From Spirochaetota bacterium (GTDB lineage: Bacteria; Spirochaetota; UBA4802; UB4802): a stretch of DNA of 64,000 bases. The notes under the pieces are model-generated. The model ran no database searches, was not told the DNA's origin, and saw only the letters and a program-made list of their open reading frames with translations. This document shows, piece after piece, positions 1 through 64,000 of the stretch. How positions within the stretch are numbered: the first letter of the stretch is position 1; each line of letters begins with the position of its first letter. A program made the translations under genes and the position numbers. The stretch covers positions 1,746 through 65,745 of the forward strand of contig JARYLT010000004.1 of assembly GCA_029907515.1 (NCBI GenBank), in the 5' to 3' direction.

Positions 1-237
1 GCTCAAGCTGCAGAAGTTGAGGAAAAGACTGAATTTGATGTTATCCTCACAGGTTTTGGTGATAACAAGATTAATGTTATCAAGGAAGTCAGGGCAATTA
101 CTGGTTTAGGTTTGAAAGAAGCCAAAGACCTGGTAGAAGCTGGTGGCAAACCAGTCAAGGAAAAGGTTTCCAAGGAAGAAGCCGAGAAGATCAAAAAACA
201 GCTTGAAGAAGCTGGAGCAACTGTCGAGATTAAGTAA
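1..237 (+). CDS. rplL: 50S ribosomal protein L7/L12, C-terminal part (5' end lies outside the window)
   Basis: Frame 1 reads [78 protein letters not shown] then TAA, the conserved L7/L12 C-terminal domain. It lies directly upstream of rpoB. It is absent from the ORF track because it has no start codon. Confidence 0.92.
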
Positions 238-295
238 CGTTTTAAACGTAAAATATCTTGAAAAGATTCTGGTAATACTGTATATTGAAAACAGT

Positions 296-328
296 AGTAG
301 GTTTGGTTGCGATGCAATCAAACCTACT
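296..328 (+). terminator. Hairpin in the rplL-rpoB spacer, a possible attenuator or partial terminator
   Basis: AGTAGGTTTG (296-305) pairs with CAAACCTACT (319-328) across a 13-nt loop and is followed by a T-rich GTTGTTGATATT. The position matches the known rplL-rpoB attenuator of other bacteria. Confidence 0.4.
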
Positions 329-514
329 GTTGTTGATATTGGTAAAATTTGTTAACAGTTTCATTCTTTTGTATACAATAACAGTGCCCCAAACAGTATG
401 AATAAAACAATAAACGAGCAAAATCTTTTTACAATAATTTTAATTTTTAATCGATTGTCCGATTTTCTTCATATTTTGGCTTATTGTGAATAAATCTTAT
501 TTTAGGTGTAAACT

Positions 515-3500
515 ATGCAAAAACAACAAAAAGTTATCCGTTTTGGTAAAATAAAACCCGGCATTGGATTGCCAAATTTGATCGAAAATCAAACCGAATC
601 GTTTAAATGGTTTTTACAGAAGGATGTAGCAACTTCCAAGAGGAAAAACCAGGGACTTCAAGCAGTGTTTCTTGAAACATTTCCAATTGTAAGCCCCAAT
701 GATGATATAGAACTGGAATTTGTTGAATATGAGTTAGGTGAGCCAAAATATAATGTGCAGGAATGTAAGGAAAGAGATGTTACCTATGCAGCTCCACTTA
801 AAGCAACAATACGGCTCATAAAAAAGGATACCATGGAAGTCCGTGAGCAGTCTGTGTATATGGGCGATATACCATTAATGACTGAAAGCGGCACTTTTAT
901 TATAAATGGCGCAGAACGTGTTGTGGTAAATCAGTTGCACAGGTCACCGGGAATATTCTTTTTCTGGGATGAAATTGAAAGAATGTACAGTGCCCGGGTA
1001 ATCCCTGACAGGGGCTCATGGCTGGAATTTGAAATGGATGCTAAAGGCCTGATAGTTGCCCGCATTGACAGGAAGAAAAAATTCCCTGCAACTATTATAC
1101 TTAAAGCATTAGGGTATAATACTAATGAAGAGATAATTAAGCTTTTCTATAATACAAAAAAGATAACTCTTGCTGAAGAAAAAGATTACGAATTCCTGAA
1201 AAATAAGCGGGTTGCTTCTGATGTTATTAATCCAGAAACAGGAGAAGTGCTATTAGAGGCTGGTGAACGAATAACTATTGACTATATTGATATACTGCGT
1301 GATGAGAAGATAAAAGTTGTAGAAGTTATAGAATTCCCCAAGAATAAAGATGATGCATATCTCATTACATCCCTAGAAAAAGACGATTGCAAGAGCTCTG
1401 AGGAAGCATTGTTGAAATTGCATCAGATGCTGAGACCTGGTGAACCAACCAATATTGATAATGCACGTGAGATATTTAATCGGTTATTCTTTGATCCCAG
1501 AACATACAGTTTGGGGGGTGTGGGACGCTATAAGATAAATAAAAAATTTGGTTTTGACATGAAAGAGGTAAAGGAAGATTACCTCAGAAAAGAAGATATC
1601 GTACATACAGTTAAATATTTAATAAACCTTATTGCTGAAGTGGATGGGTATATCGTTGATGATATTGACCATTTAGGGAACAGAAGAATACGGCCCGTTG
1701 GCGAGCTAATCCAGAATCAGATAAAGATTGGATTCCAGCGAATGGAGCGCGTAATTAAAGAACGTATGACTATACAGGATGTTGATGTGGTCACACCACA
1801 GGCTCTCATAAGTATTAAGCCAATTACTGCTGTTATTAATGAATTTTTTGGCTCTAGCCAGCTATCGCAGTTTATGGACCAGACAAACCCGTTGGCAGAG
1901 TTAACCCATAAACGGCGGCTTAATGCACTGGGGCCAGGTGGTTTAACACGTGAGCGGGCTGGATTTGAAGTGCGCGATGTTCACCCATCACACTATGGAA
2001 GAATGTGTCCAATAGAGACACCTGAAGGTCCCAATATTGGATTGATTATATCAATGAGTACGTATGCACGCATTAATGATTATGGTTTTCTTGAGACCCC
2101 CTATAAGGTTGTTGAAAATGGTAGGGTTACTGACAAGGTTGTATATCTTACTGCTGATGAAGAGGATAAGTATTTCATAGCTCAGGCCAACGCTACAATA
2201 GATGAAAATGGCAAGTTTGTTGATAATCTTATCCCCTGCCGTCACCGTGGTGATTTTCCCTATAAACGGCCTGAAGAAATACAGTATATGGACGTATCGC
2301 CGGATCAGGTGTTTTCAGTTTCAACATGCCTCATTCCGTTCCTGGAACATGATGATGCTAACCGCGCACTCATGGGTTCAAATATGCAGCGCCAGGCAGT
2401 GCCACTGTTAACGGAAGAAGTTCCGCTGGTAGGTACAGGTATGGAAGGCCCTGCTGCTATGGATTCTGGTGTTGTGGTTAAGGCAAAACGTGCTGGCGAA
2501 GTAATTTATGCAGATGCAAAAGTTATCAGGGTGAAAACATCCAGCGGCGAGATAGATGAATATACTTTGCAAAAATTTAAACGAACCAATCAGGGTACCT
2601 GTTTCAACCAGAAACCAATTGTGCGTAAAGGGCAGAAAGTAAAAGTGGGTGACATCCTGGCAGATGGGCCAGCCACAGACAATGGGAAACTGGCATTAGG
2701 TAAAAATATCCTGGTTGCTTTCATGCCATGGATGGGATATAACTTTGAGGATGCCATTCTGCTTTCCGAACGTCTGGTGTATGATGATGTATATACATCA
2801 CTACATATTGAACAGTTTGAGATAGAAGCCAGAGAGACCAAGCTTGGGAGGGAAGTAATCACCCGAGATATTCCCAATCTTAGCGAAAAAGCGTTCAGAG
2901 ATCTTGATGAAAATGGTATAGTACGAATGGGTGCCTATGTTGCACCTGGCGATATACTTGTAGGTAAGGTTACCCCAAAAGGGGAACAGGACCTTACACC
3001 TGAATATAAATTGTTGCATTCAATATTTGGTGAAAAAGCGCGTGAGGTGCGAGATACATCGCTCAGAGTACCTAATGGCGTTGAGGGGATTGTGATTGAT
3101 GTGAAGCGTTTTTCCCGTGAGAATGGTGATGAGTTATCTGCGGGTGTAGAAGAGCTTGTCAAAGTGTATATTGCTTCAAAAAGGAAAATATCCGTTGGTG
3201 ACAAGATGGCTGGCCGCCATGGTAACAAAGGTGTTATATCAAGGATAGTTCCTGTGTATGATATGCCGTATTTGCCAGACGGAACGCCAGTTGACATTGT
3301 TTTAAATCCGCTATCGGTTCCATCACGAATGAATTTAGGACAGCTTCTTGAAACTGAATTGGGCTGGGCGGCAAAGGAACTGGGATTTATAGCAGAATGT
3401 CCAATATTTGATAGCCCTGAAGAGCAGGAAATACGCGAGCTTTTGAAAAAGGCAGGTTTGCCAGAAACTTCAAAGACTATCCTGTATAATGGTCAGACAG

Positions 3501-3964
3501 GTGAGCCCTTTGAAAGTGAAGTTATGGTTGGTTACATCTACATGTTGAAATTAGCTCATATGGTTGATGATAAGATTCATGCACGTTCAACAGGTCCATA
3601 TTCACTGGTAACACAACAGCCATTGGGTGGTAAAGCACAGTTTGGCGGACAGCGATTGGGCGAGATGGAAGTATGGGCACTTGAAGCATACGGTGCTGCA
3701 TACACATTGCAGGAACTCCTCACAGTGAAATCTGACGATATGTTAGGGCGAGCACGGATTTATGAAGCGATAGTTAAAGGTATTAACACCACTTCGCCTG
3801 GAATTCCGGAATCTTTCAATGTACTGGTTCAGGAATTGCGGGGCCTTGCACTGGATGTCAGAATTTACGATGAAAATGGTAATGAGATAAATCTCTCTGA
3901 ATGGAGCGAAGGCTTAAGTAAGCCAAAGAGAAAAATCAAGCTTGAAACGCTTGAAAATGAGTAA
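515..3964 (+). CDS. rpoB: DNA-directed RNA polymerase subunit beta
   Basis: 1149 aa with hallmark motifs ([49 protein letters not shown]). AGGTG RBS upstream. Confidence 0.98.
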
Positions 3965-4009
3965 TCTGTACATTTTAAAAAATTTTAATTAAGGTAAGAA
4001 GGTAATACG

Positions 4010-7000
4010 ATGAGAGATTTTAACGATTTCAATTCTATTCAAATAAAATTAGCTTCTCCTGATATGATCCGCGAGTGGTCATATGGTGAAGTAAAAAAAC
4101 CTGAAACAATTAACTATCGAACCTTAAAACCTGAAAGGGATGGCCTCTTTTGCGAAAGAATATTTGGGACAACAAAAGAATGGGAATGCTATTGTGGCAA
4201 GTTCAAGTCAATACGATATAAAGGAGTAGTATGCGACCGTTGTGGCGTAGAGGTTACACATTATAAAGTCAGGCGTGAGCGTGGTGGTCATATTGAATTA
4301 GCATGCCCGGTAGCGCATATATGGTATTATCGCTCAGTACCATCACGAATAGGGTTATTGCTTAATTTGACAGTAAATGAGTTAAAATCTATTCTGTATT
4401 ACGAAAAATATGTTGTTATTGACCCTGCTGATTCTGATCTGAAATATGGCGATGTTATAGATGAAGATACTTTTAACCATTATTATGAAACATACGGCGA
4501 TGAATTTGTAGCCGATATGGGTGCAGCTGCAATCAAGGAAATGTTAAGAAGAATAGACCTTGATGGCGAAGCACGTGAATTGCGAAGCAAAATTGCAGGT
4601 CAGGATAAACTGAAGGTAGATAAAAAAGATATTAAACGACTTGAGCTTATAGAAGCTTTCAGGGATTCAGGCAACCGGCCTGAGTGGATGATACTTGATG
4701 TTGTACCGGTTATTCCTCCAGAACTGAGGCCAATGGTTCAGCTTGATGGTGGAAGGTTTGCAACATCTGATCTTAATGACCTTTACAGGCGAGTTATTAA
4801 CAGAAATAACCGGTTAAAACGATTACTGCTTCTGAGAGCACCTGATATTATAGTAAGAAATGAAAAACGCATGCTCCAGGAAGCGGTGGATGCACTGTTT
4901 GATAACAGCAAGCGCAAACGCGCAGTGAAAGGCAAAGCCAATAGACCTCTTAAGTCACTCAGTGACATGTTAAAAGGCAAACAGGGGCGGTTTAGACAGA
5001 ACCTTCTGGGTAAGCGAGTTGATTATTCCGGGCGTTCAGTTATTGTTATTGGCCCTGAGCTTAAACTGCATCAGTGTGGATTGCCAAAGAAGATGGCTGT
5101 GGAATTATTTAAGCCATTTATCATGAAGAGACTGGTAGATAAAGGTTTTGTACAGAATATAAAATCTGCCAAAAAGATGGTGGAAAATGAAAGGCCTGAA
5201 GTGTGGGAAGTTTTAGAAGAGGTTATTGCCGAACATCCGGTACTATTAAACCGTGCTCCCACACTACACCGGTTAGGAATTCAGGCGTTTGAACCAGTAC
5301 TCGTAGAGGGGAAGGCTATCAAGCTGCATCCATTGGTATGCCATGCATACAATGCTGACTTTGATGGCGACCAGATGGCTGTTCATGTCCCACTATCGCC
5401 ACGAGCTCAGATAGAGTGCTGGACATTAATGCTTTCAGCAAATAATTTGCTTAACCCCGCAAATGGTCAACCTATCGTAACTCCAACCCAGGATATTGTT
5501 CTTGGAATATATTATTTAACCTCTGAACTGCGAAGCGAAAATGAATTTCTTCCCTTTTTTGGCTCAATGGATGAAGTATTATATGCTCTGGAATTCAGAC
5601 AAATAAAATACAGAACAAAGATTAAATATCTTATGGATGGTGAATTTGTTGAAACAACACCAGGAAGGTTAATCTTTAATGAAAAATTACCTGCAGGGTT
5701 CCCTTTTGTTAATTATACTGTCAATGATAAGGAACTTTCAAAAATCATTTCTAAAATTTTTAGAGAATATGGCCCAACTGCAACAGTAAAGGTACTTGAT
5801 GACATCAAGGAATTAGGCTATAAATATGCAACATATTTTGGGCCAACTATCTCAACAAGTGATGTAAAAGTGCCTCCATTGAAGGATGAATTAATTAAAA
5901 AATCTAATGAGATGCTGGAAAAGATTGAGAATGAATATCGTAATGGTTATATAACCAATGAAGAGCGGTATAATCGTGTTATTGACCTCTGGACAAAAAC
6001 TAATGAAGATGTTACCGATGTTATGTTCAATACAATGTCGCAGGATGCTGATGGATTTAATCCCATTTATATTATGGCACAGTCCGGAGCACGAGGCAGT
6101 AAACAGCAGATACGGCAGCTTGCAGGTATGCGTGGCCTTATGGCAAAACCCAGCGGTGAAATTATTGATGTCCCCATCAAGTCAAATTTTAAAGAAGGGC
6201 TGACAGTACTTGAATATTTTATCTCCACTAACGGTGCACGAAAAGGCTTGGCAGATACTGCATTAAAAACCGCTGATGCCGGGTATTTAACACGAAGGCT
6301 TGTTGATATAGCCCAGGATGTTGTTATAACAATGGATGATTGTGGTACCTCAGTAGGAATTGATGTGGGTGCATTAAAAGAAGGTGATGAAGTTGTGGAA
6401 TCTATTGGTTCAAGGGTACTGGGGAGAACCTTGCTTTATGATCTGTATCATCCGGTTACCAATGAAGTTATTTGCAAGAGTGGTGAATTAATTACTGAAG
6501 AGATTGCAGAAAAGATAGATGAATTGGGCCTTGATCGTATAACAATCAGATCGGTGTTAACGTGTGAAGCTCGACATGGTGTTTGTGCACGCTGTTATGG
6601 CAGAAATTTAGCTACTGCACGTATGGTTGATATTGGTGAAGCTGTAGGGATTATTGCGGCGCAATCTATTGGTCAGCCAGGTACACAGCTTACCATGCGT
6701 ACCTTCCACATTGGTGGTACTGCATCTCACGTTGTTGAAGAAAGTGAAATCAGTTTTAATTACCCTGTTTATGTAAAGGAAACTACCTTCAAAACAGTAA
6801 AAACTGAAGATGAACAGGGTGAGAAGAAAACCATATCTGTACGGCGTGGTTATATCGTTTTACAGCGATTACTGGAAGAGATACCTGTAAAAAGTGGTGA
6901 ACTGGTGGTAAATGATGGTGACAGAGTATATAGCGGAACACCAATAGTAAAAAAATCTGATGGGTCATTTATTGTCACAACAAAATCAGGTGTGGTTAAA

Positions 7001-8215
7001 CTTGATAAATCCAGGGCATATATCCTTGGAGAGCCCAATATGATTCCTGTTAATATAGGTTCTACCATTTATTTAAAAACTGATAAATTTTATCATGTAA
7101 ATCCACAGACGGGGAAAACTGATGTACTGGTGAAATTTGATCCCTGGTTTGAGCCAATATTAACTGAAATAAATGGGAAGGTGAAATTCATTGATATTGA
7201 AATCAATAAGAGTATGAGGGAAGAGATAGATCCTCAGACAAATCAGCTCAAGCGTATTATCGTTGAAGCAAAGACGGAAAAGTTGCAGCCAGCCATAGAA
7301 GTTTCATCTGCTGATGAAACCTTCAACTACCTGTTGCCAAAAGGTGCTCACCTGTTTGTTGATGATGGACAGACAGTAAAAGCAGGTATGGTTCTGGCAA
7401 AAATACCAAAAGAAGTTGAAAAGACAAAAGATATTACGGGTGGCTTGCCACGAGTAGCAGAACTGTTTGAAGCACGTACCCCCAAGGATAAGGCAACCAT
7501 ATCAGAGATTGACGGGCGTGTCAAAATTGGCGATACCGTCAAGAATAAACGTAAGATAATTGTCACCGGTGATGATGGCGAAGAAAGAGAATATCAGATA
7601 CCTGCTTCCAAGTATTTACGGGTTCAGGATGGCGACTGGATCAATAAAGGTGATAAAATTGATGATGGCCCAATTGATCCGCATGATATCCTTGATATTA
7701 AAGGACCGCGCGAACTTGAAAAATTCCTTGTAAACGAAATTCAGGAAGTGTATCGTTTGCAGGGTGTTCAGATAAATGATAAGCACATTGAGATAATTGT
7801 GCGACAGATGTTACGGAAAGTCATCATAGAAGATCCTGGTGATACAAGCTTTGTCGTAGACCAGATAGTTGATAAGTTTGAATTTGATGATGAAAATATG
7901 CGTGTTGAAAAAGAAGGTGGTAAAGCAGCATCTGCAAAACCGGTACTGATGGGTATAACAAAATCAGCTCTTAATACGGAATCGTTTATATCTGCTGCAT
8001 CGTTCCAGGAAACAACCCGCGTGTTAACTGAAGCGGCAATTAAAGGAAAGATTGATAGATTACGTGGATTAAAGGAAAATGTAATCATTGGTCATTTGAT
8101 TCCGGCAGGTACTGGTGTACGTGAGTACAATAAGGTTACTGTATACCAGAAAGTTAAGGGCGACTTAGATGGCGTTGCAAAGGAAGTAGAGGAGGAAATC
8201 CCTGCTGAGAAATAA
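4010..8215 (+). CDS. rpoC: DNA-directed RNA polymerase subunit beta'
   Basis: 1401 aa with an N-terminal zinc site (CYCGKFK...CDRCGVEV), the catalytic [12 protein letters not shown] motif and the trigger-loop region. Follows rpoB. Confidence 0.98.
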
Positions 8216-8244
8216 AATTTCTTGACAATTATACAGGTAAAATT

Positions 8245-8284
8245 GATTAATCACTTTCAATTAAAATTTTGAAAGTGATTAATC
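8245..8284 (+). promoter_or_regulatory. Perfect 16-bp inverted repeat between rpoC and rpsL (terminator-like hairpin or operator)
   Basis: GATTAATCACTTTCAA (8245-8260) and TTGAAAGTGATTAATC (8269-8284) flank an 8-nt loop. A TTGACA at 8222-8227 precedes it and several TATAAT-like hexamers (8287-8305) follow. There is no clean T-tract. Confidence 0.45.
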
Positions 8285-8332
8285 TGTATAATATAATGTT
8301 ATAATATTCAATAAATGTAGTGAGGAGACAGG

Positions 8333-8707
8333 ATGCCTACAATTAATCAGTTAATAAGGAAAGGGAGATCTGAAAAGGTTAAGAAATCAAAATCCCCGGC
8401 ACTGAAGAGTTGCCCTCAGAAAAGAGGAGTATGTACACGAGTAATGACTGTTACGCCAAAAAAACCTAATTCAGCATTGCGGAAGGTTGCTCGTGTAAGA
8501 CTGACCAATGGAATAGAAGTTACAGCATATATTCCAGGTATAGGCCATAATCTTCAGGAACACTCTGCTGTGTTAGTTCGAGGTGGAAGGGTAAAGGACC
8601 TGCCAGGTGTGAGGTACCATATAGTACGTGGGACATTGGATTCTTTAGGAGTTAATGACCGCAAAAAAGGAAGATCAAAATATGGCACCAAGCGGCCAAA
8701 AGCATAA
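8333..8707 (+). CDS. rpsL: 30S ribosomal protein S12
   Basis: [12 protein letters not shown]... with the [11 protein letters not shown] motif. 124 aa, GAGGAG RBS. Confidence 0.97.
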
Positions 8708-8731
8708 TGTAATAATTATTTGGTATAGTGA

Positions 8732-9211
<480 letters not shown>

Positions 9212-9249
9212 TTATAGTATTATTTGCTGTTTAAAAGTTTAATATATAA

Positions 9250-9274
9250 AATACCAGGGCATCCCCCTGGTATT
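9250..9274 (+). terminator. Hairpin between rpsG and fusA (weak intrinsic terminator or attenuator)
   Basis: AATACCAGGG / CCCTGGTATT 10-bp stem with loop CATCC, followed by only a short T run (TTTGA). Confidence 0.35.
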
Positions 9275-9315
9275 TGATGCTTTATCATAAATAATTAATT
9301 TTATCATCAGGTATT

Positions 9316-11394
9316 ATGGGAAGAGAGTTACCATTACACAGGACACGAAATATTGGGATAATGGCTCATATTGATGCAGGTAAAACCACATTAACCGAGC
9401 GCATCCTCTATTATACTGGCAAGACCTATAAAATTGGAGAAGTCCATGATGGCACTGCAGAGATGGACTGGATGATTCAGGAAAAGGAGCGAGGGATTAC
9501 CATCACTGCTGCTGCTACCACAACCTACTGGAAAAATACGCGTATCAATATCATAGACACTCCGGGACATGTTGACTTTACCGTTGAGGTGGAACGAAGT
9601 CTGAGAGTTTTAGACGGAGCTATAGCCGTTTTTGATGCCGTTGCCGGAGTGGAGCCACAGAGTGAAACAGTATGGCGACAGGCTACACACTACAATGTAC
9701 CCAGAATATGTTTTGTAAATAAAATGGACAGAGTGGGAGCAGATTTTGAGAATTGTCTCACCATGATAAAGGAACGTCTGTATTCCATACCACTGCCCTT
9801 ACAAATTCCCTATGGGAAGGAAGATAGCTTCAAAGGTGTTATAGATATAGTCCAGATGAAAGCACTGGTGTGGACTGACCAGTTAGGTGAGCACTATGAC
9901 GTTGTACCAATACCTGAAGAATACCATGATGAAGCTTTATATTACCGTGAACACCTGATTGAACTGGTTGCAGAATACGATGAGGAAATGCTGGAAAAAT
10001 ATTTGGAAGGTGTGGAAATAACAGAAACTGAGCTGAAACGTGCCATCCGCAATGCAACATTAAAAACTGCATTGTTTCCGGTATTTTGTGGCAGTGCATT
10101 GAAAAATAAAGGTGTTCAGCCACTGATTGATGCCATTATTGACTATCTGCCTTCGCCTAAGGATATTCCAGCTATTAAGGGGCATGATGTGCATCATGAT
10201 GATAACATCATGGAGCGCCATCCTGATGACAAGGAACCTTTCTGTGCACTGGTATTTAAGATAGCAAGTGACTCGTATGTGGGGAAGCTCTGTTATATCA
10301 GAGTGTACTCAGGGCATCTGGCAGCTGGTGATACTGTTCTGAATGTCAACAAGCAAAAGAAAGAACGTATTGGCCGGATCTTACGAATGCATGCCAATGA
10401 CCGGGAAGACATCAAGGAAATATACACAGGGGATATTGCCGCACTTGTGGGTTTGCGGTTTGCCCAGACAGGCGATACCATCACATCGGTTGATGCGCCA
10501 ATACTTCTGGAAAAGATGGAATTCCCGGAGCCGGTAATAGCCCGGGCAGTTGAGCCAAAAACACGGGCAGATCTTGAAAAATTGCATGCAGTGCTGAAAC
10601 GATTGGAAGAAGAGGATCCAACGTTTTTTGTCAAAATTGATGAGGAAAGCGGGCAAACGATTATTTCAGGTATGGGTGAGCTGCATCTTGAAATCATTGT
10701 TGACAGGTTACAGCGTGAGTTCAATATGCTTGTCAATGTTGGCAAACCACAAGTTGCCTATAAAGAAACAGTCACAGGAGTAGCAAAGGCTGAAGGAGTA
10801 TTTGAAAAAGAGATTGCCGGAAAATTGCAATATGGCCATGTGCTACTTGAAGTAAGTCCGTGCGATAGTTCCTTTGAGTTTGTTTCAAAGGTGGATACAG
10901 CGGTATTACCGAAAAATTGTATAAAAGCTGTGGAAATGGGTTGCAGGGATGCACTCAGTTCCGGGGTAATAGCTGGATATGAAATGACAAAGATACGAGT
11001 GATACTTGAAGATGCAAAATACCGTGAGGATGCTTCAGTTGACCATGCATACCGTATTGCTGCAACAATTGCTTTAAGGGATGCAGCAAGGAAAGCTTCC
11101 CCAATGTTGCTTGAGCCTGTTATGAAACTGGAAGTTGTGGTACTTGATGAATATATGGGTGACATAATCAATGATATTAATTCGCGGCGTGGAAAAATTG
11201 AACATATTGATATTCGTGGTATGTTAAAGGTCATAGATGCATACGTTCCACTGGCTGAAGCGTTTGGGTATGCAACGGCAATACGTTCACTGAGCCAGGG
11301 GAGGGCATCGCACACGTTACAGTTTAGCCATTATGAAGTTGTACCACAGGCTGTCATGGAAAAGATTCTTGGCAGTTACTATCGGCCTGTATAG
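9316..11394 (+). CDS. fusA: Elongation factor G
   Basis: 692 aa with G-domain motifs [14 protein letters not shown] and NKMD, plus the EF-G domain IV/V region. Confidence 0.97.
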
Positions 11395-11619
11395 TACAAA
11401 ATCATGGTAAAAAATTAATTTCAATTTTTATAAAAAAATATTTGATATTTTATAAATTACGCAATAAATTAGTTGACAGATAAAGCATATATTTTTTAAT
11501 TCACACACTTCCACTGTTATGCACTAAAATAGATGATGTGGAAGTTTGTGTTATCTGAACGTAATACTTTCTAACGATCATAGAGTGATAAAATCTTTAG
11601 CGGTTGTGCTACGTTTATA

Positions 11620-11647
11620 TTGTATTGCTGTGTTTGTGTGATATAAT
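11620..11647 (+). promoter_or_regulatory. Candidate sigma70-type promoter for tuf (extended -10)
   Basis: TTGTAT (11620-11625), a 16-nt spacer, then TGaTATAAT (11639-11647). It lies 32 nt upstream of the tuf ATG, in a 285-bp AT-rich spacer after fusA. Confidence 0.45.
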
Positions 11648-11679
11648 GAAATTTATTATTTTTATAAAGGAGATAACAA

Positions 11680-12894
11680 ATGGCAAAGGCAAAATTTGAA
11701 AGAACCAAACCACATGTTAATGTTGGAACAATAGGCCATATTGACCATGGCAAGACTACGTTAACATCTGCAATTACAAAAGTTCTTGCGGCTGCGTATG
11801 GTGGCAATAATAAACCTGTAGAATTTGATCAGATAGATAATGCACCAGAAGAAAAAGCACGAGGTATAACGATTGCGACTTCACATCAGGAGTATGAGAC
11901 ACTAAATCGGCATTATGCGCATGTTGACTGCCCTGGCCATGCTGACTATATTAAGAACATGATTACCGGTGCTGCTCAGATGGATGCTGCTATTCTTGTT
12001 GTTGCAGCAACTGATGGCCCAATGCCCCAGACAAAAGAGCACGTTCTTTTGGCCCGCCAGGTTAACGTTCCTTATATCATTGTTTTCCTTAATAAAGTTG
12101 ACATGCTTGATCCAGCTGACAGGGATGAGCTTGTTGAACTTGTTGAAATGGAAGTTAGAGACCTTCTTAACAAATATGAATTCCCTGGTGACACAATTCC
12201 AATTATACCAGGTTCTGCGTTGAAAGCCATGCAGTGTGGTTGTGGCAAGAAAGAGTGTGAAGCATGTGAACCAATTTTAAAATTGGCTGAAACCCTTGAT
12301 ACGTATGTACCTGAACCACAGCGTGACAGGGATAAACCATTCCTTATGCCTATTGAAGACGTATTTTCAATTACTGGCCGTGGCACTGTTGTTACCGGAA
12401 GGATTGAGCGTGGTGTAGTAAGAACTGGTGATGAAGTTGAGATTGTTGGTTTTGGCGAAACCAAGAAGACAGTTGTTACCGGTGTTGAAATGTTTAGAAA
12501 GATTCTTGATGAAGGTATTGCAGGTGACAACGTAGGATGTCTGCTCCGTGGTACAGGCAAAGATGAAGTTGAGCGTGGGCAGGTTCTGGCCAAACCAGGT
12601 TCGATAACTCCGCATAAGAAATTTGAGGCTGAAGTATACGTATTGTCAAAAGAAGAAGGTGGTCGTCATACTCCGTTCTTCAGTAACTATCGCCCACAGT
12701 TTTATTTCAGAACTACTGACGTTACCGGCATCATTCAGTTGCCTGAGGGTGTTGAGATGGTTATGCCAGGTGACAATATTAAGATGACGGTAGAGCTTAT
12801 TACCCCTGTTGCAATGGAAGAAACTCTCAGGTTTGCTATACGTGAGGGTGGAAGGACTGTTGGGGCTGGTGTAGTTGCTAAAATATTAGAATAA
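11680..12894 (+). CDS. tuf: Elongation factor Tu
   Basis: 404 aa with [21 protein letters not shown] and SAL motifs. Carries a Cys-rich insert [12 protein letters not shown] after the SAL motif. Confidence 0.98.
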
Positions 12895-12923
12895 ATAATT
12901 TATTAATTTATAAATACAATGGC

Positions 12924-12964
12924 AATAGTTGTCAGGCTGGTGTACAATCAACCTGACAACTATT
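12924..12964 (+). terminator. Intrinsic terminator after tuf
   Basis: AATAGTTGTCAGG(C)TG pairs with CA(A)CCTGACAACTATT, a roughly 16-bp stem with one mismatch, followed by TTT. Confidence 0.6.
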
Positions 12965-13028
12965 TACGATATAACTGGAAAATTATCCATTTACGAAGAT
13001 TGTTATATGCGATCTTGTTGTATGTAAA

Positions 13029-13037
13029 TGATATAAT
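13029..13037 (+). promoter_or_regulatory. Candidate extended -10 element for the S10 operon
   Basis: TGaTATAAT lies 31 nt upstream of the rpsJ GTG start and has the same architecture as the tuf candidate. No convincing -35. Confidence 0.35.
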
Positions 13038-13067
13038 TAGATATTTGGATGAAAGAAAGGTGTTACA

Positions 13068-13385
13068 GTGGCAAAGCTTACGGGACAACGAATAAGAGTG
13101 AAATTGAGATCATTTGATCCATATTTATTAGATCAATCGGCAGCTAAAATAGTTGCGACGACTAACAGGAGTGGTGCAAAAGTAGCAGGTCCTATACCGC
13201 TACCTACACGAATTGAAAAATTTTGTGTATTGCGTTCCCCTCATGTTAACAAGAAGTCGCGTGAGCAATTTGAGATACGGACTCATAAGCGTCTGATCGA
13301 TATCATCGATCCTAACTCCGATACCGTTGAAGCGCTTATGAAGTTGGAATTGCCTGCTGGTGTTTCTGTAGATATAAAATCATAA
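13068..13385 (+). CDS. rpsJ: 30S ribosomal protein S10
   Basis: GTG start, 105 aa, IRVKLRSFD...GPIPLPT...[13 protein letters not shown]. Confidence 0.95.
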
Positions 13386-13469
13386 TTATTTCATCTTTCA
13401 TGGAAATTTGTTATATAGCTCTTTAAAAAAGAGTGTGACAGTCTTATAATCGATGCATGGGATAGGAAA

Positions 13470-14087
13470 ATGAAAAAGGCTTTAATTGGCAGAAAGATAG
13501 GGATGAGTCAGATGTTTTTAGACGATGGGACAGTGGTTCCTGTTACTGTATGTGAACTTGGTCCGTGCGTTGTTGTACAGAAGAAGACCGTTGAAAAGGA
13601 CGGATATAATGCATTGAAGCTGGGATATGGTGAAGCAAAAGCTCATCGTCTTACAAAACCTATATTACAGGATTTGAAGAAAAGGAATCTTCCTTTGCTG
13701 AAAGTGTTCAGGGAAGTTGAAAATTTTGATGAAAATCTTCAAGAAGGAAGTGTTATTACCTGTGAGATATTTACTGAAAACCAGATGGTTGATGTTACCG
13801 GCATTTCCAAGGGAAAGGGATTTGCTGGAGTTATTAAAAGGCATGGATTCCATGGTGGAAGGGAAACTCATGGATCAAACTTCCACAGAGCTCCTGGCTC
13901 CATAGGTGCAAACACATTCCCTGCTGAAGTTTGGAAGGGGAAAAAATTGCCAGGAAGACATGGTGGAAAAACTGTTACCGTTAAAAATTTAAAGATAGTT
14001 AAGATAATCAAAGATAAGAATTTAGTATTAATATCTGGTGCTGTCCCTGGTACCGTGAATTCAATTATTACAGTACAAAGCAAATAG
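13470..14087 (+). CDS. rplC: 50S ribosomal protein L3
   Basis: 205 aa, GRKIGMSQMF...GKGFAGVIKRHGF. S10-operon order. Confidence 0.96.
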   Translation: MKKALIGRKIGMSQMFLDDGTVVPVTVCELGPCVVVQKKTVEKDGYNALKLGYGEAKAHRLTKPILQDLKKRNLPLLKVFREVENFDENLQEGSVITCEIFTENQMVDVTGISKGKGFAGVIKRHGFHGGRETHGSNFHRAPGSIGANTFPAEVWKGKKLPGRHGGKTVTVKNLKIVKIIKDKNLVLISGAVPGTVNSIITVQSK

Positions 14088-14098
14088 GCAGGGTTATT

Positions 14099-14725
14099 AT
14101 GGTTGTTGATGTTTATACAGTTGATGGAAACGTTAAAGGACAGATTGAGTTGAATGAAACCATCTTTAATGCAAAGATTAATGATGTTCTGATATATGAA
14201 TTGATTAAGGCTGCAAATGCCAATTTACGTCAGGGAACTCATGATACACGAGAGCGCTGTGATGTTTCGGGTGGTGGAGCAAAGCCATGGAGGCAGAAAG
14301 GTACTGGTAGAGCACGCCAGGGGTCAATAAGGGCTCCACAGTGGAAAGGAGGTGGCGTTGTATTTGGGCCACATCCACGCGACTATCGTATTGAATTACC
14401 CAAAGGCATTCGGCAGGAAGCGTATCGTTCATTACTGTCATTGAAGTTTAAAGAAGGTGCAATCAAGGTTGTTGAAGATTTCAAAGTAGAAAGTGGAAAA
14501 ACTAAGGATATAGCTTCAATAGCTAAAAAGCTTAATATTAAAAAAGGTGTACTCATCATAGATAGTGAAGATAGCATGCTGAAGAGAGCAATACGAAATA
14601 TTCCATGGTTTGTGTATAACAACGTAAAGCGGTTATCAAGCAGGGATATATTCTATACTCAGACAGTTTTAATAACCGAGAGTGCTGCAAAAATTATTAA
14701 TTCCAAGTATGCAAAAGGTGAGTAA
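14099..14725 (+). CDS. rplD: 50S ribosomal protein L4
   Basis: 208 aa, GGGAKPWRQKGTGRARQGSIRAPQW motif. Confidence 0.96.
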   Translation: MVVDVYTVDGNVKGQIELNETIFNAKINDVLIYELIKAANANLRQGTHDTRERCDVSGGGAKPWRQKGTGRARQGSIRAPQWKGGGVVFGPHPRDYRIELPKGIRQEAYRSLLSLKFKEGAIKVVEDFKVESGKTKDIASIAKKLNIKKGVLIIDSEDSMLKRAIRNIPWFVYNNVKRLSSRDIFYTQTVLITESAAKIINSKYAKGE

Positions 14726-14727
14726 TT

Positions 14728-15012
14728 ATGGATGTTAATGATATCATCATACGCCCTGTTATTACAGAAAAGGCAACTGAACTTGCAAAACAAAACAAAT
14801 ACGTGTTTAGAGTACACAAGAAAGCAAATAAAGATATGATAGAAAAGGCTATAAGCAGTATTTTTGGTGTTACACCAGTAAAAGTAAATGTTATGATTGT
14901 ACGGGGCAAACGTAAAAGAGTACGGTATAACTACGGATATACAGCATCATGGAAAAAGGCGATAGTTACGTTAAAAGAAGGCGATAAAATTGAAGTTTTT
15001 GAATCAAAATAA
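14728..15012 (+). CDS. rplW: 50S ribosomal protein L23
   Basis: 94 aa, IIRPVITEKA...FRVHKKANK. Operon position. Confidence 0.95.
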   Translation: MDVNDIIIRPVITEKATELAKQNKYVFRVHKKANKDMIEKAISSIFGVTPVKVNVMIVRGKRKRVRYNYGYTASWKKAIVTLKEGDKIEVFESK

Positions 15013-15045
15013 GAAATTTTTACTATAGCGATAAAGGTAACGACA

Positions 15046-15870
15046 ATGGGTTTGAAAAAGTATCGACCATTAACACCAACATTACGATATCAGACAGTGC
15101 TGGATTTCAGTGAGATTACCACTGATGAACCGTTGAAGTCGCTTACAAAGGGCAAGAAAAGTTATGCAGGTAGAGGCTTTAATGGGCAGGTTTCTGTCAG
15201 AAGAAAAGGTGGTGGGCATAAGCGCCGCTATAGAATTATTGATTTCAAGCGCAATAAATATAATATAGAAGGCAAGGTTGCTTCATTAGAATATGATCCA
15301 AACCGAAGTGCAAATATTGCTTTAATCGTTTATAAAGACGGTGAAAAAAGGTACATTATTGCACCAGATTCGGTAAAGGTTGGTGATACGATAGTTTCTG
15401 GCGAAAATGTCGAGGTTAAACCAGGCAATGCAATGCCTTTAAAAAACATACCGGATGGGACCAATATTTATAATATTGAGTTGCATAAAGGCAAAGGTGG
15501 ACAGTTAGTGCGTTCAGCAGGCACAAGTGCCGTTATAACCGCAAAAGAAGGTGATTATTGCCTGATTAAATTACCCTCCGGCGAGATCAGAAAGATACAT
15601 TGTGAATGCTATGCAACAATTGGTGAAGTATGTAATAAAGATCATATTAACGTTGATATTGGCAAGGCTGGAAGAAGTAGATGGTTAGGTAGAAGGCCAA
15701 AGGTAAGAGGTGTTGCAATGAACCCGGTTGACCATCCGCTTGGTGGTGGCGAAGGTAAATCGTCCGGAGGAAGGCACCCCTGTTCTCCAACTGGCAAACC
15801 TACCAAAGGGTATAAGACCAGGAAGAAGAAAAAATACAGTGACAAAATGATTATTAAACGAAGGAAGTAA
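15046..15870 (+). CDS. rplB: 50S ribosomal protein L2
   Basis: 274 aa, [22 protein letters not shown] and [15 protein letters not shown] motifs. Confidence 0.97.
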
Positions 15871-15875
15871 TTGCT

Positions 15876-16163
15876 ATGGCTCGTTCATTGAAAAAAGGAC
15901 CGTATGTTGATATAAAGTTATTTAAGAAAATTGAGGAAATGAACTCAACAAACACTAAAAAAGCCATTAAAACATGGTCACGAAGGTCAACGATATTCCC
16001 TGAGATGATTGGCCATACAATTATGGTCCACAATGGGAAGAATTTTATTCCGGTATATGTAACCGAGAATATGGTTGGACACAAATTGGGTGAGTTTGCA
16101 CCCACCCGAACTTTCAGAGGTCATGCAGGCAAAGATGATAAGGTAGCAAAGAGGGGCAAGTAA
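15876..16163 (+). CDS. rpsS: 30S ribosomal protein S19
   Basis: 95 aa, [12 protein letters not shown]...[27 protein letters not shown]. Confidence 0.97.
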
Positions 16164-16502
16164 ATGGAAACAAGGGCATTATCACGATATAACAGGATTT
16201 CTGCCAGTAAGGCACGCCTTGTTGCAAATGAAATACGGGGTTTTTCTTTTCCTGAAGCAATTGATATTTTAAAAGCAATACCCCGTAAAGCATCAAAGGT
16301 TATCATGAAAACGCTTTATTCAGCAGCGGCAAATGCTAAATATAGCAATCCTGAAGTACGGGAAAATAATTTATATATCAAGAAAGTTGTTGTGGATGAA
16401 GGACCCACAATGAAACGGTTCAGACCTCGTGCACGTGGGCGGGCTTCACGTATACGTAAAAGAACCAGTACAATTGAAATAATTTTATCTGATGAAAATT
16501 AA
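16164..16502 (+). CDS. rplV: 50S ribosomal protein L22
   Basis: 112 aa, ISASKARLVANEIRG...RPRARGRASRIRKRTSTI. Confidence 0.96.
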   Translation: METRALSRYNRISASKARLVANEIRGFSFPEAIDILKAIPRKASKVIMKTLYSAAANAKYSNPEVRENNLYIKKVVVDEGPTMKRFRPRARGRASRIRKRTSTIEIILSDEN

Positions 16503-16520
16503 TCAGTAAAAGGTGTAAGA

Positions 16521-17201
16521 ATGGGACAGAAAGTTAATCCAACAGGACTGAGAGTAGGAATAATACGAACATGGGATTCGGTATGGTTTGCTGAAAAGAA
16601 TGAGTATCGTAAAAATCTCCATGAAGACATTCAGATACGAAAGTATATAATGAATAAATTTAAAACTGCAGGAATTGCAAAGGTTGGCATTGAGCGATTC
16701 CCTGACAGAATTAATGTTTATATTCATACTGCAAGGCCGGGATTACTTATTGGCCGAAAGGGTGTTGATATAGAAAATTTGAAAGAAGAATTACAGAAGA
16801 AAGTTCAGAAAAATGTAAACATATATGTTCAGGAAGTTAAAAAACCTGAACGTGTAGCAAAGCTTGTAGCAGAACAGATTGCTGCGCAGATTGAAAATCG
16901 TTTCCCATACCGGAGAGCCATTAAGCAAGCTATAACTGCAGCAATGCGAAGCGGTGCACTGGGGATTAAGGTTAATATTTCAGGACGCTTGAATGGAGCT
17001 GAAATGGCCAGGGAAGAAGCCTATAAAGAAGGCAGAATCCCTCTGCATACATTACGAGCAGATATTGATTATGGATTTGCTGAAGCTCTCACCACATTTG
17101 GGCTTATAGGGGTTAAGGTGTGGATTTATAATGGCGATGTTCTATCAAATGCTGAGGAACAGGAAGAAGAGAAATTTGCATTACGAAAAAAATCACAATA
17201 A
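16521..17201 (+). CDS. rpsC: 30S ribosomal protein S3
   Basis: 226 aa, [13 protein letters not shown]..., KH domain, [10 protein letters not shown]. Confidence 0.97.
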
Positions 17202-17221
17202 TTGAATAAAGGTGAACAACA

Positions 17222-17638
17222 ATGTTAATGCCCAACAGAACAAGGTATAGAAAAGTTCATCGTGGACGAATGAAGGGAAAGGCAGTTCGTGGTTCTACTA
17301 TCCATTTTGGCGAGTATGCGTTAAAATCAATTGAATGCGGTGAGATCAATTCTCGTCAGATTGAAGCGGCACGTATTGCTATCAGCCGTAAGGTTAAGCG
17401 TGGTGGCAAGCTGTGGATTAGAATTTTTCCTGACAGGCCTTTTACCAAAAAGCCAGCAGAAACACGAATGGGTAAAGGAAAAGGTAACCCTGAAGGATTT
17501 GTTGCACGTATTAAGCCAGGAAGAATATTGTTTGAACTGGCCGGTATTGACGATGCAGTTGCTCGTGAAGCGTTGTTACTGGCAGCTCATAAATTACCAG
17601 TTAAAACCAAGATAATATCAATACATGATAATAATTAG
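17222..17638 (+). CDS. rplP: 50S ribosomal protein L16
   Basis: 138 aa, [19 protein letters not shown]...RMGKGKG. Confidence 0.97.
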
Positions 17639-17653
17639 TTCTGGAGTTGTTCA

Positions 17654-17863
17654 ATGAAGGGTAAATTAGATGAATTGACAATAGATGAATTGCAAAGAAC
17701 GTTACAGGAAGCAAAGGAAGAGTTACGGAAAGAGCGATTCAAAAGGACAGTGAGCAGGGTTGAAAATCCCAAAAAGGCACTGCAGCTTAAAAAGCAGATT
17801 GCAAGGATTTTAACATTGCTCAGAGAGTATGAGTTGGGCAAAAGGACTTTACGAAGTAAATAA
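17654..17863 (+). CDS. rpmC: 50S ribosomal protein L29
   Basis: 69 aa helical protein with ELRKERFK, in the position after rplP. Confidence 0.9.
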   Translation: MKGKLDELTIDELQRTLQEAKEELRKERFKRTVSRVENPKKALQLKKQIARILTLLREYELGKRTLRSK

Positions 17864-17881
17864 TTTTGGTGGTAGATAGTT

Positions 17882-18136
17882 ATGGAAGGCAAAAACCGAA
17901 AACAAATCGTTGGTAAAGTGATAAGCAATAAAATGGATAAGACAGTAGTTGTTGAGATTGAAAGGATGATGATGCATCCTAAATATCATAAGTTTGTACG
18001 TAAAACCAAAAAAGTAAAAAGCCATGATGAACGCAATGAGTGTTCAATTGGAGATATTGTTCTTATAGAAGAAACAAGACCTTTGTCTAAGGAAAAGCGT
18101 TATCGTTTAGTGAAGATAGTTGAAAAGGTAAAATAG
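17882..18136 (+). CDS. rpsQ: 30S ribosomal protein S17
   Basis: 84 aa, [18 protein letters not shown]...HPKYHKF...HDE. Confidence 0.95.
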
Positions 18137-18146
18137 GGTTAGAGCT

Positions 18147-18539
18147 ATGATTCAGGTTCAAACAATGCTAGAAGTTGCTGATAACAGTGGTGTAAAAAGA
18201 GTGCAGTGTATAAAAATATTAGGTGGGACCAAGAGGCGATATGCTTCTGTTGGTGATGTCATTATTGTTGCTGTAAAAGATGCACATCCATCATATGGAT
18301 TGAAGGATTCAACCGGGAAGAAAGTTCATGGCAAGGCGGTTTTACGAGCAGTGGTAGTGCGGACAACTAAACCTGTACGGCGACCTGATGGTTCATATAT
18401 ACGGTTTGATGATAATGCAGTTGCAATTATCGATACTAAAGGTGAGCCCAGAGGTTCCCGTATATTTGGTCCGGTAGCTCGTGAATTGCGTGACAGAAAT
18501 TTTTTGAAGATAGTTTCGTTAGCTCCAGAGGTTTTATAA
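18147..18539 (+). CDS. rplN: 50S ribosomal protein L14
   Basis: 130 aa, [15 protein letters not shown]...[11 protein letters not shown]...SLAPEVL. Has an insert of about 8 aa ([12 protein letters not shown] region) relative to the usual ~122 aa form. Confidence 0.96.
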
Positions 18540-18551
18540 AAAGGTGTTACT

Positions 18552-18869
18552 ATGATACGAACTCGATTAAAAAAAGATGATCTTGTAATGGTGACTACAG
18601 GCGCTGATAAAGGCAAACGTGGTAAAGTGTTGTTTGTTGATACAAAGCGCGGTAGGGTAATTATAGAAGGTGTTAATTTGCGAAAGAAATATGTGAGGCC
18701 TTCACAGGAAAACCCCAAAGGTGGGCAGATAGAATTGCCATACCCAATTAATATTTCAAATGTAATGGTATTTTGCGAAAAATGCAAAAAAGCTGTAAGG
18801 GTTGGCATCAAGATAGATGGTGATGCAAAATATCGCGTATGTAAAAAATGTGGTAAACGAATTGATTAG
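18552..18869 (+). CDS. rplX: 50S ribosomal protein L24 with a CxxC...CxxC C-terminal segment
   Basis: 105 aa with a KOW motif ([20 protein letters not shown]). The C-terminal part reads FCEKCKK-x17-CKKCGK. Confidence 0.95.
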
Positions 18870-18880
18870 TGAGGGAAATA

Positions 18881-19429
18881 ATGGCAGCACGATTGCGTAT
18901 ACTATATGAAAAGGAAATAAAGAAGCGGCTGATGGATAAATTTAAATATTCATCAGTTATGCAGATTCCTAAAATTGAAAAAATTGTTTTGAATGTTGGT
19001 GAAGGTGAAGCTCATTCTAATCCTAACCTGCTTAAATCAATTATTGAGGAACTGTCGCTTATTACCGGTCAGAGAGCGGTTAAAACTGTAGCGCGGAAAT
19101 CAATTGCAGCGTTTAAAATCCGTGAGGGGTATGATGTTGGTGCTCGTGTTACGTTGCGTGGTGACAAGATGTATGAGTTTTTAGACAGGCTTGTGAATGT
19201 TGCTCTGCCACGAGTACGTGACTTCCGGGGACTATCGCCCAATTCATTTGATAATGCAGGTAATTATAATTTTTCAGTAAAAGAGCAGATAATTTTCCCG
19301 GAGATAAACCTGGATAAAGTTGAGAAAATCTATGGGATTAATATAACAATTAAAACAACAGCAAAAAATGCCAGTGAGGCACGTGCGTTGCTTGAAGAAT
19401 TCAGATTTCCATTCCAAGAAGCGAGGTAA
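18881..19429 (+). CDS. rplE: 50S ribosomal protein L5
   Basis: The ATG at 18881 gives [40 protein letters not shown], colinear with known L5 N-termini, with GAGGG RBS 6-7 nt upstream. The ORF track starts 4 codons earlier, at a GTG (18869). Confidence 0.95.
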
Positions 19430-19434
19430 GTCAG

Positions 19435-19620
19435 GTGGCTAGCGAAAGAATGTTTGCAAAGGCCCGAAGAGAGCCTAAGTTTAAGATTCGTCAGAGAAAT
19501 AGATGTAAAGTATGTGGCAGGCCAAGGGGCTACTACAGGCGGTTTGAACTTTGCAGGGTTTGTTTGCGGAAGTTGGCCGGTGAAGGCCTAATCCCGGGTG
19601 TTAAAAAATCATCCTGGTAA
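19435..19620 (+). CDS. rpsN: 30S ribosomal protein S14, short zinc-binding type (type Z)
   Basis: 61 aa, GTG start, [20 protein letters not shown] zinc ribbon. spc-operon position. Confidence 0.95.
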
Positions 19621-19644
19621 AATTTAATAGGGAGTATAAGCGTT

Positions 19645-20046
19645 ATGAGTTGTATTTCTGATCCAATTGCAGATATGTTGACCCGAATGCGAAATGCAAT
19701 TAATGCAGGACACGTTAAAGTTGATATACCCTCATCAAAAATGAAAATGGCAATTGCAAAGATTTTAAAAGATGAAGGTTTTATAAAAAACTATAAACTT
19801 ATTGAAGATAACAAGCAGAAAACATTACGAATTTATCTTAAATATAGCGCAGATAATCAGCCGGCTATTATTCAGATGAAACGAATAAGCTCTCCAGGAA
19901 GAAGAGTATATATTAAGGCCGAGGATCTTAAGCCGGTATATAACAATATGGGTATTATGATTCTTTCTACATCAAAGGGTATTATTACTAATAAGGCCGC
20001 CAAACAGTTGAATATTGGCGGAGAAGCTTTATGTGAGATTCTATAA
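19645..20046 (+). CDS. rpsH: 30S ribosomal protein S8
   Basis: 133 aa, DPIADMLTRMRNA...TSKGIITNKAAKQLNIGGEALCEI. Confidence 0.96.
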   Translation: MSCISDPIADMLTRMRNAINAGHVKVDIPSSKMKMAIAKILKDEGFIKNYKLIEDNKQKTLRIYLKYSADNQPAIIQMKRISSPGRRVYIKAEDLKPVYNNMGIMILSTSKGIITNKAAKQLNIGGEALCEIL

Positions 20047-20059
20047 GGGGCAGCCGGAT

Positions 20060-20605
20060 ATGTCTAGAATAGGGAAAAAACCGATAGTGATACCAAATGG
20101 TGTATCAGTTGATCTGAGTGGTGAAATGATTACTGTTAAAGGTCCTTTAGGAACCTTGCAATATAAATTGCAGGATGCTATTAATGTAGTTATTGATAAC
20201 AATGTTATTAATATAGCAAAAAAGGATGAACAGTCCAAAGACAAGAAAGTCAATGCATTATGGGGATTAACAAGGGCATTGATACATAATATGGTTGTTG
20301 GCGTTTCAAGTGGATTTGAAAAAAATTTGGAGATAGTTGGTGTTGGATACAGGGCAACCCAGAAAAGCAACGATGTTGAGTTTCAGCTTGGGTATTCCCA
20401 TAGCATACTGTTTTCACCGCCTGCTGGAATAAAGGTTGAAGTCGTTGAGCCAACAAAATTAAAAGTTAAAGGCGTTGATAAACAGTTAGTTGGCCAGGTG
20501 GCAGCAAATATTCGCAAATTACGCCCACCAGAACCATATAAAGGCAAGGGTATCCGTTATAAGGATGAACAGATACGAAGAAAAGCTGGCAAGACCGGTA
20601 AGTAA
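20060..20605 (+). CDS. rplF: 50S ribosomal protein L6
   Basis: The ATG at 20060 gives MSRIGKKPIVIPNGV, a canonical L6 N-terminus, with AAGGGG RBS. The ORF track extends 15 codons upstream into rpsH. Confidence 0.95.
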   Translation: MSRIGKKPIVIPNGVSVDLSGEMITVKGPLGTLQYKLQDAINVVIDNNVINIAKKDEQSKDKKVNALWGLTRALIHNMVVGVSSGFEKNLEIVGVGYRATQKSNDVEFQLGYSHSILFSPPAGIKVEVVEPTKLKVKGVDKQLVGQVAANIRKLRPPEPYKGKGIRYKDEQIRRKAGKTGK

Positions 20606-20633
20606 GACTATTTGGGTGTAAAGGATAGTAATT

Positions 20634-20999
20634 ATGAATAGATTGAAATTGAAAAAAGTAAGATTCATGCGCAGAAGAATGCGTGTAAAATCCAAAATCA
20701 GAGCCAATACTCAGCGGCCGCGTATGTGTATTTCACGAAGCAATAAAAATTTCTATGTGCAGATTATTGATGACAGTAAGGGTCATACGCTGGTGAGTGC
20801 TTCAACTCTTGAGAAGGATTTTCCAATAACCAAGCACCGAAGTAATAAAGCAGCAGCAAAGGAATTAGGCAAAATCATTGCCCAGAGAGCTGTGGCAAAA
20901 AATATAAAACAGGTTGTCTTTGACAGAAATGGTTATCTTTATCATGGAAAGATAAAGGAATTTGCTGATGCAGCCCGCGAAAATGGATTAGAATTTTAG
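20634..20999 (+). CDS. rplR: 50S ribosomal protein L18
   Basis: 121 aa, [20 protein letters not shown]...[26 protein letters not shown]. Confidence 0.96.
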
Positions 21000-21004
21000 G
21001 GGAG

Positions 21005-21526
21005 ATGGTAATGAAGATTTTGAAAAAACGTGTAAAGCCTGAAGGACTGGAGTTATCCGAAAAGATAATTATCATCAACCGAGTTGCTAAGGTTGTAAAA
21101 GGTGGTAGAAGGTTTTCTTTCAATGCCATGTCTGTTGTTGGTGATAATAAAGGACATGTTGGTATAGGATTTGGGAAAGCCAATGAAGTGCCAGATGCTA
21201 TTCGTAAAAGTGTTGAGGATGCCAAAAAGAATTTATATAAAATAAATGTTAATAAAAACACTATACCCCATGAGGTTATTGGAAGATTTAAATCAACGCG
21301 CGTTATCTTAAAGCCTGCTGCTCCTGGTACAGGACTTATTGCCGGTGATTCAGTTAGAGCAGTTGTGGAAAAGGCAGGCATTGTGGATATATTATCAAAG
21401 ACCCTGGGGTCACGAAACCCGGTTAATGTTACCAAAGCAACGATAAATGGCTTATTGCAATTGCGAAGCCTGAAGGAAGCAGCCGATTTACGTGAAGTAC
21501 CGTTACCAAAGTTATGGCAACCATAA
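21005..21526 (+). CDS. rpsE: 30S ribosomal protein S5
   Basis: 173 aa, [16 protein letters not shown]...[14 protein letters not shown]. The ATG at 21011 is an alternative start with better spacing from the GGGGAG RBS. Confidence 0.95.
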
Positions 21527-21535
21527 GAGGTGTAT

Positions 21536-21724
21536 ATGGCTAAGAAATTACGTGTAAAACAGATACGAAGTTATATAAGTGCAAAACCAAAGCAAAAAGC
21601 AACCCTGAGGGCTTTAGGATTGCGGAAAATAAATGCAGAAAGAGTACATGATGATACTCCTGTAATCAGGGGAATGCTTCAAGTTGTAAAACATATGGTT
21701 GAAGTTTTAGAGATTAACGAATAA
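21536..21724 (+). CDS. rpmD: 50S ribosomal protein L30
   Basis: MAKKLRVKQIRSYISAKPKQKATLRALGLRKIN. AGAGG RBS 5 nt upstream of the ATG at 21536. The track starts at a GTG at 21530. Confidence 0.9.
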   Translation: MAKKLRVKQIRSYISAKPKQKATLRALGLRKINAERVHDDTPVIRGMLQVVKHMVEVLEINE

Positions 21725-21744
21725 AAGTAGTAGGTGTGAGTGTT

Positions 21745-22182
21745 ATGCAATATACATTAAAAAAACCTGAATATATAAAAAAGAAAAAGCGCATTGGGTG
21801 TGGCCCTGGAAGTGGTCATGGAAAAACAAGCTGTAAGGGGCATAAAGGGCAAAAAGCCAGGTCCGGTGCTCATTTTAAACCGGGTTTTGAAGGTGGGCAG
21901 ATGCCCTTGCAAAGAAGGGTTCCAAAACGTGGATTTAACAACGCACAATTTAAGGAAGAAGTGCAAATTATTAATATTAATGATATAGCAAAGTTAGGGA
22001 TTCAGGAAGTAACTCCTGAAGTTTTGTACCAGAAGGGTCTGATCAAATCACAGTTGTTGCCGGTGAAACTGCTTGCAAATGGGGATATCGCTTCAGCAGT
22101 TAAAGTTACTGTTGATGCAGTTTCATCTTCTGCAAAAGAGAAAATTGAAAAGGCCGGTGGAAGTGTTTCGCTTCGATCATAA
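21745..22182 (+). CDS. rplO: 50S ribosomal protein L15
   Basis: GCGPGSGHGKTSCKGHKGQKARSG motif. The ATG at 21745 follows an AGGTG RBS. The track starts at a GTG at 21736. Confidence 0.94.
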   Translation: MQYTLKKPEYIKKKKRIGCGPGSGHGKTSCKGHKGQKARSGAHFKPGFEGGQMPLQRRVPKRGFNNAQFKEEVQIININDIAKLGIQEVTPEVLYQKGLIKSQLLPVKLLANGDIASAVKVTVDAVSSSAKEKIEKAGGSVSLRS

Positions 22183-22208
22183 TTATATAAAGAGGTCATA
22201 AAGAAATA

Positions 22209-23555
22209 ATGCCAAATGTAATTACAAATATATTCAAAATTCCAGAACTGCGGAAAAGGGTGTTATTTACCCTTTTTATTTTGGTAGTATATCGTATTGG
22301 TGCACATATACCAATACCAGGGGTGAACATTGAGGCATTAAGTTCATATTTTGAGATGGCAGCAAAAAGCCATGGTGGGGGATTTGTTGATTTTTTTGAC
22401 CTTTTTGCAGGTGGTGCGCTGAAACGCTTTACCATATTTGCCTTAGGTATTATGCCGTATATTTCTGCATCAATTATAATGCAGCTGTTGACAGTTGTTA
22501 TTCCGGCCATAGAGAAGTTATCTAAAGAAGGGCCTGAAGGATATAAGAAGATAAACCAGTATACCCGTTATGGGACTGTGCTTTTGTGTGCGCTGCAGGG
22601 CTTTGGCCTCACGATGTGGATGAAATCCATGACATCCCCCAAGGGTACAGTTGTGCCTCAGGATGCCGGCATTGGCTTCATTATAGTTGCAGTACTTGCT
22701 ATTACTACTGGAACCATGATACTTATGTGGCTTGGCGAAATGATAACAGAACGAGGCATTGGTAATGGTATATCGCTAATCATTTATGCAGGTATTGTTG
22801 TTCGTGCTCCTTCAGCGTTTCTTGATACCATGAACAGAATAATCAGCAGAAGTGACCCTATTATTGCGCTCATACTGATTGCATTATTTATTGGGGTAGT
22901 GGCCGCATCAATACTGTTAACGCTGGGTGTACGGAAGATTCCAGTACAGTATGGCAAACGTGTTGTGGGAAGACGTATGGTGCAGATGGCATCACAGGCT
23001 ATACCTCTGCGAGTAAATGCGGCAGGCGTTATTCCAATCATATTTGCTTCTTCAGTTATTCTTTTTCCGGCACAGATAAGTAATATGCTGGGTGCAACAA
23101 AATACGCCATATTTACCAAGATGCAGTACTGGTTGTCACCGGGGCATACCGCATATATGATTATATACAGCTTGTTAATTATCTTTTTCTGCTATTTTTA
23201 TACGGCAATACAGTTTAACCCAAATGATCTGGCCGAAAATTTGAAAAAATACGGTGGATTTATACCGGGCATACGACCAGGGCAGAACACTGCTGATTAT
23301 ATTATGCATATATTAAACAGGATAACATTGCCAGGTTCTATCTTTTTGGCACTTATTGCGATAGTTCCTGATTTTATTATACGAATATGGCCTGAGGATG
23401 TATCACCAGAAATGGCATACCTTTTTGGTGGTACATCATTACTGATTATAGTTGGTGTGGCGCTGGATACATTAAAGCAGATAGAGTCACAGCTTTTAAT
23501 GAGACATTATGATGGCTTCTTTAAAAAAGGGCGTATAAAAGGTAGAAGATATTAA
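22209..23555 (+). CDS. secY: Preprotein translocase subunit SecY
   Basis: 448 aa polytopic membrane protein, LGIMPYISASIIMQLL and ITERGIGNGISLII motifs. Confidence 0.97.
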   Translation: MPNVITNIFKIPELRKRVLFTLFILVVYRIGAHIPIPGVNIEALSSYFEMAAKSHGGGFVDFFDLFAGGALKRFTIFALGIMPYISASIIMQLLTVVIPAIEKLSKEGPEGYKKINQYTRYGTVLLCALQGFGLTMWMKSMTSPKGTVVPQDAGIGFIIVAVLAITTGTMILMWLGEMITERGIGNGISLIIYAGIVVRAPSAFLDTMNRIISRSDPIIALILIALFIGVVAASILLTLGVRKIPVQYGKRVVGRRMVQMASQAIPLRVNAAGVIPIIFASSVILFPAQISNMLGATKYAIFTKMQYWLSPGHTAYMIIYSLLIIFFCYFYTAIQFNPNDLAENLKKYGGFIPGIRPGQNTADYIMHILNRITLPGSIFLALIAIVPDFIIRIWPEDVSPEMAYLFGGTSLLIIVGVALDTLKQIESQLLMRHYDGFFKKGRIKGRRY

Positions 23556-23602
23556 ATTTAAAAGCTATATTTATTTTTTATACAATTATATTTTGAGGCG
23601 TT

Positions 23603-24355
23603 TTGGCTATTTTTATTTACAGTGAAGAGGAGATCAAGCGGGTTGAGGATGCATGCAGAATAACTGCTGCTGTTCTGGATGAGATTGGAAAGCACGTTGA
23701 TGCAGGTATCACTACTTTTGAACTGGACAGGATTGCAAGGGATTTAATAAAAAAGTTTAAGGCAACCCCTGCATTTTTAGGGTATAAAGGGTATCCGGCA
23801 GCTATCTGTGCATCAATTAATGAAGTTGTAGTACACGGGATACCCAGTAAAGGGCAGATCTTAAAAAAAGGCGATATTGTTGGTATTGATATAGGCGTTC
23901 AGTATAATGGATATTTTGGTGATGCAGCAAAAACATTTGTTGTTGGGAAAGTAAGCAATAACGTAAAAAAATTGCTTGAAGTTACAAGGGAAGCACTTGA
24001 ACGTGGTATTTTACAGAGTAAAGATGGCAATCATCTGACTGATATATCGCATGCTATTGAATCACATGTAGTTCAATATGGTTTTCAGCCTGTTCATGAT
24101 TTTGTTGGCCATGGTATTGGAAGGAATCTGCATGAAGAACCTTCTATACCAAACTTTGGTAAACCTGGCAAAGGTCCTGTGATAAAAACAGGGATGATAT
24201 TTGCAATAGAACCAATGATTAATGAAGGAACATATCAGGTTGAAATTTTGCAGGATGGATGGACAGCAGTAACAAAGGACAGAAAATTTTCAGCACATTT
24301 TGAACATACTGTTGCTGTTGTTAATGGGAATCCAAAAATATTAACACACAATTAA
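23603..24355 (+). CDS. map: Methionine aminopeptidase, type I
   Basis: 250 aa, TTG start with GAGG RBS. Metal ligands lie in VVHGIP, DIGVQYNGYFGDAA, FVGHGIG, FAIEPM and FEHT contexts. Confidence 0.95.
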   Translation: MAIFIYSEEEIKRVEDACRITAAVLDEIGKHVDAGITTFELDRIARDLIKKFKATPAFLGYKGYPAAICASINEVVVHGIPSKGQILKKGDIVGIDIGVQYNGYFGDAAKTFVVGKVSNNVKKLLEVTREALERGILQSKDGNHLTDISHAIESHVVQYGFQPVHDFVGHGIGRNLHEEPSIPNFGKPGKGPVIKTGMIFAIEPMINEGTYQVEILQDGWTAVTKDRKFSAHFEHTVAVVNGNPKILTHN

Positions 24356-24382
24356 TTTTATAGTATAAGGAGTTAAAACTGG

Positions 24383-24601
24383 ATGGCCAAAGAAGAACCG
24401 ATTGAAGTTGAAGGTGAAGTGGTTGAAGCCCTTCCCAATGCCATGTTCAGGGTAAAATTAGATAATGGTCATGTAGTATTAGCTCACATATCTGGCAAAA
24501 TGAGGATGCACTATATACGAATTTTACCTGGTGACAGAGTAACTGTAGAGCTGTCGCCGTATGATTTAAGCAGAGGAAGGATAACCTATCGGTCCAAATG
24601 A
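24383..24601 (+). CDS. infA: Translation initiation factor IF-1
   Basis: 72 aa, [41 protein letters not shown]... Confidence 0.97.
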
Positions 24602-24624
24602 TAGTTAATGTTTGAGGTATAGAT

Positions 24625-24753
24625 ATGAAAGTAAGGGTTTCAGTAAAAAAGATTTGCAGCGATTGTAAAGTTATAAAGCGTCATGGTGTTGTACGTGTGA
24701 TCTGCAAAAATCCACGTCATAAACAACGACAGAAGAAAAGAACAGCGAAATAA
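24625..24753 (+). CDS. rpmJ: 50S ribosomal protein L36 (zinc form) with a short basic C-terminal extension
   Basis: Not in the ORF track (42 aa). Reads [42 protein letters not shown], with GAGG RBS. Canonical position between infA and rpsM. Confidence 0.93.
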
Positions 24754-24771
24754 TGTGAGGTAGAGGTATAT

Positions 24772-25146
24772 ATGGCACGAATTGCAGGTGTTGATTTACC
24801 AAACAATAAGCGTGTTGAAGTTGCGCTTACCTATATTTTTGGTATTGGACATTCATCATCAAAGAAAATTTTACAGGATGCACAGGTTAATCCTGACACT
24901 CGCGTAAAGGATCTGACTGATGAAGAAATTAATCAATTGCGAAAGATCATTGAAAAAAGCTACAAGGTTGAAGGTGATTTGCGAACCCAGATAGCAATGG
25001 ATATTAAGAGGCTTATGGATATTGGTTGCTACAGGGGTATACGACACAGGCGAGGATTGCCTGTGCGAGGACAGAATACCAAGAACAACGCACGCACCCG
25101 CAAAGGGAACAGAAAAGTATCCGTTGGAAGCAAAAAGAAGAAATAG
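24772..25146 (+). CDS. rpsM: 30S ribosomal protein S13
   Basis: 124 aa, [26 protein letters not shown]... Confidence 0.97.
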
Positions 25147-25169
25147 TAAGTCAATGATAGAGGTGTACA

Positions 25170-25556
25170 GTGAAGCAGAAACGAACAAAGAAGCAGGAAA
25201 AGAAGAATATACCAGTAGGTAAAGCGTTCATTCAGGCTACGTATAATAATACTATTATTACAATAACTGATATGCAGGGTAATGTTGTATCATGGGCAAC
25301 AGCAGGTGGAGAAGGATTCCGTGGTTCGCGGAAATCCACACCGTTTGCAGCACAGATGGCTGCAAAAGCTGCTGCACAGAAAGCAATAGATAATGCAAAT
25401 ATGCGAACGATTGAGGTATATGTAAAAGGTCCTGGTATTGGACGTGAAGCAGCTATACGTTCCTTATATCAGGCTGGTTTAAATATCTCAAAGATTAAAG
25501 ATATTACACCCATACCACATAATGGGTGCCGACCACGCAAACGTAGAAGAGTATAA
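25170..25556 (+). CDS. rpsK: 30S ribosomal protein S11
   Basis: 128 aa, GTG start, [26 protein letters not shown]...[11 protein letters not shown]. Confidence 0.96.
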
Positions 25557-25572
25557 TGTGAGGGTTTAGTTT

Positions 25573-26202
25573 ATGGCAAAGTATACAGGGCCTTTATGTA
25601 AATTATGTAGACGAGAAATGACTCCGTTAATGCTTAAAGGGAGGCGTTGTTTAACCGATAAATGTGCCATCAAGCATAAGAAATATCCCCCGGGACCTCC
25701 CCGAAAGAGGAGAACCAAATTATCTGACTATGGCGTACAGATGCGTGAAAAGCAGAAGATTAAGCGCAGCTATATGCTTTTAGAAACCCAGTTCAAGCGT
25801 ACGTTTGATGAAGCTACACGCCTTAAAGGTGTTACGGGCGAGAATATGCTCGTTTTGCTTGAACGGAGGCTTGATAATGTTATCTATAGATTGGGCTTTG
25901 CATCTTCACGGTTACAGGCACGACAGTTTGTGCAGCATGGGCATGTAATTGTTAATGGCAAGCGTGTTGATATCCCTTCTTATCAGGTTAAGGTAAATGA
26001 TATTGTTGAGATCAAGGAAGACTTCAAAACCAACACAATGCTGGAAGATGCTATCAAATTGTCAAAAGCAGTGGGATCAGTTCCTCAATGGCTGGAAGTT
26101 GACTATGAGAAGCGAAGTGGCAAAATAATACGGTTACCTGAACGGAAAGATATTGAGCCGATATTTAATGAACAGGTGGTTGTTGAGCTATATTCTAAGT
26201 AA
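25573..26202 (+). CDS. rpsD: 30S ribosomal protein S4 (N-terminal Cys4 cluster)
   Basis: 209 aa, MAKYTGPLCKLCRRE...RCLTDKCA then YGVQMREKQK and an S4 RNA-binding domain. Confidence 0.96.
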   Translation: MAKYTGPLCKLCRREMTPLMLKGRRCLTDKCAIKHKKYPPGPPRKRRTKLSDYGVQMREKQKIKRSYMLLETQFKRTFDEATRLKGVTGENMLVLLERRLDNVIYRLGFASSRLQARQFVQHGHVIVNGKRVDIPSYQVKVNDIVEIKEDFKTNTMLEDAIKLSKAVGSVPQWLEVDYEKRSGKIIRLPERKDIEPIFNEQVVVELYSK

Positions 26203-26242
26203 GTTATGTGGTTAAGTATGTGTTTATTTATTGGAGGTAATA

Positions 26243-27208
26243 ATGTCCCATAAAAACCTATTAAAGGGTTTTCGAAGACCATCGAAAATTGTGTTTGAAC
26301 ATGATGAAGTTAATCAAAGTTACGGAAGATTTATTGCTGAACCTTTTGAACGAGGATACGGTTTAACTATAGGGAATTCTTTACGCCGAGTTTTATTATC
26401 ATCGATTGAAGGAGCTGCTATTACTGCAGTAAAAATCCAGGGCGTTCCGCATGAATTTACTGCTATCGATGGTGTAGTAGAAGATGTAACCCGTATCATA
26501 TTAAATATGAAAAAACTACGGTTTAAGTACAATGGCGAACTGCCAAAGGTTTTGCACATAGTCAAGGATGGCGAAGCAGAACTGACAGGAGCAGATTTTG
26601 CAATAGATAGTGATGTGGAGGTAATGAATCCTGAAACTCATATTGCAACTATTGAGCGTGGTGGCAGGATTGATATGGAAGTGCAGATTGAGCGTGGCAG
26701 AGGCTATTTGCCTGGTGAAATAAGCAAGTCAAGCGTAGAAACTATTGGAGTTATTCCTATTGATGCAATTTTTTCACCAATACGAAAAGTTAATATAAAG
26801 GTTGAAGATACACGAGTAGGTCAACGTACTGACTATGATAAATTGATTATAGAAATATGGACAGATGGTTCGGTTAAGCCTGAGGATGCACTGGCGCAGG
26901 CAGCAAAAATCATAAAAGATCATATGACCATATTTATTAATTTTGAAGAAAAATTTGAGGAAGAGGAAGTGGCTGTAGATGAAAGCCACGATAAACTGAA
27001 GGCAATATTGTCAAAATCAATTGATGAGCTGGAATTTTCAGTTCGTGCATATAATACATTGAAGAGCTTAGAATTGAATACACTTGAAGATGTTGTACGT
27101 AAAACTGAAGATGAACTTAAAAAATCAAAACATTTCAGTGATCAGGTATTAGCTGAAATTAAAAAGAAATTAGAAGAACATCATTTGAGCTTAGGAATAA
27201 AGGAATAA
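26243..27208 (+). CDS. rpoA: DNA-directed RNA polymerase subunit alpha
   Basis: The ATG at 26243 (MSHKNLLKGF) follows GGAGG. GNSLRRVLLSSIEGAAI motif and a C-terminal domain with ELEFSVRAYNTLK. The track starts 4 codons earlier, at a TTG. Confidence 0.96.
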   Translation: MSHKNLLKGFRRPSKIVFEHDEVNQSYGRFIAEPFERGYGLTIGNSLRRVLLSSIEGAAITAVKIQGVPHEFTAIDGVVEDVTRIILNMKKLRFKYNGELPKVLHIVKDGEAELTGADFAIDSDVEVMNPETHIATIERGGRIDMEVQIERGRGYLPGEISKSSVETIGVIPIDAIFSPIRKVNIKVEDTRVGQRTDYDKLIIEIWTDGSVKPEDALAQAAKIIKDHMTIFINFEEKFEEEEVAVDESHDKLKAILSKSIDELEFSVRAYNTLKSLELNTLEDVVRKTEDELKKSKHFSDQVLAEIKKKLEEHHLSLGIKE

Positions 27209-27222
27209 GAGGTAGTAACAGT

Positions 27223-27654
27223 ATGAGACACCGTAATAGTGTTAGAACATTAGGGCGCTCCCATGAGCATAGAAGAGCAATGTTTGCCAATATGGTGACA
27301 TCGTTGTTTCAGCATGAAAGAATAATTACAACCAAGCAGAAAGGCAAAGAGTTAAAACGGATTGCTGAGCGATTGATAACAAGGGCCAAGGAAAACTTAA
27401 GCCTTACCGAAAATGATAGTGCACGTAAGCTCCATAACAAGCGTGAAGTAATGCGCCTTATTAAGAATGAAGATGTTGTTAAGAAGCTGTTTGATGATAT
27501 TGCACCACGATTTGTCACACGCCCAGGTGGGTATACACGTATGTACCTTCTTGATAGGCGTGAAGGTGATGCAGCCCAGATGGCTATTGTAGAACTGGTA
27601 GTTAAGCAGGAAACAAAGAAAGAAGATAATAAAGCCAAAAAAACCACAGCATAA
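27223..27654 (+). CDS. rplQ: 50S ribosomal protein L17
   Basis: 143 aa, MRHRNSVRTLGRSHEHRRAMFANMVTSLFQHERIITT. Confidence 0.96.
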   Translation: MRHRNSVRTLGRSHEHRRAMFANMVTSLFQHERIITTKQKGKELKRIAERLITRAKENLSLTENDSARKLHNKREVMRLIKNEDVVKKLFDDIAPRFVTRPGGYTRMYLLDRREGDAAQMAIVELVVKQETKKEDNKAKKTTA

Positions 27655-27667
27655 GCTGTGGTTTTTT
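27637..27667. terminator. Bidirectional intrinsic terminator shared by rplQ and the convergent downstream gene
   Basis: AAAAAAACCACAGC, loop ATAA, GCTGTGGTTTTTT. An A-run and a T-run flank a GC-containing stem. The rplQ stop codon lies in the loop. Confidence 0.8.
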
Positions 27668-27676
27668 ATTTGATAT

Positions 27677-28543
27677 CTATTTTACTTTTTTCTCTAATCG
27701 GGCTTTCTCAATTGAATGTACTAAGCTGATATTGTCATTAGCATCAACTTTAAATTCTTCTGGTATGCGATCGTCATAAATGGGATCCAGTTTATTGCTT
27801 TCAAGGCCGTATTTACGCTGTATAGTGTCTAATTGGTGCACTTTTACCATTTTATGAATTTCAATTCCATATTGTTTGGCAAGACGGCAAAAATCAATAA
27901 CTGCAAGATATTGTTTTATGATAAATTCAAGCTCATCGTGCTTGATATTTTTTTTGCTTTTTAAATAGATTATATCCTGATTATTATAGATATTTTTTGC
28001 TTCCTGAAGCTTTTTGTAACCATTCTTTAAGTATCGCTCAATTGTTTCCCTGTCAAAAAACAGATGGTATTCTTCAGGATTGTATGGCTTTATATCTTCG
28101 ACGGGGTTATAGGATTTTTGGAAATATTTTTTCAATGTGCTGTTTTTATCATACTTTATCATAATATCAAACGATTGCTTTGAGGTTGAGTCCAGAATTT
28201 GCTGTGCCCGGTTAATATACAGTGTTGCAAGTGCATCGGTAAGAGCAACCAATTCCTGTTTTACTTTATAATACTTCTGGTGTGAACTGTCAAAATTTTG
28301 ACCATAATATTCTTCGGAAGCATTTTGAAAAAGTGTTTGTATTTCCTGATATTTATTTTTTGTTGCTTCATCGCCAAAGTTTTCAACCATGATGCGAATC
28401 TGCCGCAGCAGCGAAAGAGTAAGAAAATAGTCATTCTGTGCTTTGACTGCGGTAGAAATTGCAAATGATGTGGTTGTTATGGCACACACTGTAAATGCGG
28501 CACACAGTAAAATCAGATATTTTTGCATATCATTAACCTTCAT
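27677..28543 (-). CDS. Hypothetical secreted protein (signal peptide, helical)
   Basis: 288 aa with an N-terminal hydrophobic signal (YLILLCAAFTVCAITTTSFA). No family recognised. Confidence 0.6.
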   Translation of the reverse strand: MKVNDMQKYLILLCAAFTVCAITTTSFAISTAVKAQNDYFLTLSLLRQIRIMVENFGDEATKNKYQEIQTLFQNASEEYYGQNFDSSHQKYYKVKQELVALTDALATLYINRAQQILDSTSKQSFDIMIKYDKNSTLKKYFQKSYNPVEDIKPYNPEEYHLFFDRETIERYLKNGYKKLQEAKNIYNNQDIIYLKSKKNIKHDELEFIIKQYLAVIDFCRLAKQYGIEIHKMVKVHQLDTIQRKYGLESNKLDPIYDDRIPEEFKVDANDNISLVHSIEKARLEKKVK

Positions 28544-28749
28544 ATAATAGTCTTTTTTATTGTATCGGTAACATATAAAGACTGCTTAACAGTATATTTT
28601 TTGTAGTAATAAATGGATTATTTATCGGTAACTATCGCCCAAAAAATTTTAAGCAATAGTTACTGGTAAAGTAAATATTTGATTGCAAAGATACAGGTGA
28701 TACAATTATATGAAAACAATAACTGTATTTTTGTTCTGGGGATGAACGT

Positions 28750-29625
28750 ATGGAAAATGAGGATACCAAAAAAAAGATATCGTTCAGGCAGAAAAATCCC
28801 ACCATTTGTCCGGTATGTGGGTATGAATTTTATCGCGAGGAGATGCTAACCGGTGGGGGTAGGCTTATTGCGGGCAAATTAACCGATGAATTGCGCAGAA
28901 CCTATGAAAAAAATGAAAAATGGGGAGAGATATATCCACTTGCGTACGTAGTAACGGTATGCCCGAGGTGCCTGTATGCGGCCTATCCAAAGGATTTTCC
29001 AACAATACAGGCTGATGAAATGCAGAAGATAAACGCAACTACCAATGCTCGAAAACAGTCCATTGATAAGTTTTTTGGTGGTCTTGATTTTAATCAGGAT
29101 AGAGGACTGTATCATGGAGCTGCATCGTATTTACTTGCTATGGATTGCTATTCGTTCAGGAATAAAAATGTGGCGCCTACGTTTAAAATGGCTGTCAGTG
29201 CTATACGAGCAGCATGGCTTTTTGGGGATTTAGCTAAGTTGGAGCCGGATAAACCGTATAAAAAGATCTCAGACTTTTTTTACAAAAAGGCGTATGATAA
29301 TTATTTTAAGGTGGTTGATATCATTCAAACCGGTGCTGAACCTCCTGATGCAGCAGGCAACATGGGACCAGATATTGATAAGAACTGGGGTTATGATGGC
29401 ATACTGTATATGTGTGCCATACTTACCTTAAAGGTTGGTGCAAAGGAGCCTGATATAAATAAGCGGATTGAAAATTTTGAACGCACAAAACGTTATTTAA
29501 GCAAGCTTTTTGGCAGTGGTAAGGCATCAAAAAGTAAGCCAGGCCCATTACTTGACATGACCCGTGATTTATATGACAGGATGAACGAGATGCTTGACCA
29601 ATGGAAAGCCGGGGAACAAGAGTGA
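28750..29625 (+). CDS. Zinc-ribbon protein resembling the DUF2225 family
   Basis: 291 aa. CPVCGYEF ... VTVCPRCLYAAY followed by a helical region. The family is assigned from memory of its pattern only. Confidence 0.5.
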   Translation: MENEDTKKKISFRQKNPTICPVCGYEFYREEMLTGGGRLIAGKLTDELRRTYEKNEKWGEIYPLAYVVTVCPRCLYAAYPKDFPTIQADEMQKINATTNARKQSIDKFFGGLDFNQDRGLYHGAASYLLAMDCYSFRNKNVAPTFKMAVSAIRAAWLFGDLAKLEPDKPYKKISDFFYKKAYDNYFKVVDIIQTGAEPPDAAGNMGPDIDKNWGYDGILYMCAILTLKVGAKEPDINKRIENFERTKRYLSKLFGSGKASKSKPGPLLDMTRDLYDRMNEMLDQWKAGEQE

Positions 29626-30383
29626 GGTATGCTCTCATTGTACAGTATGATGGTACTGCCTACAGTGGTTTCCAGATACAGGACAATGCCAATTCCATTC
29701 AACATGAAATAGAAAAAGCATTGAAAATTTTTACACGCCAGGATGTACGAATTGTTGCCGCAGGGAGGACTGATGCTGGCGTTCATGCGTTGGGACAGGT
29801 TGTACACTTTGATCTGCATACAGAGGTCCCGGTAGATAAAATGTGCATCAGCCTTAATGGTATTTTACCACATGATATTGCGGTTAAAAAAGCTTTTATT
29901 GTGGATAATCATTTTCATGCACGCTACAGTGCTCTTGCGCGTGAATATCTGTATGCCATTTATAATCATCCGTACAAAAGCCCATTTATGCGCTTCCGTG
30001 CAATGTGGGTGCGTGAACATATAGATATCGAGTTTTGTAGACAGGCAGCAGCGTACTGCATTGGTGAAAAGGATTTTGCGTCATTCTGTAAAAAAACATC
30101 AGCCGAAGAAAGCACTGTGCGGTATATAGAATATATTACTGTAGAACGTATGTTTGATGATGTAGTGGTATTTACTATCAAGGGCAATGCCTTTTTGCAT
30201 AATATGGTACGGATTATTGTAGGTACCATACTGTACCTGCTACAAAAGGGCAAAAGCCCTGAAACAATGAAAGAGATTATTAAAAGCTGCGATAGAAACT
30301 GCAGTGGACCAACAGCACCTGCATACGGATTATATTTTAAAAAGGTGTATTATCCAGAAGCGTACGTTTTTTTAAACGTGTAA
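29622..30383 (+). CDS. truA: tRNA pseudouridine(38-40) synthase
   Basis: The GTG at 29622 gives (M)RYALIVQYDGTAYSGFQIQ plus the catalytic AAGRTDAGVHA motif. GTGA overlaps the upstream stop. The track ATG at 29601 is an alternative start. Confidence 0.9.
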   Translation: MRYALIVQYDGTAYSGFQIQDNANSIQHEIEKALKIFTRQDVRIVAAGRTDAGVHALGQVVHFDLHTEVPVDKMCISLNGILPHDIAVKKAFIVDNHFHARYSALAREYLYAIYNHPYKSPFMRFRAMWVREHIDIEFCRQAAAYCIGEKDFASFCKKTSAEESTVRYIEYITVERMFDDVVVFTIKGNAFLHNMVRIIVGTILYLLQKGKSPETMKEIIKSCDRNCSGPTAPAYGLYFKKVYYPEAYVFLNV

Positions 30384-30505
30384 CAAAAATGATTGCATTG
30401 GTTCATATTACATAAAAGCATTTGCCTGATACCCAATTTGATATTATAAAAAATAATAATTGACACATTATTGTACAAAAACAATGGTAATTGAAAAAAA
30501 GAAGG

Positions 30506-31084
30506 ATGAATACTGTGAAATTAAAACTATATTGTGCCTTCATTGCCTGTATCATGCTTTGCGTGTGCACAGATGTTTTTGCACAGCGTAAAAAGGCTGA
30601 TTATTTTTTAAAACCGCAAGCCGGGATATGGTTTGGTCCGGTAACACCGGTCTTTTCCACAGGCGATGATGTTGATACTGCACTATGGGGTGGCGGGTTT
30701 GTACGCTTTAACGTACTCTCATTGCCATTAAAAGTTGGTTTTGATTCTTCGTACGAGCATTTTAAATCTGAAGGAGTAAACGAGCTTACGGTAATACCGG
30801 TATATGGCAATGTTCTCTGGAAACTGCCAATTGATATGCCCATTGCCTTTCAATTAAAAGCAGGAGCAGGTAGTGCTAAGGTAACCATAGAGCCTGAAAA
30901 GTCAAGCCAGTGGGATCCCATGGGTATGCTTGGCTTTGAGCTGTCGTTTCCTGCGGGCAAATGGATTAATATTGGTCTAAGGATTGATTATCTTTTTATA
31001 TATGAAGGATACATTGAAGGTGCTCACAAAAACGGGCATATTATTAATACTGGTTTAACACTTTATCTTAATATTGGGATATAA
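30506..31084 (+). CDS. Putative outer-membrane beta-barrel protein
   Basis: Signal peptide (KLKLYCAFIACIMLCVCTDVFAQ) followed by alternating hydrophobic beta-strand-like segments. The start is uncertain (TTG 30491, ATG 30506 or GTG 30515). Confidence 0.4.
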   Translation: MNTVKLKLYCAFIACIMLCVCTDVFAQRKKADYFLKPQAGIWFGPVTPVFSTGDDVDTALWGGGFVRFNVLSLPLKVGFDSSYEHFKSEGVNELTVIPVYGNVLWKLPIDMPIAFQLKAGAGSAKVTIEPEKSSQWDPMGMLGFELSFPAGKWINIGLRIDYLFIYEGYIEGAHKNGHIINTGLTLYLNIGI

Positions 31085-31091
31085 TTTAGTT

Positions 31092-32468
31092 ATGAAGAAA
31101 TGTTTTTATTATATAGTAATTTTTTGGGCGATAGTTGCTGTAAACGGGTGCACTGGTAATAAGCCACTGTTTGATGAGCTATCAGGAAGCCGCCTGAAAG
31201 TAGTAATCAAGGGCACATTTGAGTCTACCAGTGATAGTGCCAGTATACGTAGCTGGGACTGGGATAATACAGTTTCTCATCCGCAATCTATTCCGCAATC
31301 TATTGATGATTCAGTGAATGATTTTATAACCGATAGTTCCGAGCAATTTCCCACCACATTTATGGTGGATATTGCTGAAATGAAGCTGGATGATGATGAA
31401 GTGTCAAATTACCGGCAGGTGTTTACAGCCAGAGTTGATGATGCTGATCCTTTTTTTAATGGTCAGGGAGTGCAACTAAAATGCGATGATGTTAAGCCAG
31501 GCAAGCTGTATACTCATGTAAAATTATATATTCGAAAGCTTATTTTTGATAATGCAACGCAGTGGCATATTGATTTATCCAATAATGTTATTCAGGACAG
31601 TGATCCAGAGGTTATTTTCCATGAAGAAAAAGTAAGCGGTTTTGATTTTAACCAGCTTATGGTAAATACTTATTATGATTATCTGAAAGAAAATTATCAG
31701 GAAATCAATAGGGTTTTCCCCCTGGTGATACCTATTGATGGTGGCCTCGTAGTAAATGAGGATGAAGAAGTTGTCCTTGAAATACGTCTGGTAATCAAAA
31801 ACTTTATAAAGCTATATGAATATGATTTTACCAATGATAACGGATATGGAGCAGCCTATCATTACTGGGCACCAAGTGACTGGCTGCGGGATGTACAACC
31901 GGATGATGTGTACATTGGGGGTAACCTTTTGGGTGTGGCACGGGTATACCGCAAAGATAAAGTGGCAACGGTAAGTGGAACAACAGCTCAAGCAGGCTAT
32001 GTAATAGCCATACCTGCAACGGATGTTTATGGTAATCCGCAAACAATAGCTGTTTATTTTCTGGATACTAGTCTTCCAATCTGGACAAGGCCGCGTGTGT
32101 ATCCACCTGCAAAACCTTCAGTGAAAGTTGGAACCGTTGAAGGATTGTTAGATTACTATTTGCGCTATGAGCAATATAAAATTGAGTATAATCATTTTGT
32201 TGAAGCAGTTAATAATGGCAGTTATGAAACAGATTGGAATGATTATAATGATTACAAATGGTCACTGCGCCTGCCACCACTGGTTGCATATAGTCATGGA
32301 GATAGTCATGGAGATGGTTATTATACAATGACCAATGTTCCGTATGGGTATTATTTATTTTATTTTGTGGCTGATGGTAGTTATGGGGAATTGCCTGATG
32401 TTGACAATGTTCAAAATCAAAAAAGTGTTTCTATTTCTGAGCCCATTGTTAATGTAGATTTCCAATAG
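31092..32468 (+). CDS. Hypothetical lipoprotein with a C-terminal carboxypeptidase-regulatory-like segment
   Basis: MKKCFYYIVIFWAIVAVNGC lipobox. The C-terminal GYYTMTNVPYGYYLFYFVADG resembles the CarboxypepD_reg fold signature. The track starts 6 codons earlier. Confidence 0.55.
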   Translation: MKKCFYYIVIFWAIVAVNGCTGNKPLFDELSGSRLKVVIKGTFESTSDSASIRSWDWDNTVSHPQSIPQSIDDSVNDFITDSSEQFPTTFMVDIAEMKLDDDEVSNYRQVFTARVDDADPFFNGQGVQLKCDDVKPGKLYTHVKLYIRKLIFDNATQWHIDLSNNVIQDSDPEVIFHEEKVSGFDFNQLMVNTYYDYLKENYQEINRVFPLVIPIDGGLVVNEDEEVVLEIRLVIKNFIKLYEYDFTNDNGYGAAYHYWAPSDWLRDVQPDDVYIGGNLLGVARVYRKDKVATVSGTTAQAGYVIAIPATDVYGNPQTIAVYFLDTSLPIWTRPRVYPPAKPSVKVGTVEGLLDYYLRYEQYKIEYNHFVEAVNNGSYETDWNDYNDYKWSLRLPPLVAYSHGDSHGDGYYTMTNVPYGYYLFYFVADGSYGELPDVDNVQNQKSVSISEPIVNVDFQ

Positions 32469-32750
32469 TGGGTAATTATAAAAAATCACTTGATTACGGT
32501 GTTGTAAGTACTATCGTTCATAAAGAACCTTAGTGACTGTTGCTATCCTGAAATTATCTAAAAGATAAAAACATATCTTAAATTCATCACACTCTTGATA
32601 TTTAGAATAGGCTGAGTATAATTTTTATAAACCAAGCTGATCAACTATCATTATTCCGTACACGAAAAATTAACCCCATCTTCACAAAAAAAATAATAGT
32701 ATGCATACACTCCGTATGGAAAGCACACAATAATCATACGGAGGTAAACT

Positions 32751-33085
32751 ATGAGTAACCACAAACAAACAGAGAAACAACAGTTCTGAGAAGAGCACAC
32801 TAAGCGCTATGAAGCAACCGGCTTGTCAAAGGCAGAGTACTGCGGGCAAAACGGTTTGGTGTATCACCAATGTAAGTGTTTGTACAAACACAACAGTACG
32901 CTAACGATAGCCGTACAGGAGGTACGGCGTCATAGGGTTTGCGTGCGAGGACATAGCTATGGATAGCGTCCGCAGCACGCTAGCAAAGATTGGATGCATA
33001 CGAGAAGGCACAAGGCATTTTTCTTTGGCACTTTCTTTTGATGCCGTCTGGACAAAAGAAAGTGCAAAAGGGAAATGTTGATGAA
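32751..33085 (+). pseudogene. Decayed IS66-family accessory gene remnant (tnpA-like, possibly a tnpB-like fragment)
   Basis: GGAGG RBS then MSNHKQTEKQQF*EEHTKRYEATGLSKAEYCGQNGLVYHQ..., which fits the IS66 orf1 pattern (W..h....SGLS...C...G). The in-frame TGA (32787-32789) sits where a conserved Trp is expected. QGIFLWHF and FDAVWTKESAKGKC in shifted frames faintly resemble IS66 TnpB. No full transposase is present. Confidence 0.4.
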
Positions 33086-33803
33086 GAACAATTACAGGCA
33101 AAGACAAATAGTATAGCAGTAACTATCTCTATTGAAGTTTCACAAGAAAAAGCGAATTACATAAAGGGTAAAAAAGGCGCCGTTTTTTGCATAGCACCGC
33201 AGACAACGACGGAAAGAGGGCAAGGAATGTTCGACACACCGATGAAATTGGAGCAAGTACCGCAGTAACTATCGCTACAAGAAAAACAGTAATTGGACTT
33301 GCAATTGATAACCAGATGACAATAATGCTATCCTGTGATTAATTTGACGCTTACTTTCATGTTAAACTCTGAGAATGCCGGTAATTCTAATAAATGTTGT
33401 TTATTCATTATTAGTAATGTATTTTTAAATCATTAATAAAGATAGTAACAATATAAACTCCGGCAGAGGTGTAGAAATACCTCTTATAAAGAAGCAATTG
33501 CCTCGTTACACTGATAAAATCGGGACGAAGGATTTAATTTAATAGATTCTTGCAAAGATGAAATCGTGAGATGAATAGCAGGGCTTTCTAATTATTGCGA
33601 GCACTCATGCAATCGGGACCATACAATCTTATCGTTTCTTATGGTTGATGGGGTCAGAGCGTAATAATTTATTATGGGTAATAAAGGCTTGACTAATTAT
33701 TATGAATAATGGTAAAAATTTAAAGCATAGAACAAAGACAAATTGGTTATTAAAATTGTTTTTGTTTTTAATGTAGTTACATAACAATATCTGGAGGAAT
33801 GCC

Positions 33804-34499
33804 GTGAAAAAGATCAGTTTACTTTTTGGCCTAATGTTTATTATTTACTGTGGTGCTTCAGTAAACCCTCAATTAAAGGCAAAGGTTGACAGGCAATTTG
33901 CTCAATCGGGACAAACAACGTATTCTGGCACACAAAAATTTATGAAACCAAAGCCATATGCAGTTGGGCAGTATGTTGTAATGGGACAAACTGATTCCGA
34001 TGGTAAAAAAAGTATCACACGCATGGCAATTGTGGGTAAACAACAGGGCGGATGGATATTTGAAAATTATACAGTGTCAGAAAATCAGGAAGGCATTATG
34101 CAGATGCTGATAGTTGGATTAGAAAAAGTTGCAACAACGGGCAATATTGATGATCTGGATATTATATGGGTGAAAATTAAGGATGAAAATGGCCAGGTTC
34201 AGACCATTGAAGGGCCAATGCTTTCAATGATGAAAGGATTGTATAAAAAAGGGCTGGCAAGCGTTAGCATGAAGATTAACATATATAAAGACGGTGGAGT
34301 AATACAGGTACCTGCAGGAATATTTAAAGGAACCAATGTTGTGGAAACTGAAACAACAATTATTGGCAAAAAAACTAAAACAACAGGGTGGTATCACTAT
34401 TCAGTTCCCATTAATGGTATTGTAAAAGTTGTTGATAATGATGGCAATACACTGGTATTATTACAGTTTGGATTTGATGCAAAGCCCATGATGAAATAA
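33804..34499 (+). CDS. Hypothetical lipoprotein
   Basis: GTG start after GGAGG. MKKISLLFGLMFIIYCG lipobox-like signal. 231 aa, no family recognised. Confidence 0.6.
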   Translation: MKKISLLFGLMFIIYCGASVNPQLKAKVDRQFAQSGQTTYSGTQKFMKPKPYAVGQYVVMGQTDSDGKKSITRMAIVGKQQGGWIFENYTVSENQEGIMQMLIVGLEKVATTGNIDDLDIIWVKIKDENGQVQTIEGPMLSMMKGLYKKGLASVSMKINIYKDGGVIQVPAGIFKGTNVVETETTIIGKKTKTTGWYHYSVPINGIVKVVDNDGNTLVLLQFGFDAKPMMK

Positions 34500-34624
34500 A
34501 CATCAAATAAAATTATTTAAGCTGCTATTGTTGCTTATGTGTTGCATTTTTTGGTTGTGGGGGAATTATCTATTATAGTTATGTGTTGTTTTGAAATAAA
34601 TATAGTTTTTATGGAGGAAGTTAC

Positions 34625-35431
34625 ATGAAATCATTACATGGTGTAAATATTTATATTACCGGTGGTTCAAGCGGTATTGGATTGGCTTTTGCCCGGTTAG
34701 CTTCTTCAAAGGGTGCAAACATTGCAATTATTGCACGCGATACAAAGAAATTGGAACAGGCAAAAAAAGAAATTTACTCTGCATGCAAAAGCAGCAGTCA
34801 AAAAGTTGAAGCGTATTCAATAGATGTGTGTGATGCAAAAAAGCTGTATAAAGCGGTTCCAAAAATGATACAACAATCGGGTAATCCGGATATTTTAGTG
34901 TGCGCGGCTGGTGTGGGTTTATCTAATTATTTTGAAAAGATAACAGATGATGATTTTAAAAAAATCATGGATATTAATATCTTTGGCATATGGTATACAC
35001 TAAAAGCATTTTATCGGTATCTTAAAAACAGAAACACACATTGCGTGCTATTATCTTCACTTGCCGGGCTTATTGGCGTGTATACCTATTCGGCGTATGG
35101 AACTTCAAAATTTGCAGTGTTTGGTATGGCAGATTGTCTTAGAAGCGAGTTCAAAGAACATGGGATTACACTTTCAGTGATTTGTCCACCTGAAGTGGAT
35201 ACACCCTTTTTGCAGGAGGAATTAAAAACAATTCCGGTAAAAGCAAAACGTATAAAAAAAATTACAGGGGTTCTTTCAGCGGATACTATCGCCCAATCAA
35301 TTATGAAAGCAATACTGAAAAAGAAATTCATGATTGTTCCCGGATTTATGAGTAAAACAACATGGTTGCTACACCGATTATTAAATGGGTATGGAACACG
35401 GTTGCTTACTGATATATTGATTAAACTATGA
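34625..35431 (+). CDS. Short-chain dehydrogenase/reductase (SDR) family oxidoreductase
   Basis: ITGGSSGIGLAFA (TGxxxGxG) and the YSAYGTSK catalytic YxxxK motif. 268 aa. Confidence 0.85.
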   Translation: MKSLHGVNIYITGGSSGIGLAFARLASSKGANIAIIARDTKKLEQAKKEIYSACKSSSQKVEAYSIDVCDAKKLYKAVPKMIQQSGNPDILVCAAGVGLSNYFEKITDDDFKKIMDINIFGIWYTLKAFYRYLKNRNTHCVLLSSLAGLIGVYTYSAYGTSKFAVFGMADCLRSEFKEHGITLSVICPPEVDTPFLQEELKTIPVKAKRIKKITGVLSADTIAQSIMKAILKKKFMIVPGFMSKTTWLLHRLLNGYGTRLLTDILIKL

Positions 35432-36252
35432 TAAAAATTGATAATCTGCTTATTGGTATAAGTTTTGTAAGCGTCCTTGTAGTGTCATTATATATAGGTG
35501 TATACTATAAAACTGAAACATATATAGAAAATGAAAAAGAAGTTTACAGGGCGATAGCTCATAAAAATATTACCCGGCTCCATAAAGTTCCAATACTTTT
35601 ATACCATAACATTAATGGCAAAGGCCCCTATTCTCTTCCTTTTGATAAGCTGAAGAACCAGTTTACACAATTACAGAACAATGGTATTAAGGTAATATCA
35701 TTGCAACAAATGGAATCGCATATTGATGAGCATAATCCATTTGGTGAAAAGGTTATATCAATAACCTTTGATGATGGATATTACTCCATGTATACCCTGT
35801 TAATGCCATTGGTCCGTTCTATGAACTATCCTGTAACCCTTTTTGTATATATAGATACCATTACGCAGGGTGGGTCAAAAAGTTTGACATGGAATATGTT
35901 ACATATAATGCAGAAAAATAACATCGACATACAATGCCATTCACATAGTCATGCTGATTTGGTAAAACTATATAATCAAGGAACACTTGAAAGCAGATAT
36001 GCATTATACAGGGAGATTTATCTTTCAAAAAAGATTCTGGAGTTATATTTATATAAAAACATTGATTATTTTGCATTCCCGTATGGCCGCTATTCAGTTG
36101 AATTAACCCAGTTGAGCAAAGATGCAGGGTATAAACGGGTGTTCTCTACTGATTATGGCCCCAATATAGTTACAAGAGATAATTTTTGTTTACGGAGGCA
36201 CCATGTTAAAAGCAATTATTCTGAAGAAAAAGTTTTATCATTAGCATGGTAA
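35428..36252 (+). CDS. Polysaccharide deacetylase (NodB-homology) family protein, membrane anchored
   Basis: N-terminal TM helix, ITFDDGYYS motif, HSHSHADL. ATGA overlaps the SDR gene stop. Confidence 0.8.
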   Translation: MIKIDNLLIGISFVSVLVVSLYIGVYYKTETYIENEKEVYRAIAHKNITRLHKVPILLYHNINGKGPYSLPFDKLKNQFTQLQNNGIKVISLQQMESHIDEHNPFGEKVISITFDDGYYSMYTLLMPLVRSMNYPVTLFVYIDTITQGGSKSLTWNMLHIMQKNNIDIQCHSHSHADLVKLYNQGTLESRYALYREIYLSKKILELYLYKNIDYFAFPYGRYSVELTQLSKDAGYKRVFSTDYGPNIVTRDNFCLRRHHVKSNYSEEKVLSLAW

Positions 36253-36401
36253 AAAAATTGTTGACAATTAGTTGGTAAAATTCAAGCTACAATAAGGTTA
36301 CTGTTTGCTTATAAATAATTTTCTATACATATAATCACTATAGTAAGCTAACTCCCAGAGTGGTTGTTGTAAAAAAATGATACGTACAGGATTGATCTGT
36401 T

Positions 36402-37124
36402 ATGGGTATAAAGAAAATAGTACTTGTTTTTTTTGTTATAGTTACCACAGTAACATTTGCCAATGAGCTCTATTTCATAGATAATGAACATATCCAGCGG
36501 TATAACGGGAAAAGCGGGTTATGGGTGGAAGTTAGCACCCTAAAACAGCTAAAGGCTTACGCTGAGCAGTTTGGTACAGGCATTGACGAGGTATATGTAA
36601 TAAATAGCATTAATGAAAAAAAGTTTAAAAAATCGTATGTTTTTATCCCTTATTCGGATGCTTATATTCAAATGTTGATGGAAAAAGGCATTACACTTCA
36701 GCTTGTAAATATTTCATACAATGAATTTATATGGCCAATTGGCGATCCTGAAAAAATTACTTCAGGCTTAGGCCGACGCTGGGGAAGATTTCATCCGGGA
36801 GTAGATATTCCAGCTCCTAAAGGTACACTTGTACGAGCAGCCATGGAAGGGAAAGTAATCTATGCAGGATATTGCGGGAATTATGGAAATTCTATAACGC
36901 TTGAACACAGGGATAATTATATCACCCGCTATGCACATAATTCGGTGTTACTGGTAAAAGTTGGTGATTATGTTCAGAAAGGTCAGGTCATTGCCCTTGT
37001 TGGAAGTACCGGCCGTTCCACTGGCAACCATTTACATTTTGAGATTCGTTGTGATGATATACCATTGAATCCCCTTGATTTACTGCCTGAAAAAAATCTC
37101 ATTATCATGAAAAACCCAAAATAA
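36402..37124 (+). CDS. M23 family (LytM-type) metallopeptidase
   Basis: HPGVDIPAP...GNSITLEH...GSTGRSTGNHLHFEIR (HxxxD and HxH motifs). Signal peptide. Confidence 0.9.
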   Translation: MGIKKIVLVFFVIVTTVTFANELYFIDNEHIQRYNGKSGLWVEVSTLKQLKAYAEQFGTGIDEVYVINSINEKKFKKSYVFIPYSDAYIQMLMEKGITLQLVNISYNEFIWPIGDPEKITSGLGRRWGRFHPGVDIPAPKGTLVRAAMEGKVIYAGYCGNYGNSITLEHRDNYITRYAHNSVLLVKVGDYVQKGQVIALVGSTGRSTGNHLHFEIRCDDIPLNPLDLLPEKNLIIMKNPK

Positions 37125-37141
37125 TGTGATACATTTTTCAT

Positions 37142-38026
37142 ATGGCTTACCGCATTGACCTGCATATCCATTCTCACTATAGCGAGGATGGTGATTATTC
37201 TGTAGATTATCTTTTTGAACTTGCTGCAAAGAAAGGTTTATCCGCAATAAGTATTACCGATCATGATTCAATAGAATCAATTCCGGATGCGCTGAAAGCT
37301 TCAAATATATATGGAGTAGAATACATCCCAGGTGTTGAGTTAACCACAATATATGACGATGGCTCACAGCAACATATTCTGGGTTATTATATACATGATA
37401 ATCCACAATTGAACGCAACATTAAAACAAATAGGGCTATTCAGATGGGAGATAGCAAAAAAAAGAATTAAAAAGTTGCAAGAAATTGGTTTTTCCATGAA
37501 TGAAGATAATGTGTGGCAAAAAGCAAATAACCGTCCCCCTACTGCTACAGCTATTATGCTGGAAGTGTTTGAAAATCCTGAAAACAGAAATGATAAGCGT
37601 TTACAGGAATATTTTGAAGGAAAAAAATCTGATAATAGACTAATGTTTTTCTACAGAGAATACCTTTCTGAAAATATGACTGCCTATGTACCATTTAAAT
37701 CTATCCCAACAAAAGAGGGTATTGATGTTATTACCTCATCAGGAGGTATACCCGTACTGGCTCATCCAAAGTTTGTAAATGGGGAAGAACATTTACGTAA
37801 CATTGTTTCGATGGGGATAATGGGTATAGAGGCTATCTCTTCATATCACACTAAACAGGAAATTGCATTTTTTCAGGAATTTGCTGCAACACATAACCTT
37901 ATTGTCACTGCTGGATCTGATTTCCATGGCCCAACATCCAAACCAAAGGTTTCCCTGGGTGGCATAGAGGGCAATGATTATCGTTTACTGGAAGAATTAA
38001 AAAAATTGCATGATACATATAATTAA
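37142..38026 (+). CDS. PHP-domain metal-dependent phosphoesterase
   Basis: IDLHIHSHYSEDG ... ITDHDS ... LAHP ... GSDFHG motifs. 294 aa. Confidence 0.85.
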   Translation: MAYRIDLHIHSHYSEDGDYSVDYLFELAAKKGLSAISITDHDSIESIPDALKASNIYGVEYIPGVELTTIYDDGSQQHILGYYIHDNPQLNATLKQIGLFRWEIAKKRIKKLQEIGFSMNEDNVWQKANNRPPTATAIMLEVFENPENRNDKRLQEYFEGKKSDNRLMFFYREYLSENMTAYVPFKSIPTKEGIDVITSSGGIPVLAHPKFVNGEEHLRNIVSMGIMGIEAISSYHTKQEIAFFQEFAATHNLIVTAGSDFHGPTSKPKVSLGGIEGNDYRLLEELKKLHDTYN

Positions 38027-38045
38027 ATATATAGGGGCGGGTAAC

Positions 38046-38078
38046 ATATAGGGGCGAGTTTTAAAACCGCCCCTATAT
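38046..38078. terminator. Hairpin terminator between convergent genes
   Basis: ATATAGGGGCG (38046-38056) pairs with CGCCCCTATAT (38068-38078) and is followed by T-rich ATTTGTTTATTTTG. An extra direct copy of ATATAGGGGCG lies at 38030. Confidence 0.65.
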
Positions 38079-38084
38079 ATTTGT

Positions 38085-38975
38085 TTATTTTGTTGTTTGT
38101 GGTACATCTAATTTGAATTCATTTATAATATCGCTATCTTTGGGAAAATTTTGTAAAATTTCTTTTTCCTCTTCCGGTGTACCATAATATGCCCAGTTAC
38201 ATAGCTGTCCAATTAAGCCCTTAATTTCTTCATCCTGATTGTTATATATAAAAATTAAATTGGCACCTGATTTATATCCCCAGTTAAAGCCATCAGCACT
38301 GTTGACCATGAAGGTTTCGGTAATGCCATCGCCATCACTATCCTCAGCATAATATAGCTTTTCATCAATAGTCTTGCCACTTACGGTTATTTTATATTTT
38401 GTTGGTGTTTCAGGTGCATTGAGGTAGGCTGGTATAGGAAGTGGAGTGCGGGTAACAATAAGCCCTGATTCCTTGCGATCAACCATAAGTTTTTTAAACA
38501 CTTCCACATGTTTCTTAATAAATGCATTGCGGACATTTAAAAAGAATGTACCAAAATTTTTGGATACAAAATCTTCGCTGAAATTTTTCAAAAGCTCAAC
38601 TTTACGGTCAGTAATGCGTACGTAATCAGGTTTATTATTGATCTTATTTTCCCATAAGTCTCCAACCAGCTTAGTTTCCATTTCAAGACGAAGACGGTTA
38701 GTGGCAACAATCTCGGGGTTATCATAGCCGTCCTGTATGAGGTATATTTTCTTTTCCTTTATAATTAATAGTGCTGAAAAAGAATTGTCCATATATGGGG
38801 TTATTTGTTTCTGGACGTGTTGATACGCAATCCTGTCTTCATTGTAGCGTGAAAGATCTTCTATGATGATGGGTTTGAAGTTAAAATCAATTGCAATAAC
38901 CGAGGTGGTGCATATTAGTATAAACATCAATGCAAAAAAATTCCTTTTTGTAACAATAAACATAAAAGCCTCCAT
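38085..38975 (-). CDS. Hypothetical exported or membrane-anchored protein
   Basis: 296 aa with an N-terminal hydrophobic segment and a DSDGDGITE calcium-binding-like motif. No family recognised. Confidence 0.55.
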   Translation of the reverse strand: MEAFMFIVTKRNFFALMFILICTTSVIAIDFNFKPIIIEDLSRYNEDRIAYQHVQKQITPYMDNSFSALLIIKEKKIYLIQDGYDNPEIVATNRLRLEMETKLVGDLWENKINNKPDYVRITDRKVELLKNFSEDFVSKNFGTFFLNVRNAFIKKHVEVFKKLMVDRKESGLIVTRTPLPIPAYLNAPETPTKYKITVSGKTIDEKLYYAEDSDGDGITETFMVNSADGFNWGYKSGANLIFIYNNQDEEIKGLIGQLCNWAYYGTPEEEKEILQNFPKDSDIINEFKLDVPQTTK

Positions 38976-39036
38976 CCCTGTAAATGATAAATGTACTACA
39001 TTATTGTAAAAACTGAATTATGATGCAACATATCAG

Positions 39037-39060
39037 AATCAAAATCAAAATCAAAATCAA
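39037..39060. repeat. Hexanucleotide microsatellite (AATCAA)x4
   Basis: Four perfect tandem AATCAA units, plus a partial preceding ATCAGA, in the divergent promoter region between 38975(-) and 39242(+). Confidence 0.9.
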
Positions 39061-39241
39061 TGAATAAAATAATCTATTGAAATGTTTTTGTCAAATATTT
39101 TATATAATTAAAAAAATAGTTGTTATTTAATGCAGTCATGGTTTTCCTTTCTTATGGTTATGCGAACATATTGGCAATGTATGATTGATGATAGGCTGCC
39201 GGATTATTATTCAGTAAGAATAGCACATTATTATAACTATT

Positions 39242-40135
39242 ATGAGACATAACAATTGTTACTATTGTGGGCAAAACGGCTTTATATTCAGATCCTATCG
39301 TTTTGAAGATTTAGCGATAGTAGCTGATATAAAAATAGAAAAAAAACATGAGGGGTGGCCTGGTATACCTCATGGCGGACTAGCAATGACCACATTTATT
39401 GAACTGATTGATATTGCAAAAGAATTCCCTGCGATATTTCCTTATGAATACAGATTCCGTTTTGCTGGTGAACAATTGAAATGTGGTGATATGGTACGGT
39501 GTATTGTCCAGAAAGGTGATGCACGTTATTTTTTTGGATCATTTGGAAAATCATTGCAGCAGCCATATTGTAATTGTCGTTACAGCGAAGGGCATGTTCA
39601 TGAGTATGGTAATGAAGTAATTACAATACTGAAAAATAATATGGATGCTTCCACTCCATTTATAATTCCCAATATGTCCACTAAGTTAACTAATACTGTA
39701 ATTTCAGATCATGATCAAAGAATATTTTATATAACTGACTATACCACAGATAGAACATATCTGATTTTGCACTTACATGGTAAAAATAATTTTGCACAGG
39801 CTCCAGATGGCTCTATTCACAACGGTGTGCTCAGTTCACTGTTAGATGAAACAATGGGGTGGTCTACGTTTCTTTCAGTATGGCAGGCAGGTGTTACTGT
39901 TGAATTGCAGATAACCTTTTATGAAAGAGTGTATAATGCTGATAATTTCCATATAATTGGATTCTGTGATGATATACGCGGTGAATATGGTAAAAAGATT
40001 ACTACTGCGTATGGTTGCGTGGTAGCACAACGTGGTGAAGAATTGGCTATCATTGCCCTGGCATACGGACGATGGCTGACATTGCCAGGTTTTAAAGAGC
40101 TTATGGTACAGTATTTAAAACATTATATTGAATAA
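39242..40135 (+). CDS. Tandem hotdog-fold (PaaI-like) thioesterase-family protein
   Basis: N-terminal CYYCG..NGF and GIPHGGLAMT in the first half, SIHNGVLSSLLDETMG in the second half. These are two PaaI-like signatures. Confidence 0.5.
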   Translation: MRHNNCYYCGQNGFIFRSYRFEDLAIVADIKIEKKHEGWPGIPHGGLAMTTFIELIDIAKEFPAIFPYEYRFRFAGEQLKCGDMVRCIVQKGDARYFFGSFGKSLQQPYCNCRYSEGHVHEYGNEVITILKNNMDASTPFIIPNMSTKLTNTVISDHDQRIFYITDYTTDRTYLILHLHGKNNFAQAPDGSIHNGVLSSLLDETMGWSTFLSVWQAGVTVELQITFYERVYNADNFHIIGFCDDIRGEYGKKITTAYGCVVAQRGEELAIIALAYGRWLTLPGFKELMVQYLKHYIE

Positions 40136-40186
40136 AATAATTTAATACAATATAGCTGCCCAATGTTACTGAAAGAAGAGGGTAAA

Positions 40187-41398
40187 TTATTTTTCTCTTA
40201 TTCTTTTTCTTTCCTTCTTCCATTTTGCTTTGTCTAATTTTGTCCAGCTTTCAACAACATGGTAAGTCATTGATGTGTATGTATCCTTATCTTTGTTTTT
40301 TCCTGTTTGTTTGGATTTGATATGTTTTAATTTGCTTTCACGCTCTTCTAACTCTTTTTGTGTTAATTTTTCTTCATTTTGAAAAAATTCTGTGAGATAG
40401 TTTATAGAAATGGAATGACTCTGTAATAAAGCTAACAACTGCAAAATTCTTTTTTTATTTACTACCGTGTCTATTAGGTTTTTAGGTATTACATCATATC
40501 CATACAGTGCTGTTGCAATTAAAGCTACCAGTGGTGTAAGCAACGATATCTTGCCGCCTTTATGGATGGCAGAATAGAGTAAAGAGTCTTTTTGACCAGT
40601 ATGAACACAGTACAGAGCTAATGGCAATAATGTAAAAGGGTGATTAACGGTAAGCCGGGTATATTCGTTTTTTGACCACCTGTTTGCAAAGGGGATACAA
40701 TATCTGGTGTAGTGTGTTTCATCACTTTCAAGTGGCAAGTTGATGATTAAATCATGAAGATCTTTTGTAGCTTCAATGATATTCTGTGGATTGCCACCGT
40801 TGTTAAAAAAAAGCGCTGAGTGTTCCTGAACAAATTGATACGCATCTTCTGCAGTTTGTTTTAATACAACACTATCCAATGCTATGAGCTGTCGCATTAT
40901 TATTGTTTCAAGCAATATAAACACAAATACTGATGCTGCACATGTAGCTGCATTCTTGTTATGGCTGAGAATAAATTGTATGGTAGAGATAGGGTTTTGT
41001 TTATGTAAAAAGAATAGAGCAGGAATACAGATAAGCAATTCGGCAGTGGGGGCATCATACGGTGATTGCAGGTGTTGTAAAAATCCCTGGGGATGACGAA
41101 ATATACGGGAACTATCGCCTAAAGAAGAAATAAAGTTACAGATGTGCTGGTGCACATAGGTATCTTGTTGAGCATTGAGTGCTGAAAGAAGAATACAATA
41201 CTGTGAAAGGGCTGTGTAGAGTGCTGGCTTTTTCCACAGATAGAGCTTATTTTTAAGTGCAGGCGCTGGGTCAGTATAATCGTGTATTGTGCCAAAAACA
41301 TTGTGTATATGCTCAGCACTCAAGGTATCAAGGGGGCTTGCAAGAGCATCAGCTATAATAATGCCGTGAAGGATTTGGGTATATCTTTCCTGTATCAT
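40187..41398 (-). CDS. Hypothetical protein, weakly ADP-ribosylglycohydrolase-like, with a Lys-rich tail
   Basis: The probable start MIQERYTQILHGIIIADALASPLD resembles a degenerate ARH N-terminal motif (GDALG). The C-terminal region is KE-rich. The track starts 21 codons earlier, at a non-ATG codon. Confidence 0.35.
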   Translation of the reverse strand: MIQERYTQILHGIIIADALASPLDTLSAEHIHNVFGTIHDYTDPAPALKNKLYLWKKPALYTALSQYCILLSALNAQQDTYVHQHICNFISSLGDSSRIFRHPQGFLQHLQSPYDAPTAELLICIPALFFLHKQNPISTIQFILSHNKNAATCAASVFVFILLETIIMRQLIALDSVVLKQTAEDAYQFVQEHSALFFNNGGNPQNIIEATKDLHDLIINLPLESDETHYTRYCIPFANRWSKNEYTRLTVNHPFTLLPLALYCVHTGQKDSLLYSAIHKGGKISLLTPLVALIATALYGYDVIPKNLIDTVVNKKRILQLLALLQSHSISINYLTEFFQNEEKLTQKELEERESKLKHIKSKQTGKNKDKDTYTSMTYHVVESWTKLDKAKWKKERKRIREK

Positions 41399-41606
41399 AA
41401 ATAATAAACAGTAGTGTAATAACCTATGAGTCAAGACTTTATTAAAAATTTTAACTTGCAAGGATGAGATGTTATTTAAATCGTAAATAGTATTTTAATT
41501 GTAATATTAAAATAATTAATATTATTGACAAATAATATATATATAATTTTAGTGTTACTAATAAAATAATTTTCACGATATTTTCTATTTTTTCATAGGA
41601 GGATTT

Positions 41607-43853
41607 ATGCGATGTAAGCCCTTTATCTATTCTTTAGTGTTTATTGCTATGTTGAGTACGCTCGTTTATTCACAAACACAGGAAAATGCAAAAAGTGATG
41701 AAGAAATTGTGCTGCAAGATGTAGTGGTGAGCGAAAAAGGAATACTTGCTCCAACAAAGCAATTGACGGATTATGTGTATACTGGAACACAGGTAACCAG
41801 AAAAGGGTTAGAGGTAAGTGGACAAAAAGGGCAATCCAACGTGTATGAATCAGTTAGCATTATTCCAGGCATTATATTTGAAGGATTGGATCCTAATAAT
41901 ATGGCTACCGAACAGGCAAATGTGCGGATACGTGGTGTACGGGGTTATTTGGGGGCAATGACGGTAAACGGCATCCCAAATTATGGTGGTAATCCTATGG
42001 GACCACGTGCATATATTTATGATATGGAAAATTTTGATAGTGTGGCAGTATATAAAGGAGCTGTACCGGCTGACCTGGGAGTTGGGGTTGGTAACCGGGG
42101 TGGCGCATTGGAACTGCGCCCACTGTGGGCTAAGGAACAATTTGGCATTACAGTGACGCCATCATACGGAAGCTATGATTACAAAAAGCTATATGCCAGG
42201 ATTGATACCGGTACACTGCCGTTGACAGAAGGACGCCTGTCAGCATCATACTCATATTCGCAGGAAGATAAATGGAAAGGGCCAGGGGATTTAGGGCCAC
42301 GTAATAACGCTAACGTGACATTTGTACAACCGTTAGGGAATTATATTACTGTTTCAGTGTGGGGTAATTTCAATGATATCCATCAGTATAAATATCGTTC
42401 GCTGACGTACACACAAATTCAAAATCTTGATGATAATTATAAACTTGATTTTAATGAAAACCTTACCGGTACTCCTGCAAATGATAAATACTACTATAAA
42501 TTTAATGAGGAAGAACATCGCAATATCGATGCATTTACGGCAATTGATATTAAAGTAAAACCTATAACTGTAACACTAAAGCCTTACATTAGCGATGAAG
42601 ATGCAACCATACGTGATGGTGCAAAAATATCTACTTATGATGGTGTTCAAAAGAGAACGCGTGATATTCAAAGAAAAGGTATAATTGGGGAGATAGTTAC
42701 TGATTTAAGTAGTGCCACTGTAGCGGCAGGGTATCATTTTGAACAGAGTGATATGAATATATATACGCAAAACTATCAAATACAAAGCGATGGATCGTTG
42801 GTATATAAAGGATATGGGATCCTGGCAACATCAGGTGATACATATGTTAATAGCCCTTATGCCAAAATTGCCGGTAATTTTGGCCGATTTAAATGCCAGG
42901 CAGGCCTTAAATATTTCAGGTTTAAAGATTCAGATTCAGAAGGATATACAACAACAGGAACCCCACCACAGCTGGTTCGTGCTCCTGACCTGGATAGGAC
43001 AGGGAGGGTATATGATATATGGCTTCCATCTGCTGGGGTGTCATATACATTTACAAAGGAATTTGAAATATATGGTAGCTATGGACGTAATTTCATACGA
43101 CCTTATGCATATATGCCACTGGTAAGTTTATATAATCGGCTACGAAGTCAATTCCAGGCTGCAGGCATCACATTAAATGATTTATTTAAAGGATATGATA
43201 TAGAGCAGTCGGATAATATAGATGTTGGTATACGGTACAAAAATGATATAGTAGAACTGACTCCTACTGTGTTTGTGTCACGGCATAAGAATTTATTAAC
43301 AAATATCACTGATAACAGGGTTACTGATCCAAGCACTTCCAAACCAATAAGCTATCAACAAAATGTGGGTAAAGCAAACGGGTATGGTGCAGAAGTAGGT
43401 ATTAATGTGTTTATAAAAGATTATATAACAGTATTTGTTAATCCCACATATAACAGACTCGTTTATGATGGAGATATAGTATATCAGGGAACGGATTATA
43501 ACAATGATGGCAAGCAGATTGTTGATGTTCCTGTGTGGAGCGTTACGGGTGGTATTATAGGCACATATAAAGGTTTTGAGATTATTCCAGTATTCTGCTA
43601 TGTTGGCAAACGTTGGGGTGATGTGGCGCACAATGAAAAGGTTGATGCATATTATGTAACTAATCTGAAACTGAGCTATACGCGTGAAGATGTTCCAGCT
43701 ACTAAAAGCATAACAGTAACATTAGAACTTGACAATATATTCAATAAAAAATATGTATCTATTATCAATGCTATGGATGATGCAGTATCAGGTACTTCCT
43801 ATTATGTTGGTGCACCATTTAGCATTAAAGGTTCGGTATCCTGTACATTTTAA
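41607..43853 (+). CDS. TonB-dependent outer-membrane receptor
   Basis: 748 aa with a signal peptide, a plug-domain region (VVVSEKG..., NVRIRGVRG), a long beta-barrel and a C-terminal aromatic residue (…SCTF). AGGAGG RBS. Confidence 0.88.
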   Translation: MRCKPFIYSLVFIAMLSTLVYSQTQENAKSDEEIVLQDVVVSEKGILAPTKQLTDYVYTGTQVTRKGLEVSGQKGQSNVYESVSIIPGIIFEGLDPNNMATEQANVRIRGVRGYLGAMTVNGIPNYGGNPMGPRAYIYDMENFDSVAVYKGAVPADLGVGVGNRGGALELRPLWAKEQFGITVTPSYGSYDYKKLYARIDTGTLPLTEGRLSASYSYSQEDKWKGPGDLGPRNNANVTFVQPLGNYITVSVWGNFNDIHQYKYRSLTYTQIQNLDDNYKLDFNENLTGTPANDKYYYKFNEEEHRNIDAFTAIDIKVKPITVTLKPYISDEDATIRDGAKISTYDGVQKRTRDIQRKGIIGEIVTDLSSATVAAGYHFEQSDMNIYTQNYQIQSDGSLVYKGYGILATSGDTYVNSPYAKIAGNFGRFKCQAGLKYFRFKDSDSEGYTTTGTPPQLVRAPDLDRTGRVYDIWLPSAGVSYTFTKEFEIYGSYGRNFIRPYAYMPLVSLYNRLRSQFQAAGITLNDLFKGYDIEQSDNIDVGIRYKNDIVELTPTVFVSRHKNLLTNITDNRVTDPSTSKPISYQQNVGKANGYGAEVGINVFIKDYITVFVNPTYNRLVYDGDIVYQGTDYNNDGKQIVDVPVWSVTGGIIGTYKGFEIIPVFCYVGKRWGDVAHNEKVDAYYVTNLKLSYTREDVPATKSITVTLELDNIFNKKYVSIINAMDDAVSGTSYYVGAPFSIKGSVSCTF

Positions 43854-43940
43854 CAAATGGAGTATGATTGTTTTTAATAATGGCGCATGATGATTTTTGC
43901 TGTTATTAAATTACAATGGAAAATATTTTAACACCAGACT

Positions 43941-43979
43941 ATGTCCCTCTGTTTTCATGATAAGTGGGACATCCTTTTT
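43941..43979 (+). terminator. Weak terminator-like hairpin after the receptor gene
   Basis: ATGTCCC / GGGACAT 7-bp stem with a long loop, followed by CCTTTTT. Confidence 0.3.
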
Positions 43980-44082
43980 AATATGATAAACTAAAAAGAG
44001 TTGCTCATATAATGAGCCCAGGGAATTGAATCAAAATAATTCATCCCCTTGTTATAATGAGATTATAGGAGTGAGGTGTAAC

Positions 44083-44862
44083 ATGCAAAAAATTGCCATT
44101 TGTGGAAAAGGTGGAGTAGGCAAAAGTTTTATGGTGTATGCTATTACAAAAGCATTACAAAAAAAAGGTTTTTCAGTATGTGTGGTGGATACGGATGAGT
44201 CAAATGTAGGGCTGCACAGGTTATTTGGATTTGATGTAATGCCAAAGCCATTTATGGATTTTCTGGGTGGCAAAAAGTCTGTTCAGCAGACAATGATAAA
44301 ACGCTTTTCATCCGGTCAAAATGAGCCAAAAATGAGTGTTATTGAAAAGGGTCAATTTTATGTTGATGATATTGATAATGAGTATATCATCAAACAAGAA
44401 AATCTTTCGTTTATTACTATAGGGAAAATTCAGGAACCAATGGAAGGATGTGCCTGTCCAATGGGTGCAGTAAGCAGGGAGTTTTTAGAAAAAATTATGC
44501 TTCATAATAATGAAATGCTTATTGTGGATATGGAAGCAGGAGTCGAGCATTTTGGAAGGGGTGTAGAAAAGGGTATTGATACTATCATAGCAATAAGCGA
44601 ACCTTCGCGAGAATCAATGGGAATTGCCTCTAAGGTGGTAGGACTTTCACATACAATGAACAAAAAAAACTACGTTATTATTAATAAAGTACCACAGGGT
44701 CTTGAAGAGAAAGTCAAAGGTATTGCATTATCCATGCAATTGCCAGTGATAGGTATGGTACATCATGACCCTGAAGTATTTATAAGTTCCATTGATGGTT
44801 GTATTGATGACACATCAAAAGCACTGGATGAGGTATATGATATCATTAAAACAATTTTATAA
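44083..44862 (+). CDS. CooC-like P-loop NTPase (MinD/ParA superfamily, metallochaperone type)
   Basis: The ATG at 44083 after GGAGTGAGG gives MQKIAICGKGGVGKS (deviant Walker A). The EGCACPMG CxC motif is typical of CooC-type nickel-insertion ATPases. The track ORF is extended by 19 codons. Confidence 0.7.
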   Translation: MQKIAICGKGGVGKSFMVYAITKALQKKGFSVCVVDTDESNVGLHRLFGFDVMPKPFMDFLGGKKSVQQTMIKRFSSGQNEPKMSVIEKGQFYVDDIDNEYIIKQENLSFITIGKIQEPMEGCACPMGAVSREFLEKIMLHNNEMLIVDMEAGVEHFGRGVEKGIDTIIAISEPSRESMGIASKVVGLSHTMNKKNYVIINKVPQGLEEKVKGIALSMQLPVIGMVHHDPEVFISSIDGCIDDTSKALDEVYDIIKTIL

Positions 44863-44874
44863 CAAGAGATTAAC

Positions 44875-45291
44875 ATGGGACATGAACATTTTTCATTTAC
44901 TCCAATAGGATATGTATCACATGAGCATGGTGAGGTTCCGCGCCACTGCTCAGTATCGGATTATGAAGGCAAAATTATCATAAACCCGGAATACAATGAA
45001 GGATTGCGTGACATCAAAACTGGTGATATCATTGTGGTGCTTTTCTGTTTTCACAAATCCCCATCGTTTACCAGTGAACGGTTAATTGCCAAGCCACCAC
45101 ATCTGGTTGAGGAACGGGGGGTATTCAGCACATGTTCGCCGGTCAGGCCAAATCCAATTGGGCTATCATATGTTGAGGTAATGGACATTGACAATAATGT
45201 GATATATGTACGCAGGCTGGATATGTTAGACGGCACTCCGGTTCTTGATATAAAGCCATATATTCCTTATGCACCACTTGAACAAAAATGA
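44875..45291 (+). CDS. TrmO/TsaA (YaeB, UPF0066) family protein
   Basis: 138 aa, FTPIGYV..., RPNPIGLSYVEV, LDGTPVLDIKPYIP signature. Confidence 0.75.
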   Translation: MGHEHFSFTPIGYVSHEHGEVPRHCSVSDYEGKIIINPEYNEGLRDIKTGDIIVVLFCFHKSPSFTSERLIAKPPHLVEERGVFSTCSPVRPNPIGLSYVEVMDIDNNVIYVRRLDMLDGTPVLDIKPYIPYAPLEQK

Positions 45292-46400
45292 TGGAGATAG
45301 TTATCGGAATGAAACGATACATTGTAGCAATATCATTGTTACTGGTATTAATACCCTATGTGGGACGAGCACAAACCATTGCAATTACCGATATGGCAGG
45401 AAGGCACGTACATATCCCAAAAAAGGTTAACAGAATAGTAGCTCTCAGTGCATCCTTACGATATATAGTTTATTTGCAGGCATTTGATAAAGTTGTTGCG
45501 GTTGAAGGTATTGAAAAACTAAAATCTATAAGAGGTATTAATACATCAGGCAAGCCTTACTGGTTAGCGATAGCTCATAGCATTGATTCAATACCAGATA
45601 TAGGAGAAGGTGGCCCTGGTAAATTACCTGATTTTGAAAAATTGATAATGGTTAAGCCGGATGTTGTGTTTACGTTTGAATCCGACAATGCTAATCTCAT
45701 ACAGAAGAAAACAGGTATACCATGTATTGTGATTGCCTATGCAGGTACCAATGGATTTGTCATTGATGATGTAAAAAAGACGTTTGTGTTTTTAGGAAAT
45801 ATACTGGACAGAACACAGCGGGCAAAACAGTTAAATGCCTATATTGATAATTGCATTGCTGATCTGGCTGGCAGAGTGGTAGGAGTAAATATAAAAAAAG
45901 TATATATTGGAGCAGTAAGTGCTCGTGGTTCTCACGGTATTACAAGTACTGAAAGCAACTATCCTCCACTACAATGGCTTAAAACACATAACGTTGCGGA
46001 TGCCACAGGCATTAATGGACATGCGTTTATAAGTAAGGAACAGATTATAATGTGGGACCCTGAGTATATATTTATAGATACAGGTGGATTGCCTCTGGTG
46101 GAAAATGATTATATAAAAAATAAAGTGTTTTATCGCAACCTTAAAGCAGTGACACATAATTCGGTGTATACAGTGTTTCCATATAATTTTTACAGGACCA
46201 ATATTGAAATAATGATAGCCAATGCATATTATATGGGGAAGATATTATATCCTGAAAAGTTCAAAGATATTAACATCAGGAAAAAAGTTGGTGAAATTTT
46301 TACTCACTTTTTAGGAATTGATCCGTATAATGAATTACTAAAGCATTATAAGGGATATGGAAAAGTTGAATTTACAGAACAGGGAATCAGAATATATTAA
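45288..46400 (+). CDS. ABC transporter periplasmic substrate-binding protein (FecB/BtuF-type, iron-complex or corrinoid class)
   Basis: Signal peptide. ITDMAGRHVHIPKKVNRIVAL and PDFEKLIMVKPDVVF are patterns of the class III PBP family. ATGA overlaps the upstream stop. Confidence 0.75.
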   Translation: MMEIVIGMKRYIVAISLLLVLIPYVGRAQTIAITDMAGRHVHIPKKVNRIVALSASLRYIVYLQAFDKVVAVEGIEKLKSIRGINTSGKPYWLAIAHSIDSIPDIGEGGPGKLPDFEKLIMVKPDVVFTFESDNANLIQKKTGIPCIVIAYAGTNGFVIDDVKKTFVFLGNILDRTQRAKQLNAYIDNCIADLAGRVVGVNIKKVYIGAVSARGSHGITSTESNYPPLQWLKTHNVADATGINGHAFISKEQIIMWDPEYIFIDTGGLPLVENDYIKNKVFYRNLKAVTHNSVYTVFPYNFYRTNIEIMIANAYYMGKILYPEKFKDINIRKKVGEIFTHFLGIDPYNELLKHYKGYGKVEFTEQGIRIY

Positions 46401-47448
46401 AGGGCACATAGTACATACGTATATACATTTAGTGAAAAACAAATTATTGTTTGGTATATTGTTAATAATTTGCATTGTATTTGTGTTTGTCTATTCTATT
46501 ACTTCTGGTTCATTACAAATACCTTTGTCAAACGTATTTTCGTCATTGGTGTCGGAAAATGAATTTTCATATATAGTAAATAACATACGTCTTCCACGCT
46601 CAGTTGCAGCGGTTATTGCGGGTGCGGCATTGGGTGTGGCGGGATGTGTAATGCAGAATATTTTAAAAAACCCTTTAGCGTCACCATTTACTTTAGGGGT
46701 ATCTCATGGTGCTGCATTTGGGGCTGCTGTTGCCATTATTGTGTTTAATGCAGGTACTTCGCATTCTATAGGCAATGAATCGGTTACAATTTTTAATGTA
46801 TATGCTGTGATAATAGCAGCGTTTGTTGGCGCAGCGTGTGCCGTGATAATAATCCTTTTTCTGTCGTTTTTAAAGAATATAAGCCCTGACGCAATAGTGC
46901 TGGCGGGAGTGGCAATGGGGAGCATTTTCAGTGCGGCTACCATGTTTTTACAATACTTTGCAGCTGACTTTCAGGTAGCAGCAACAGTCTTCTGGACATT
47001 TGGTGATCTGGGTAAAGCGGGGTGGGTAGAAAATGTGTTGTTGGCGGGAGGATTTATTCCCGTGATCATCTATTTTTATTCACAGCGATGGAATTATAAT
47101 GCACTGCTATGGAATGATGATGTCGCAATAAGTTTGGGAGTCAACATTCAGTCATTGCGGCTTACCGGGATGTTATTGAGTGCTTTCATTGTAAGCTTAT
47201 GCACAGCGTTTTTGGGCATTATTGGATTTATTGGTTTGATAGCCCCTCACATCGTCAGAATGTTAATAGGTAATGATTACCGTTTTCTTATTCCATATTC
47301 AGCACTATTTGGTGCATTATTGCTTTTAGCTTCTGATTGTATTGCAAAACTGATACTAGAACCGGTTATTGTCCCAGTTGGTATAGTAACTTCATTATTG
47401 GGAGCACCACTTTTCTTTTACCTGCTGATTGCCCGGAGAACGCCATGA
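46357..47448 (+). CDS. FecCD-family ABC transporter permease
   Basis: Polytopic membrane protein. LPRSVAAVIAGAALGVAGCVMQ and GIIGFIGLIAPHIVR motifs. The start is uncertain (ATG 46357, overlapping the upstream gene by 44 nt, or GTG 46432). Confidence 0.85.
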   Translation: MEKLNLQNRESEYIKGHIVHTYIHLVKNKLLFGILLIICIVFVFVYSITSGSLQIPLSNVFSSLVSENEFSYIVNNIRLPRSVAAVIAGAALGVAGCVMQNILKNPLASPFTLGVSHGAAFGAAVAIIVFNAGTSHSIGNESVTIFNVYAVIIAAFVGAACAVIIILFLSFLKNISPDAIVLAGVAMGSIFSAATMFLQYFAADFQVAATVFWTFGDLGKAGWVENVLLAGGFIPVIIYFYSQRWNYNALLWNDDVAISLGVNIQSLRLTGMLLSAFIVSLCTAFLGIIGFIGLIAPHIVRMLIGNDYRFLIPYSALFGALLLLASDCIAKLILEPVIVPVGIVTSLLGAPLFFYLLIARRTP

Positions 47449-48200
47449 CATTGACTATTAACAGTATTTCTGCAGGGTATGATTCATCTATTATACTGCA
47501 TGACATTTCTGTTGAACTAAAACAGGGGCTGGTAACAGCATTAATTGGTCCCAATGGTTCAGGCAAATCAACATTGCTGAAAGTTATTGCGGGTATTGTA
47601 AAACCGTATGCTGGAATAATACGTTTGGGTGATATTAATGTTGATGAACTAAAGGGTACGCAGCGTGCGCAATTGATAGCTTATCTTCCTCAGGCAAGCA
47701 ATTCTCTTCCTTCAACAACTGTCTTTGAATCAATTTTACTTGGACGTAAACCATATATTTCATTTGAACCTGATAGTGAAGATTTAGCAGTGGTTGAAGA
47801 TACCATAAAGATATTTAATATTGAACAATATGCCTTCAAAAAAATTAATGAATTAAGTGGAGGGGAAATTCAGAAAGTACTGATTGCCAGAGCTATCGCA
47901 CAAAGAACTAAAGTGTTACTGCTGGATGAACCAATTAACCACCTTGATGTTAAAAATCAGCTTGAAATAATGAATATCGTTAAACATTATACGGCATCAT
48001 CAGGCCTGATTACCATGGTTGTATTGCATGATATAAACAGGGCATTGCAATTTGCAGATGAGTTTATTTTACTGAAAGATGGATATATTATTGAAAGAGG
48101 ATCCAGTGAAGTAATTACGCCCCATGTGCTGCATGAAATATATGGCATAGAGGCAGATTGTATAACATACAAAAAAAAGAGAAAAATTATTATTATATAA
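47445..48200 (+). CDS. ABC transporter ATP-binding protein (FecE/BtuD-like)
   Basis: The ATG at 47445 (ATGA overlap with the permease stop) gives MTLTINSISAGY. Walker A GPNGSGKST, signature LSGGEIQ, Walker B LLLDEP. The track ORF is extended by 36 codons. Confidence 0.9.
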   Translation: MTLTINSISAGYDSSIILHDISVELKQGLVTALIGPNGSGKSTLLKVIAGIVKPYAGIIRLGDINVDELKGTQRAQLIAYLPQASNSLPSTTVFESILLGRKPYISFEPDSEDLAVVEDTIKIFNIEQYAFKKINELSGGEIQKVLIARAIAQRTKVLLLDEPINHLDVKNQLEIMNIVKHYTASSGLITMVVLHDINRALQFADEFILLKDGYIIERGSSEVITPHVLHEIYGIEADCITYKKKRKIIII

Positions 48201-48327
48201 TAAAATTCATTAAAAAAAAATTGCATTTATTTATGAAACAATAGTATACTATAATGGTTAAATGGTTATTTTTTAAGCAAGGTATTACATAATCTGGTAT
48301 ATAATTTTTTTATTATAGGGGGGTGTG

Positions 48328-49416
48328 ATGAAACGGATTCTTATATATTCACTCATACTAGGTCTTGCAGTTTTGGGAAATAGCTGCACCAAACAACAGA
48401 TTGATGACTATGCTTCCATTGCATTCAGCATAGGCGAAGTAAAGAAGAATGGTCAGCCTGTCAACATTGGTGATATTTTAAATCAGAACGATATCATTGA
48501 AACGGGCACCATGTCTTCCTGTGATATTAAGATTGGCGATTCCATGATCCGCATTAAAGAAAATTCAAAAGCAATACTGGCACAGCTTTTACGAAAAGAT
48601 GGGCTGGAAAATACTACATTGGGTCTTGATGTTGGCAAGATGATCTGTAAGCCCAAAAAGCTGTTAAAGAATGAAAGCTTTTTAGTAAAAACGCCAACTG
48701 CAGTTGCTGGTGTCCGTGGGACAAACTTTTCAGTAGAAGCTGATGCCCAGAAAACCACACGCATTAAAGTCTTTGACGGGAAGGTAGCTGTAGTAAAGCG
48801 AGTTGAAGCGGTTGAGGAACATATTGATAAAATAATAGAGGCAGCACCTGCTGTTGAAGAAAAGGAAAAAGTGGTGATAACTGCTGAGGATGTGAAAAAA
48901 GCTGAAAAGAAGATAGAAGAAGTAATGAAAAAAGAAGGTGAAGCCACCCCACAGGCCATAGAAAAAGTTGTAGCTACTGCAAAAGAAGAGGTGGTAGTAA
49001 AAAAAGAGGAAGTGCAGAAGTTTAAACCTGAAGATTTTAAAGAAGAAAAGCAGGAAATAATAAAGATTGAGGAAAAACCAAAAGAAGTGGTAAAAGAAAT
49101 TGCAAAGGTTGTTAAGAAAACACGGCAGATTCCTCAGCCTGAAGGCCAGCTGCTTGTAACACGCTATGAAATATATTTTGTAAAGAATGGCCGTGTTGAA
49201 TGGGAAGGTAAAGTCATTAACCCTCCAACAAAAACCGAGGATAAAATTTACATAGCTTCTGGTGATTACATCTTCTGCGCAAAATTAGATGGTACAGTGC
49301 TTTGGAGAAAGAAACTGGCAAATGATGGCAAGGTTGAATTAGAAGGCGAAAAGGTAGCAGTATATGCAGGTGGTCAGAAAAAGCTATTAGATAAACTGAC
49401 AGGTGAAGAAGAATAA
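48328..49416 (+). CDS. Lipoprotein with a FecR-like domain and a Glu/Lys-rich linker
   Basis: MKRILIYSLILGLAVLGNSC lipobox. TPTAVAGVRGTNFSV is typical of the FecR domain. Long KE-rich low-complexity region. Confidence 0.6.
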   Translation: MKRILIYSLILGLAVLGNSCTKQQIDDYASIAFSIGEVKKNGQPVNIGDILNQNDIIETGTMSSCDIKIGDSMIRIKENSKAILAQLLRKDGLENTTLGLDVGKMICKPKKLLKNESFLVKTPTAVAGVRGTNFSVEADAQKTTRIKVFDGKVAVVKRVEAVEEHIDKIIEAAPAVEEKEKVVITAEDVKKAEKKIEEVMKKEGEATPQAIEKVVATAKEEVVVKKEEVQKFKPEDFKEEKQEIIKIEEKPKEVVKEIAKVVKKTRQIPQPEGQLLVTRYEIYFVKNGRVEWEGKVINPPTKTEDKIYIASGDYIFCAKLDGTVLWRKKLANDGKVELEGEKVAVYAGGQKKLLDKLTGEEE

Positions 49417-49423
49417 CATAAAA

Positions 49424-49445
49424 AGGGCTTGCGAAAGCAAGCCCT
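49424..49445. terminator. Bidirectional intrinsic terminator
   Basis: AGGGCTTGC, loop GAAA, GCAAGCCCT, with AAAAA upstream and GCTTTTATT downstream. Serves the convergent genes on both sides. Confidence 0.8.
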
Positions 49446-49452
49446 GCTTTTA

Positions 49453-49614
49453 TTATTTATTTAAGATAAATTTATTTACTAAAAATTCTGTTTGCAGTGG
49501 CGTTAAGTCAAATTGCTGGCTTGCTTTTTCAATAAGTTTGGCAATATCAGCACCTGGATTATCCTGCAATTCAAAGCTGATAAAGCGGATAGCATCTTCC
49601 ATTGATTTGTCCAT
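49453..49614 (-). CDS. Small hypothetical protein (53 aa), distal gene of the queE operon
   Basis: Not in the track. GGAGGG RBS (49622-49627) then MDKSMEDAIRFISFELQDNPGADIAKLIEKASQQFDLTPLQTEFLVNKFILNK. Ends just before the bidirectional terminator. Confidence 0.5.
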   Translation of the reverse strand: MDKSMEDAIRFISFELQDNPGADIAKLIEKASQQFDLTPLQTEFLVNKFILNK

Positions 49615-49626
49615 AATGATTCCCTC

Positions 49627-50499
49627 CTACAGTGCCCGTAAAAATTCAGGTTTTAATAATGATTCATCCTGCCGTTGTATTATTTCATCCAGTAATTGAA
49701 TGACGTCGTTCTTTTGTTGAGGTAATGTTGCCTTAATGGGCAGATAATTGGAAGCGTGATTGGATGTGAAATAGCAGGTGTTTTTAACATCCATATGTTC
49801 AACAATAAGTTTAAGTTCGCGTAGTAATCCAAATTTATCCGGGAGTGCAAATTTTCCCTGTACATAATCCCGGTATAATGGTGTGTTGGGTAAAAGCATT
49901 ACAGTAAGTGCTGATGCATAATCAGGAGACATGGCACCTAAATGCTTGCCAGTATCAATGGCATGCGGTATGCTTAACTCAAGGCCACCAATGCCAAGCA
50001 GCACTGTCTGGGATAGTAGAATGCCTGCCTGTTTAATCTTTTCAGATGCCTCTAACTGTTTGTGTGGCAAGGCGCCTTTCCGTATTTTACGCAGCACTGT
50101 TTCATTACCGCTTTCAATACCCTGATACACAATACCCAGCCCCGCAGCGTTTAATTCCTGCAGTTCAGATAATGATTTTTTTAATATGGCTTTGGTATTG
50201 CCATATACACCAATACGTTCAATGTGCGGATTTTTACTTTTGATGTAGGAAATTATTTCAAGCAGTGTTTGTGTTGGCAAAATCAGGACATCGCCATCGG
50301 TTAAGAAAACGCGCTTGAAGTGGTAACGCGATGCTTCGTCAATATCACGCTTTATTTGCTTTAAGTCCTTGATGTAAAATTTGCGTCCCTTGTAGGTGCC
50401 GCAGAATGTGCACATGTTATGTGAACAGCCAACGGTTACCTGAATTATCATGCTGTATGCTTCTGAAGGTGGCCGTATAATGTGCCCTACGTAATCCAT
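49627..50499 (-). CDS. Radical SAM protein with atypical CX4CX2C cluster spacing
   Basis: 290 aa. The VTVGCSHNMCTFCGTYKG cluster motif and the GNETVLRKIRKG region indicate a TIM-barrel radical-SAM core. The subfamily is not recognised. Confidence 0.8.
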   Translation of the reverse strand: MDYVGHIIRPPSEAYSMIIQVTVGCSHNMCTFCGTYKGRKFYIKDLKQIKRDIDEASRYHFKRVFLTDGDVLILPTQTLLEIISYIKSKNPHIERIGVYGNTKAILKKSLSELQELNAAGLGIVYQGIESGNETVLRKIRKGALPHKQLEASEKIKQAGILLSQTVLLGIGGLELSIPHAIDTGKHLGAMSPDYASALTVMLLPNTPLYRDYVQGKFALPDKFGLLRELKLIVEHMDVKNTCYFTSNHASNYLPIKATLPQQKNDVIQLLDEIIQRQDESLLKPEFLRAL

Positions 50500-50507
50500 A
50501 GACTCTC

Positions 50508-51164
50508 CTAAAAATGTTTTGGTTCACTATGCCATAGTATTTTATGTAATTGAATATTAAGCCGCACGTTAAGCCTGTCATGTAAAATATACTCTGCTAA
50601 TTGTTGTGGCTCCATTGTGCTCCAGACAGGCGAAAAATTTATGACACATGGTACATTAGCTAGATAGTTTTTCATAAACTCCTTAGAATAATTATAGTCA
50701 TAGTCATCTGCAATAACAAATTTTATTTCATCATGCGGTTTAAGATACTGTATATTAGAAATGTTAAATGAATCTGCATGGCCACTTGAAGGTGTTTTAA
50801 CATCAACAATTTTATGTACCTGTGATGGCACGTGTTCAATAGAAATGCTTCCGTTGGTTTCCAGTTGCAGGGGATAATTTTTTCTACAGAGAATATCAAG
50901 AAGTGTCAATGTGTGTTCCTGCATTAATGGTTCGCCACCGGTAATGGTGATGTGATTTAGTGTGGGATATTTCTCTATTGTTTGTATAATGTGGGCGATA
51001 GTTACCGGTAAGCCAGTCCTTGCATAGGGAGTATCACACCACCTGCAGTTAAGATTACAGCCTGCAAGCCGTATGAAAAGCGAAGGGAAACCTGTGCGAG
51101 TAGTTTCACCCTGAAGCGAATAGAATATCTCATTGACACATAGTGTGATAGTATTTGTATTCAT
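50508..51164 (-). CDS. queE: 7-carboxy-7-deazaguanine synthase
   Basis: 218 aa, EIFYSLQGETTRTGFPSLFIRLAGCNLNCRWCDTPYA, the QueE signature. Confidence 0.88.
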   Translation of the reverse strand: MNTNTITLCVNEIFYSLQGETTRTGFPSLFIRLAGCNLNCRWCDTPYARTGLPVTIAHIIQTIEKYPTLNHITITGGEPLMQEHTLTLLDILCRKNYPLQLETNGSISIEHVPSQVHKIVDVKTPSSGHADSFNISNIQYLKPHDEIKFVIADDYDYNYSKEFMKNYLANVPCVINFSPVWSTMEPQQLAEYILHDRLNVRLNIQLHKILWHSEPKHF

Positions 51165-51278
51165 AGATTAATCAATTATAACTCATTTGTATATGCTATT
51201 AGGTGCGCAATAACGTTACATTATTACCGTATCACAATTTTTTCAATTAAAATACATGGTCTGTTACTTCTTCTGTTA

Positions 51279-51530
51279 TTTCAAATTCCCGATTTCATCG
51301 GGATACTTGTGTGATAAGATTTCTCCTCACTGAGTTCGTCGAAATGAGAGGGTGTAAAGAACGTTAGTCGAAATGACGGAGTAAAGGACGTTCGTTTAAA
51401 TGCATTGTATGTGTCATTTCGAATCCCGATTCCATCGGGATACTTGTGTAATAAGATTTCTCCTCACTGCGTTCGTCGAAATGACAGAGTGTAAAGAACG
51501 TTTGTCGAAATGACAGAGTAAAAAATAGTC
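51279..51530. repeat. Two tandem ~137-bp structured repeat units with internal GTCGAAATGAC sub-repeats
   Basis: ATTCCCGATTTCATCGGGATACTTGTGTGATAAGATTTCTCCTCACTG.GTTCGTCGAAATGA.AG.GTGTAAAGAACGTT.GTCGAAATGAC.GAGTAAA recurs with CCCGAT anchors at 51288 and 51425. Each unit contains a TCCCGAT/ATCGGGA hairpin. Confidence 0.85.
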
Positions 51531-51780
51531 ATACAATTCGGATTCAGAGTGTCTATTGTGCAAAACTTTATTTACTGGTATTGGTACACGTTGAAACCTT
51601 AAGGCTATTCAACAGTAACTATCGCACAAAATACGCAATTGCTAAAAATATGCAATAATAAAAATTACCGGGGGATTAATTGATTTACAATAAAAAATGG
51701 TTGAAATAAAATTGCAAAAATCTGAGAGTACGTGTAAATTGTAACGGTGATGAAATTTATAATCGTGGGGTGTTAACAGT

Positions 51781-52209
51781 ATGGCAGGTAAAAGTGATAG
51801 TATAAACAGCACTATTGGTGAAGGTTCTGTTTTTGAAGGAAAGTTTTATATCAGCGGGTCACTGCGAATTGACGGTAAATTTGAAGGTGAAATAAAAACT
51901 GATGAGGAACTTGTTGTTGGCGAAACCGGAAAGGTAAAAACCAATATTCATGCAAAGAATGTTGTGGTTGCTGGAACTGTAATAGGAAATATTGTTGCCG
52001 ATGAAGAAGTTAAACTTTTAGAAACAGCAAAAGTGCTAGGTGATATTGAAACGCCGATTCTTACTGTGCAGCGTGGTGTGGTGGCACAAGGCATGGTTAC
52101 CATTACTGGAGGGCAAAAGAAAGATGTAAAAAAACTTATTGAAGAATCGTATGCAGGGGCACCACAGGCACAGACAGGCATATTTGGGAAAAAAGGCCAG
52201 GAAAGATGA
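51781..52209 (+). CDS. Bactofilin (polymer-forming cytoskeletal protein)
   Basis: 142 aa. Repetitive beta-helix pattern (GSLRIDGKFEGEI..., VVAGTVIGNIVADEEV..., AKVLGDIETP...) typical of the DUF583/bactofilin domain. Confidence 0.85.
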   Translation: MAGKSDSINSTIGEGSVFEGKFYISGSLRIDGKFEGEIKTDEELVVGETGKVKTNIHAKNVVVAGTVIGNIVADEEVKLLETAKVLGDIETPILTVQRGVVAQGMVTITGGQKKDVKKLIEESYAGAPQAQTGIFGKKGQER

Positions 52210-52240
52210 TTCGTGAAACAGAAATACCGATAATTACACT

Positions 52241-53251
52241 ATGAAGCACTGGCAATTACATAGCTATTCGTTTGGAAGTCTCAGTATTACTGTTTTGTCT
52301 GCTGAGATCATTATTATATTCAGGGGCACAAAAACCACTATTATTAAAAGCATACCATTTAAAAAAATTAAAAGCATAGCTTTAGTGTGTGGAACTATTG
52401 TGATAGGGGTTATCCTGTTTACAGGGTATGCCCGCTCTCATCATGTTTTCAATTCTGAGGCTTCATGGTATGATGAAATAAAGAAAAAAGCAATTGCAAG
52501 CAAAGACTTTGAAGAACCTGATAAGAAAAAACCGCTAAAGATTGTTCAGCATACTGTGAAATCGGGTGAAACATTAAGTGAGATTGCGCAGATGTATGGC
52601 GTATCAATGGATACCATCTGCGGCTGCAACAGGCTGGAATCGTATGACCTGGTTCAAGTTGGACAAGTTTTAAAGATACCAAACAAAGATGGTCTGCTGG
52701 TAAGTGTACAGCGTGGTCAAACATTACCCGCTCTGGCAAAAAAATATAATGTGGCAATAAACAAGATTGTTGAAGAAAACAGCTTCGCAAATCCTGATTT
52801 TATAAATATTGGGGAGGACATTTTTATTCCCGATGCAAAACCACTGGATATTTTTAAAGGATTTTTATGGCCTGTGCACACAAAGAATATTACCAGCGGT
52901 TATGGGTGGCGCAAGGATCCTTTCTATGGTGAAAGCCAGTTTCATCAGGGGATTGATGTGCGGGCTAATTATGAATGGGTGCGTGCAAGCAAATATGGCC
53001 GGGTAAGCTATGCAGGCTGGCTGGGGGGGTATGGCAAGGTGGTGGTGGTTACCCATCCTGGTGGCGATAAAACCTTATATGGGCATCTTTCAAAAATAAC
53101 TGTCCGTGAGGGGCAGTATGTTAAGCAGGGACAGATTATTGCAAAAAGTGGCAATACCGGCAATTCAACAGGACCACATCTTCATTTTGAGATAATCCGT
53201 AAAGGGCAGCACATTAATCCATATGCAGAGTTAAAAAAGAAACGTAAATAA
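52241..53251 (+). CDS. LysM-domain M23 (LytM-type) peptidase
   Basis: TM segment. LysM repeats (HTVKSGETLSEIAQMYGVS, VQRGQTLPALAKKYNV). M23 catalytic HQGIDV ... GNTGNSTGPHLHFEI. Confidence 0.9.
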   Translation: MKHWQLHSYSFGSLSITVLSAEIIIIFRGTKTTIIKSIPFKKIKSIALVCGTIVIGVILFTGYARSHHVFNSEASWYDEIKKKAIASKDFEEPDKKKPLKIVQHTVKSGETLSEIAQMYGVSMDTICGCNRLESYDLVQVGQVLKIPNKDGLLVSVQRGQTLPALAKKYNVAINKIVEENSFANPDFINIGEDIFIPDAKPLDIFKGFLWPVHTKNITSGYGWRKDPFYGESQFHQGIDVRANYEWVRASKYGRVSYAGWLGGYGKVVVVTHPGGDKTLYGHLSKITVREGQYVKQGQIIAKSGNTGNSTGPHLHFEIIRKGQHINPYAELKKKRK

Positions 53252-53287
53252 TATAATACCAAATATATTCACTGACAGGACATAAGT

Positions 53288-55360
53288 ATGGCTAACTGTA
53301 ATTTTGTATGCGAAATTGGCACTGAAGAAATTCCAGCAGGGTATATCCCATCAGCTATTGAACAGGTAGAAAAAATTGTAACAGAAGGTTTACAGTCATA
53401 TCGCATTGCATTTGGGAAGTGTACGGTGTATGCAACACCACGTCGTGTTGCAATACTGGTATATGACATGGCCGATAGTCAGTCGGTAGATTATGAGGAA
53501 CTCAAAGGTCCTTCGGTAAAAGCAGCCTATGATGACAGGGGCACCCCAACCAGGGCATTAACCGGTTTTCTTGAAGGGAATAAAATTAAACTTGAGGATA
53601 CATACATACAGAAGACCAGCAAAGGGGATTATATCTATGCAAAGCGTAAAGTTGAAGCACAACCTGCTACAACAATTATTCCTGTCATTATTGAAAAGAT
53701 TATTAATGAGCTAAATTTTCCAAAGCGGATGCGCTGGAACGTTAAACGTGTATCATTCCCGCGGCCAGTTAACTACATATGCGTACTTTTTAATGATGCA
53801 GTGGTTCCCTATTCAATAGATGGCATTGATTTTGACAATAAGGTACGAGGTCATTATATACAGTATAACCGTATGATACCTTTATCACGATGTGACGAGT
53901 ATATTCCCACGCTGGAAAACAACGGGGTCATAGTTGATCATAATAAGCGAAAAGCTATAATTCATGAACAATTGCAAAATGCAGCAAAACAATTGGGTGG
54001 TGTGCTTGTTGAGGATGATGAATTGCTTACCACCGTTACCTTTTTAACAGAAATGCCATATGTGGTAATATGCAGCTTTGATGAAGGATTCTTATCTATA
54101 CCTGATATAGTACTGATAACTGAAATGAAGGAGCACCAGAAATATTTTGCTGTGCGCGATAGTAAAGGGAAATTACTTCCTAAATTTTTAGTTATTTCAA
54201 ATAACCCACCAACAGAGCATATCGTAAAGGGGAATCAGCGTGTAATTAGAGCACGGTTTACAGATGCGCGTTTCTTCTTTGAAGAAGACCGTAAAGTCCC
54301 ACTTGCAGGCAGAGTGGATATGCTTAAAAGCATCCTGTTCCATAAGGAGTTGGGTTCTATCTACGATAAAGTTGAAAGGATGCAAACAATAGCAAAGGTT
54401 ATTTGCAATGAGCTATCGCTTAATACGCAAATTACCCAGAAGATTCAGCGGGCTGTCATGCTATCCAAAACTGACCTGACGACAGCACTGGTGTTTGAGT
54501 TTACGTCCCTGCAGGGGCAAATTGGCAAAATATATGCGCTGCTTGATGGTGAAGATGAGGAAGTGGCACAGGCTATTGATTTCCAGTACAGGCCGCGTTT
54601 TCAGGGGGATGTGCTTCCGGAACATATTGTGAGTATTGTTGTTTCGCTGGCTGAAAAAATTGATAACATATTTGGTTCGTTTTCTGTTGGAAATATCCCC
54701 AAAGGTTCTGCCGACCCATATGCACTGCGACGGCAAGCTGCTGCAATTGTGGATATGCTTGTTGAACGAACAATCCATCTTGATTTAGCAAACGTATTCA
54801 GGGAAGTTTCATCGCAATACAGTAATGGGGATAAGCTTGTTGAACCAATACTTGAGTTTATTAATGGCAGAGCCAAGACATTTTTATATGAAAAGCAGTT
54901 TGCCTTTGATGAGGTTAATGCATGTTTAGCAGTTGGCTGTTATGATTACTATGAGCTGTTTCTCAGGGCTCAGAGCATTCATGAATTCCGTAAGGATAAG
55001 GGTTTTGGTGATCTTTTGATTGCATTCAAACGCATGAACAATATTGTCAACGCATTTGTTAAAAAGAATCCTGGTTATGTCTTTTCATTTAATCCTGATG
55101 CGCTGATAATAGATGAAGAGAAACGTTTATATAGTTTTTTCAACAATAAGGAAAAAACCATAAAAGAATATATTGCAGAAAACAAGTATAGAGAATTGTT
55201 CCTTTTGCTTATTGAAGGTAAAGAGATTATAGATACATATTTTGATAAAGTCATGGTGATGGATGCTAACACTTCGATTCGCGACAACAGGTTGGGAATG
55301 TTGCACTATATCCTGACGCTATTTACCACACTTATTGATTTTTCACAGATTCAGGAGTAA
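53288..55360 (+). CDS. glyS: Glycine--tRNA ligase beta subunit
   Basis: 690 aa. N-terminal FVCEIGTEEIPAGYI, QKYF and DPYALRR motifs of GlyS. Confidence 0.92.
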   Translation: MANCNFVCEIGTEEIPAGYIPSAIEQVEKIVTEGLQSYRIAFGKCTVYATPRRVAILVYDMADSQSVDYEELKGPSVKAAYDDRGTPTRALTGFLEGNKIKLEDTYIQKTSKGDYIYAKRKVEAQPATTIIPVIIEKIINELNFPKRMRWNVKRVSFPRPVNYICVLFNDAVVPYSIDGIDFDNKVRGHYIQYNRMIPLSRCDEYIPTLENNGVIVDHNKRKAIIHEQLQNAAKQLGGVLVEDDELLTTVTFLTEMPYVVICSFDEGFLSIPDIVLITEMKEHQKYFAVRDSKGKLLPKFLVISNNPPTEHIVKGNQRVIRARFTDARFFFEEDRKVPLAGRVDMLKSILFHKELGSIYDKVERMQTIAKVICNELSLNTQITQKIQRAVMLSKTDLTTALVFEFTSLQGQIGKIYALLDGEDEEVAQAIDFQYRPRFQGDVLPEHIVSIVVSLAEKIDNIFGSFSVGNIPKGSADPYALRRQAAAIVDMLVERTIHLDLANVFREVSSQYSNGDKLVEPILEFINGRAKTFLYEKQFAFDEVNACLAVGCYDYYELFLRAQSIHEFRKDKGFGDLLIAFKRMNNIVNAFVKKNPGYVFSFNPDALIIDEEKRLYSFFNNKEKTIKEYIAENKYRELFLLLIEGKEIIDTYFDKVMVMDANTSIRDNRLGMLHYILTLFTTLIDFSQIQE

Positions 55361-55363
55361 TGT

Positions 55364-56029
55364 ATGAAAGTATGTGATGGTGTGTATGCATATATATGGC
55401 GCGGTGTTTTTGAAAATAACTGCAATACATTTTATTTAGGTGATCCTTTCAACATGTTTATTGATCCTGGCCTTGCAAAGTATGTGGATATGCGCTTTGC
55501 GGATATGAAAAAGGATGGAATTGATACTGAGAAAATAGCGTATATTGTGTCAACCCATTCGCATCCTGATCATTTTGAAGGATGCCAGCAGTTTATGGGC
55601 AAAGGTCCTAAAGTTGCAATGCATAAAGAGGAGATAGCTTTTTTAAATGAAATTGGCCCTCAGTTTTTTGCCATGTTTGGCATGAAATTTCCACAATTTA
55701 CATTTGACATTGAGTTGGAAGAAGGCCCTTGGAAGATTGGCAATGAGGTTTTGCAGGTGTATAAAACGCCAGGACATTCACCAGGTTCAGTTTGTTTATA
55801 CTGGGAATCAAAAAAAGTGCTTGTATGTGGTGACCTGATATTCAAAGAAAGTGTAGGCCGAACAGATTTTCCTGGCGGCAGCAGTGCATTGCTGAAAGAA
55901 AGTATTGAACGAATGAAAGAACTTGATATTGAATACCTGTTGCCCGGGCACATGGATATAGTGGTTGGAAAAAGCAACGTTAAAAAGAACTTTGAGCTGA
56001 TAGAAAAATATATCTTCCCCATGCTGTAA
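55364..56029 (+). CDS. MBL-fold metallo-hydrolase
   Basis: STHSHPDHFEG (HxHxDH) and TPGHSPGS motifs. 221 aa. Confidence 0.88.
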   Translation: MKVCDGVYAYIWRGVFENNCNTFYLGDPFNMFIDPGLAKYVDMRFADMKKDGIDTEKIAYIVSTHSHPDHFEGCQQFMGKGPKVAMHKEEIAFLNEIGPQFFAMFGMKFPQFTFDIELEEGPWKIGNEVLQVYKTPGHSPGSVCLYWESKKVLVCGDLIFKESVGRTDFPGGSSALLKESIERMKELDIEYLLPGHMDIVVGKSNVKKNFELIEKYIFPML

Positions 56030-57361
56030 TTACAGGGGTATCATGGCTTTTTTTGTCTGGCCATTCCAGAATAGCTTAAAGGACAATTTTGTTGGGGATA
56101 CTGGAGCCACTTTCAGTTCTCTGTCCCAGCGATCATGAAGTTCAATGACCTTTTCTACACATTGTTTTGAAAAATCAAAATACTTCTGGCTACTGGTATT
56201 CTTCTTTTTGTACAGTTCATTTTCTTTTTTAATAAATTCATCTTCAAGTGTATGGATAGCAGGGGCGATAGTTCTCTGGAAATAATCCCATTTGAAAATG
56301 GCCTGACGGTGAATCTTTTCATGCATCCACCAGTACACGTCAGGTGAGTAAGTGCTTGTTTCATTTGCCGGGAAATAATCTATTTCTTTTCCAATAAGAT
56401 AAAATGGCATGAAGACGCTTGTACAGGTTCCTGACGAGCCAGTAGCCCAAAAGACTGGAGTGTCTTTGCGCAGATGGGCAACAAATGCAGCAACGGATTG
56501 ACTTGGACGGGTAGGAAGTAGTGATGCATGCATACACACCGTTCCCATATCAGTTTTATCTGGTGAAATATATTCATGGTCGCTGCCATGATCACGTAAA
56601 AATGCAAACATACTTTGAGGTGTTATGGATCCAGAATGTTGCATTGCACAACGTGTTGTCCGTGATTGCCGTGCAGCACATCGTGAAAAGTAGGTATAAA
56701 ACCAATCAGAAAAGCACTCTTTAAAGTTAAAGGTTTTACCTTTTTTCAGATATCCTTTTTTGCGGGCATAATCCTCAATATTTTTTGATGAATAGTGGTA
56801 TTCCTCTTCTATGGTTAATCCATTAGAAATACTGCGTATACCATCAACTTTTATTGCAACCCAGTGTTTGTTAGCAGTTTCAAGGACATAGGCTTCGTTA
56901 GGGTCAGCAAAAATAAATGAATTATGGTAATATAATTTATGTTCCATTCCAGCATTACTACCCTGCCCATAGCGTTCTATGAGTTCGGTGGAAAGCATGA
57001 GTGCATCATATGCAGTTTTACAGCGTTCCAAAGCCAGACGCATAATATCCATACCTAAAAGTCCGGTTTTTTCATAGGGTTCTTTGGTAAATACAGCCTC
57101 ATTCCCAATAGCAAGGCCATATTCATTTGCCCCCATTTCACAACCCCACATCCAGAATGGGGTTGAAATTAATATCTCATGTGTGCTTTTTACCTGCGGT
57201 ATGGATATATAGGTGCATTGAACGGCTGTTTCATTGCCCCAGTTTCGCCTGGCAATATATTTTAATAACTGTGCTTCATTTGCTTCCCTGTCACTGTTTT
57301 TGGCTAAGATTACACTGCCGTCAGCAGTGGCTTTACTGGTGGCAACAATGGTATCACACAT
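56030..57361 (-). CDS. C69-family (secernin-like) dipeptidase, Ntn-hydrolase type
   Basis: The N-terminus MCDTIVA...AKNSDR has the nucleophile Cys at position 2. 443 aa. Confidence 0.8.
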   Translation of the reverse strand: MCDTIVATSKATADGSVILAKNSDREANEAQLLKYIARRNWGNETAVQCTYISIPQVKSTHEILISTPFWMWGCEMGANEYGLAIGNEAVFTKEPYEKTGLLGMDIMRLALERCKTAYDALMLSTELIERYGQGSNAGMEHKLYYHNSFIFADPNEAYVLETANKHWVAIKVDGIRSISNGLTIEEEYHYSSKNIEDYARKKGYLKKGKTFNFKECFSDWFYTYFSRCAARQSRTTRCAMQHSGSITPQSMFAFLRDHGSDHEYISPDKTDMGTVCMHASLLPTRPSQSVAAFVAHLRKDTPVFWATGSSGTCTSVFMPFYLIGKEIDYFPANETSTYSPDVYWWMHEKIHRQAIFKWDYFQRTIAPAIHTLEDEFIKKENELYKKKNTSSQKYFDFSKQCVEKVIELHDRWDRELKVAPVSPTKLSFKLFWNGQTKKAMIPL

Positions 57362-57515
57362 AACAATCCCCTGACCCTGTATAGTATAGTATATGTTTCG
57401 TTGCTATCAATATCGAATTACATCTCACAGTATATAATGTACATATATAAAAGTCAAAAGTTTTTTTACATTATAACTATACCTACCACATTATGCAGTA
57501 TGGTATAGTGTATAA

Positions 57516-57677
57516 TTATGTATTATTTGCGCCGTTTAGTCCATCTAATTGAGGTATTTCCTCATCTGCCATTGGGGGTCCAAGTAGATGTTCAGGCAAA
57601 AAGTATGTGTTGGCAATAAGAGTGGGAACAACTGCTAAACCAAGCCACACCGACGCTACTACAAACATAGTCAGCAT
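57516..57677 (-). CDS. Small hydrophobic protein (53 aa)
   Basis: Not in the track. GGAGG RBS 5 nt upstream. MLTMFVVASVWLGLAVVPTLIANTYFLPEHLLGPPMADEEIPQLDGLNGANNT has one TM helix and an acidic tail. Confidence 0.4.
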   Translation of the reverse strand: MLTMFVVASVWLGLAVVPTLIANTYFLPEHLLGPPMADEEIPQLDGLNGANNT

Positions 57678-57718
57678 AAAAACCTCCATAGAGTATAGTT
57701 AAAAAATTTGGCGCAGGT

Positions 57719-57748
57719 AAAATAAAAAACCTACTGCCATGCAGTAGG
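57719..57748 (-). terminator. Intrinsic terminator of the serine-hydrolase gene
   Basis: CCTACTGC / GCAGTAGG stem with a 3-nt loop. On the minus strand it is followed by TTTTTTATTTT. Confidence 0.7.
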
Positions 57749-57858
57749 AGCCATCAGCCGGAAGGCGTTTAACGGGGGACCCCATCCCCTGTAGAGTAAG
57801 TATAGTATAGAATACTTTAAAAAAGTAGCACTTTTGTCAATATATTAAGAAAATATTT

Positions 57859-59370
57859 TTAGGTGTTTTTATTTTTTTCAGGTATAAAAAAATACATAAG
57901 CAAAACAACGCCACAAAAAGCAAGACAATACCCTGCCCATACTGAAGCTTCAGGGAAAACGGAAGTAATAAAAAGATAGTCCTGATTAACAGCCCATAAA
58001 AGTATGCCAAATAAGCAACAGGCAACACAAAGTTTCAGTATCTGATTAGGTGAATATCTTTTCTGAATGAGCATGAGTGATCGTGTATGTAACACTAATC
58101 CCTTTAATAGACGATATACGTATATCAAAAGAATCATGAATATCAGATATACTAGAATCCATAGTGCATATTCTGCATAGATAATATTACTCATTCCTAC
58201 AGAATCAAATCCAATCCACTGTGCCCAATCATTCAGAATATATGCAAAAAATGGCCAGCTGCGTTGGCTATTGGTTAAAATTACAATACCATCGCCAGTT
58301 TCGGGTATTGAATGGAAGTGTGTCATCCATCCTGTTCCCTGCCCTCCATGTGATACTGCCATTACATTGTTTTTTGAAAATTCAATAAAATGCCCTAATC
58401 CATACCATGGGAAAGCAAAGCCATACAGGCCAGGTATTTTCACAGTGGGATTATATAATGCCTGTATAGATTTGTGATTCAGTACTTTTGTGCCAGTGTT
58501 ATTGAATTTGGTCATGCCTGCAGTGACAAACTGTGTAATATCTTCAATTGTTGAAAATAAGCCACCAGCACCTTTTTCAGGATATACATAAGGAGGAACA
58601 GGTTTACCATTGAGGGTATATCCGTTGGGGAATGGTTGGAAGCTTTTGCTCCATTGATAGCTTGAGTGGTTCATGCCTAAGGGCTGTAAAATTTCCTGGT
58701 GCATATACACGGCAAAAGGTTTGTTCGTTACCTCTTCAATCAGCAATTCAAGCAGATTAAATCCTGTATTTGAGTAGGAAAATGTTGAACCAGGAGATGC
58801 CATCATGACAGCATCTCTGTAAAGGCTTTCTCGTAATGGTGGGATTACATCATCCGGTGCATACCGCACACCGATTGTACCCAGGGGTAGCCCTGCACTG
58901 TGGCTTAATAACTGCCGTATGGTTATTGCTTCAGGATGAAATGCAGATGGTGGAAATTTCCATGTTTTCAAATGTTTGATAATATGTTCATCCAGAGATA
59001 TAGCTCCACGCTCAACCAGTTTTAAAATACCCCACGCTGTAACTGATTTTGAAATTGACTCAACGCGGCAAGTTGTTTCCAGCTTCATGGGTATTGTTTT
59101 TTCTTTGTCTGCAAAGCCGTATGCATTTGCCCACAATATTTTCCCTTGCCTGATAATAGCAATATTTACTCCAGGAATTTCATATTTTCCCATTAAAACT
59201 TTTATACGATGGTCAAAGTACTGTAAAAAGTCATGTTCTGTAGTTTTTGATGGTATGGTGGATAAGGGACAAGGATAAAATGCTTTAAAAAAAATAATCA
59301 GTGAAAGAAAAATTGCAACTAACAGTATAAAAAATAATAGTGTTGTTTTTTTTAAATGGCGATAGTTCAT
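57859..59370 (-). CDS. Serine hydrolase (beta-lactamase / PBP family) with a C-terminal multi-TM domain
   Basis: SISK (SxxK) motif in CRVESISKSVTA, and YSNTGF. Three to four hydrophobic helices in the last ~120 aa. Confidence 0.8.
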   Translation of the reverse strand: MNYRHLKKTTLLFFILLVAIFLSLIIFFKAFYPCPLSTIPSKTTEHDFLQYFDHRIKVLMGKYEIPGVNIAIIRQGKILWANAYGFADKEKTIPMKLETTCRVESISKSVTAWGILKLVERGAISLDEHIIKHLKTWKFPPSAFHPEAITIRQLLSHSAGLPLGTIGVRYAPDDVIPPLRESLYRDAVMMASPGSTFSYSNTGFNLLELLIEEVTNKPFAVYMHQEILQPLGMNHSSYQWSKSFQPFPNGYTLNGKPVPPYVYPEKGAGGLFSTIEDITQFVTAGMTKFNNTGTKVLNHKSIQALYNPTVKIPGLYGFAFPWYGLGHFIEFSKNNVMAVSHGGQGTGWMTHFHSIPETGDGIVILTNSQRSWPFFAYILNDWAQWIGFDSVGMSNIIYAEYALWILVYLIFMILLIYVYRLLKGLVLHTRSLMLIQKRYSPNQILKLCVACCLFGILLWAVNQDYLFITSVFPEASVWAGYCLAFCGVVLLMYFFIPEKNKNT

Positions 59371-59387
59371 AGTAATATAATCCTTTC

Positions 59388-61523
59388 TTAAAAATTGTTT
59401 TTTGTTTGGACTACGGATTGAAGCATATCAATCTGTGACAGGATTTTTGTTAGGGTCTTTGCTAACATTTCGGTATTTTCATATACGGCATTTGTAATGG
59501 TAACAAGCTGCTGTATTGTTGAACTAATCTCTCCAATAGTTATTTTTTCTTCCTGTGTGGCGCTTGTAATCTGCGAAGAACCCTGCAATACAAGTGCCAT
59601 ATTTTCTTCGATGCTTTTTGTTAATTGCTCCTGTGATATGCAAAAATCAAGGATTGTGTCTATTGCATGATTAACCATATAAACAGAGCGTTCAACATCT
59701 TCATTTGAGTATACAACTGTGCCCATAAGGATTGTCTGGTTTTCAATATCAGTAACTATGTCCGATAAAATTGCCTGGATATTTTTTGATTGTTCTAAGG
59801 ATCTATCTGCTAATTTCCCAATTTCATCAGCTACAACGGCAAAACCGCGCCCATACTCGCCTGCCCGTGCAGCTTCAATTGAAGCGTTAAGTGATAACAG
59901 ATTGGTTTTTTCAGCTATATCATTAATGGTTTCGGTTATTGTTAATATGGTGTCCGAATAGTTTTTTATTTTTTCTATGCCTTTAAGTGCTTCAGAAAGG
60001 TGTTCTTTTGTTACAGCTGTTTGCCCCTGACTTTTATAGCTCAGTTTGACTGCTGTTTTAGCTGCATCGGTAATATGGCCAATACCTTTAATTAATTCCA
60101 TTAACAGGTCTCTATTTTTATTAAGAATTGTATCCTGATGCTTGGAATTAGAAGCAATGATGTCTACCGTGGTTGAAAATTCTTCCAGGGCTGCTGATGT
60201 TTGTTCAATGCTGGTGGTCTGATCATGCATGCTATTTTGCAAAGTACGTGCAGAACTTTCAACTTCCTTTGCTACATGCTGTAATTCCCCAATTGACTGA
60301 TTGATTTTTTGTACTATCTGTATCAGGTCAGCATTCTTCTTTTCAATATATTGTTTTGATTCAAGCAGTTCCTGTGCCAGTTTTGCAGAGCGTTGTGACA
60401 AAATTGCGCCAATGCCTATAATTAATGCGGGGTACCCCAAATTTATCCAGAAAAAGTTGGTATAAAAAATCCCTGATACTGCAAGTGAATCATGGCCTAC
60501 ACAGATCATCATAAAAATATAGGGCATTAGCAGTGTTTGTGCTTCTTTTTTATTATTTCGTATACCCTTTATAATAAGTGCTCCCCACAGTATTTGAACA
60601 ATAAGCCCAAATGATCCAATAACCTGGAATCGCCAGCCTGTTACAGGATCATGTTCAGTAGCAGAAAGGCTTAAAATTATCATACATGCAGCAGCAATTG
60701 TAATAATAATTCTGAGTGTCCTGTTCAAGCTATCTGTCACATTTTCAAAGAAGAAGTATACAACTATCGCAATAACTGCAGTCAGCGCATAGTATATTTT
60801 ATCCTGTGTATTAAAGTCCATAATCCAGTAATGTGGCAAATAAAAATGCATTGCACTTATACACCACAGGAGGGAAACAATTGCAAAATATAATGTAAGC
60901 ACATCTTTGTTTTTAAAATAAAAGTACAGGGCAATAATAGCTAACAGGAATGTAAGGAAGCTGGTTGCAAGTGGTATATATTCTGCAAGTAATGAACGAT
61001 AAAAATTTATTACTTTGGCATTAGCAAGTGTAGTAATTAAGGGCACGCCATTGTATTCGGCATTCTGATTACTGAATACCCGTATGGCAATAATATTTGG
61101 CTGGCTGTATTTAACAATATGCAAAGGAATTACATAGTACCTGAAGATGTTCCATTCTGAATGAAAGTTAGGATATTCACTCCCAGCAGATCCAATTTTA
61201 TAACCATTGAAATATGTCTGCTCAACATCCCACACTTTTCCTAAAACAAAAGCAATATCATAATTTTTAAATGAATCTGGAATAACAACTGATTTTCTTA
61301 GCCATAGATACTGCCTGGATTTTTTTGGCGATAGTTTCCCGGGAAGGTTAATTGATTGCAGTGAAGAATCATCGAATTCAGGTTGTGCAAAGGAGTAGTT
61401 GTCGCCTGAATACAGTTTCCAGTCAGAGTGAATGTCAATAACAGGGTCACCTGTGTCACAACCAGTAATCCACAAGCATACTATGAGAATTGATAGTACC
61501 TGTACTGAACCGGGAACTTTCAT
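59388..61523 (-). CDS. Methyl-accepting chemotaxis protein with a 7TMR-DISM-type sensor
   Basis: Lipoprotein-like signal (WITGC), an extracellular beta-rich domain, about 7 TM helices, then the MCP signalling domain ([31 protein letters not shown]). Confidence 0.85.
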
Positions 61524-61639
61524 CGTATTCCTGAAATAAATCGTTTTGATTTTAATTTTGTATATAAGAACAAAATAAATATGTCAACAATTTAATTAGT
61601 GTTGTAACTTTTGTTTTATATATTTATGGGGATTATTTA

Positions 61640-62099
61640 AAACCATAGTATTTAGAGGCCACGGTAGCATACAATGTCGTCCCGATACGATTGCTTGCGT
61701 AATCACTCGACTACCGGCCAGACGAAAACCAATCATTGAGGGGACGTGAAACGTGTGTAGTGAGTGTTCTGTCACCGAGTGCGTGGAAAGCACAAGTATC
61801 AAGGTGACCGACTGCCACGCTTAGCTTGCAGTGACGTGCAACCAAACGTCATTGAAAGTCCTGACGTGTCACTCATACCGTTATCCTGAAGAGTCACAAC
61901 TTTTTTGAGACGATGAAGGATTTTGCCGTTCCTCACGTAAAATGTCCGCTTTTTCTATGTGATGTGAAATCAACGTTATTACAGATCACAACGTACTATC
62001 TACTATGTCATCCTGAGGAGTCCCTTTCTTTTTGGGACGACGAAGGATCTTGCCGTTCAAATCATTAAATATTTCTAATTCTGTATTTTGTTACAACAC
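61640..62099 (+). other. Structured non-coding region with locally raised G+C, a candidate unclassified ncRNA or decayed element
   Basis: No credible ORF on either strand. Nested stems include GGCC(AC)GGTAG/CTACCGGCC (61658-61719), GCGTGG/CCACGC and GTCACC/GGTGAC. A plus-oriented terminator follows at 62100. Confidence 0.3.
61880..62057. repeat. Two ~51-nt hairpin-forming direct repeats (about 80 % identical)
   Basis: GTTATCCTGAAGAGTC...GAGACGATGAAGGATTTTGCCGTT (61880-61930) against GTCATCCTGAGGAGTCCC...GGGACGACGAAGGATCTTGCCGTT (62007-62057). A related fragment, TCGGGACGAAGGAT, lies at about 33527. Confidence 0.8.
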
Positions 62100-62142
62100 C
62101 GCAGGCGCTCAAGCGCTTGTGCGCCTGCGTTTTTATTTTTTT
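62100..62142 (+). terminator. Strong plus-strand intrinsic terminator with no upstream plus-strand gene
   Basis: CGCAGGCGC (62100-62108) pairs with GCGCCTGCG (62121-62129) and is followed by TTTTTATTTTTTT. There is no matching A-run upstream, so it is oriented for the plus strand. Confidence 0.75.
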
Positions 62143-62214
62143 ATCAATTACATATACTTACTCTGACCCAGGTTTTTAATATGCTCACTCCATCTTATTT
62201 CTTATAACCTTTTT

Positions 62215-62913
62215 TTATTCGTCTCTACCACCTAAGAGTCCAGCCCTTATGAGGAAATACAACAGTGTCATTATTGCTGATGCTGCAGCAGCCACATACG
62301 TCATTGCAGCAGCGGATAGTACTTTGCTAACCCCTGTAAGCTCGCCTGCACTCACAATGCCATAACCTTGTAATATTTCTTTTGCACGTGATGAAGCATT
62401 AAATTCTACCGGTAGCGTAATAAGCTGAAAGAATACGACCAGGCTAAAAAGCAAAATTCCCAGTTTAACAAGCCCTAATGAACCCATAACAAAGCCTGCA
62501 AAAATAATTATCCATGAAAGGTTTGAACCAATGGACGCGGTTGGTGCTATGGCATTGCGCAGAACAAGAGGCCTGTATAGTTTAGCATGCTGAATAGCGT
62601 GACCAGTTTCATGTGCTGCCACACCAATTGCAGCAAGTGAATTGCTATTATATACTTCAGGTGAAAGCCTGACTACTTTCTTTATGGGGTCATAATGGTC
62701 TGATAAAAAACCTGTGGTTTCTTCAACCGGGATATGTGATAATCCATTTTGCTGTAAAATCATACGTGCCACATCTGCTCCTGTATGTCCGGATCGTGAT
62801 GGAATTTGAGAATATTTTTTAAAAGCACTTTTTACCCTGAACGAAGCCCACAGTGAAATTAGAAGAACAGGTGCCATCATCATCCAGTATAAGGGGTCAA
62901 TTCCCAAAAGCAT
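62215..62913 (-). CDS. Membrane zinc metallopeptidase (Zn_peptidase_2 / YpfJ-like family)
   Basis: 232 aa. HETGHAIQH (HExxH) between TM helices. Confidence 0.8.
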   Translation of the reverse strand: MLLGIDPLYWMMMAPVLLISLWASFRVKSAFKKYSQIPSRSGHTGADVARMILQQNGLSHIPVEETTGFLSDHYDPIKKVVRLSPEVYNSNSLAAIGVAAHETGHAIQHAKLYRPLVLRNAIAPTASIGSNLSWIIIFAGFVMGSLGLVKLGILLFSLVVFFQLITLPVEFNASSRAKEILQGYGIVSAGELTGVSKVLSAAAMTYVAAAASAIMTLLYFLIRAGLLGGRDE

Positions 62914-63264
62914 GTGTTACCTCCTGAAAAGTTTTTAATGTTCTAACATATTCCTTACTTTCATTGAACGTATGTTGCCTTTAAATGCATGCAGTGTATA
63001 ATATACAAAATATTGAGGCATTTGCAAAGTATTTTTGTATCAATCCTTTTGTTTTTGTTACAAAATTATTCCATGACGATTTATATCGATGTTTTATGTT
63101 TGACAGTTACCATAAATAGTATATATTGTTATATACGTTAATGTGTGCATGGTATTGTACACATACATAGGTACTATCGCATATCCCCGACATCATATGC
63201 GGAAAATTATACTATCCATTGTGTACCGGGAAATACTAAAAGGTTATTAAAAGGAACTATCGCC

Positions 63265-64000
63265 ATGAAAAAATTCTTGCCGCTTCTTATGATTATTGCC
63301 ATTGCATGCAGTTCTTTACCAGATACAAAGACCGAAACTATCACCAGGCCAGTATATAAAGAAACATCGTTTGAACTGTACAGCAAGGCATTACTATTAA
63401 AAAATGAAAAAAAATATACTGAAGCTATCAAACTCTTTGAAGAAGCCAGCAAAGAAGGTACTCAGTTAGATGCTATTTACTATCAAATTGCAGAATGTTA
63501 TTATTATCAGTATGATTATGCTAAAGCGATAGAATATGCTAATAAATCAATTGCAGTAAATGAAAACTGGGATAAGCCGTATGTGTTGCAGTATTCGGTA
63601 TACATGAATCTGAACCAGGCTGATGAAGGCGTTACGGTCCTTGAAAAGCTGTTGCAGAAAAGGCCTGAACTGTACCGGATACGGTTTAATGTAGCAACTG
63701 TCTATTATTCACAGTTAAAACAGAATGTCAGAGCACGGTATCATTTTTTAAAAGTTATAGAACAGAGCGAATGTGAATCAATTGAATCATACTATAAAGA
63801 ACAATCGTATTATTATTTAGGGCACATATATTATAGTTTTGGCGAATTTAAAAAAGCGTATCACTATTTTTTAAAAGCGTATAACGAAAATCCGGAAAAT
63901 TATTCCATGTTGTATATACTGGGGCTTCTGAATCTGGAGAAAGGTGATATAAAACAGGCAATAAGTTATATTATACAATACCTTGACCGATATCCCAATG
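63265..64000 (+). CDS. TPR-repeat lipoprotein (3' end lies outside the window)
   Basis: MKKFLPLLMIIAIACSS lipobox, followed by repeated TPR-like A..Y/F helices (EAIKLFEEA, IAECYYYQYDYAKAIEYANKSI, LGHIYYSFGEFKKAYHYFLKAY). The frame stays open to the window end. It is not in the track because no stop codon falls inside the window. Confidence 0.75.
   Translation, partial: MKKFLPLLMIIAIACSSLPDTKTETITRPVYKETSFELYSKALLLKNEKKYTEAIKLFEEASKEGTQLDAIYYQIAECYYYQYDYAKAIEYANKSIAVNENWDKPYVLQYSVYMNLNQADEGVTVLEKLLQKRPELYRIRFNVATVYYSQLKQNVRARYHFLKVIEQSECESIESYYKEQSYYYLGHIYYSFGEFKKAYHYFLKAYNENPENYSMLYILGLLNLEKGDIKQAISYIIQYLDRYPN

What the first reader, a model, noticed from the sequence alone, without database searches (positions are those of the whole stretch)
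3767..63264. Over-represented, strand-symmetric, frame-independent word ACTATCGC(C) (consensus GTAACTATCGCCCA)
A manual scan found ACTATCGC at 22 sites. Eleven are on the plus strand (5392, 12686, 19231, 28631, 33268, 35285, 41111, 51618, 60773, 63173, 63256). Eleven are on the minus strand (plus-strand GCGATAGT at 3767, 10862, 14959, 23358, 31128, 39314, 50995, 54156, 56265, 59359, 61328). Thirteen sites extend to ACTATCGCC, and the flanks converge on (G)GTA-ACTATCGCC-CA(A). GTAACTATCGCCCA itself occurs three times: in tuf at 12684, intergenic at 28628, and in queE on the minus strand at 50992-51005. A rough independent-base estimate at about 38 % G+C predicts only 1-2 copies of the 8-mer and fewer than 1 of the 9-mer on both strands of 64 kb. 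The word lies in conserved genes in all three frames: AAC TAT CGC C in tuf, CTA TCG CC in rpoC and rplE, ACT ATC GCC in three other genes, and the reverse GCG ATA GTT in rpoB, rplW and secY. It also lies in intergenic DNA, so it is a DNA-level signal and not a peptide motif. The equal strand counts inside a co-oriented gene block argue against Chi- or KOPS-type polar words. The pattern resembles DNA uptake sequences (Neisseria DUS, Pasteurellaceae USS) or another genome-wide recognition word.
Basis: seen in the sequence. Interest (0 to 1): 0.78.

Follow-up and report, generated by a model that had tools for sequence, protein, structure and literature searches.

The report
Uptake-sequence-like word in a spirochaete genus
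A short DNA word (core ACTATCGC) occurs about once every 3 kb on both strands in one uncultured spirochaete genus, written into genes by silent codon changes, which matches the genomic signature of the DNA uptake sequences so far known only from Neisseria and Haemophilus relatives.

Summary
ACTATCGC occurs 22 times in the window, 11 on each strand, against 0.6-1.4 expected. Two coordinates in the finding are slightly off.

The window comes from an uncultured Spirochaetota (Leptospirales-like) lineage found in digesters and sludge.

- **Genome-wide:** 25 independent metagenome loci from the same lineage carry the word at 1 per 2,850 bp, the same density as the window.
- **Lineage-specific:** it is enriched only in the clade with SecY at least 97% identical. 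Sister lineages have 0-1 copies per 20 kb.
- **A DNA-level force:** it fills all five stop-free reading frames through rare synonymous codons (66 observed against 5.5 expected). Outgroups carry synonymous non-motif variants at the same positions.
- **Not polar:** it shows no strand or GC-skew bias, so it is not Chi- or KOPS-like.
- **Not tied to regulation:** it is about twice as dense in spacers, whatever the spacer type.
- **Anatomy:** the core is sharply specific, the extended consensus is T-rich..CAGTA-ACTATCGC-CC-AAAAA, and some copies form inverted hairpin pairs.

This is the anatomy of a DNA uptake sequence (DUS/USS). I rate uptake-biased molecular drive the most likely mechanism (about 0.5). 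Uptake, a receptor and competence genes could not be tested. A selected binding or recognition word is the main rival.

The parts
3767..3774 (-). ACTATCGC copy in rpoB, antisense, read as GCG ATA GTT = AIV
   Evidence: conserved in L002-L008
5392..5400 (+). ACTATCGCC copy in rpoC (CTA TCG CC = LSP)
   Evidence: relatives L002-L004 have ACTATCACC, so this is a recent gain
10862..10869 (-). copy in fusA, antisense (xGC GAT AGT = CDS)
   Evidence: L005/L008 have GCTATCGC inside a recombined tract
12683..12696 (+). GTAACTATCGCCCA in tuf (AAC TAT CGC CCA = NYRP)
   Evidence: outgroups carry AAYTAYCGTCC or AACTACAGGCC, which are synonymous
14958..14966 (-). ACTATCGCC copy in rplW, antisense (AIV)
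   Evidence: outgroups carry GTAACAATTGC
19231..19239 (+). ACTATCGCC copy in rplE (LSP)
   Evidence: outgroups carry GGTCTTTCTCC and similar
23358..23365 (-). copy in secY, antisense (AIV)
28628..28641 (+). intergenic GTAACTATCGCCCA followed by an A-run; left arm of an inverted pair
   Evidence: hairpin of -17.9 kcal/mol, z = -4.4
28653..28660 (-). degenerate copy (ACTATTGC); right arm of the inverted pair, and a perfect copy in relatives L129-L131 and L157
31127..31135 (-). ACTATCGCC copy near the start of a 464-aa ORF, antisense (AIV)
   Evidence: kept in relatives whose flanks are only 70-85% identical
33268..33275 (+). copy in the 1.3-kb ORF-poor gap
35285..35293 (+). ACTATCGCC copy in a short-chain dehydrogenase gene (TIA)
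39314..39321 (-). copy in a 297-aa ORF, antisense (AIV)
41111..41119 (+). ACTATCGCC copy in a 424-aa ORF on the minus strand, antisense (GDS)
50992..51005 (-). GTAACTATCGCCCA in a radical-SAM (queE-like) gene, sense (TIA)
51618..51625 (+). intergenic copy between divergent genes
54156..54163 (-). copy in glyS, antisense (RDS)
56264..56272 (-). ACTATCGCC copy in a peptidase C69 gene, sense (TIA)
59358..59366 (-). ACTATCGCC copy at the start of a beta-lactamase-family gene, sense (NYR)
60763..60770 (+). copy in an MCP gene, antisense (AIV); listed as 60773 in the finding
61327..61335 (-). ACTATCGCC copy in an MCP gene, sense (LSP), followed by an A-run
63173..63180 (+). intergenic copy
63256..63264 (+). 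ACTATCGCC copy directly before an ATG start codon (AAAAGGAACTATCGCCATG)
12921..12930 (-). one-off copy AACTATTGCC
20329..20338 (-). one-off copy AACTATCTCC
35550..35559 (-). one-off copy AGCTATCGCC
42689..42698 (-). one-off copy AACTATCTCC
45293..45302 (-). one-off copy AACTATCTCC
63336..63345 (+). one-off copy AACTATCACC

Best explanation
The word is a lineage-specific uptake-sequence-like motif. Its core is ACTATCGC and its preferred form is T-rich..CAGTA-ACTATCGC-CC-AAAAA. It belongs to one uncultured genus-level clade of Leptospirales-like Spirochaetota.

Proposed mechanism (inferred, not shown): the cells take up, or otherwise receive, conspecific DNA through a machinery that prefers fragments carrying this word. 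Homologous recombination then replaces near-matches in the recipient with the word. Over time this 'molecular drive' spreads the word evenly over both strands, wherever protein coding tolerates it, mostly through synonymous codon choice, and at higher density in spacers.

Shown here: the over-representation, its genome-wide and clade-restricted distribution, its origin by synonymous substitution, the lack of polarity, site turnover among relatives, and recombination between diverged lineages.

Inferred: that the bias arises at DNA uptake, and that a receptor and competence machinery exist.
For: 1. Enrichment is 16-95-fold. The 8-mer occurs 22 times against 0.62-1.35 expected, and the 10-mer 10 times against 0.11. 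It is the top 8-mer in the window and in the pooled loci.
2. It is genome-wide. In 25 dereplicated metagenome loci (228 kb), the non-seed copies lie at 1 per 2,850 bp, the same as the window. With the motif masked, the tetranucleotide signature of the 25 loci of at least 5 kb carrying three or more copies correlates with the window at r = 0.83-0.95 for 24 of them and 0.70 for one (L218, not in the pool); the mean over other-GC loci is 0.30.
3. It is clade-specific. Species with SecY at least 97% identical carry 5-7 copies per 21 kb, although some are only about 80% identical in DNA. All other lineages carry 0-1, including sisters with SecY 81-87% identical.
4. It is a DNA-level force. All five stop-free frames are used, and the sixth would contain TAG. 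Motif-encoding of AIV, TIA, xYR, xLSx and xDS peptides totals 66 against 5.5 expected from codon usage. This uses rare codons: GCG is 9% of Ala codons, CTA 6% of Leu and TCG 9% of Ser. Outgroups carry synonymous non-motif variants at the orthologous positions.
5. There is no polarity. The window gives 11:11 on one replichore, and the wider sample gives 53:59 relative to GC skew. Sense and antisense copies are balanced.
6. Density is 0.35 per kb in coding DNA and 0.7-0.9 per kb in spacers, alike in convergent, divergent and tandem spacers. About two-thirds of copies are in coding DNA, as I recall for the H. influenzae USS.
7. The core is sharply specific, since most one-off variants sit near 1x expectation. 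An extended, weaker consensus with an A-tract flanks it.
8. Inverted pairs form stable hairpins, as inverted-repeat DUS/USS do (bioRxiv 10.1101/2025.10.24.684340).
9. Sites are gained and lost among close relatives. A roughly 3-kb import at 85-90% identity sits in a background that is 99% identical, which shows active homologous recombination.
Against: - No competence, type IV pilus or receptor gene was seen. Only about 10% of a genome was available, and only a crude regex screen was run.
- Natural transformation is not known in Leptospirales. Leptospira genetics relies on conjugation and electroporation (title and abstract of PMC7815788, plus my own knowledge).
- No 'dialect' word was detectable in sister lineages, though the power was low.
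- Spacer copies show no preference for terminator-type positions, whereas about half of DUS/USS lie in predicted terminators.
- No enrichment in phages was demonstrable.
- The density, 1 per 2.9 kb, is lower than my recollection for classical DUS/USS, about 1 per kb.
- Selection for a binding function would produce most of the same statistics.
Confidence: 0.5

Rival explanations
1. The word is a selected genome-wide recognition site for a clade-specific DNA-binding or DNA-processing system that has nothing to do with uptake. Candidates are a nucleoid-organising protein, an orientation-independent 'self' marker read by a nuclease or defence system, or a packaging signal for a gene-transfer-agent-like particle. 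A packaging signal would also create a transfer-biased drive.
For: The same statistics apply as for the best explanation: genome-wide, symmetric, clade-restricted and imposed on synonymous sites. The palindromic pair in a divergent promoter spacer looks like a dimer operator. Motif pairs are conserved across species in spacers that have otherwise diverged (L225/L255/L251). No competence genes were seen.
Against: To my knowledge, the known architectural sites (parS, matS, NBS, SBS) number tens per genome, whereas this word is projected at about 1,000. Individual sites turn over quickly among relatives, so no single site appears essential. Spacing is statistically indistinguishable from random (coefficient of variation 0.77, P = 0.13). 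There is no preference for a type of spacer. No candidate protein was identified.
Confidence: 0.3
2. Biased repair or a methyltransferase-linked process, of the very-short-patch-repair type or the HIP1 type, converts near-matches into the word with no DNA transfer involved.
For: To my knowledge, HIP1 (GCGATCGC) in cyanobacteria shows comparable codon-independent enrichment and has been linked to methyltransferases. The word shares GCGAT with HIP1. The trait is clade-restricted, as a recently acquired enzyme would be.
Against: No precursor variant is depleted. The C-to-T and G-to-A one-off variants are at 0.8-1.9 times expectation, whereas patch repair should deplete them. The word is asymmetric, and information extends over about 14-20 bp, including an A-tract. 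That is longer than typical methyltransferase sites. Enrichment is 16-95-fold, which by my recollection is far above known repair-driven biases.
Confidence: 0.1
3. A polar chromosome word of the Chi (RecBCD/AddAB) or KOPS/SRS (FtsK/SpoIIIE) type.
For: It is an 8-mer, over-represented, and lies within genes.
Against: It counts 11:11 on a single replichore, with interleaved orientations, and 53:59 relative to GC skew in the window plus 22 independent loci.
Confidence: 0.02
4. Remnants of a mobile element (MITE or REP-like), or a codon or peptide artefact.
For: Some spacer copies occur as inverted pairs 19-74 bp apart.
Against: Two-thirds of copies lie inside conserved genes, in five frames, with unrelated flanks. 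The inner sequences of the pairs are unrelated between loci. Genuinely codon-driven words in sister lineages (TAACACC, CAAGGTGG) are strongly strand-biased, unlike this word.
Confidence: 0.02

Closest known systems
USS of Pasteurellaceae (Hin-type AAGTGCGGT, Apl-type ACAAGCGGT)
   Same: Both have a short, sharply specific core with a weaker extended consensus and A/T-rich flank. Both are strand-symmetric. Most copies lie in coding DNA, in all stop-free frames. Both show higher density in spacers, inverted pairs that form hairpins, a clade-specific distribution and turnover of individual sites (literature).
   Different: The sequence is unrelated and the phylum is different (Spirochaetota). Density is roughly a third (1 per 2.9 kb). 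The distribution is genus-level and not family-level. No terminator preference was seen. No accumulation in phages was demonstrable, whereas temperate Pasteurellaceae phages accumulate USS (PMC6776037). Uptake bias and a receptor are unknown.
DUS of Neisseriaceae (GCCGTCTGAA and dialects; receptor ComP)
   Same: Both are genome-wide, symmetric, over-represented 10-12-mers that sit in genes and spacers and occur as inverted repeats. Both are restricted to related species.
   Different: No dialects were detected in sister lineages (low power). Most copies here are intragenic, whereas by my recollection DUS are mostly intergenic or in terminators. No ComP-like pilin was identified.
HIP1 (GCGATCGC) of cyanobacteria
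   Same: Both are highly iterated octamers imposed on coding DNA independently of codon usage. Both are lineage-specific. The function of HIP1 is unresolved.
   Different: HIP1 is a palindrome and this word is not. By my recollection HIP1 is denser. This word has a long asymmetric flank consensus.
Chi and KOPS/SRS polar octamers
   Same: Both are over-represented 8-mers inside genes.
   Different: Those words are strongly co-oriented with replication. This word is not.

Membership tests
DNA uptake(-enhancing) sequences (DUS/USS) | Hundreds to thousands of copies spread over the whole genome, far above compositional expectation | tested here: met
   The window has 22 copies against 0.6-1.4 expected. 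The 292-kb pool has 127 against 6.8. Independent loci carry 1 per 2,850 bp. No complete genome was available, so a total of about 1,000 copies is an extrapolation.
DNA uptake(-enhancing) sequences (DUS/USS) | Equal use of both strands, with no replication or transcription polarity | tested here: met
   11:11 on one replichore; 53:59 relative to GC skew; 37 sense and 29 antisense copies in coding DNA.
DNA uptake(-enhancing) sequences (DUS/USS) | Present in coding DNA in every frame without a stop and imposed through codon choice; denser in spacers | tested here: met
   Five of five stop-free frames are used. Motif-encoding totals 66 against 5.5 expected from codon usage. Spacer density is about twice coding density.
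DNA uptake(-enhancing) sequences (DUS/USS) | Shared by related species and absent outside the clade | tested here: met
   Enriched in all 6 species-level genomes with SecY at least 97% identical. All 74 other loci carry 0-1 copies.
DNA uptake(-enhancing) sequences (DUS/USS) | Inverted-repeat pairs that act as transcription terminators | tested here: inconclusive
   Inverted pairs exist and fold stably. The best-studied pair lies in a divergent promoter spacer, and spacer type makes no difference to density. No terminator predictor was run.
DNA uptake(-enhancing) sequences (DUS/USS) | Accumulation in temperate phages of the host clade | tested here: inconclusive
   The 18-mer scan of IMG/VR gave only chance-level hits. 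The L030 phage family is at background, 0.035 per kb. One terminase/integrase contig, L124, has 4 copies in 9.5 kb, which is not significant after multiple testing. No phage is known to infect this clade.
DNA uptake(-enhancing) sequences (DUS/USS) | Competence machinery (type IV pilus or pseudopilus, ComEA, ComEC, DprA) and a sequence-specific receptor | not testable with these tools
   None lies in the window. A regex screen for prepilins and PilB/T ATPases in about 0.4 Mb of clade DNA found nothing. This covers only about 10% of a genome and is not a sensitive search.
DNA uptake(-enhancing) sequences (DUS/USS) | Experimentally biased uptake or transformation of DNA carrying the word | not testable with these tools
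   The lineage is uncultured and no experiment was possible.
Chi / KOPS / SRS polar words | Strong co-orientation with the replication direction | tested here: not met
HIP1-type highly iterated palindromes | Palindromic word | tested here: not met
   The reverse complement of ACTATCGC is GCGATAGT, and the flank consensus is asymmetric.
REP / MITE-type repeats | Intergenic location with a conserved element body | tested here: not met
   84 of 127 copies lie in coding DNA. Flanks and the inner sequences of pairs are unrelated.

The most novel reading that the evidence does not exclude
This is the first DNA uptake sequence outside the Proteobacteria. It would mean that an uncultured Leptospirales-like genus from digesters and sludge is naturally transformable, with a sequence-specific receptor that evolved independently. 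A still more novel reading is that the same drive runs through a different sequence-biased transfer route, such as a packaging signal for gene-transfer particles, or that the word is an orientation-independent 'self' marker of an unknown system.
Probability: 0.5. Interest if true: 0.85.

Novelty: new variant of a known kind. Interest (0 to 1): 0.74.

Why it matters
The recent comparative survey I read treats uptake sequences in just two proteobacterial families (bioRxiv 10.1101/2025.10.24.684340). Why they exist, whether as a self-recognition adaptation or as a by-product of a biased uptake machine, is still debated. An independent third case would give that debate a new test system: it lies in a distant phylum with no known competence, is genus-young, and its sites are still turning over. 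It would also point to natural transformation in an abundant group from wastewater and digesters. The word could serve as a sequence barcode for binning this clade's DNA and for tracing gene flow. If uptake is not the cause, the word marks an unknown genome-wide recognition system.

Tried and rejected
1. **Cloacimonadota origin.** I guessed this from the GC content and habitat. It was wrong: the SecY scan places the window among Spirochaetota/Leptospirales metagenome-assembled genomes.
2. **14-mer scan of viral contigs.** Two contigs with 3-4 copies looked like motif-rich phages. The L030 portal family as a whole is at background, 26 copies in 734 kb. The relatives of L124 carry 0-1 copies. 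Phage enrichment was therefore dropped as evidence.
3. **Strand alternation.** Orientation switches at 17 of 21 neighbouring pairs in the window. Independent loci did not reproduce this (26 of 45 for gaps over 1 kb), so I treat it as chance.
4. **More even spacing than random.** The coefficient of variation is 0.77 with P = 0.13, which is not significant.
5. **'Dialect' words in sister lineages.** None appeared. The top words there (TAACACC, CAAGGTGG) are strand-biased codon effects.
6. **MITE idea for the spacer pairs.** Rejected, because the inner sequences are unrelated.
7. **Patch-repair drive.** No precursor variant is depleted.
8. **Competence genes.** None lies in the window, and the regex screen of clade loci was empty and uninformative.
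9. **Walking beyond the window.** Exact-protein look-ups failed for two window proteins.
10. **Literature search for the word.** It returned only primers.

Full report
**Observation**

ACTATCGC occurs at 22 sites in the 64-kb window, 11 on each strand. Dinucleotide-preserving shuffles give 0.62 (maximum 4) and an order-3 Markov model gives 1.35. ACTATCGCC occurs 13 times against 0.18 expected. AACTATCGCC occurs 10 times against 0.11. GTAACTATCGCCCA occurs three times exactly and 11 times with up to two mismatches, against 0.33 expected.

It is the most over-represented 8-mer in the window. The flanks of the 22 copies are unrelated, so this is not a duplication. The finding contains two small coordinate slips: 60773 should be 60763, and the tuf 14-mer starts at 12683.

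**Where the window comes from**

The window carries rpoB, rpoC, rpsL, rpsG, fusA and tuf, then the S10, spc and alpha ribosomal operons up to about 27.6 kb. Mixed genes follow: a TonB-dependent receptor, a FecCD-type ABC transporter, radical-SAM/queE-like genes, bactofilin, glyS and a chemoreceptor.

A SecY-based scan of 185,579 species genomes places it among uncultured Spirochaetota. Its nearest relatives are Spirochaetia bacterium UBA2205, isolate Uz-U4-13 and several assemblies labelled Leptospiraceae or Leptospirales. NCBI files UBA2205 as unclassified Spirochaetia. Contigs encoding the identical RpsL come from metagenomes and metagenome-assembled genomes.

**Genome-wide and clade-specific**

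Among the 80 SecY loci, six species-level genomes have SecY at least 97% identical. They carry 5-7 copies per 21 kb, although some are only about 80% identical to the window in DNA. All 74 other loci carry 0-1 copies, including sister lineages with SecY 81-87% identical.

A metagenome scan with the extended form RGNAACTATCGCCMAAAA returned 120 stretches. Thirty-six of them have 33-41% G+C and further copies of the word. After dereplication, 25 loci (228 kb) carry 80 copies other than the seed, or 1 per 2,850 bp. That is the window's own density.

With the motif masked, I compared tetranucleotide signatures for loci of at least 5 kb. Of the 25 loci with three or more copies, 24 correlate with the window at r = 0.83-0.95 and one (L218, not in the pool) at 0.70. 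The mean over other-GC loci is 0.30. One two-copy locus in the pool, L263, correlates at only 0.36 and may not belong to the clade. In the 292-kb pool the word occurs 127 times against 6.8 expected and is again the top 8-mer.

**A DNA-level force**

- Seventeen or eighteen of the window copies lie in genes. They occupy all five frames that contain no stop codon:

| Reading | Peptide | Copies in the window |
|---|---|---|
| GCG ATA GTn | AIV | 7 |
| ACT ATC GCn | TIA | 3 |
| nnA CTA TCG Cnn | xLSx | 3 |
| nGC GAT AGT | xDS | 3 |
| nAC TAT CGC | xYR | 2 |

  The sixth frame would read TAG.
- I counted every occurrence of these peptides and asked how often the codons spell the word. In the window, 7 of 12 AIV tripeptides do, against 0.40 expected from codon usage. 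In the independent loci the five frames together give 66 against 5.5 expected. This happens even though GCG, CTA and TCG are each below 10% of their codon families.
- At orthologous positions, outgroups carry synonymous non-motif variants. Examples are tuf AAYTAYCGTCC, rplW GTAACAATTGC and rplE GGTCTTTCTCC.
- Within the clade some sites are shared and others differ. The UBA2205 sub-lineage lacks the tuf site but has sites of its own, so sites are still being gained and lost.
- In spacers whose flanks are only 70-87% identical, the word itself is usually kept.

**No polarity**

GC skew is positive or zero along the whole window, so there is no origin or terminus inside it. The two orientations are interleaved. 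Orienting the window and 22 independent loci by GC skew gives 53 copies on the G-rich strand and 59 on the other; three more loci had ambiguous skew. Sense and antisense copies are balanced.

The words that top the lists in sister lineages (TAACACC, CAAGGTGG) are codon effects and are strongly strand-biased. They serve as a useful negative control.

**Anatomy**

The core is sharply defined. Most single-base variants sit near their expectation, and only G at position 1, T at position 7 and A at position 8 are tolerated, at about 4 times expectation.

Around the core there is a weaker consensus: a T-rich stretch, then C-A-G-T-A, then the core, then C-C and an A-tract.

Density is 0.35 per kb in coding DNA and 0.7-0.9 per kb in spacers. 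It is alike between convergent, divergent and tandem genes, so the word is not tied to promoters or terminators.

Some spacer copies form inverted pairs:

- **Close pairs** have a 12-15-nt A/T loop and fold stably, at -18 to -24 kcal/mol with z = -4.4 to -8.5. One such pair lies at window 28628-28660, where one arm is a one-off copy that is perfect in relatives.
- **Wider pairs** lie 43-74 bp apart and enclose unrelated sequence. One of them is conserved across three species.

**Recombination**

Two metagenome contigs, L005 and L008, are about 99% identical to the window over 18.6 kb. The exception is a block of about 3 kb in fusA-tuf at 85-90% identity, a clear import from a diverged lineage.

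**Interpretation**

The comparative study I read treats uptake sequences as a trait of Neisseriaceae and Pasteurellaceae. It describes intragenic and intergenic copies, avoidance of frames with stop codons, inverted repeats and a molecular-drive model (bioRxiv 10.1101/2025.10.24.684340).

The present word shares every genomic feature I could test, with four exceptions:

- there is no visible terminator preference;
- the density is lower;
- the distribution is genus-level;
- there is no demonstrable enrichment in phages.

On the last point, two phage-like contigs with 3-4 copies did not survive a family-level check, and the 18-mer scan of viral contigs was at chance level. Temperate Pasteurellaceae phages, by contrast, accumulate USS (PMC6776037).

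What defines an uptake sequence is biased uptake by a competence machine with a receptor, and this could not be tested. The window has no competence genes. A crude screen of about 0.4 Mb of clade DNA found no prepilin or PilB/T-like genes, but this covers only about a tenth of a genome. I know of no report of natural transformation in Leptospirales. The paper this search turned up delivers DNA to pathogenic Leptospira by conjugation (PMC7815788).

I therefore rate uptake-biased molecular drive at about 0.5. The rivals are:

- **A selected recognition or binding word**, or another sequence-biased transfer route such as particle packaging: about 0.3.
- **A repair- or methyltransferase-linked process**: about 0.1. 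No precursor variant is depleted.
- **Polar words, mobile-element remnants and codon artefacts**: effectively excluded.

**Novelty**

The word itself appears in the literature only inside primers. My searches found no report of an uptake-sequence-like word in Spirochaetota. If the function is confirmed, this would be a third, independent uptake sequence in a new phylum. If not, it marks an unknown genome-wide recognition system.

Noticed in passing
window 62161-62168 (+), 33652-33659 (-), 19067-19074 (-); L217 2423-2614: A second over-represented, strand-symmetric word, (G)GCTCTGACCC(C), occurs 22 times against 2.3 expected in 292 kb of clade DNA, with unrelated flanks. Four copies cluster within 200 bp in L217. 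It is essentially absent from the ribosomal-operon loci of both in-group and outgroup genomes (0-2 CTCTGACC copies per locus).
   Followed up: partly
window 57738-57798 (-): A fluoride riboswitch (RF01734, 53 bits) lies upstream of a 57-aa hydrophobic ORF (57516-57689, -). No recognisable full-length crcB follows it. A peptidase C69 gene comes next on the same strand.
   Followed up: partly
window 32469-33803: A 1.3-kb stretch has no ORF longer than 92 aa and no Rfam or tRNA match. It contains one motif copy (33268) and one copy of the second word (33652).
   Followed up: no
window 9900-12900 compared with L005/L008: A roughly 3-kb fusA-tuf block is 85-90% identical in contigs that are otherwise about 99% identical to the window. 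A shorter dip lies near 5.5 kb. This is a mosaic left by homologous recombination between diverged lineages.
   Followed up: partly
window 3767-63264: Motif orientation alternates at 17 of 21 neighbouring pairs in the window (binomial P about 0.004, calculated by hand). Independent loci show only 26 of 45 for gaps over 1 kb, so this is probably chance.
   Followed up: yes
L225 1620-1693, L255 4511-4583, L251 8349-8423: A divergent motif pair 65-67 bp apart is conserved at the same spacer in three species whose loci are only 74-83% identical. The inner sequence has diverged and contains a TTGATT-like box. At least eight unrelated spacers have such pairs, 43-74 bp apart.
   Followed up: partly
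L129 (DYLU01000039.1), L150 (DYLV01000045.1): Two public metagenome-assembled genomes titled 'Leptospira biflexa' have SecY 99% and 77% identical to the window. They belong to these uncultured lineages, so the species label looks wrong.
   Followed up: no
L134, L138 and L164, whole loci: The sister lineages' top words, TAACACC (11 of 13 on one strand) and CAAGGTGG (8 of 9 on one strand), are strand-biased codon effects in ribosomal genes. Some Desulfobaccales loci carry AGGCCAAG 14-15 times per 20 kb, presumably also a codon effect.
   Followed up: partly
L124 (IMGVR_UViG_3300020045_006625): A 9.5-kb contig encoding a large terminase subunit and two integrases carries four copies of the word, two of them inside the terminase gene. 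A relative 93% identical has one copy and relatives 65% identical have none. This is not significant after multiple testing, but the contig could be a prophage of the clade.
   Followed up: yes
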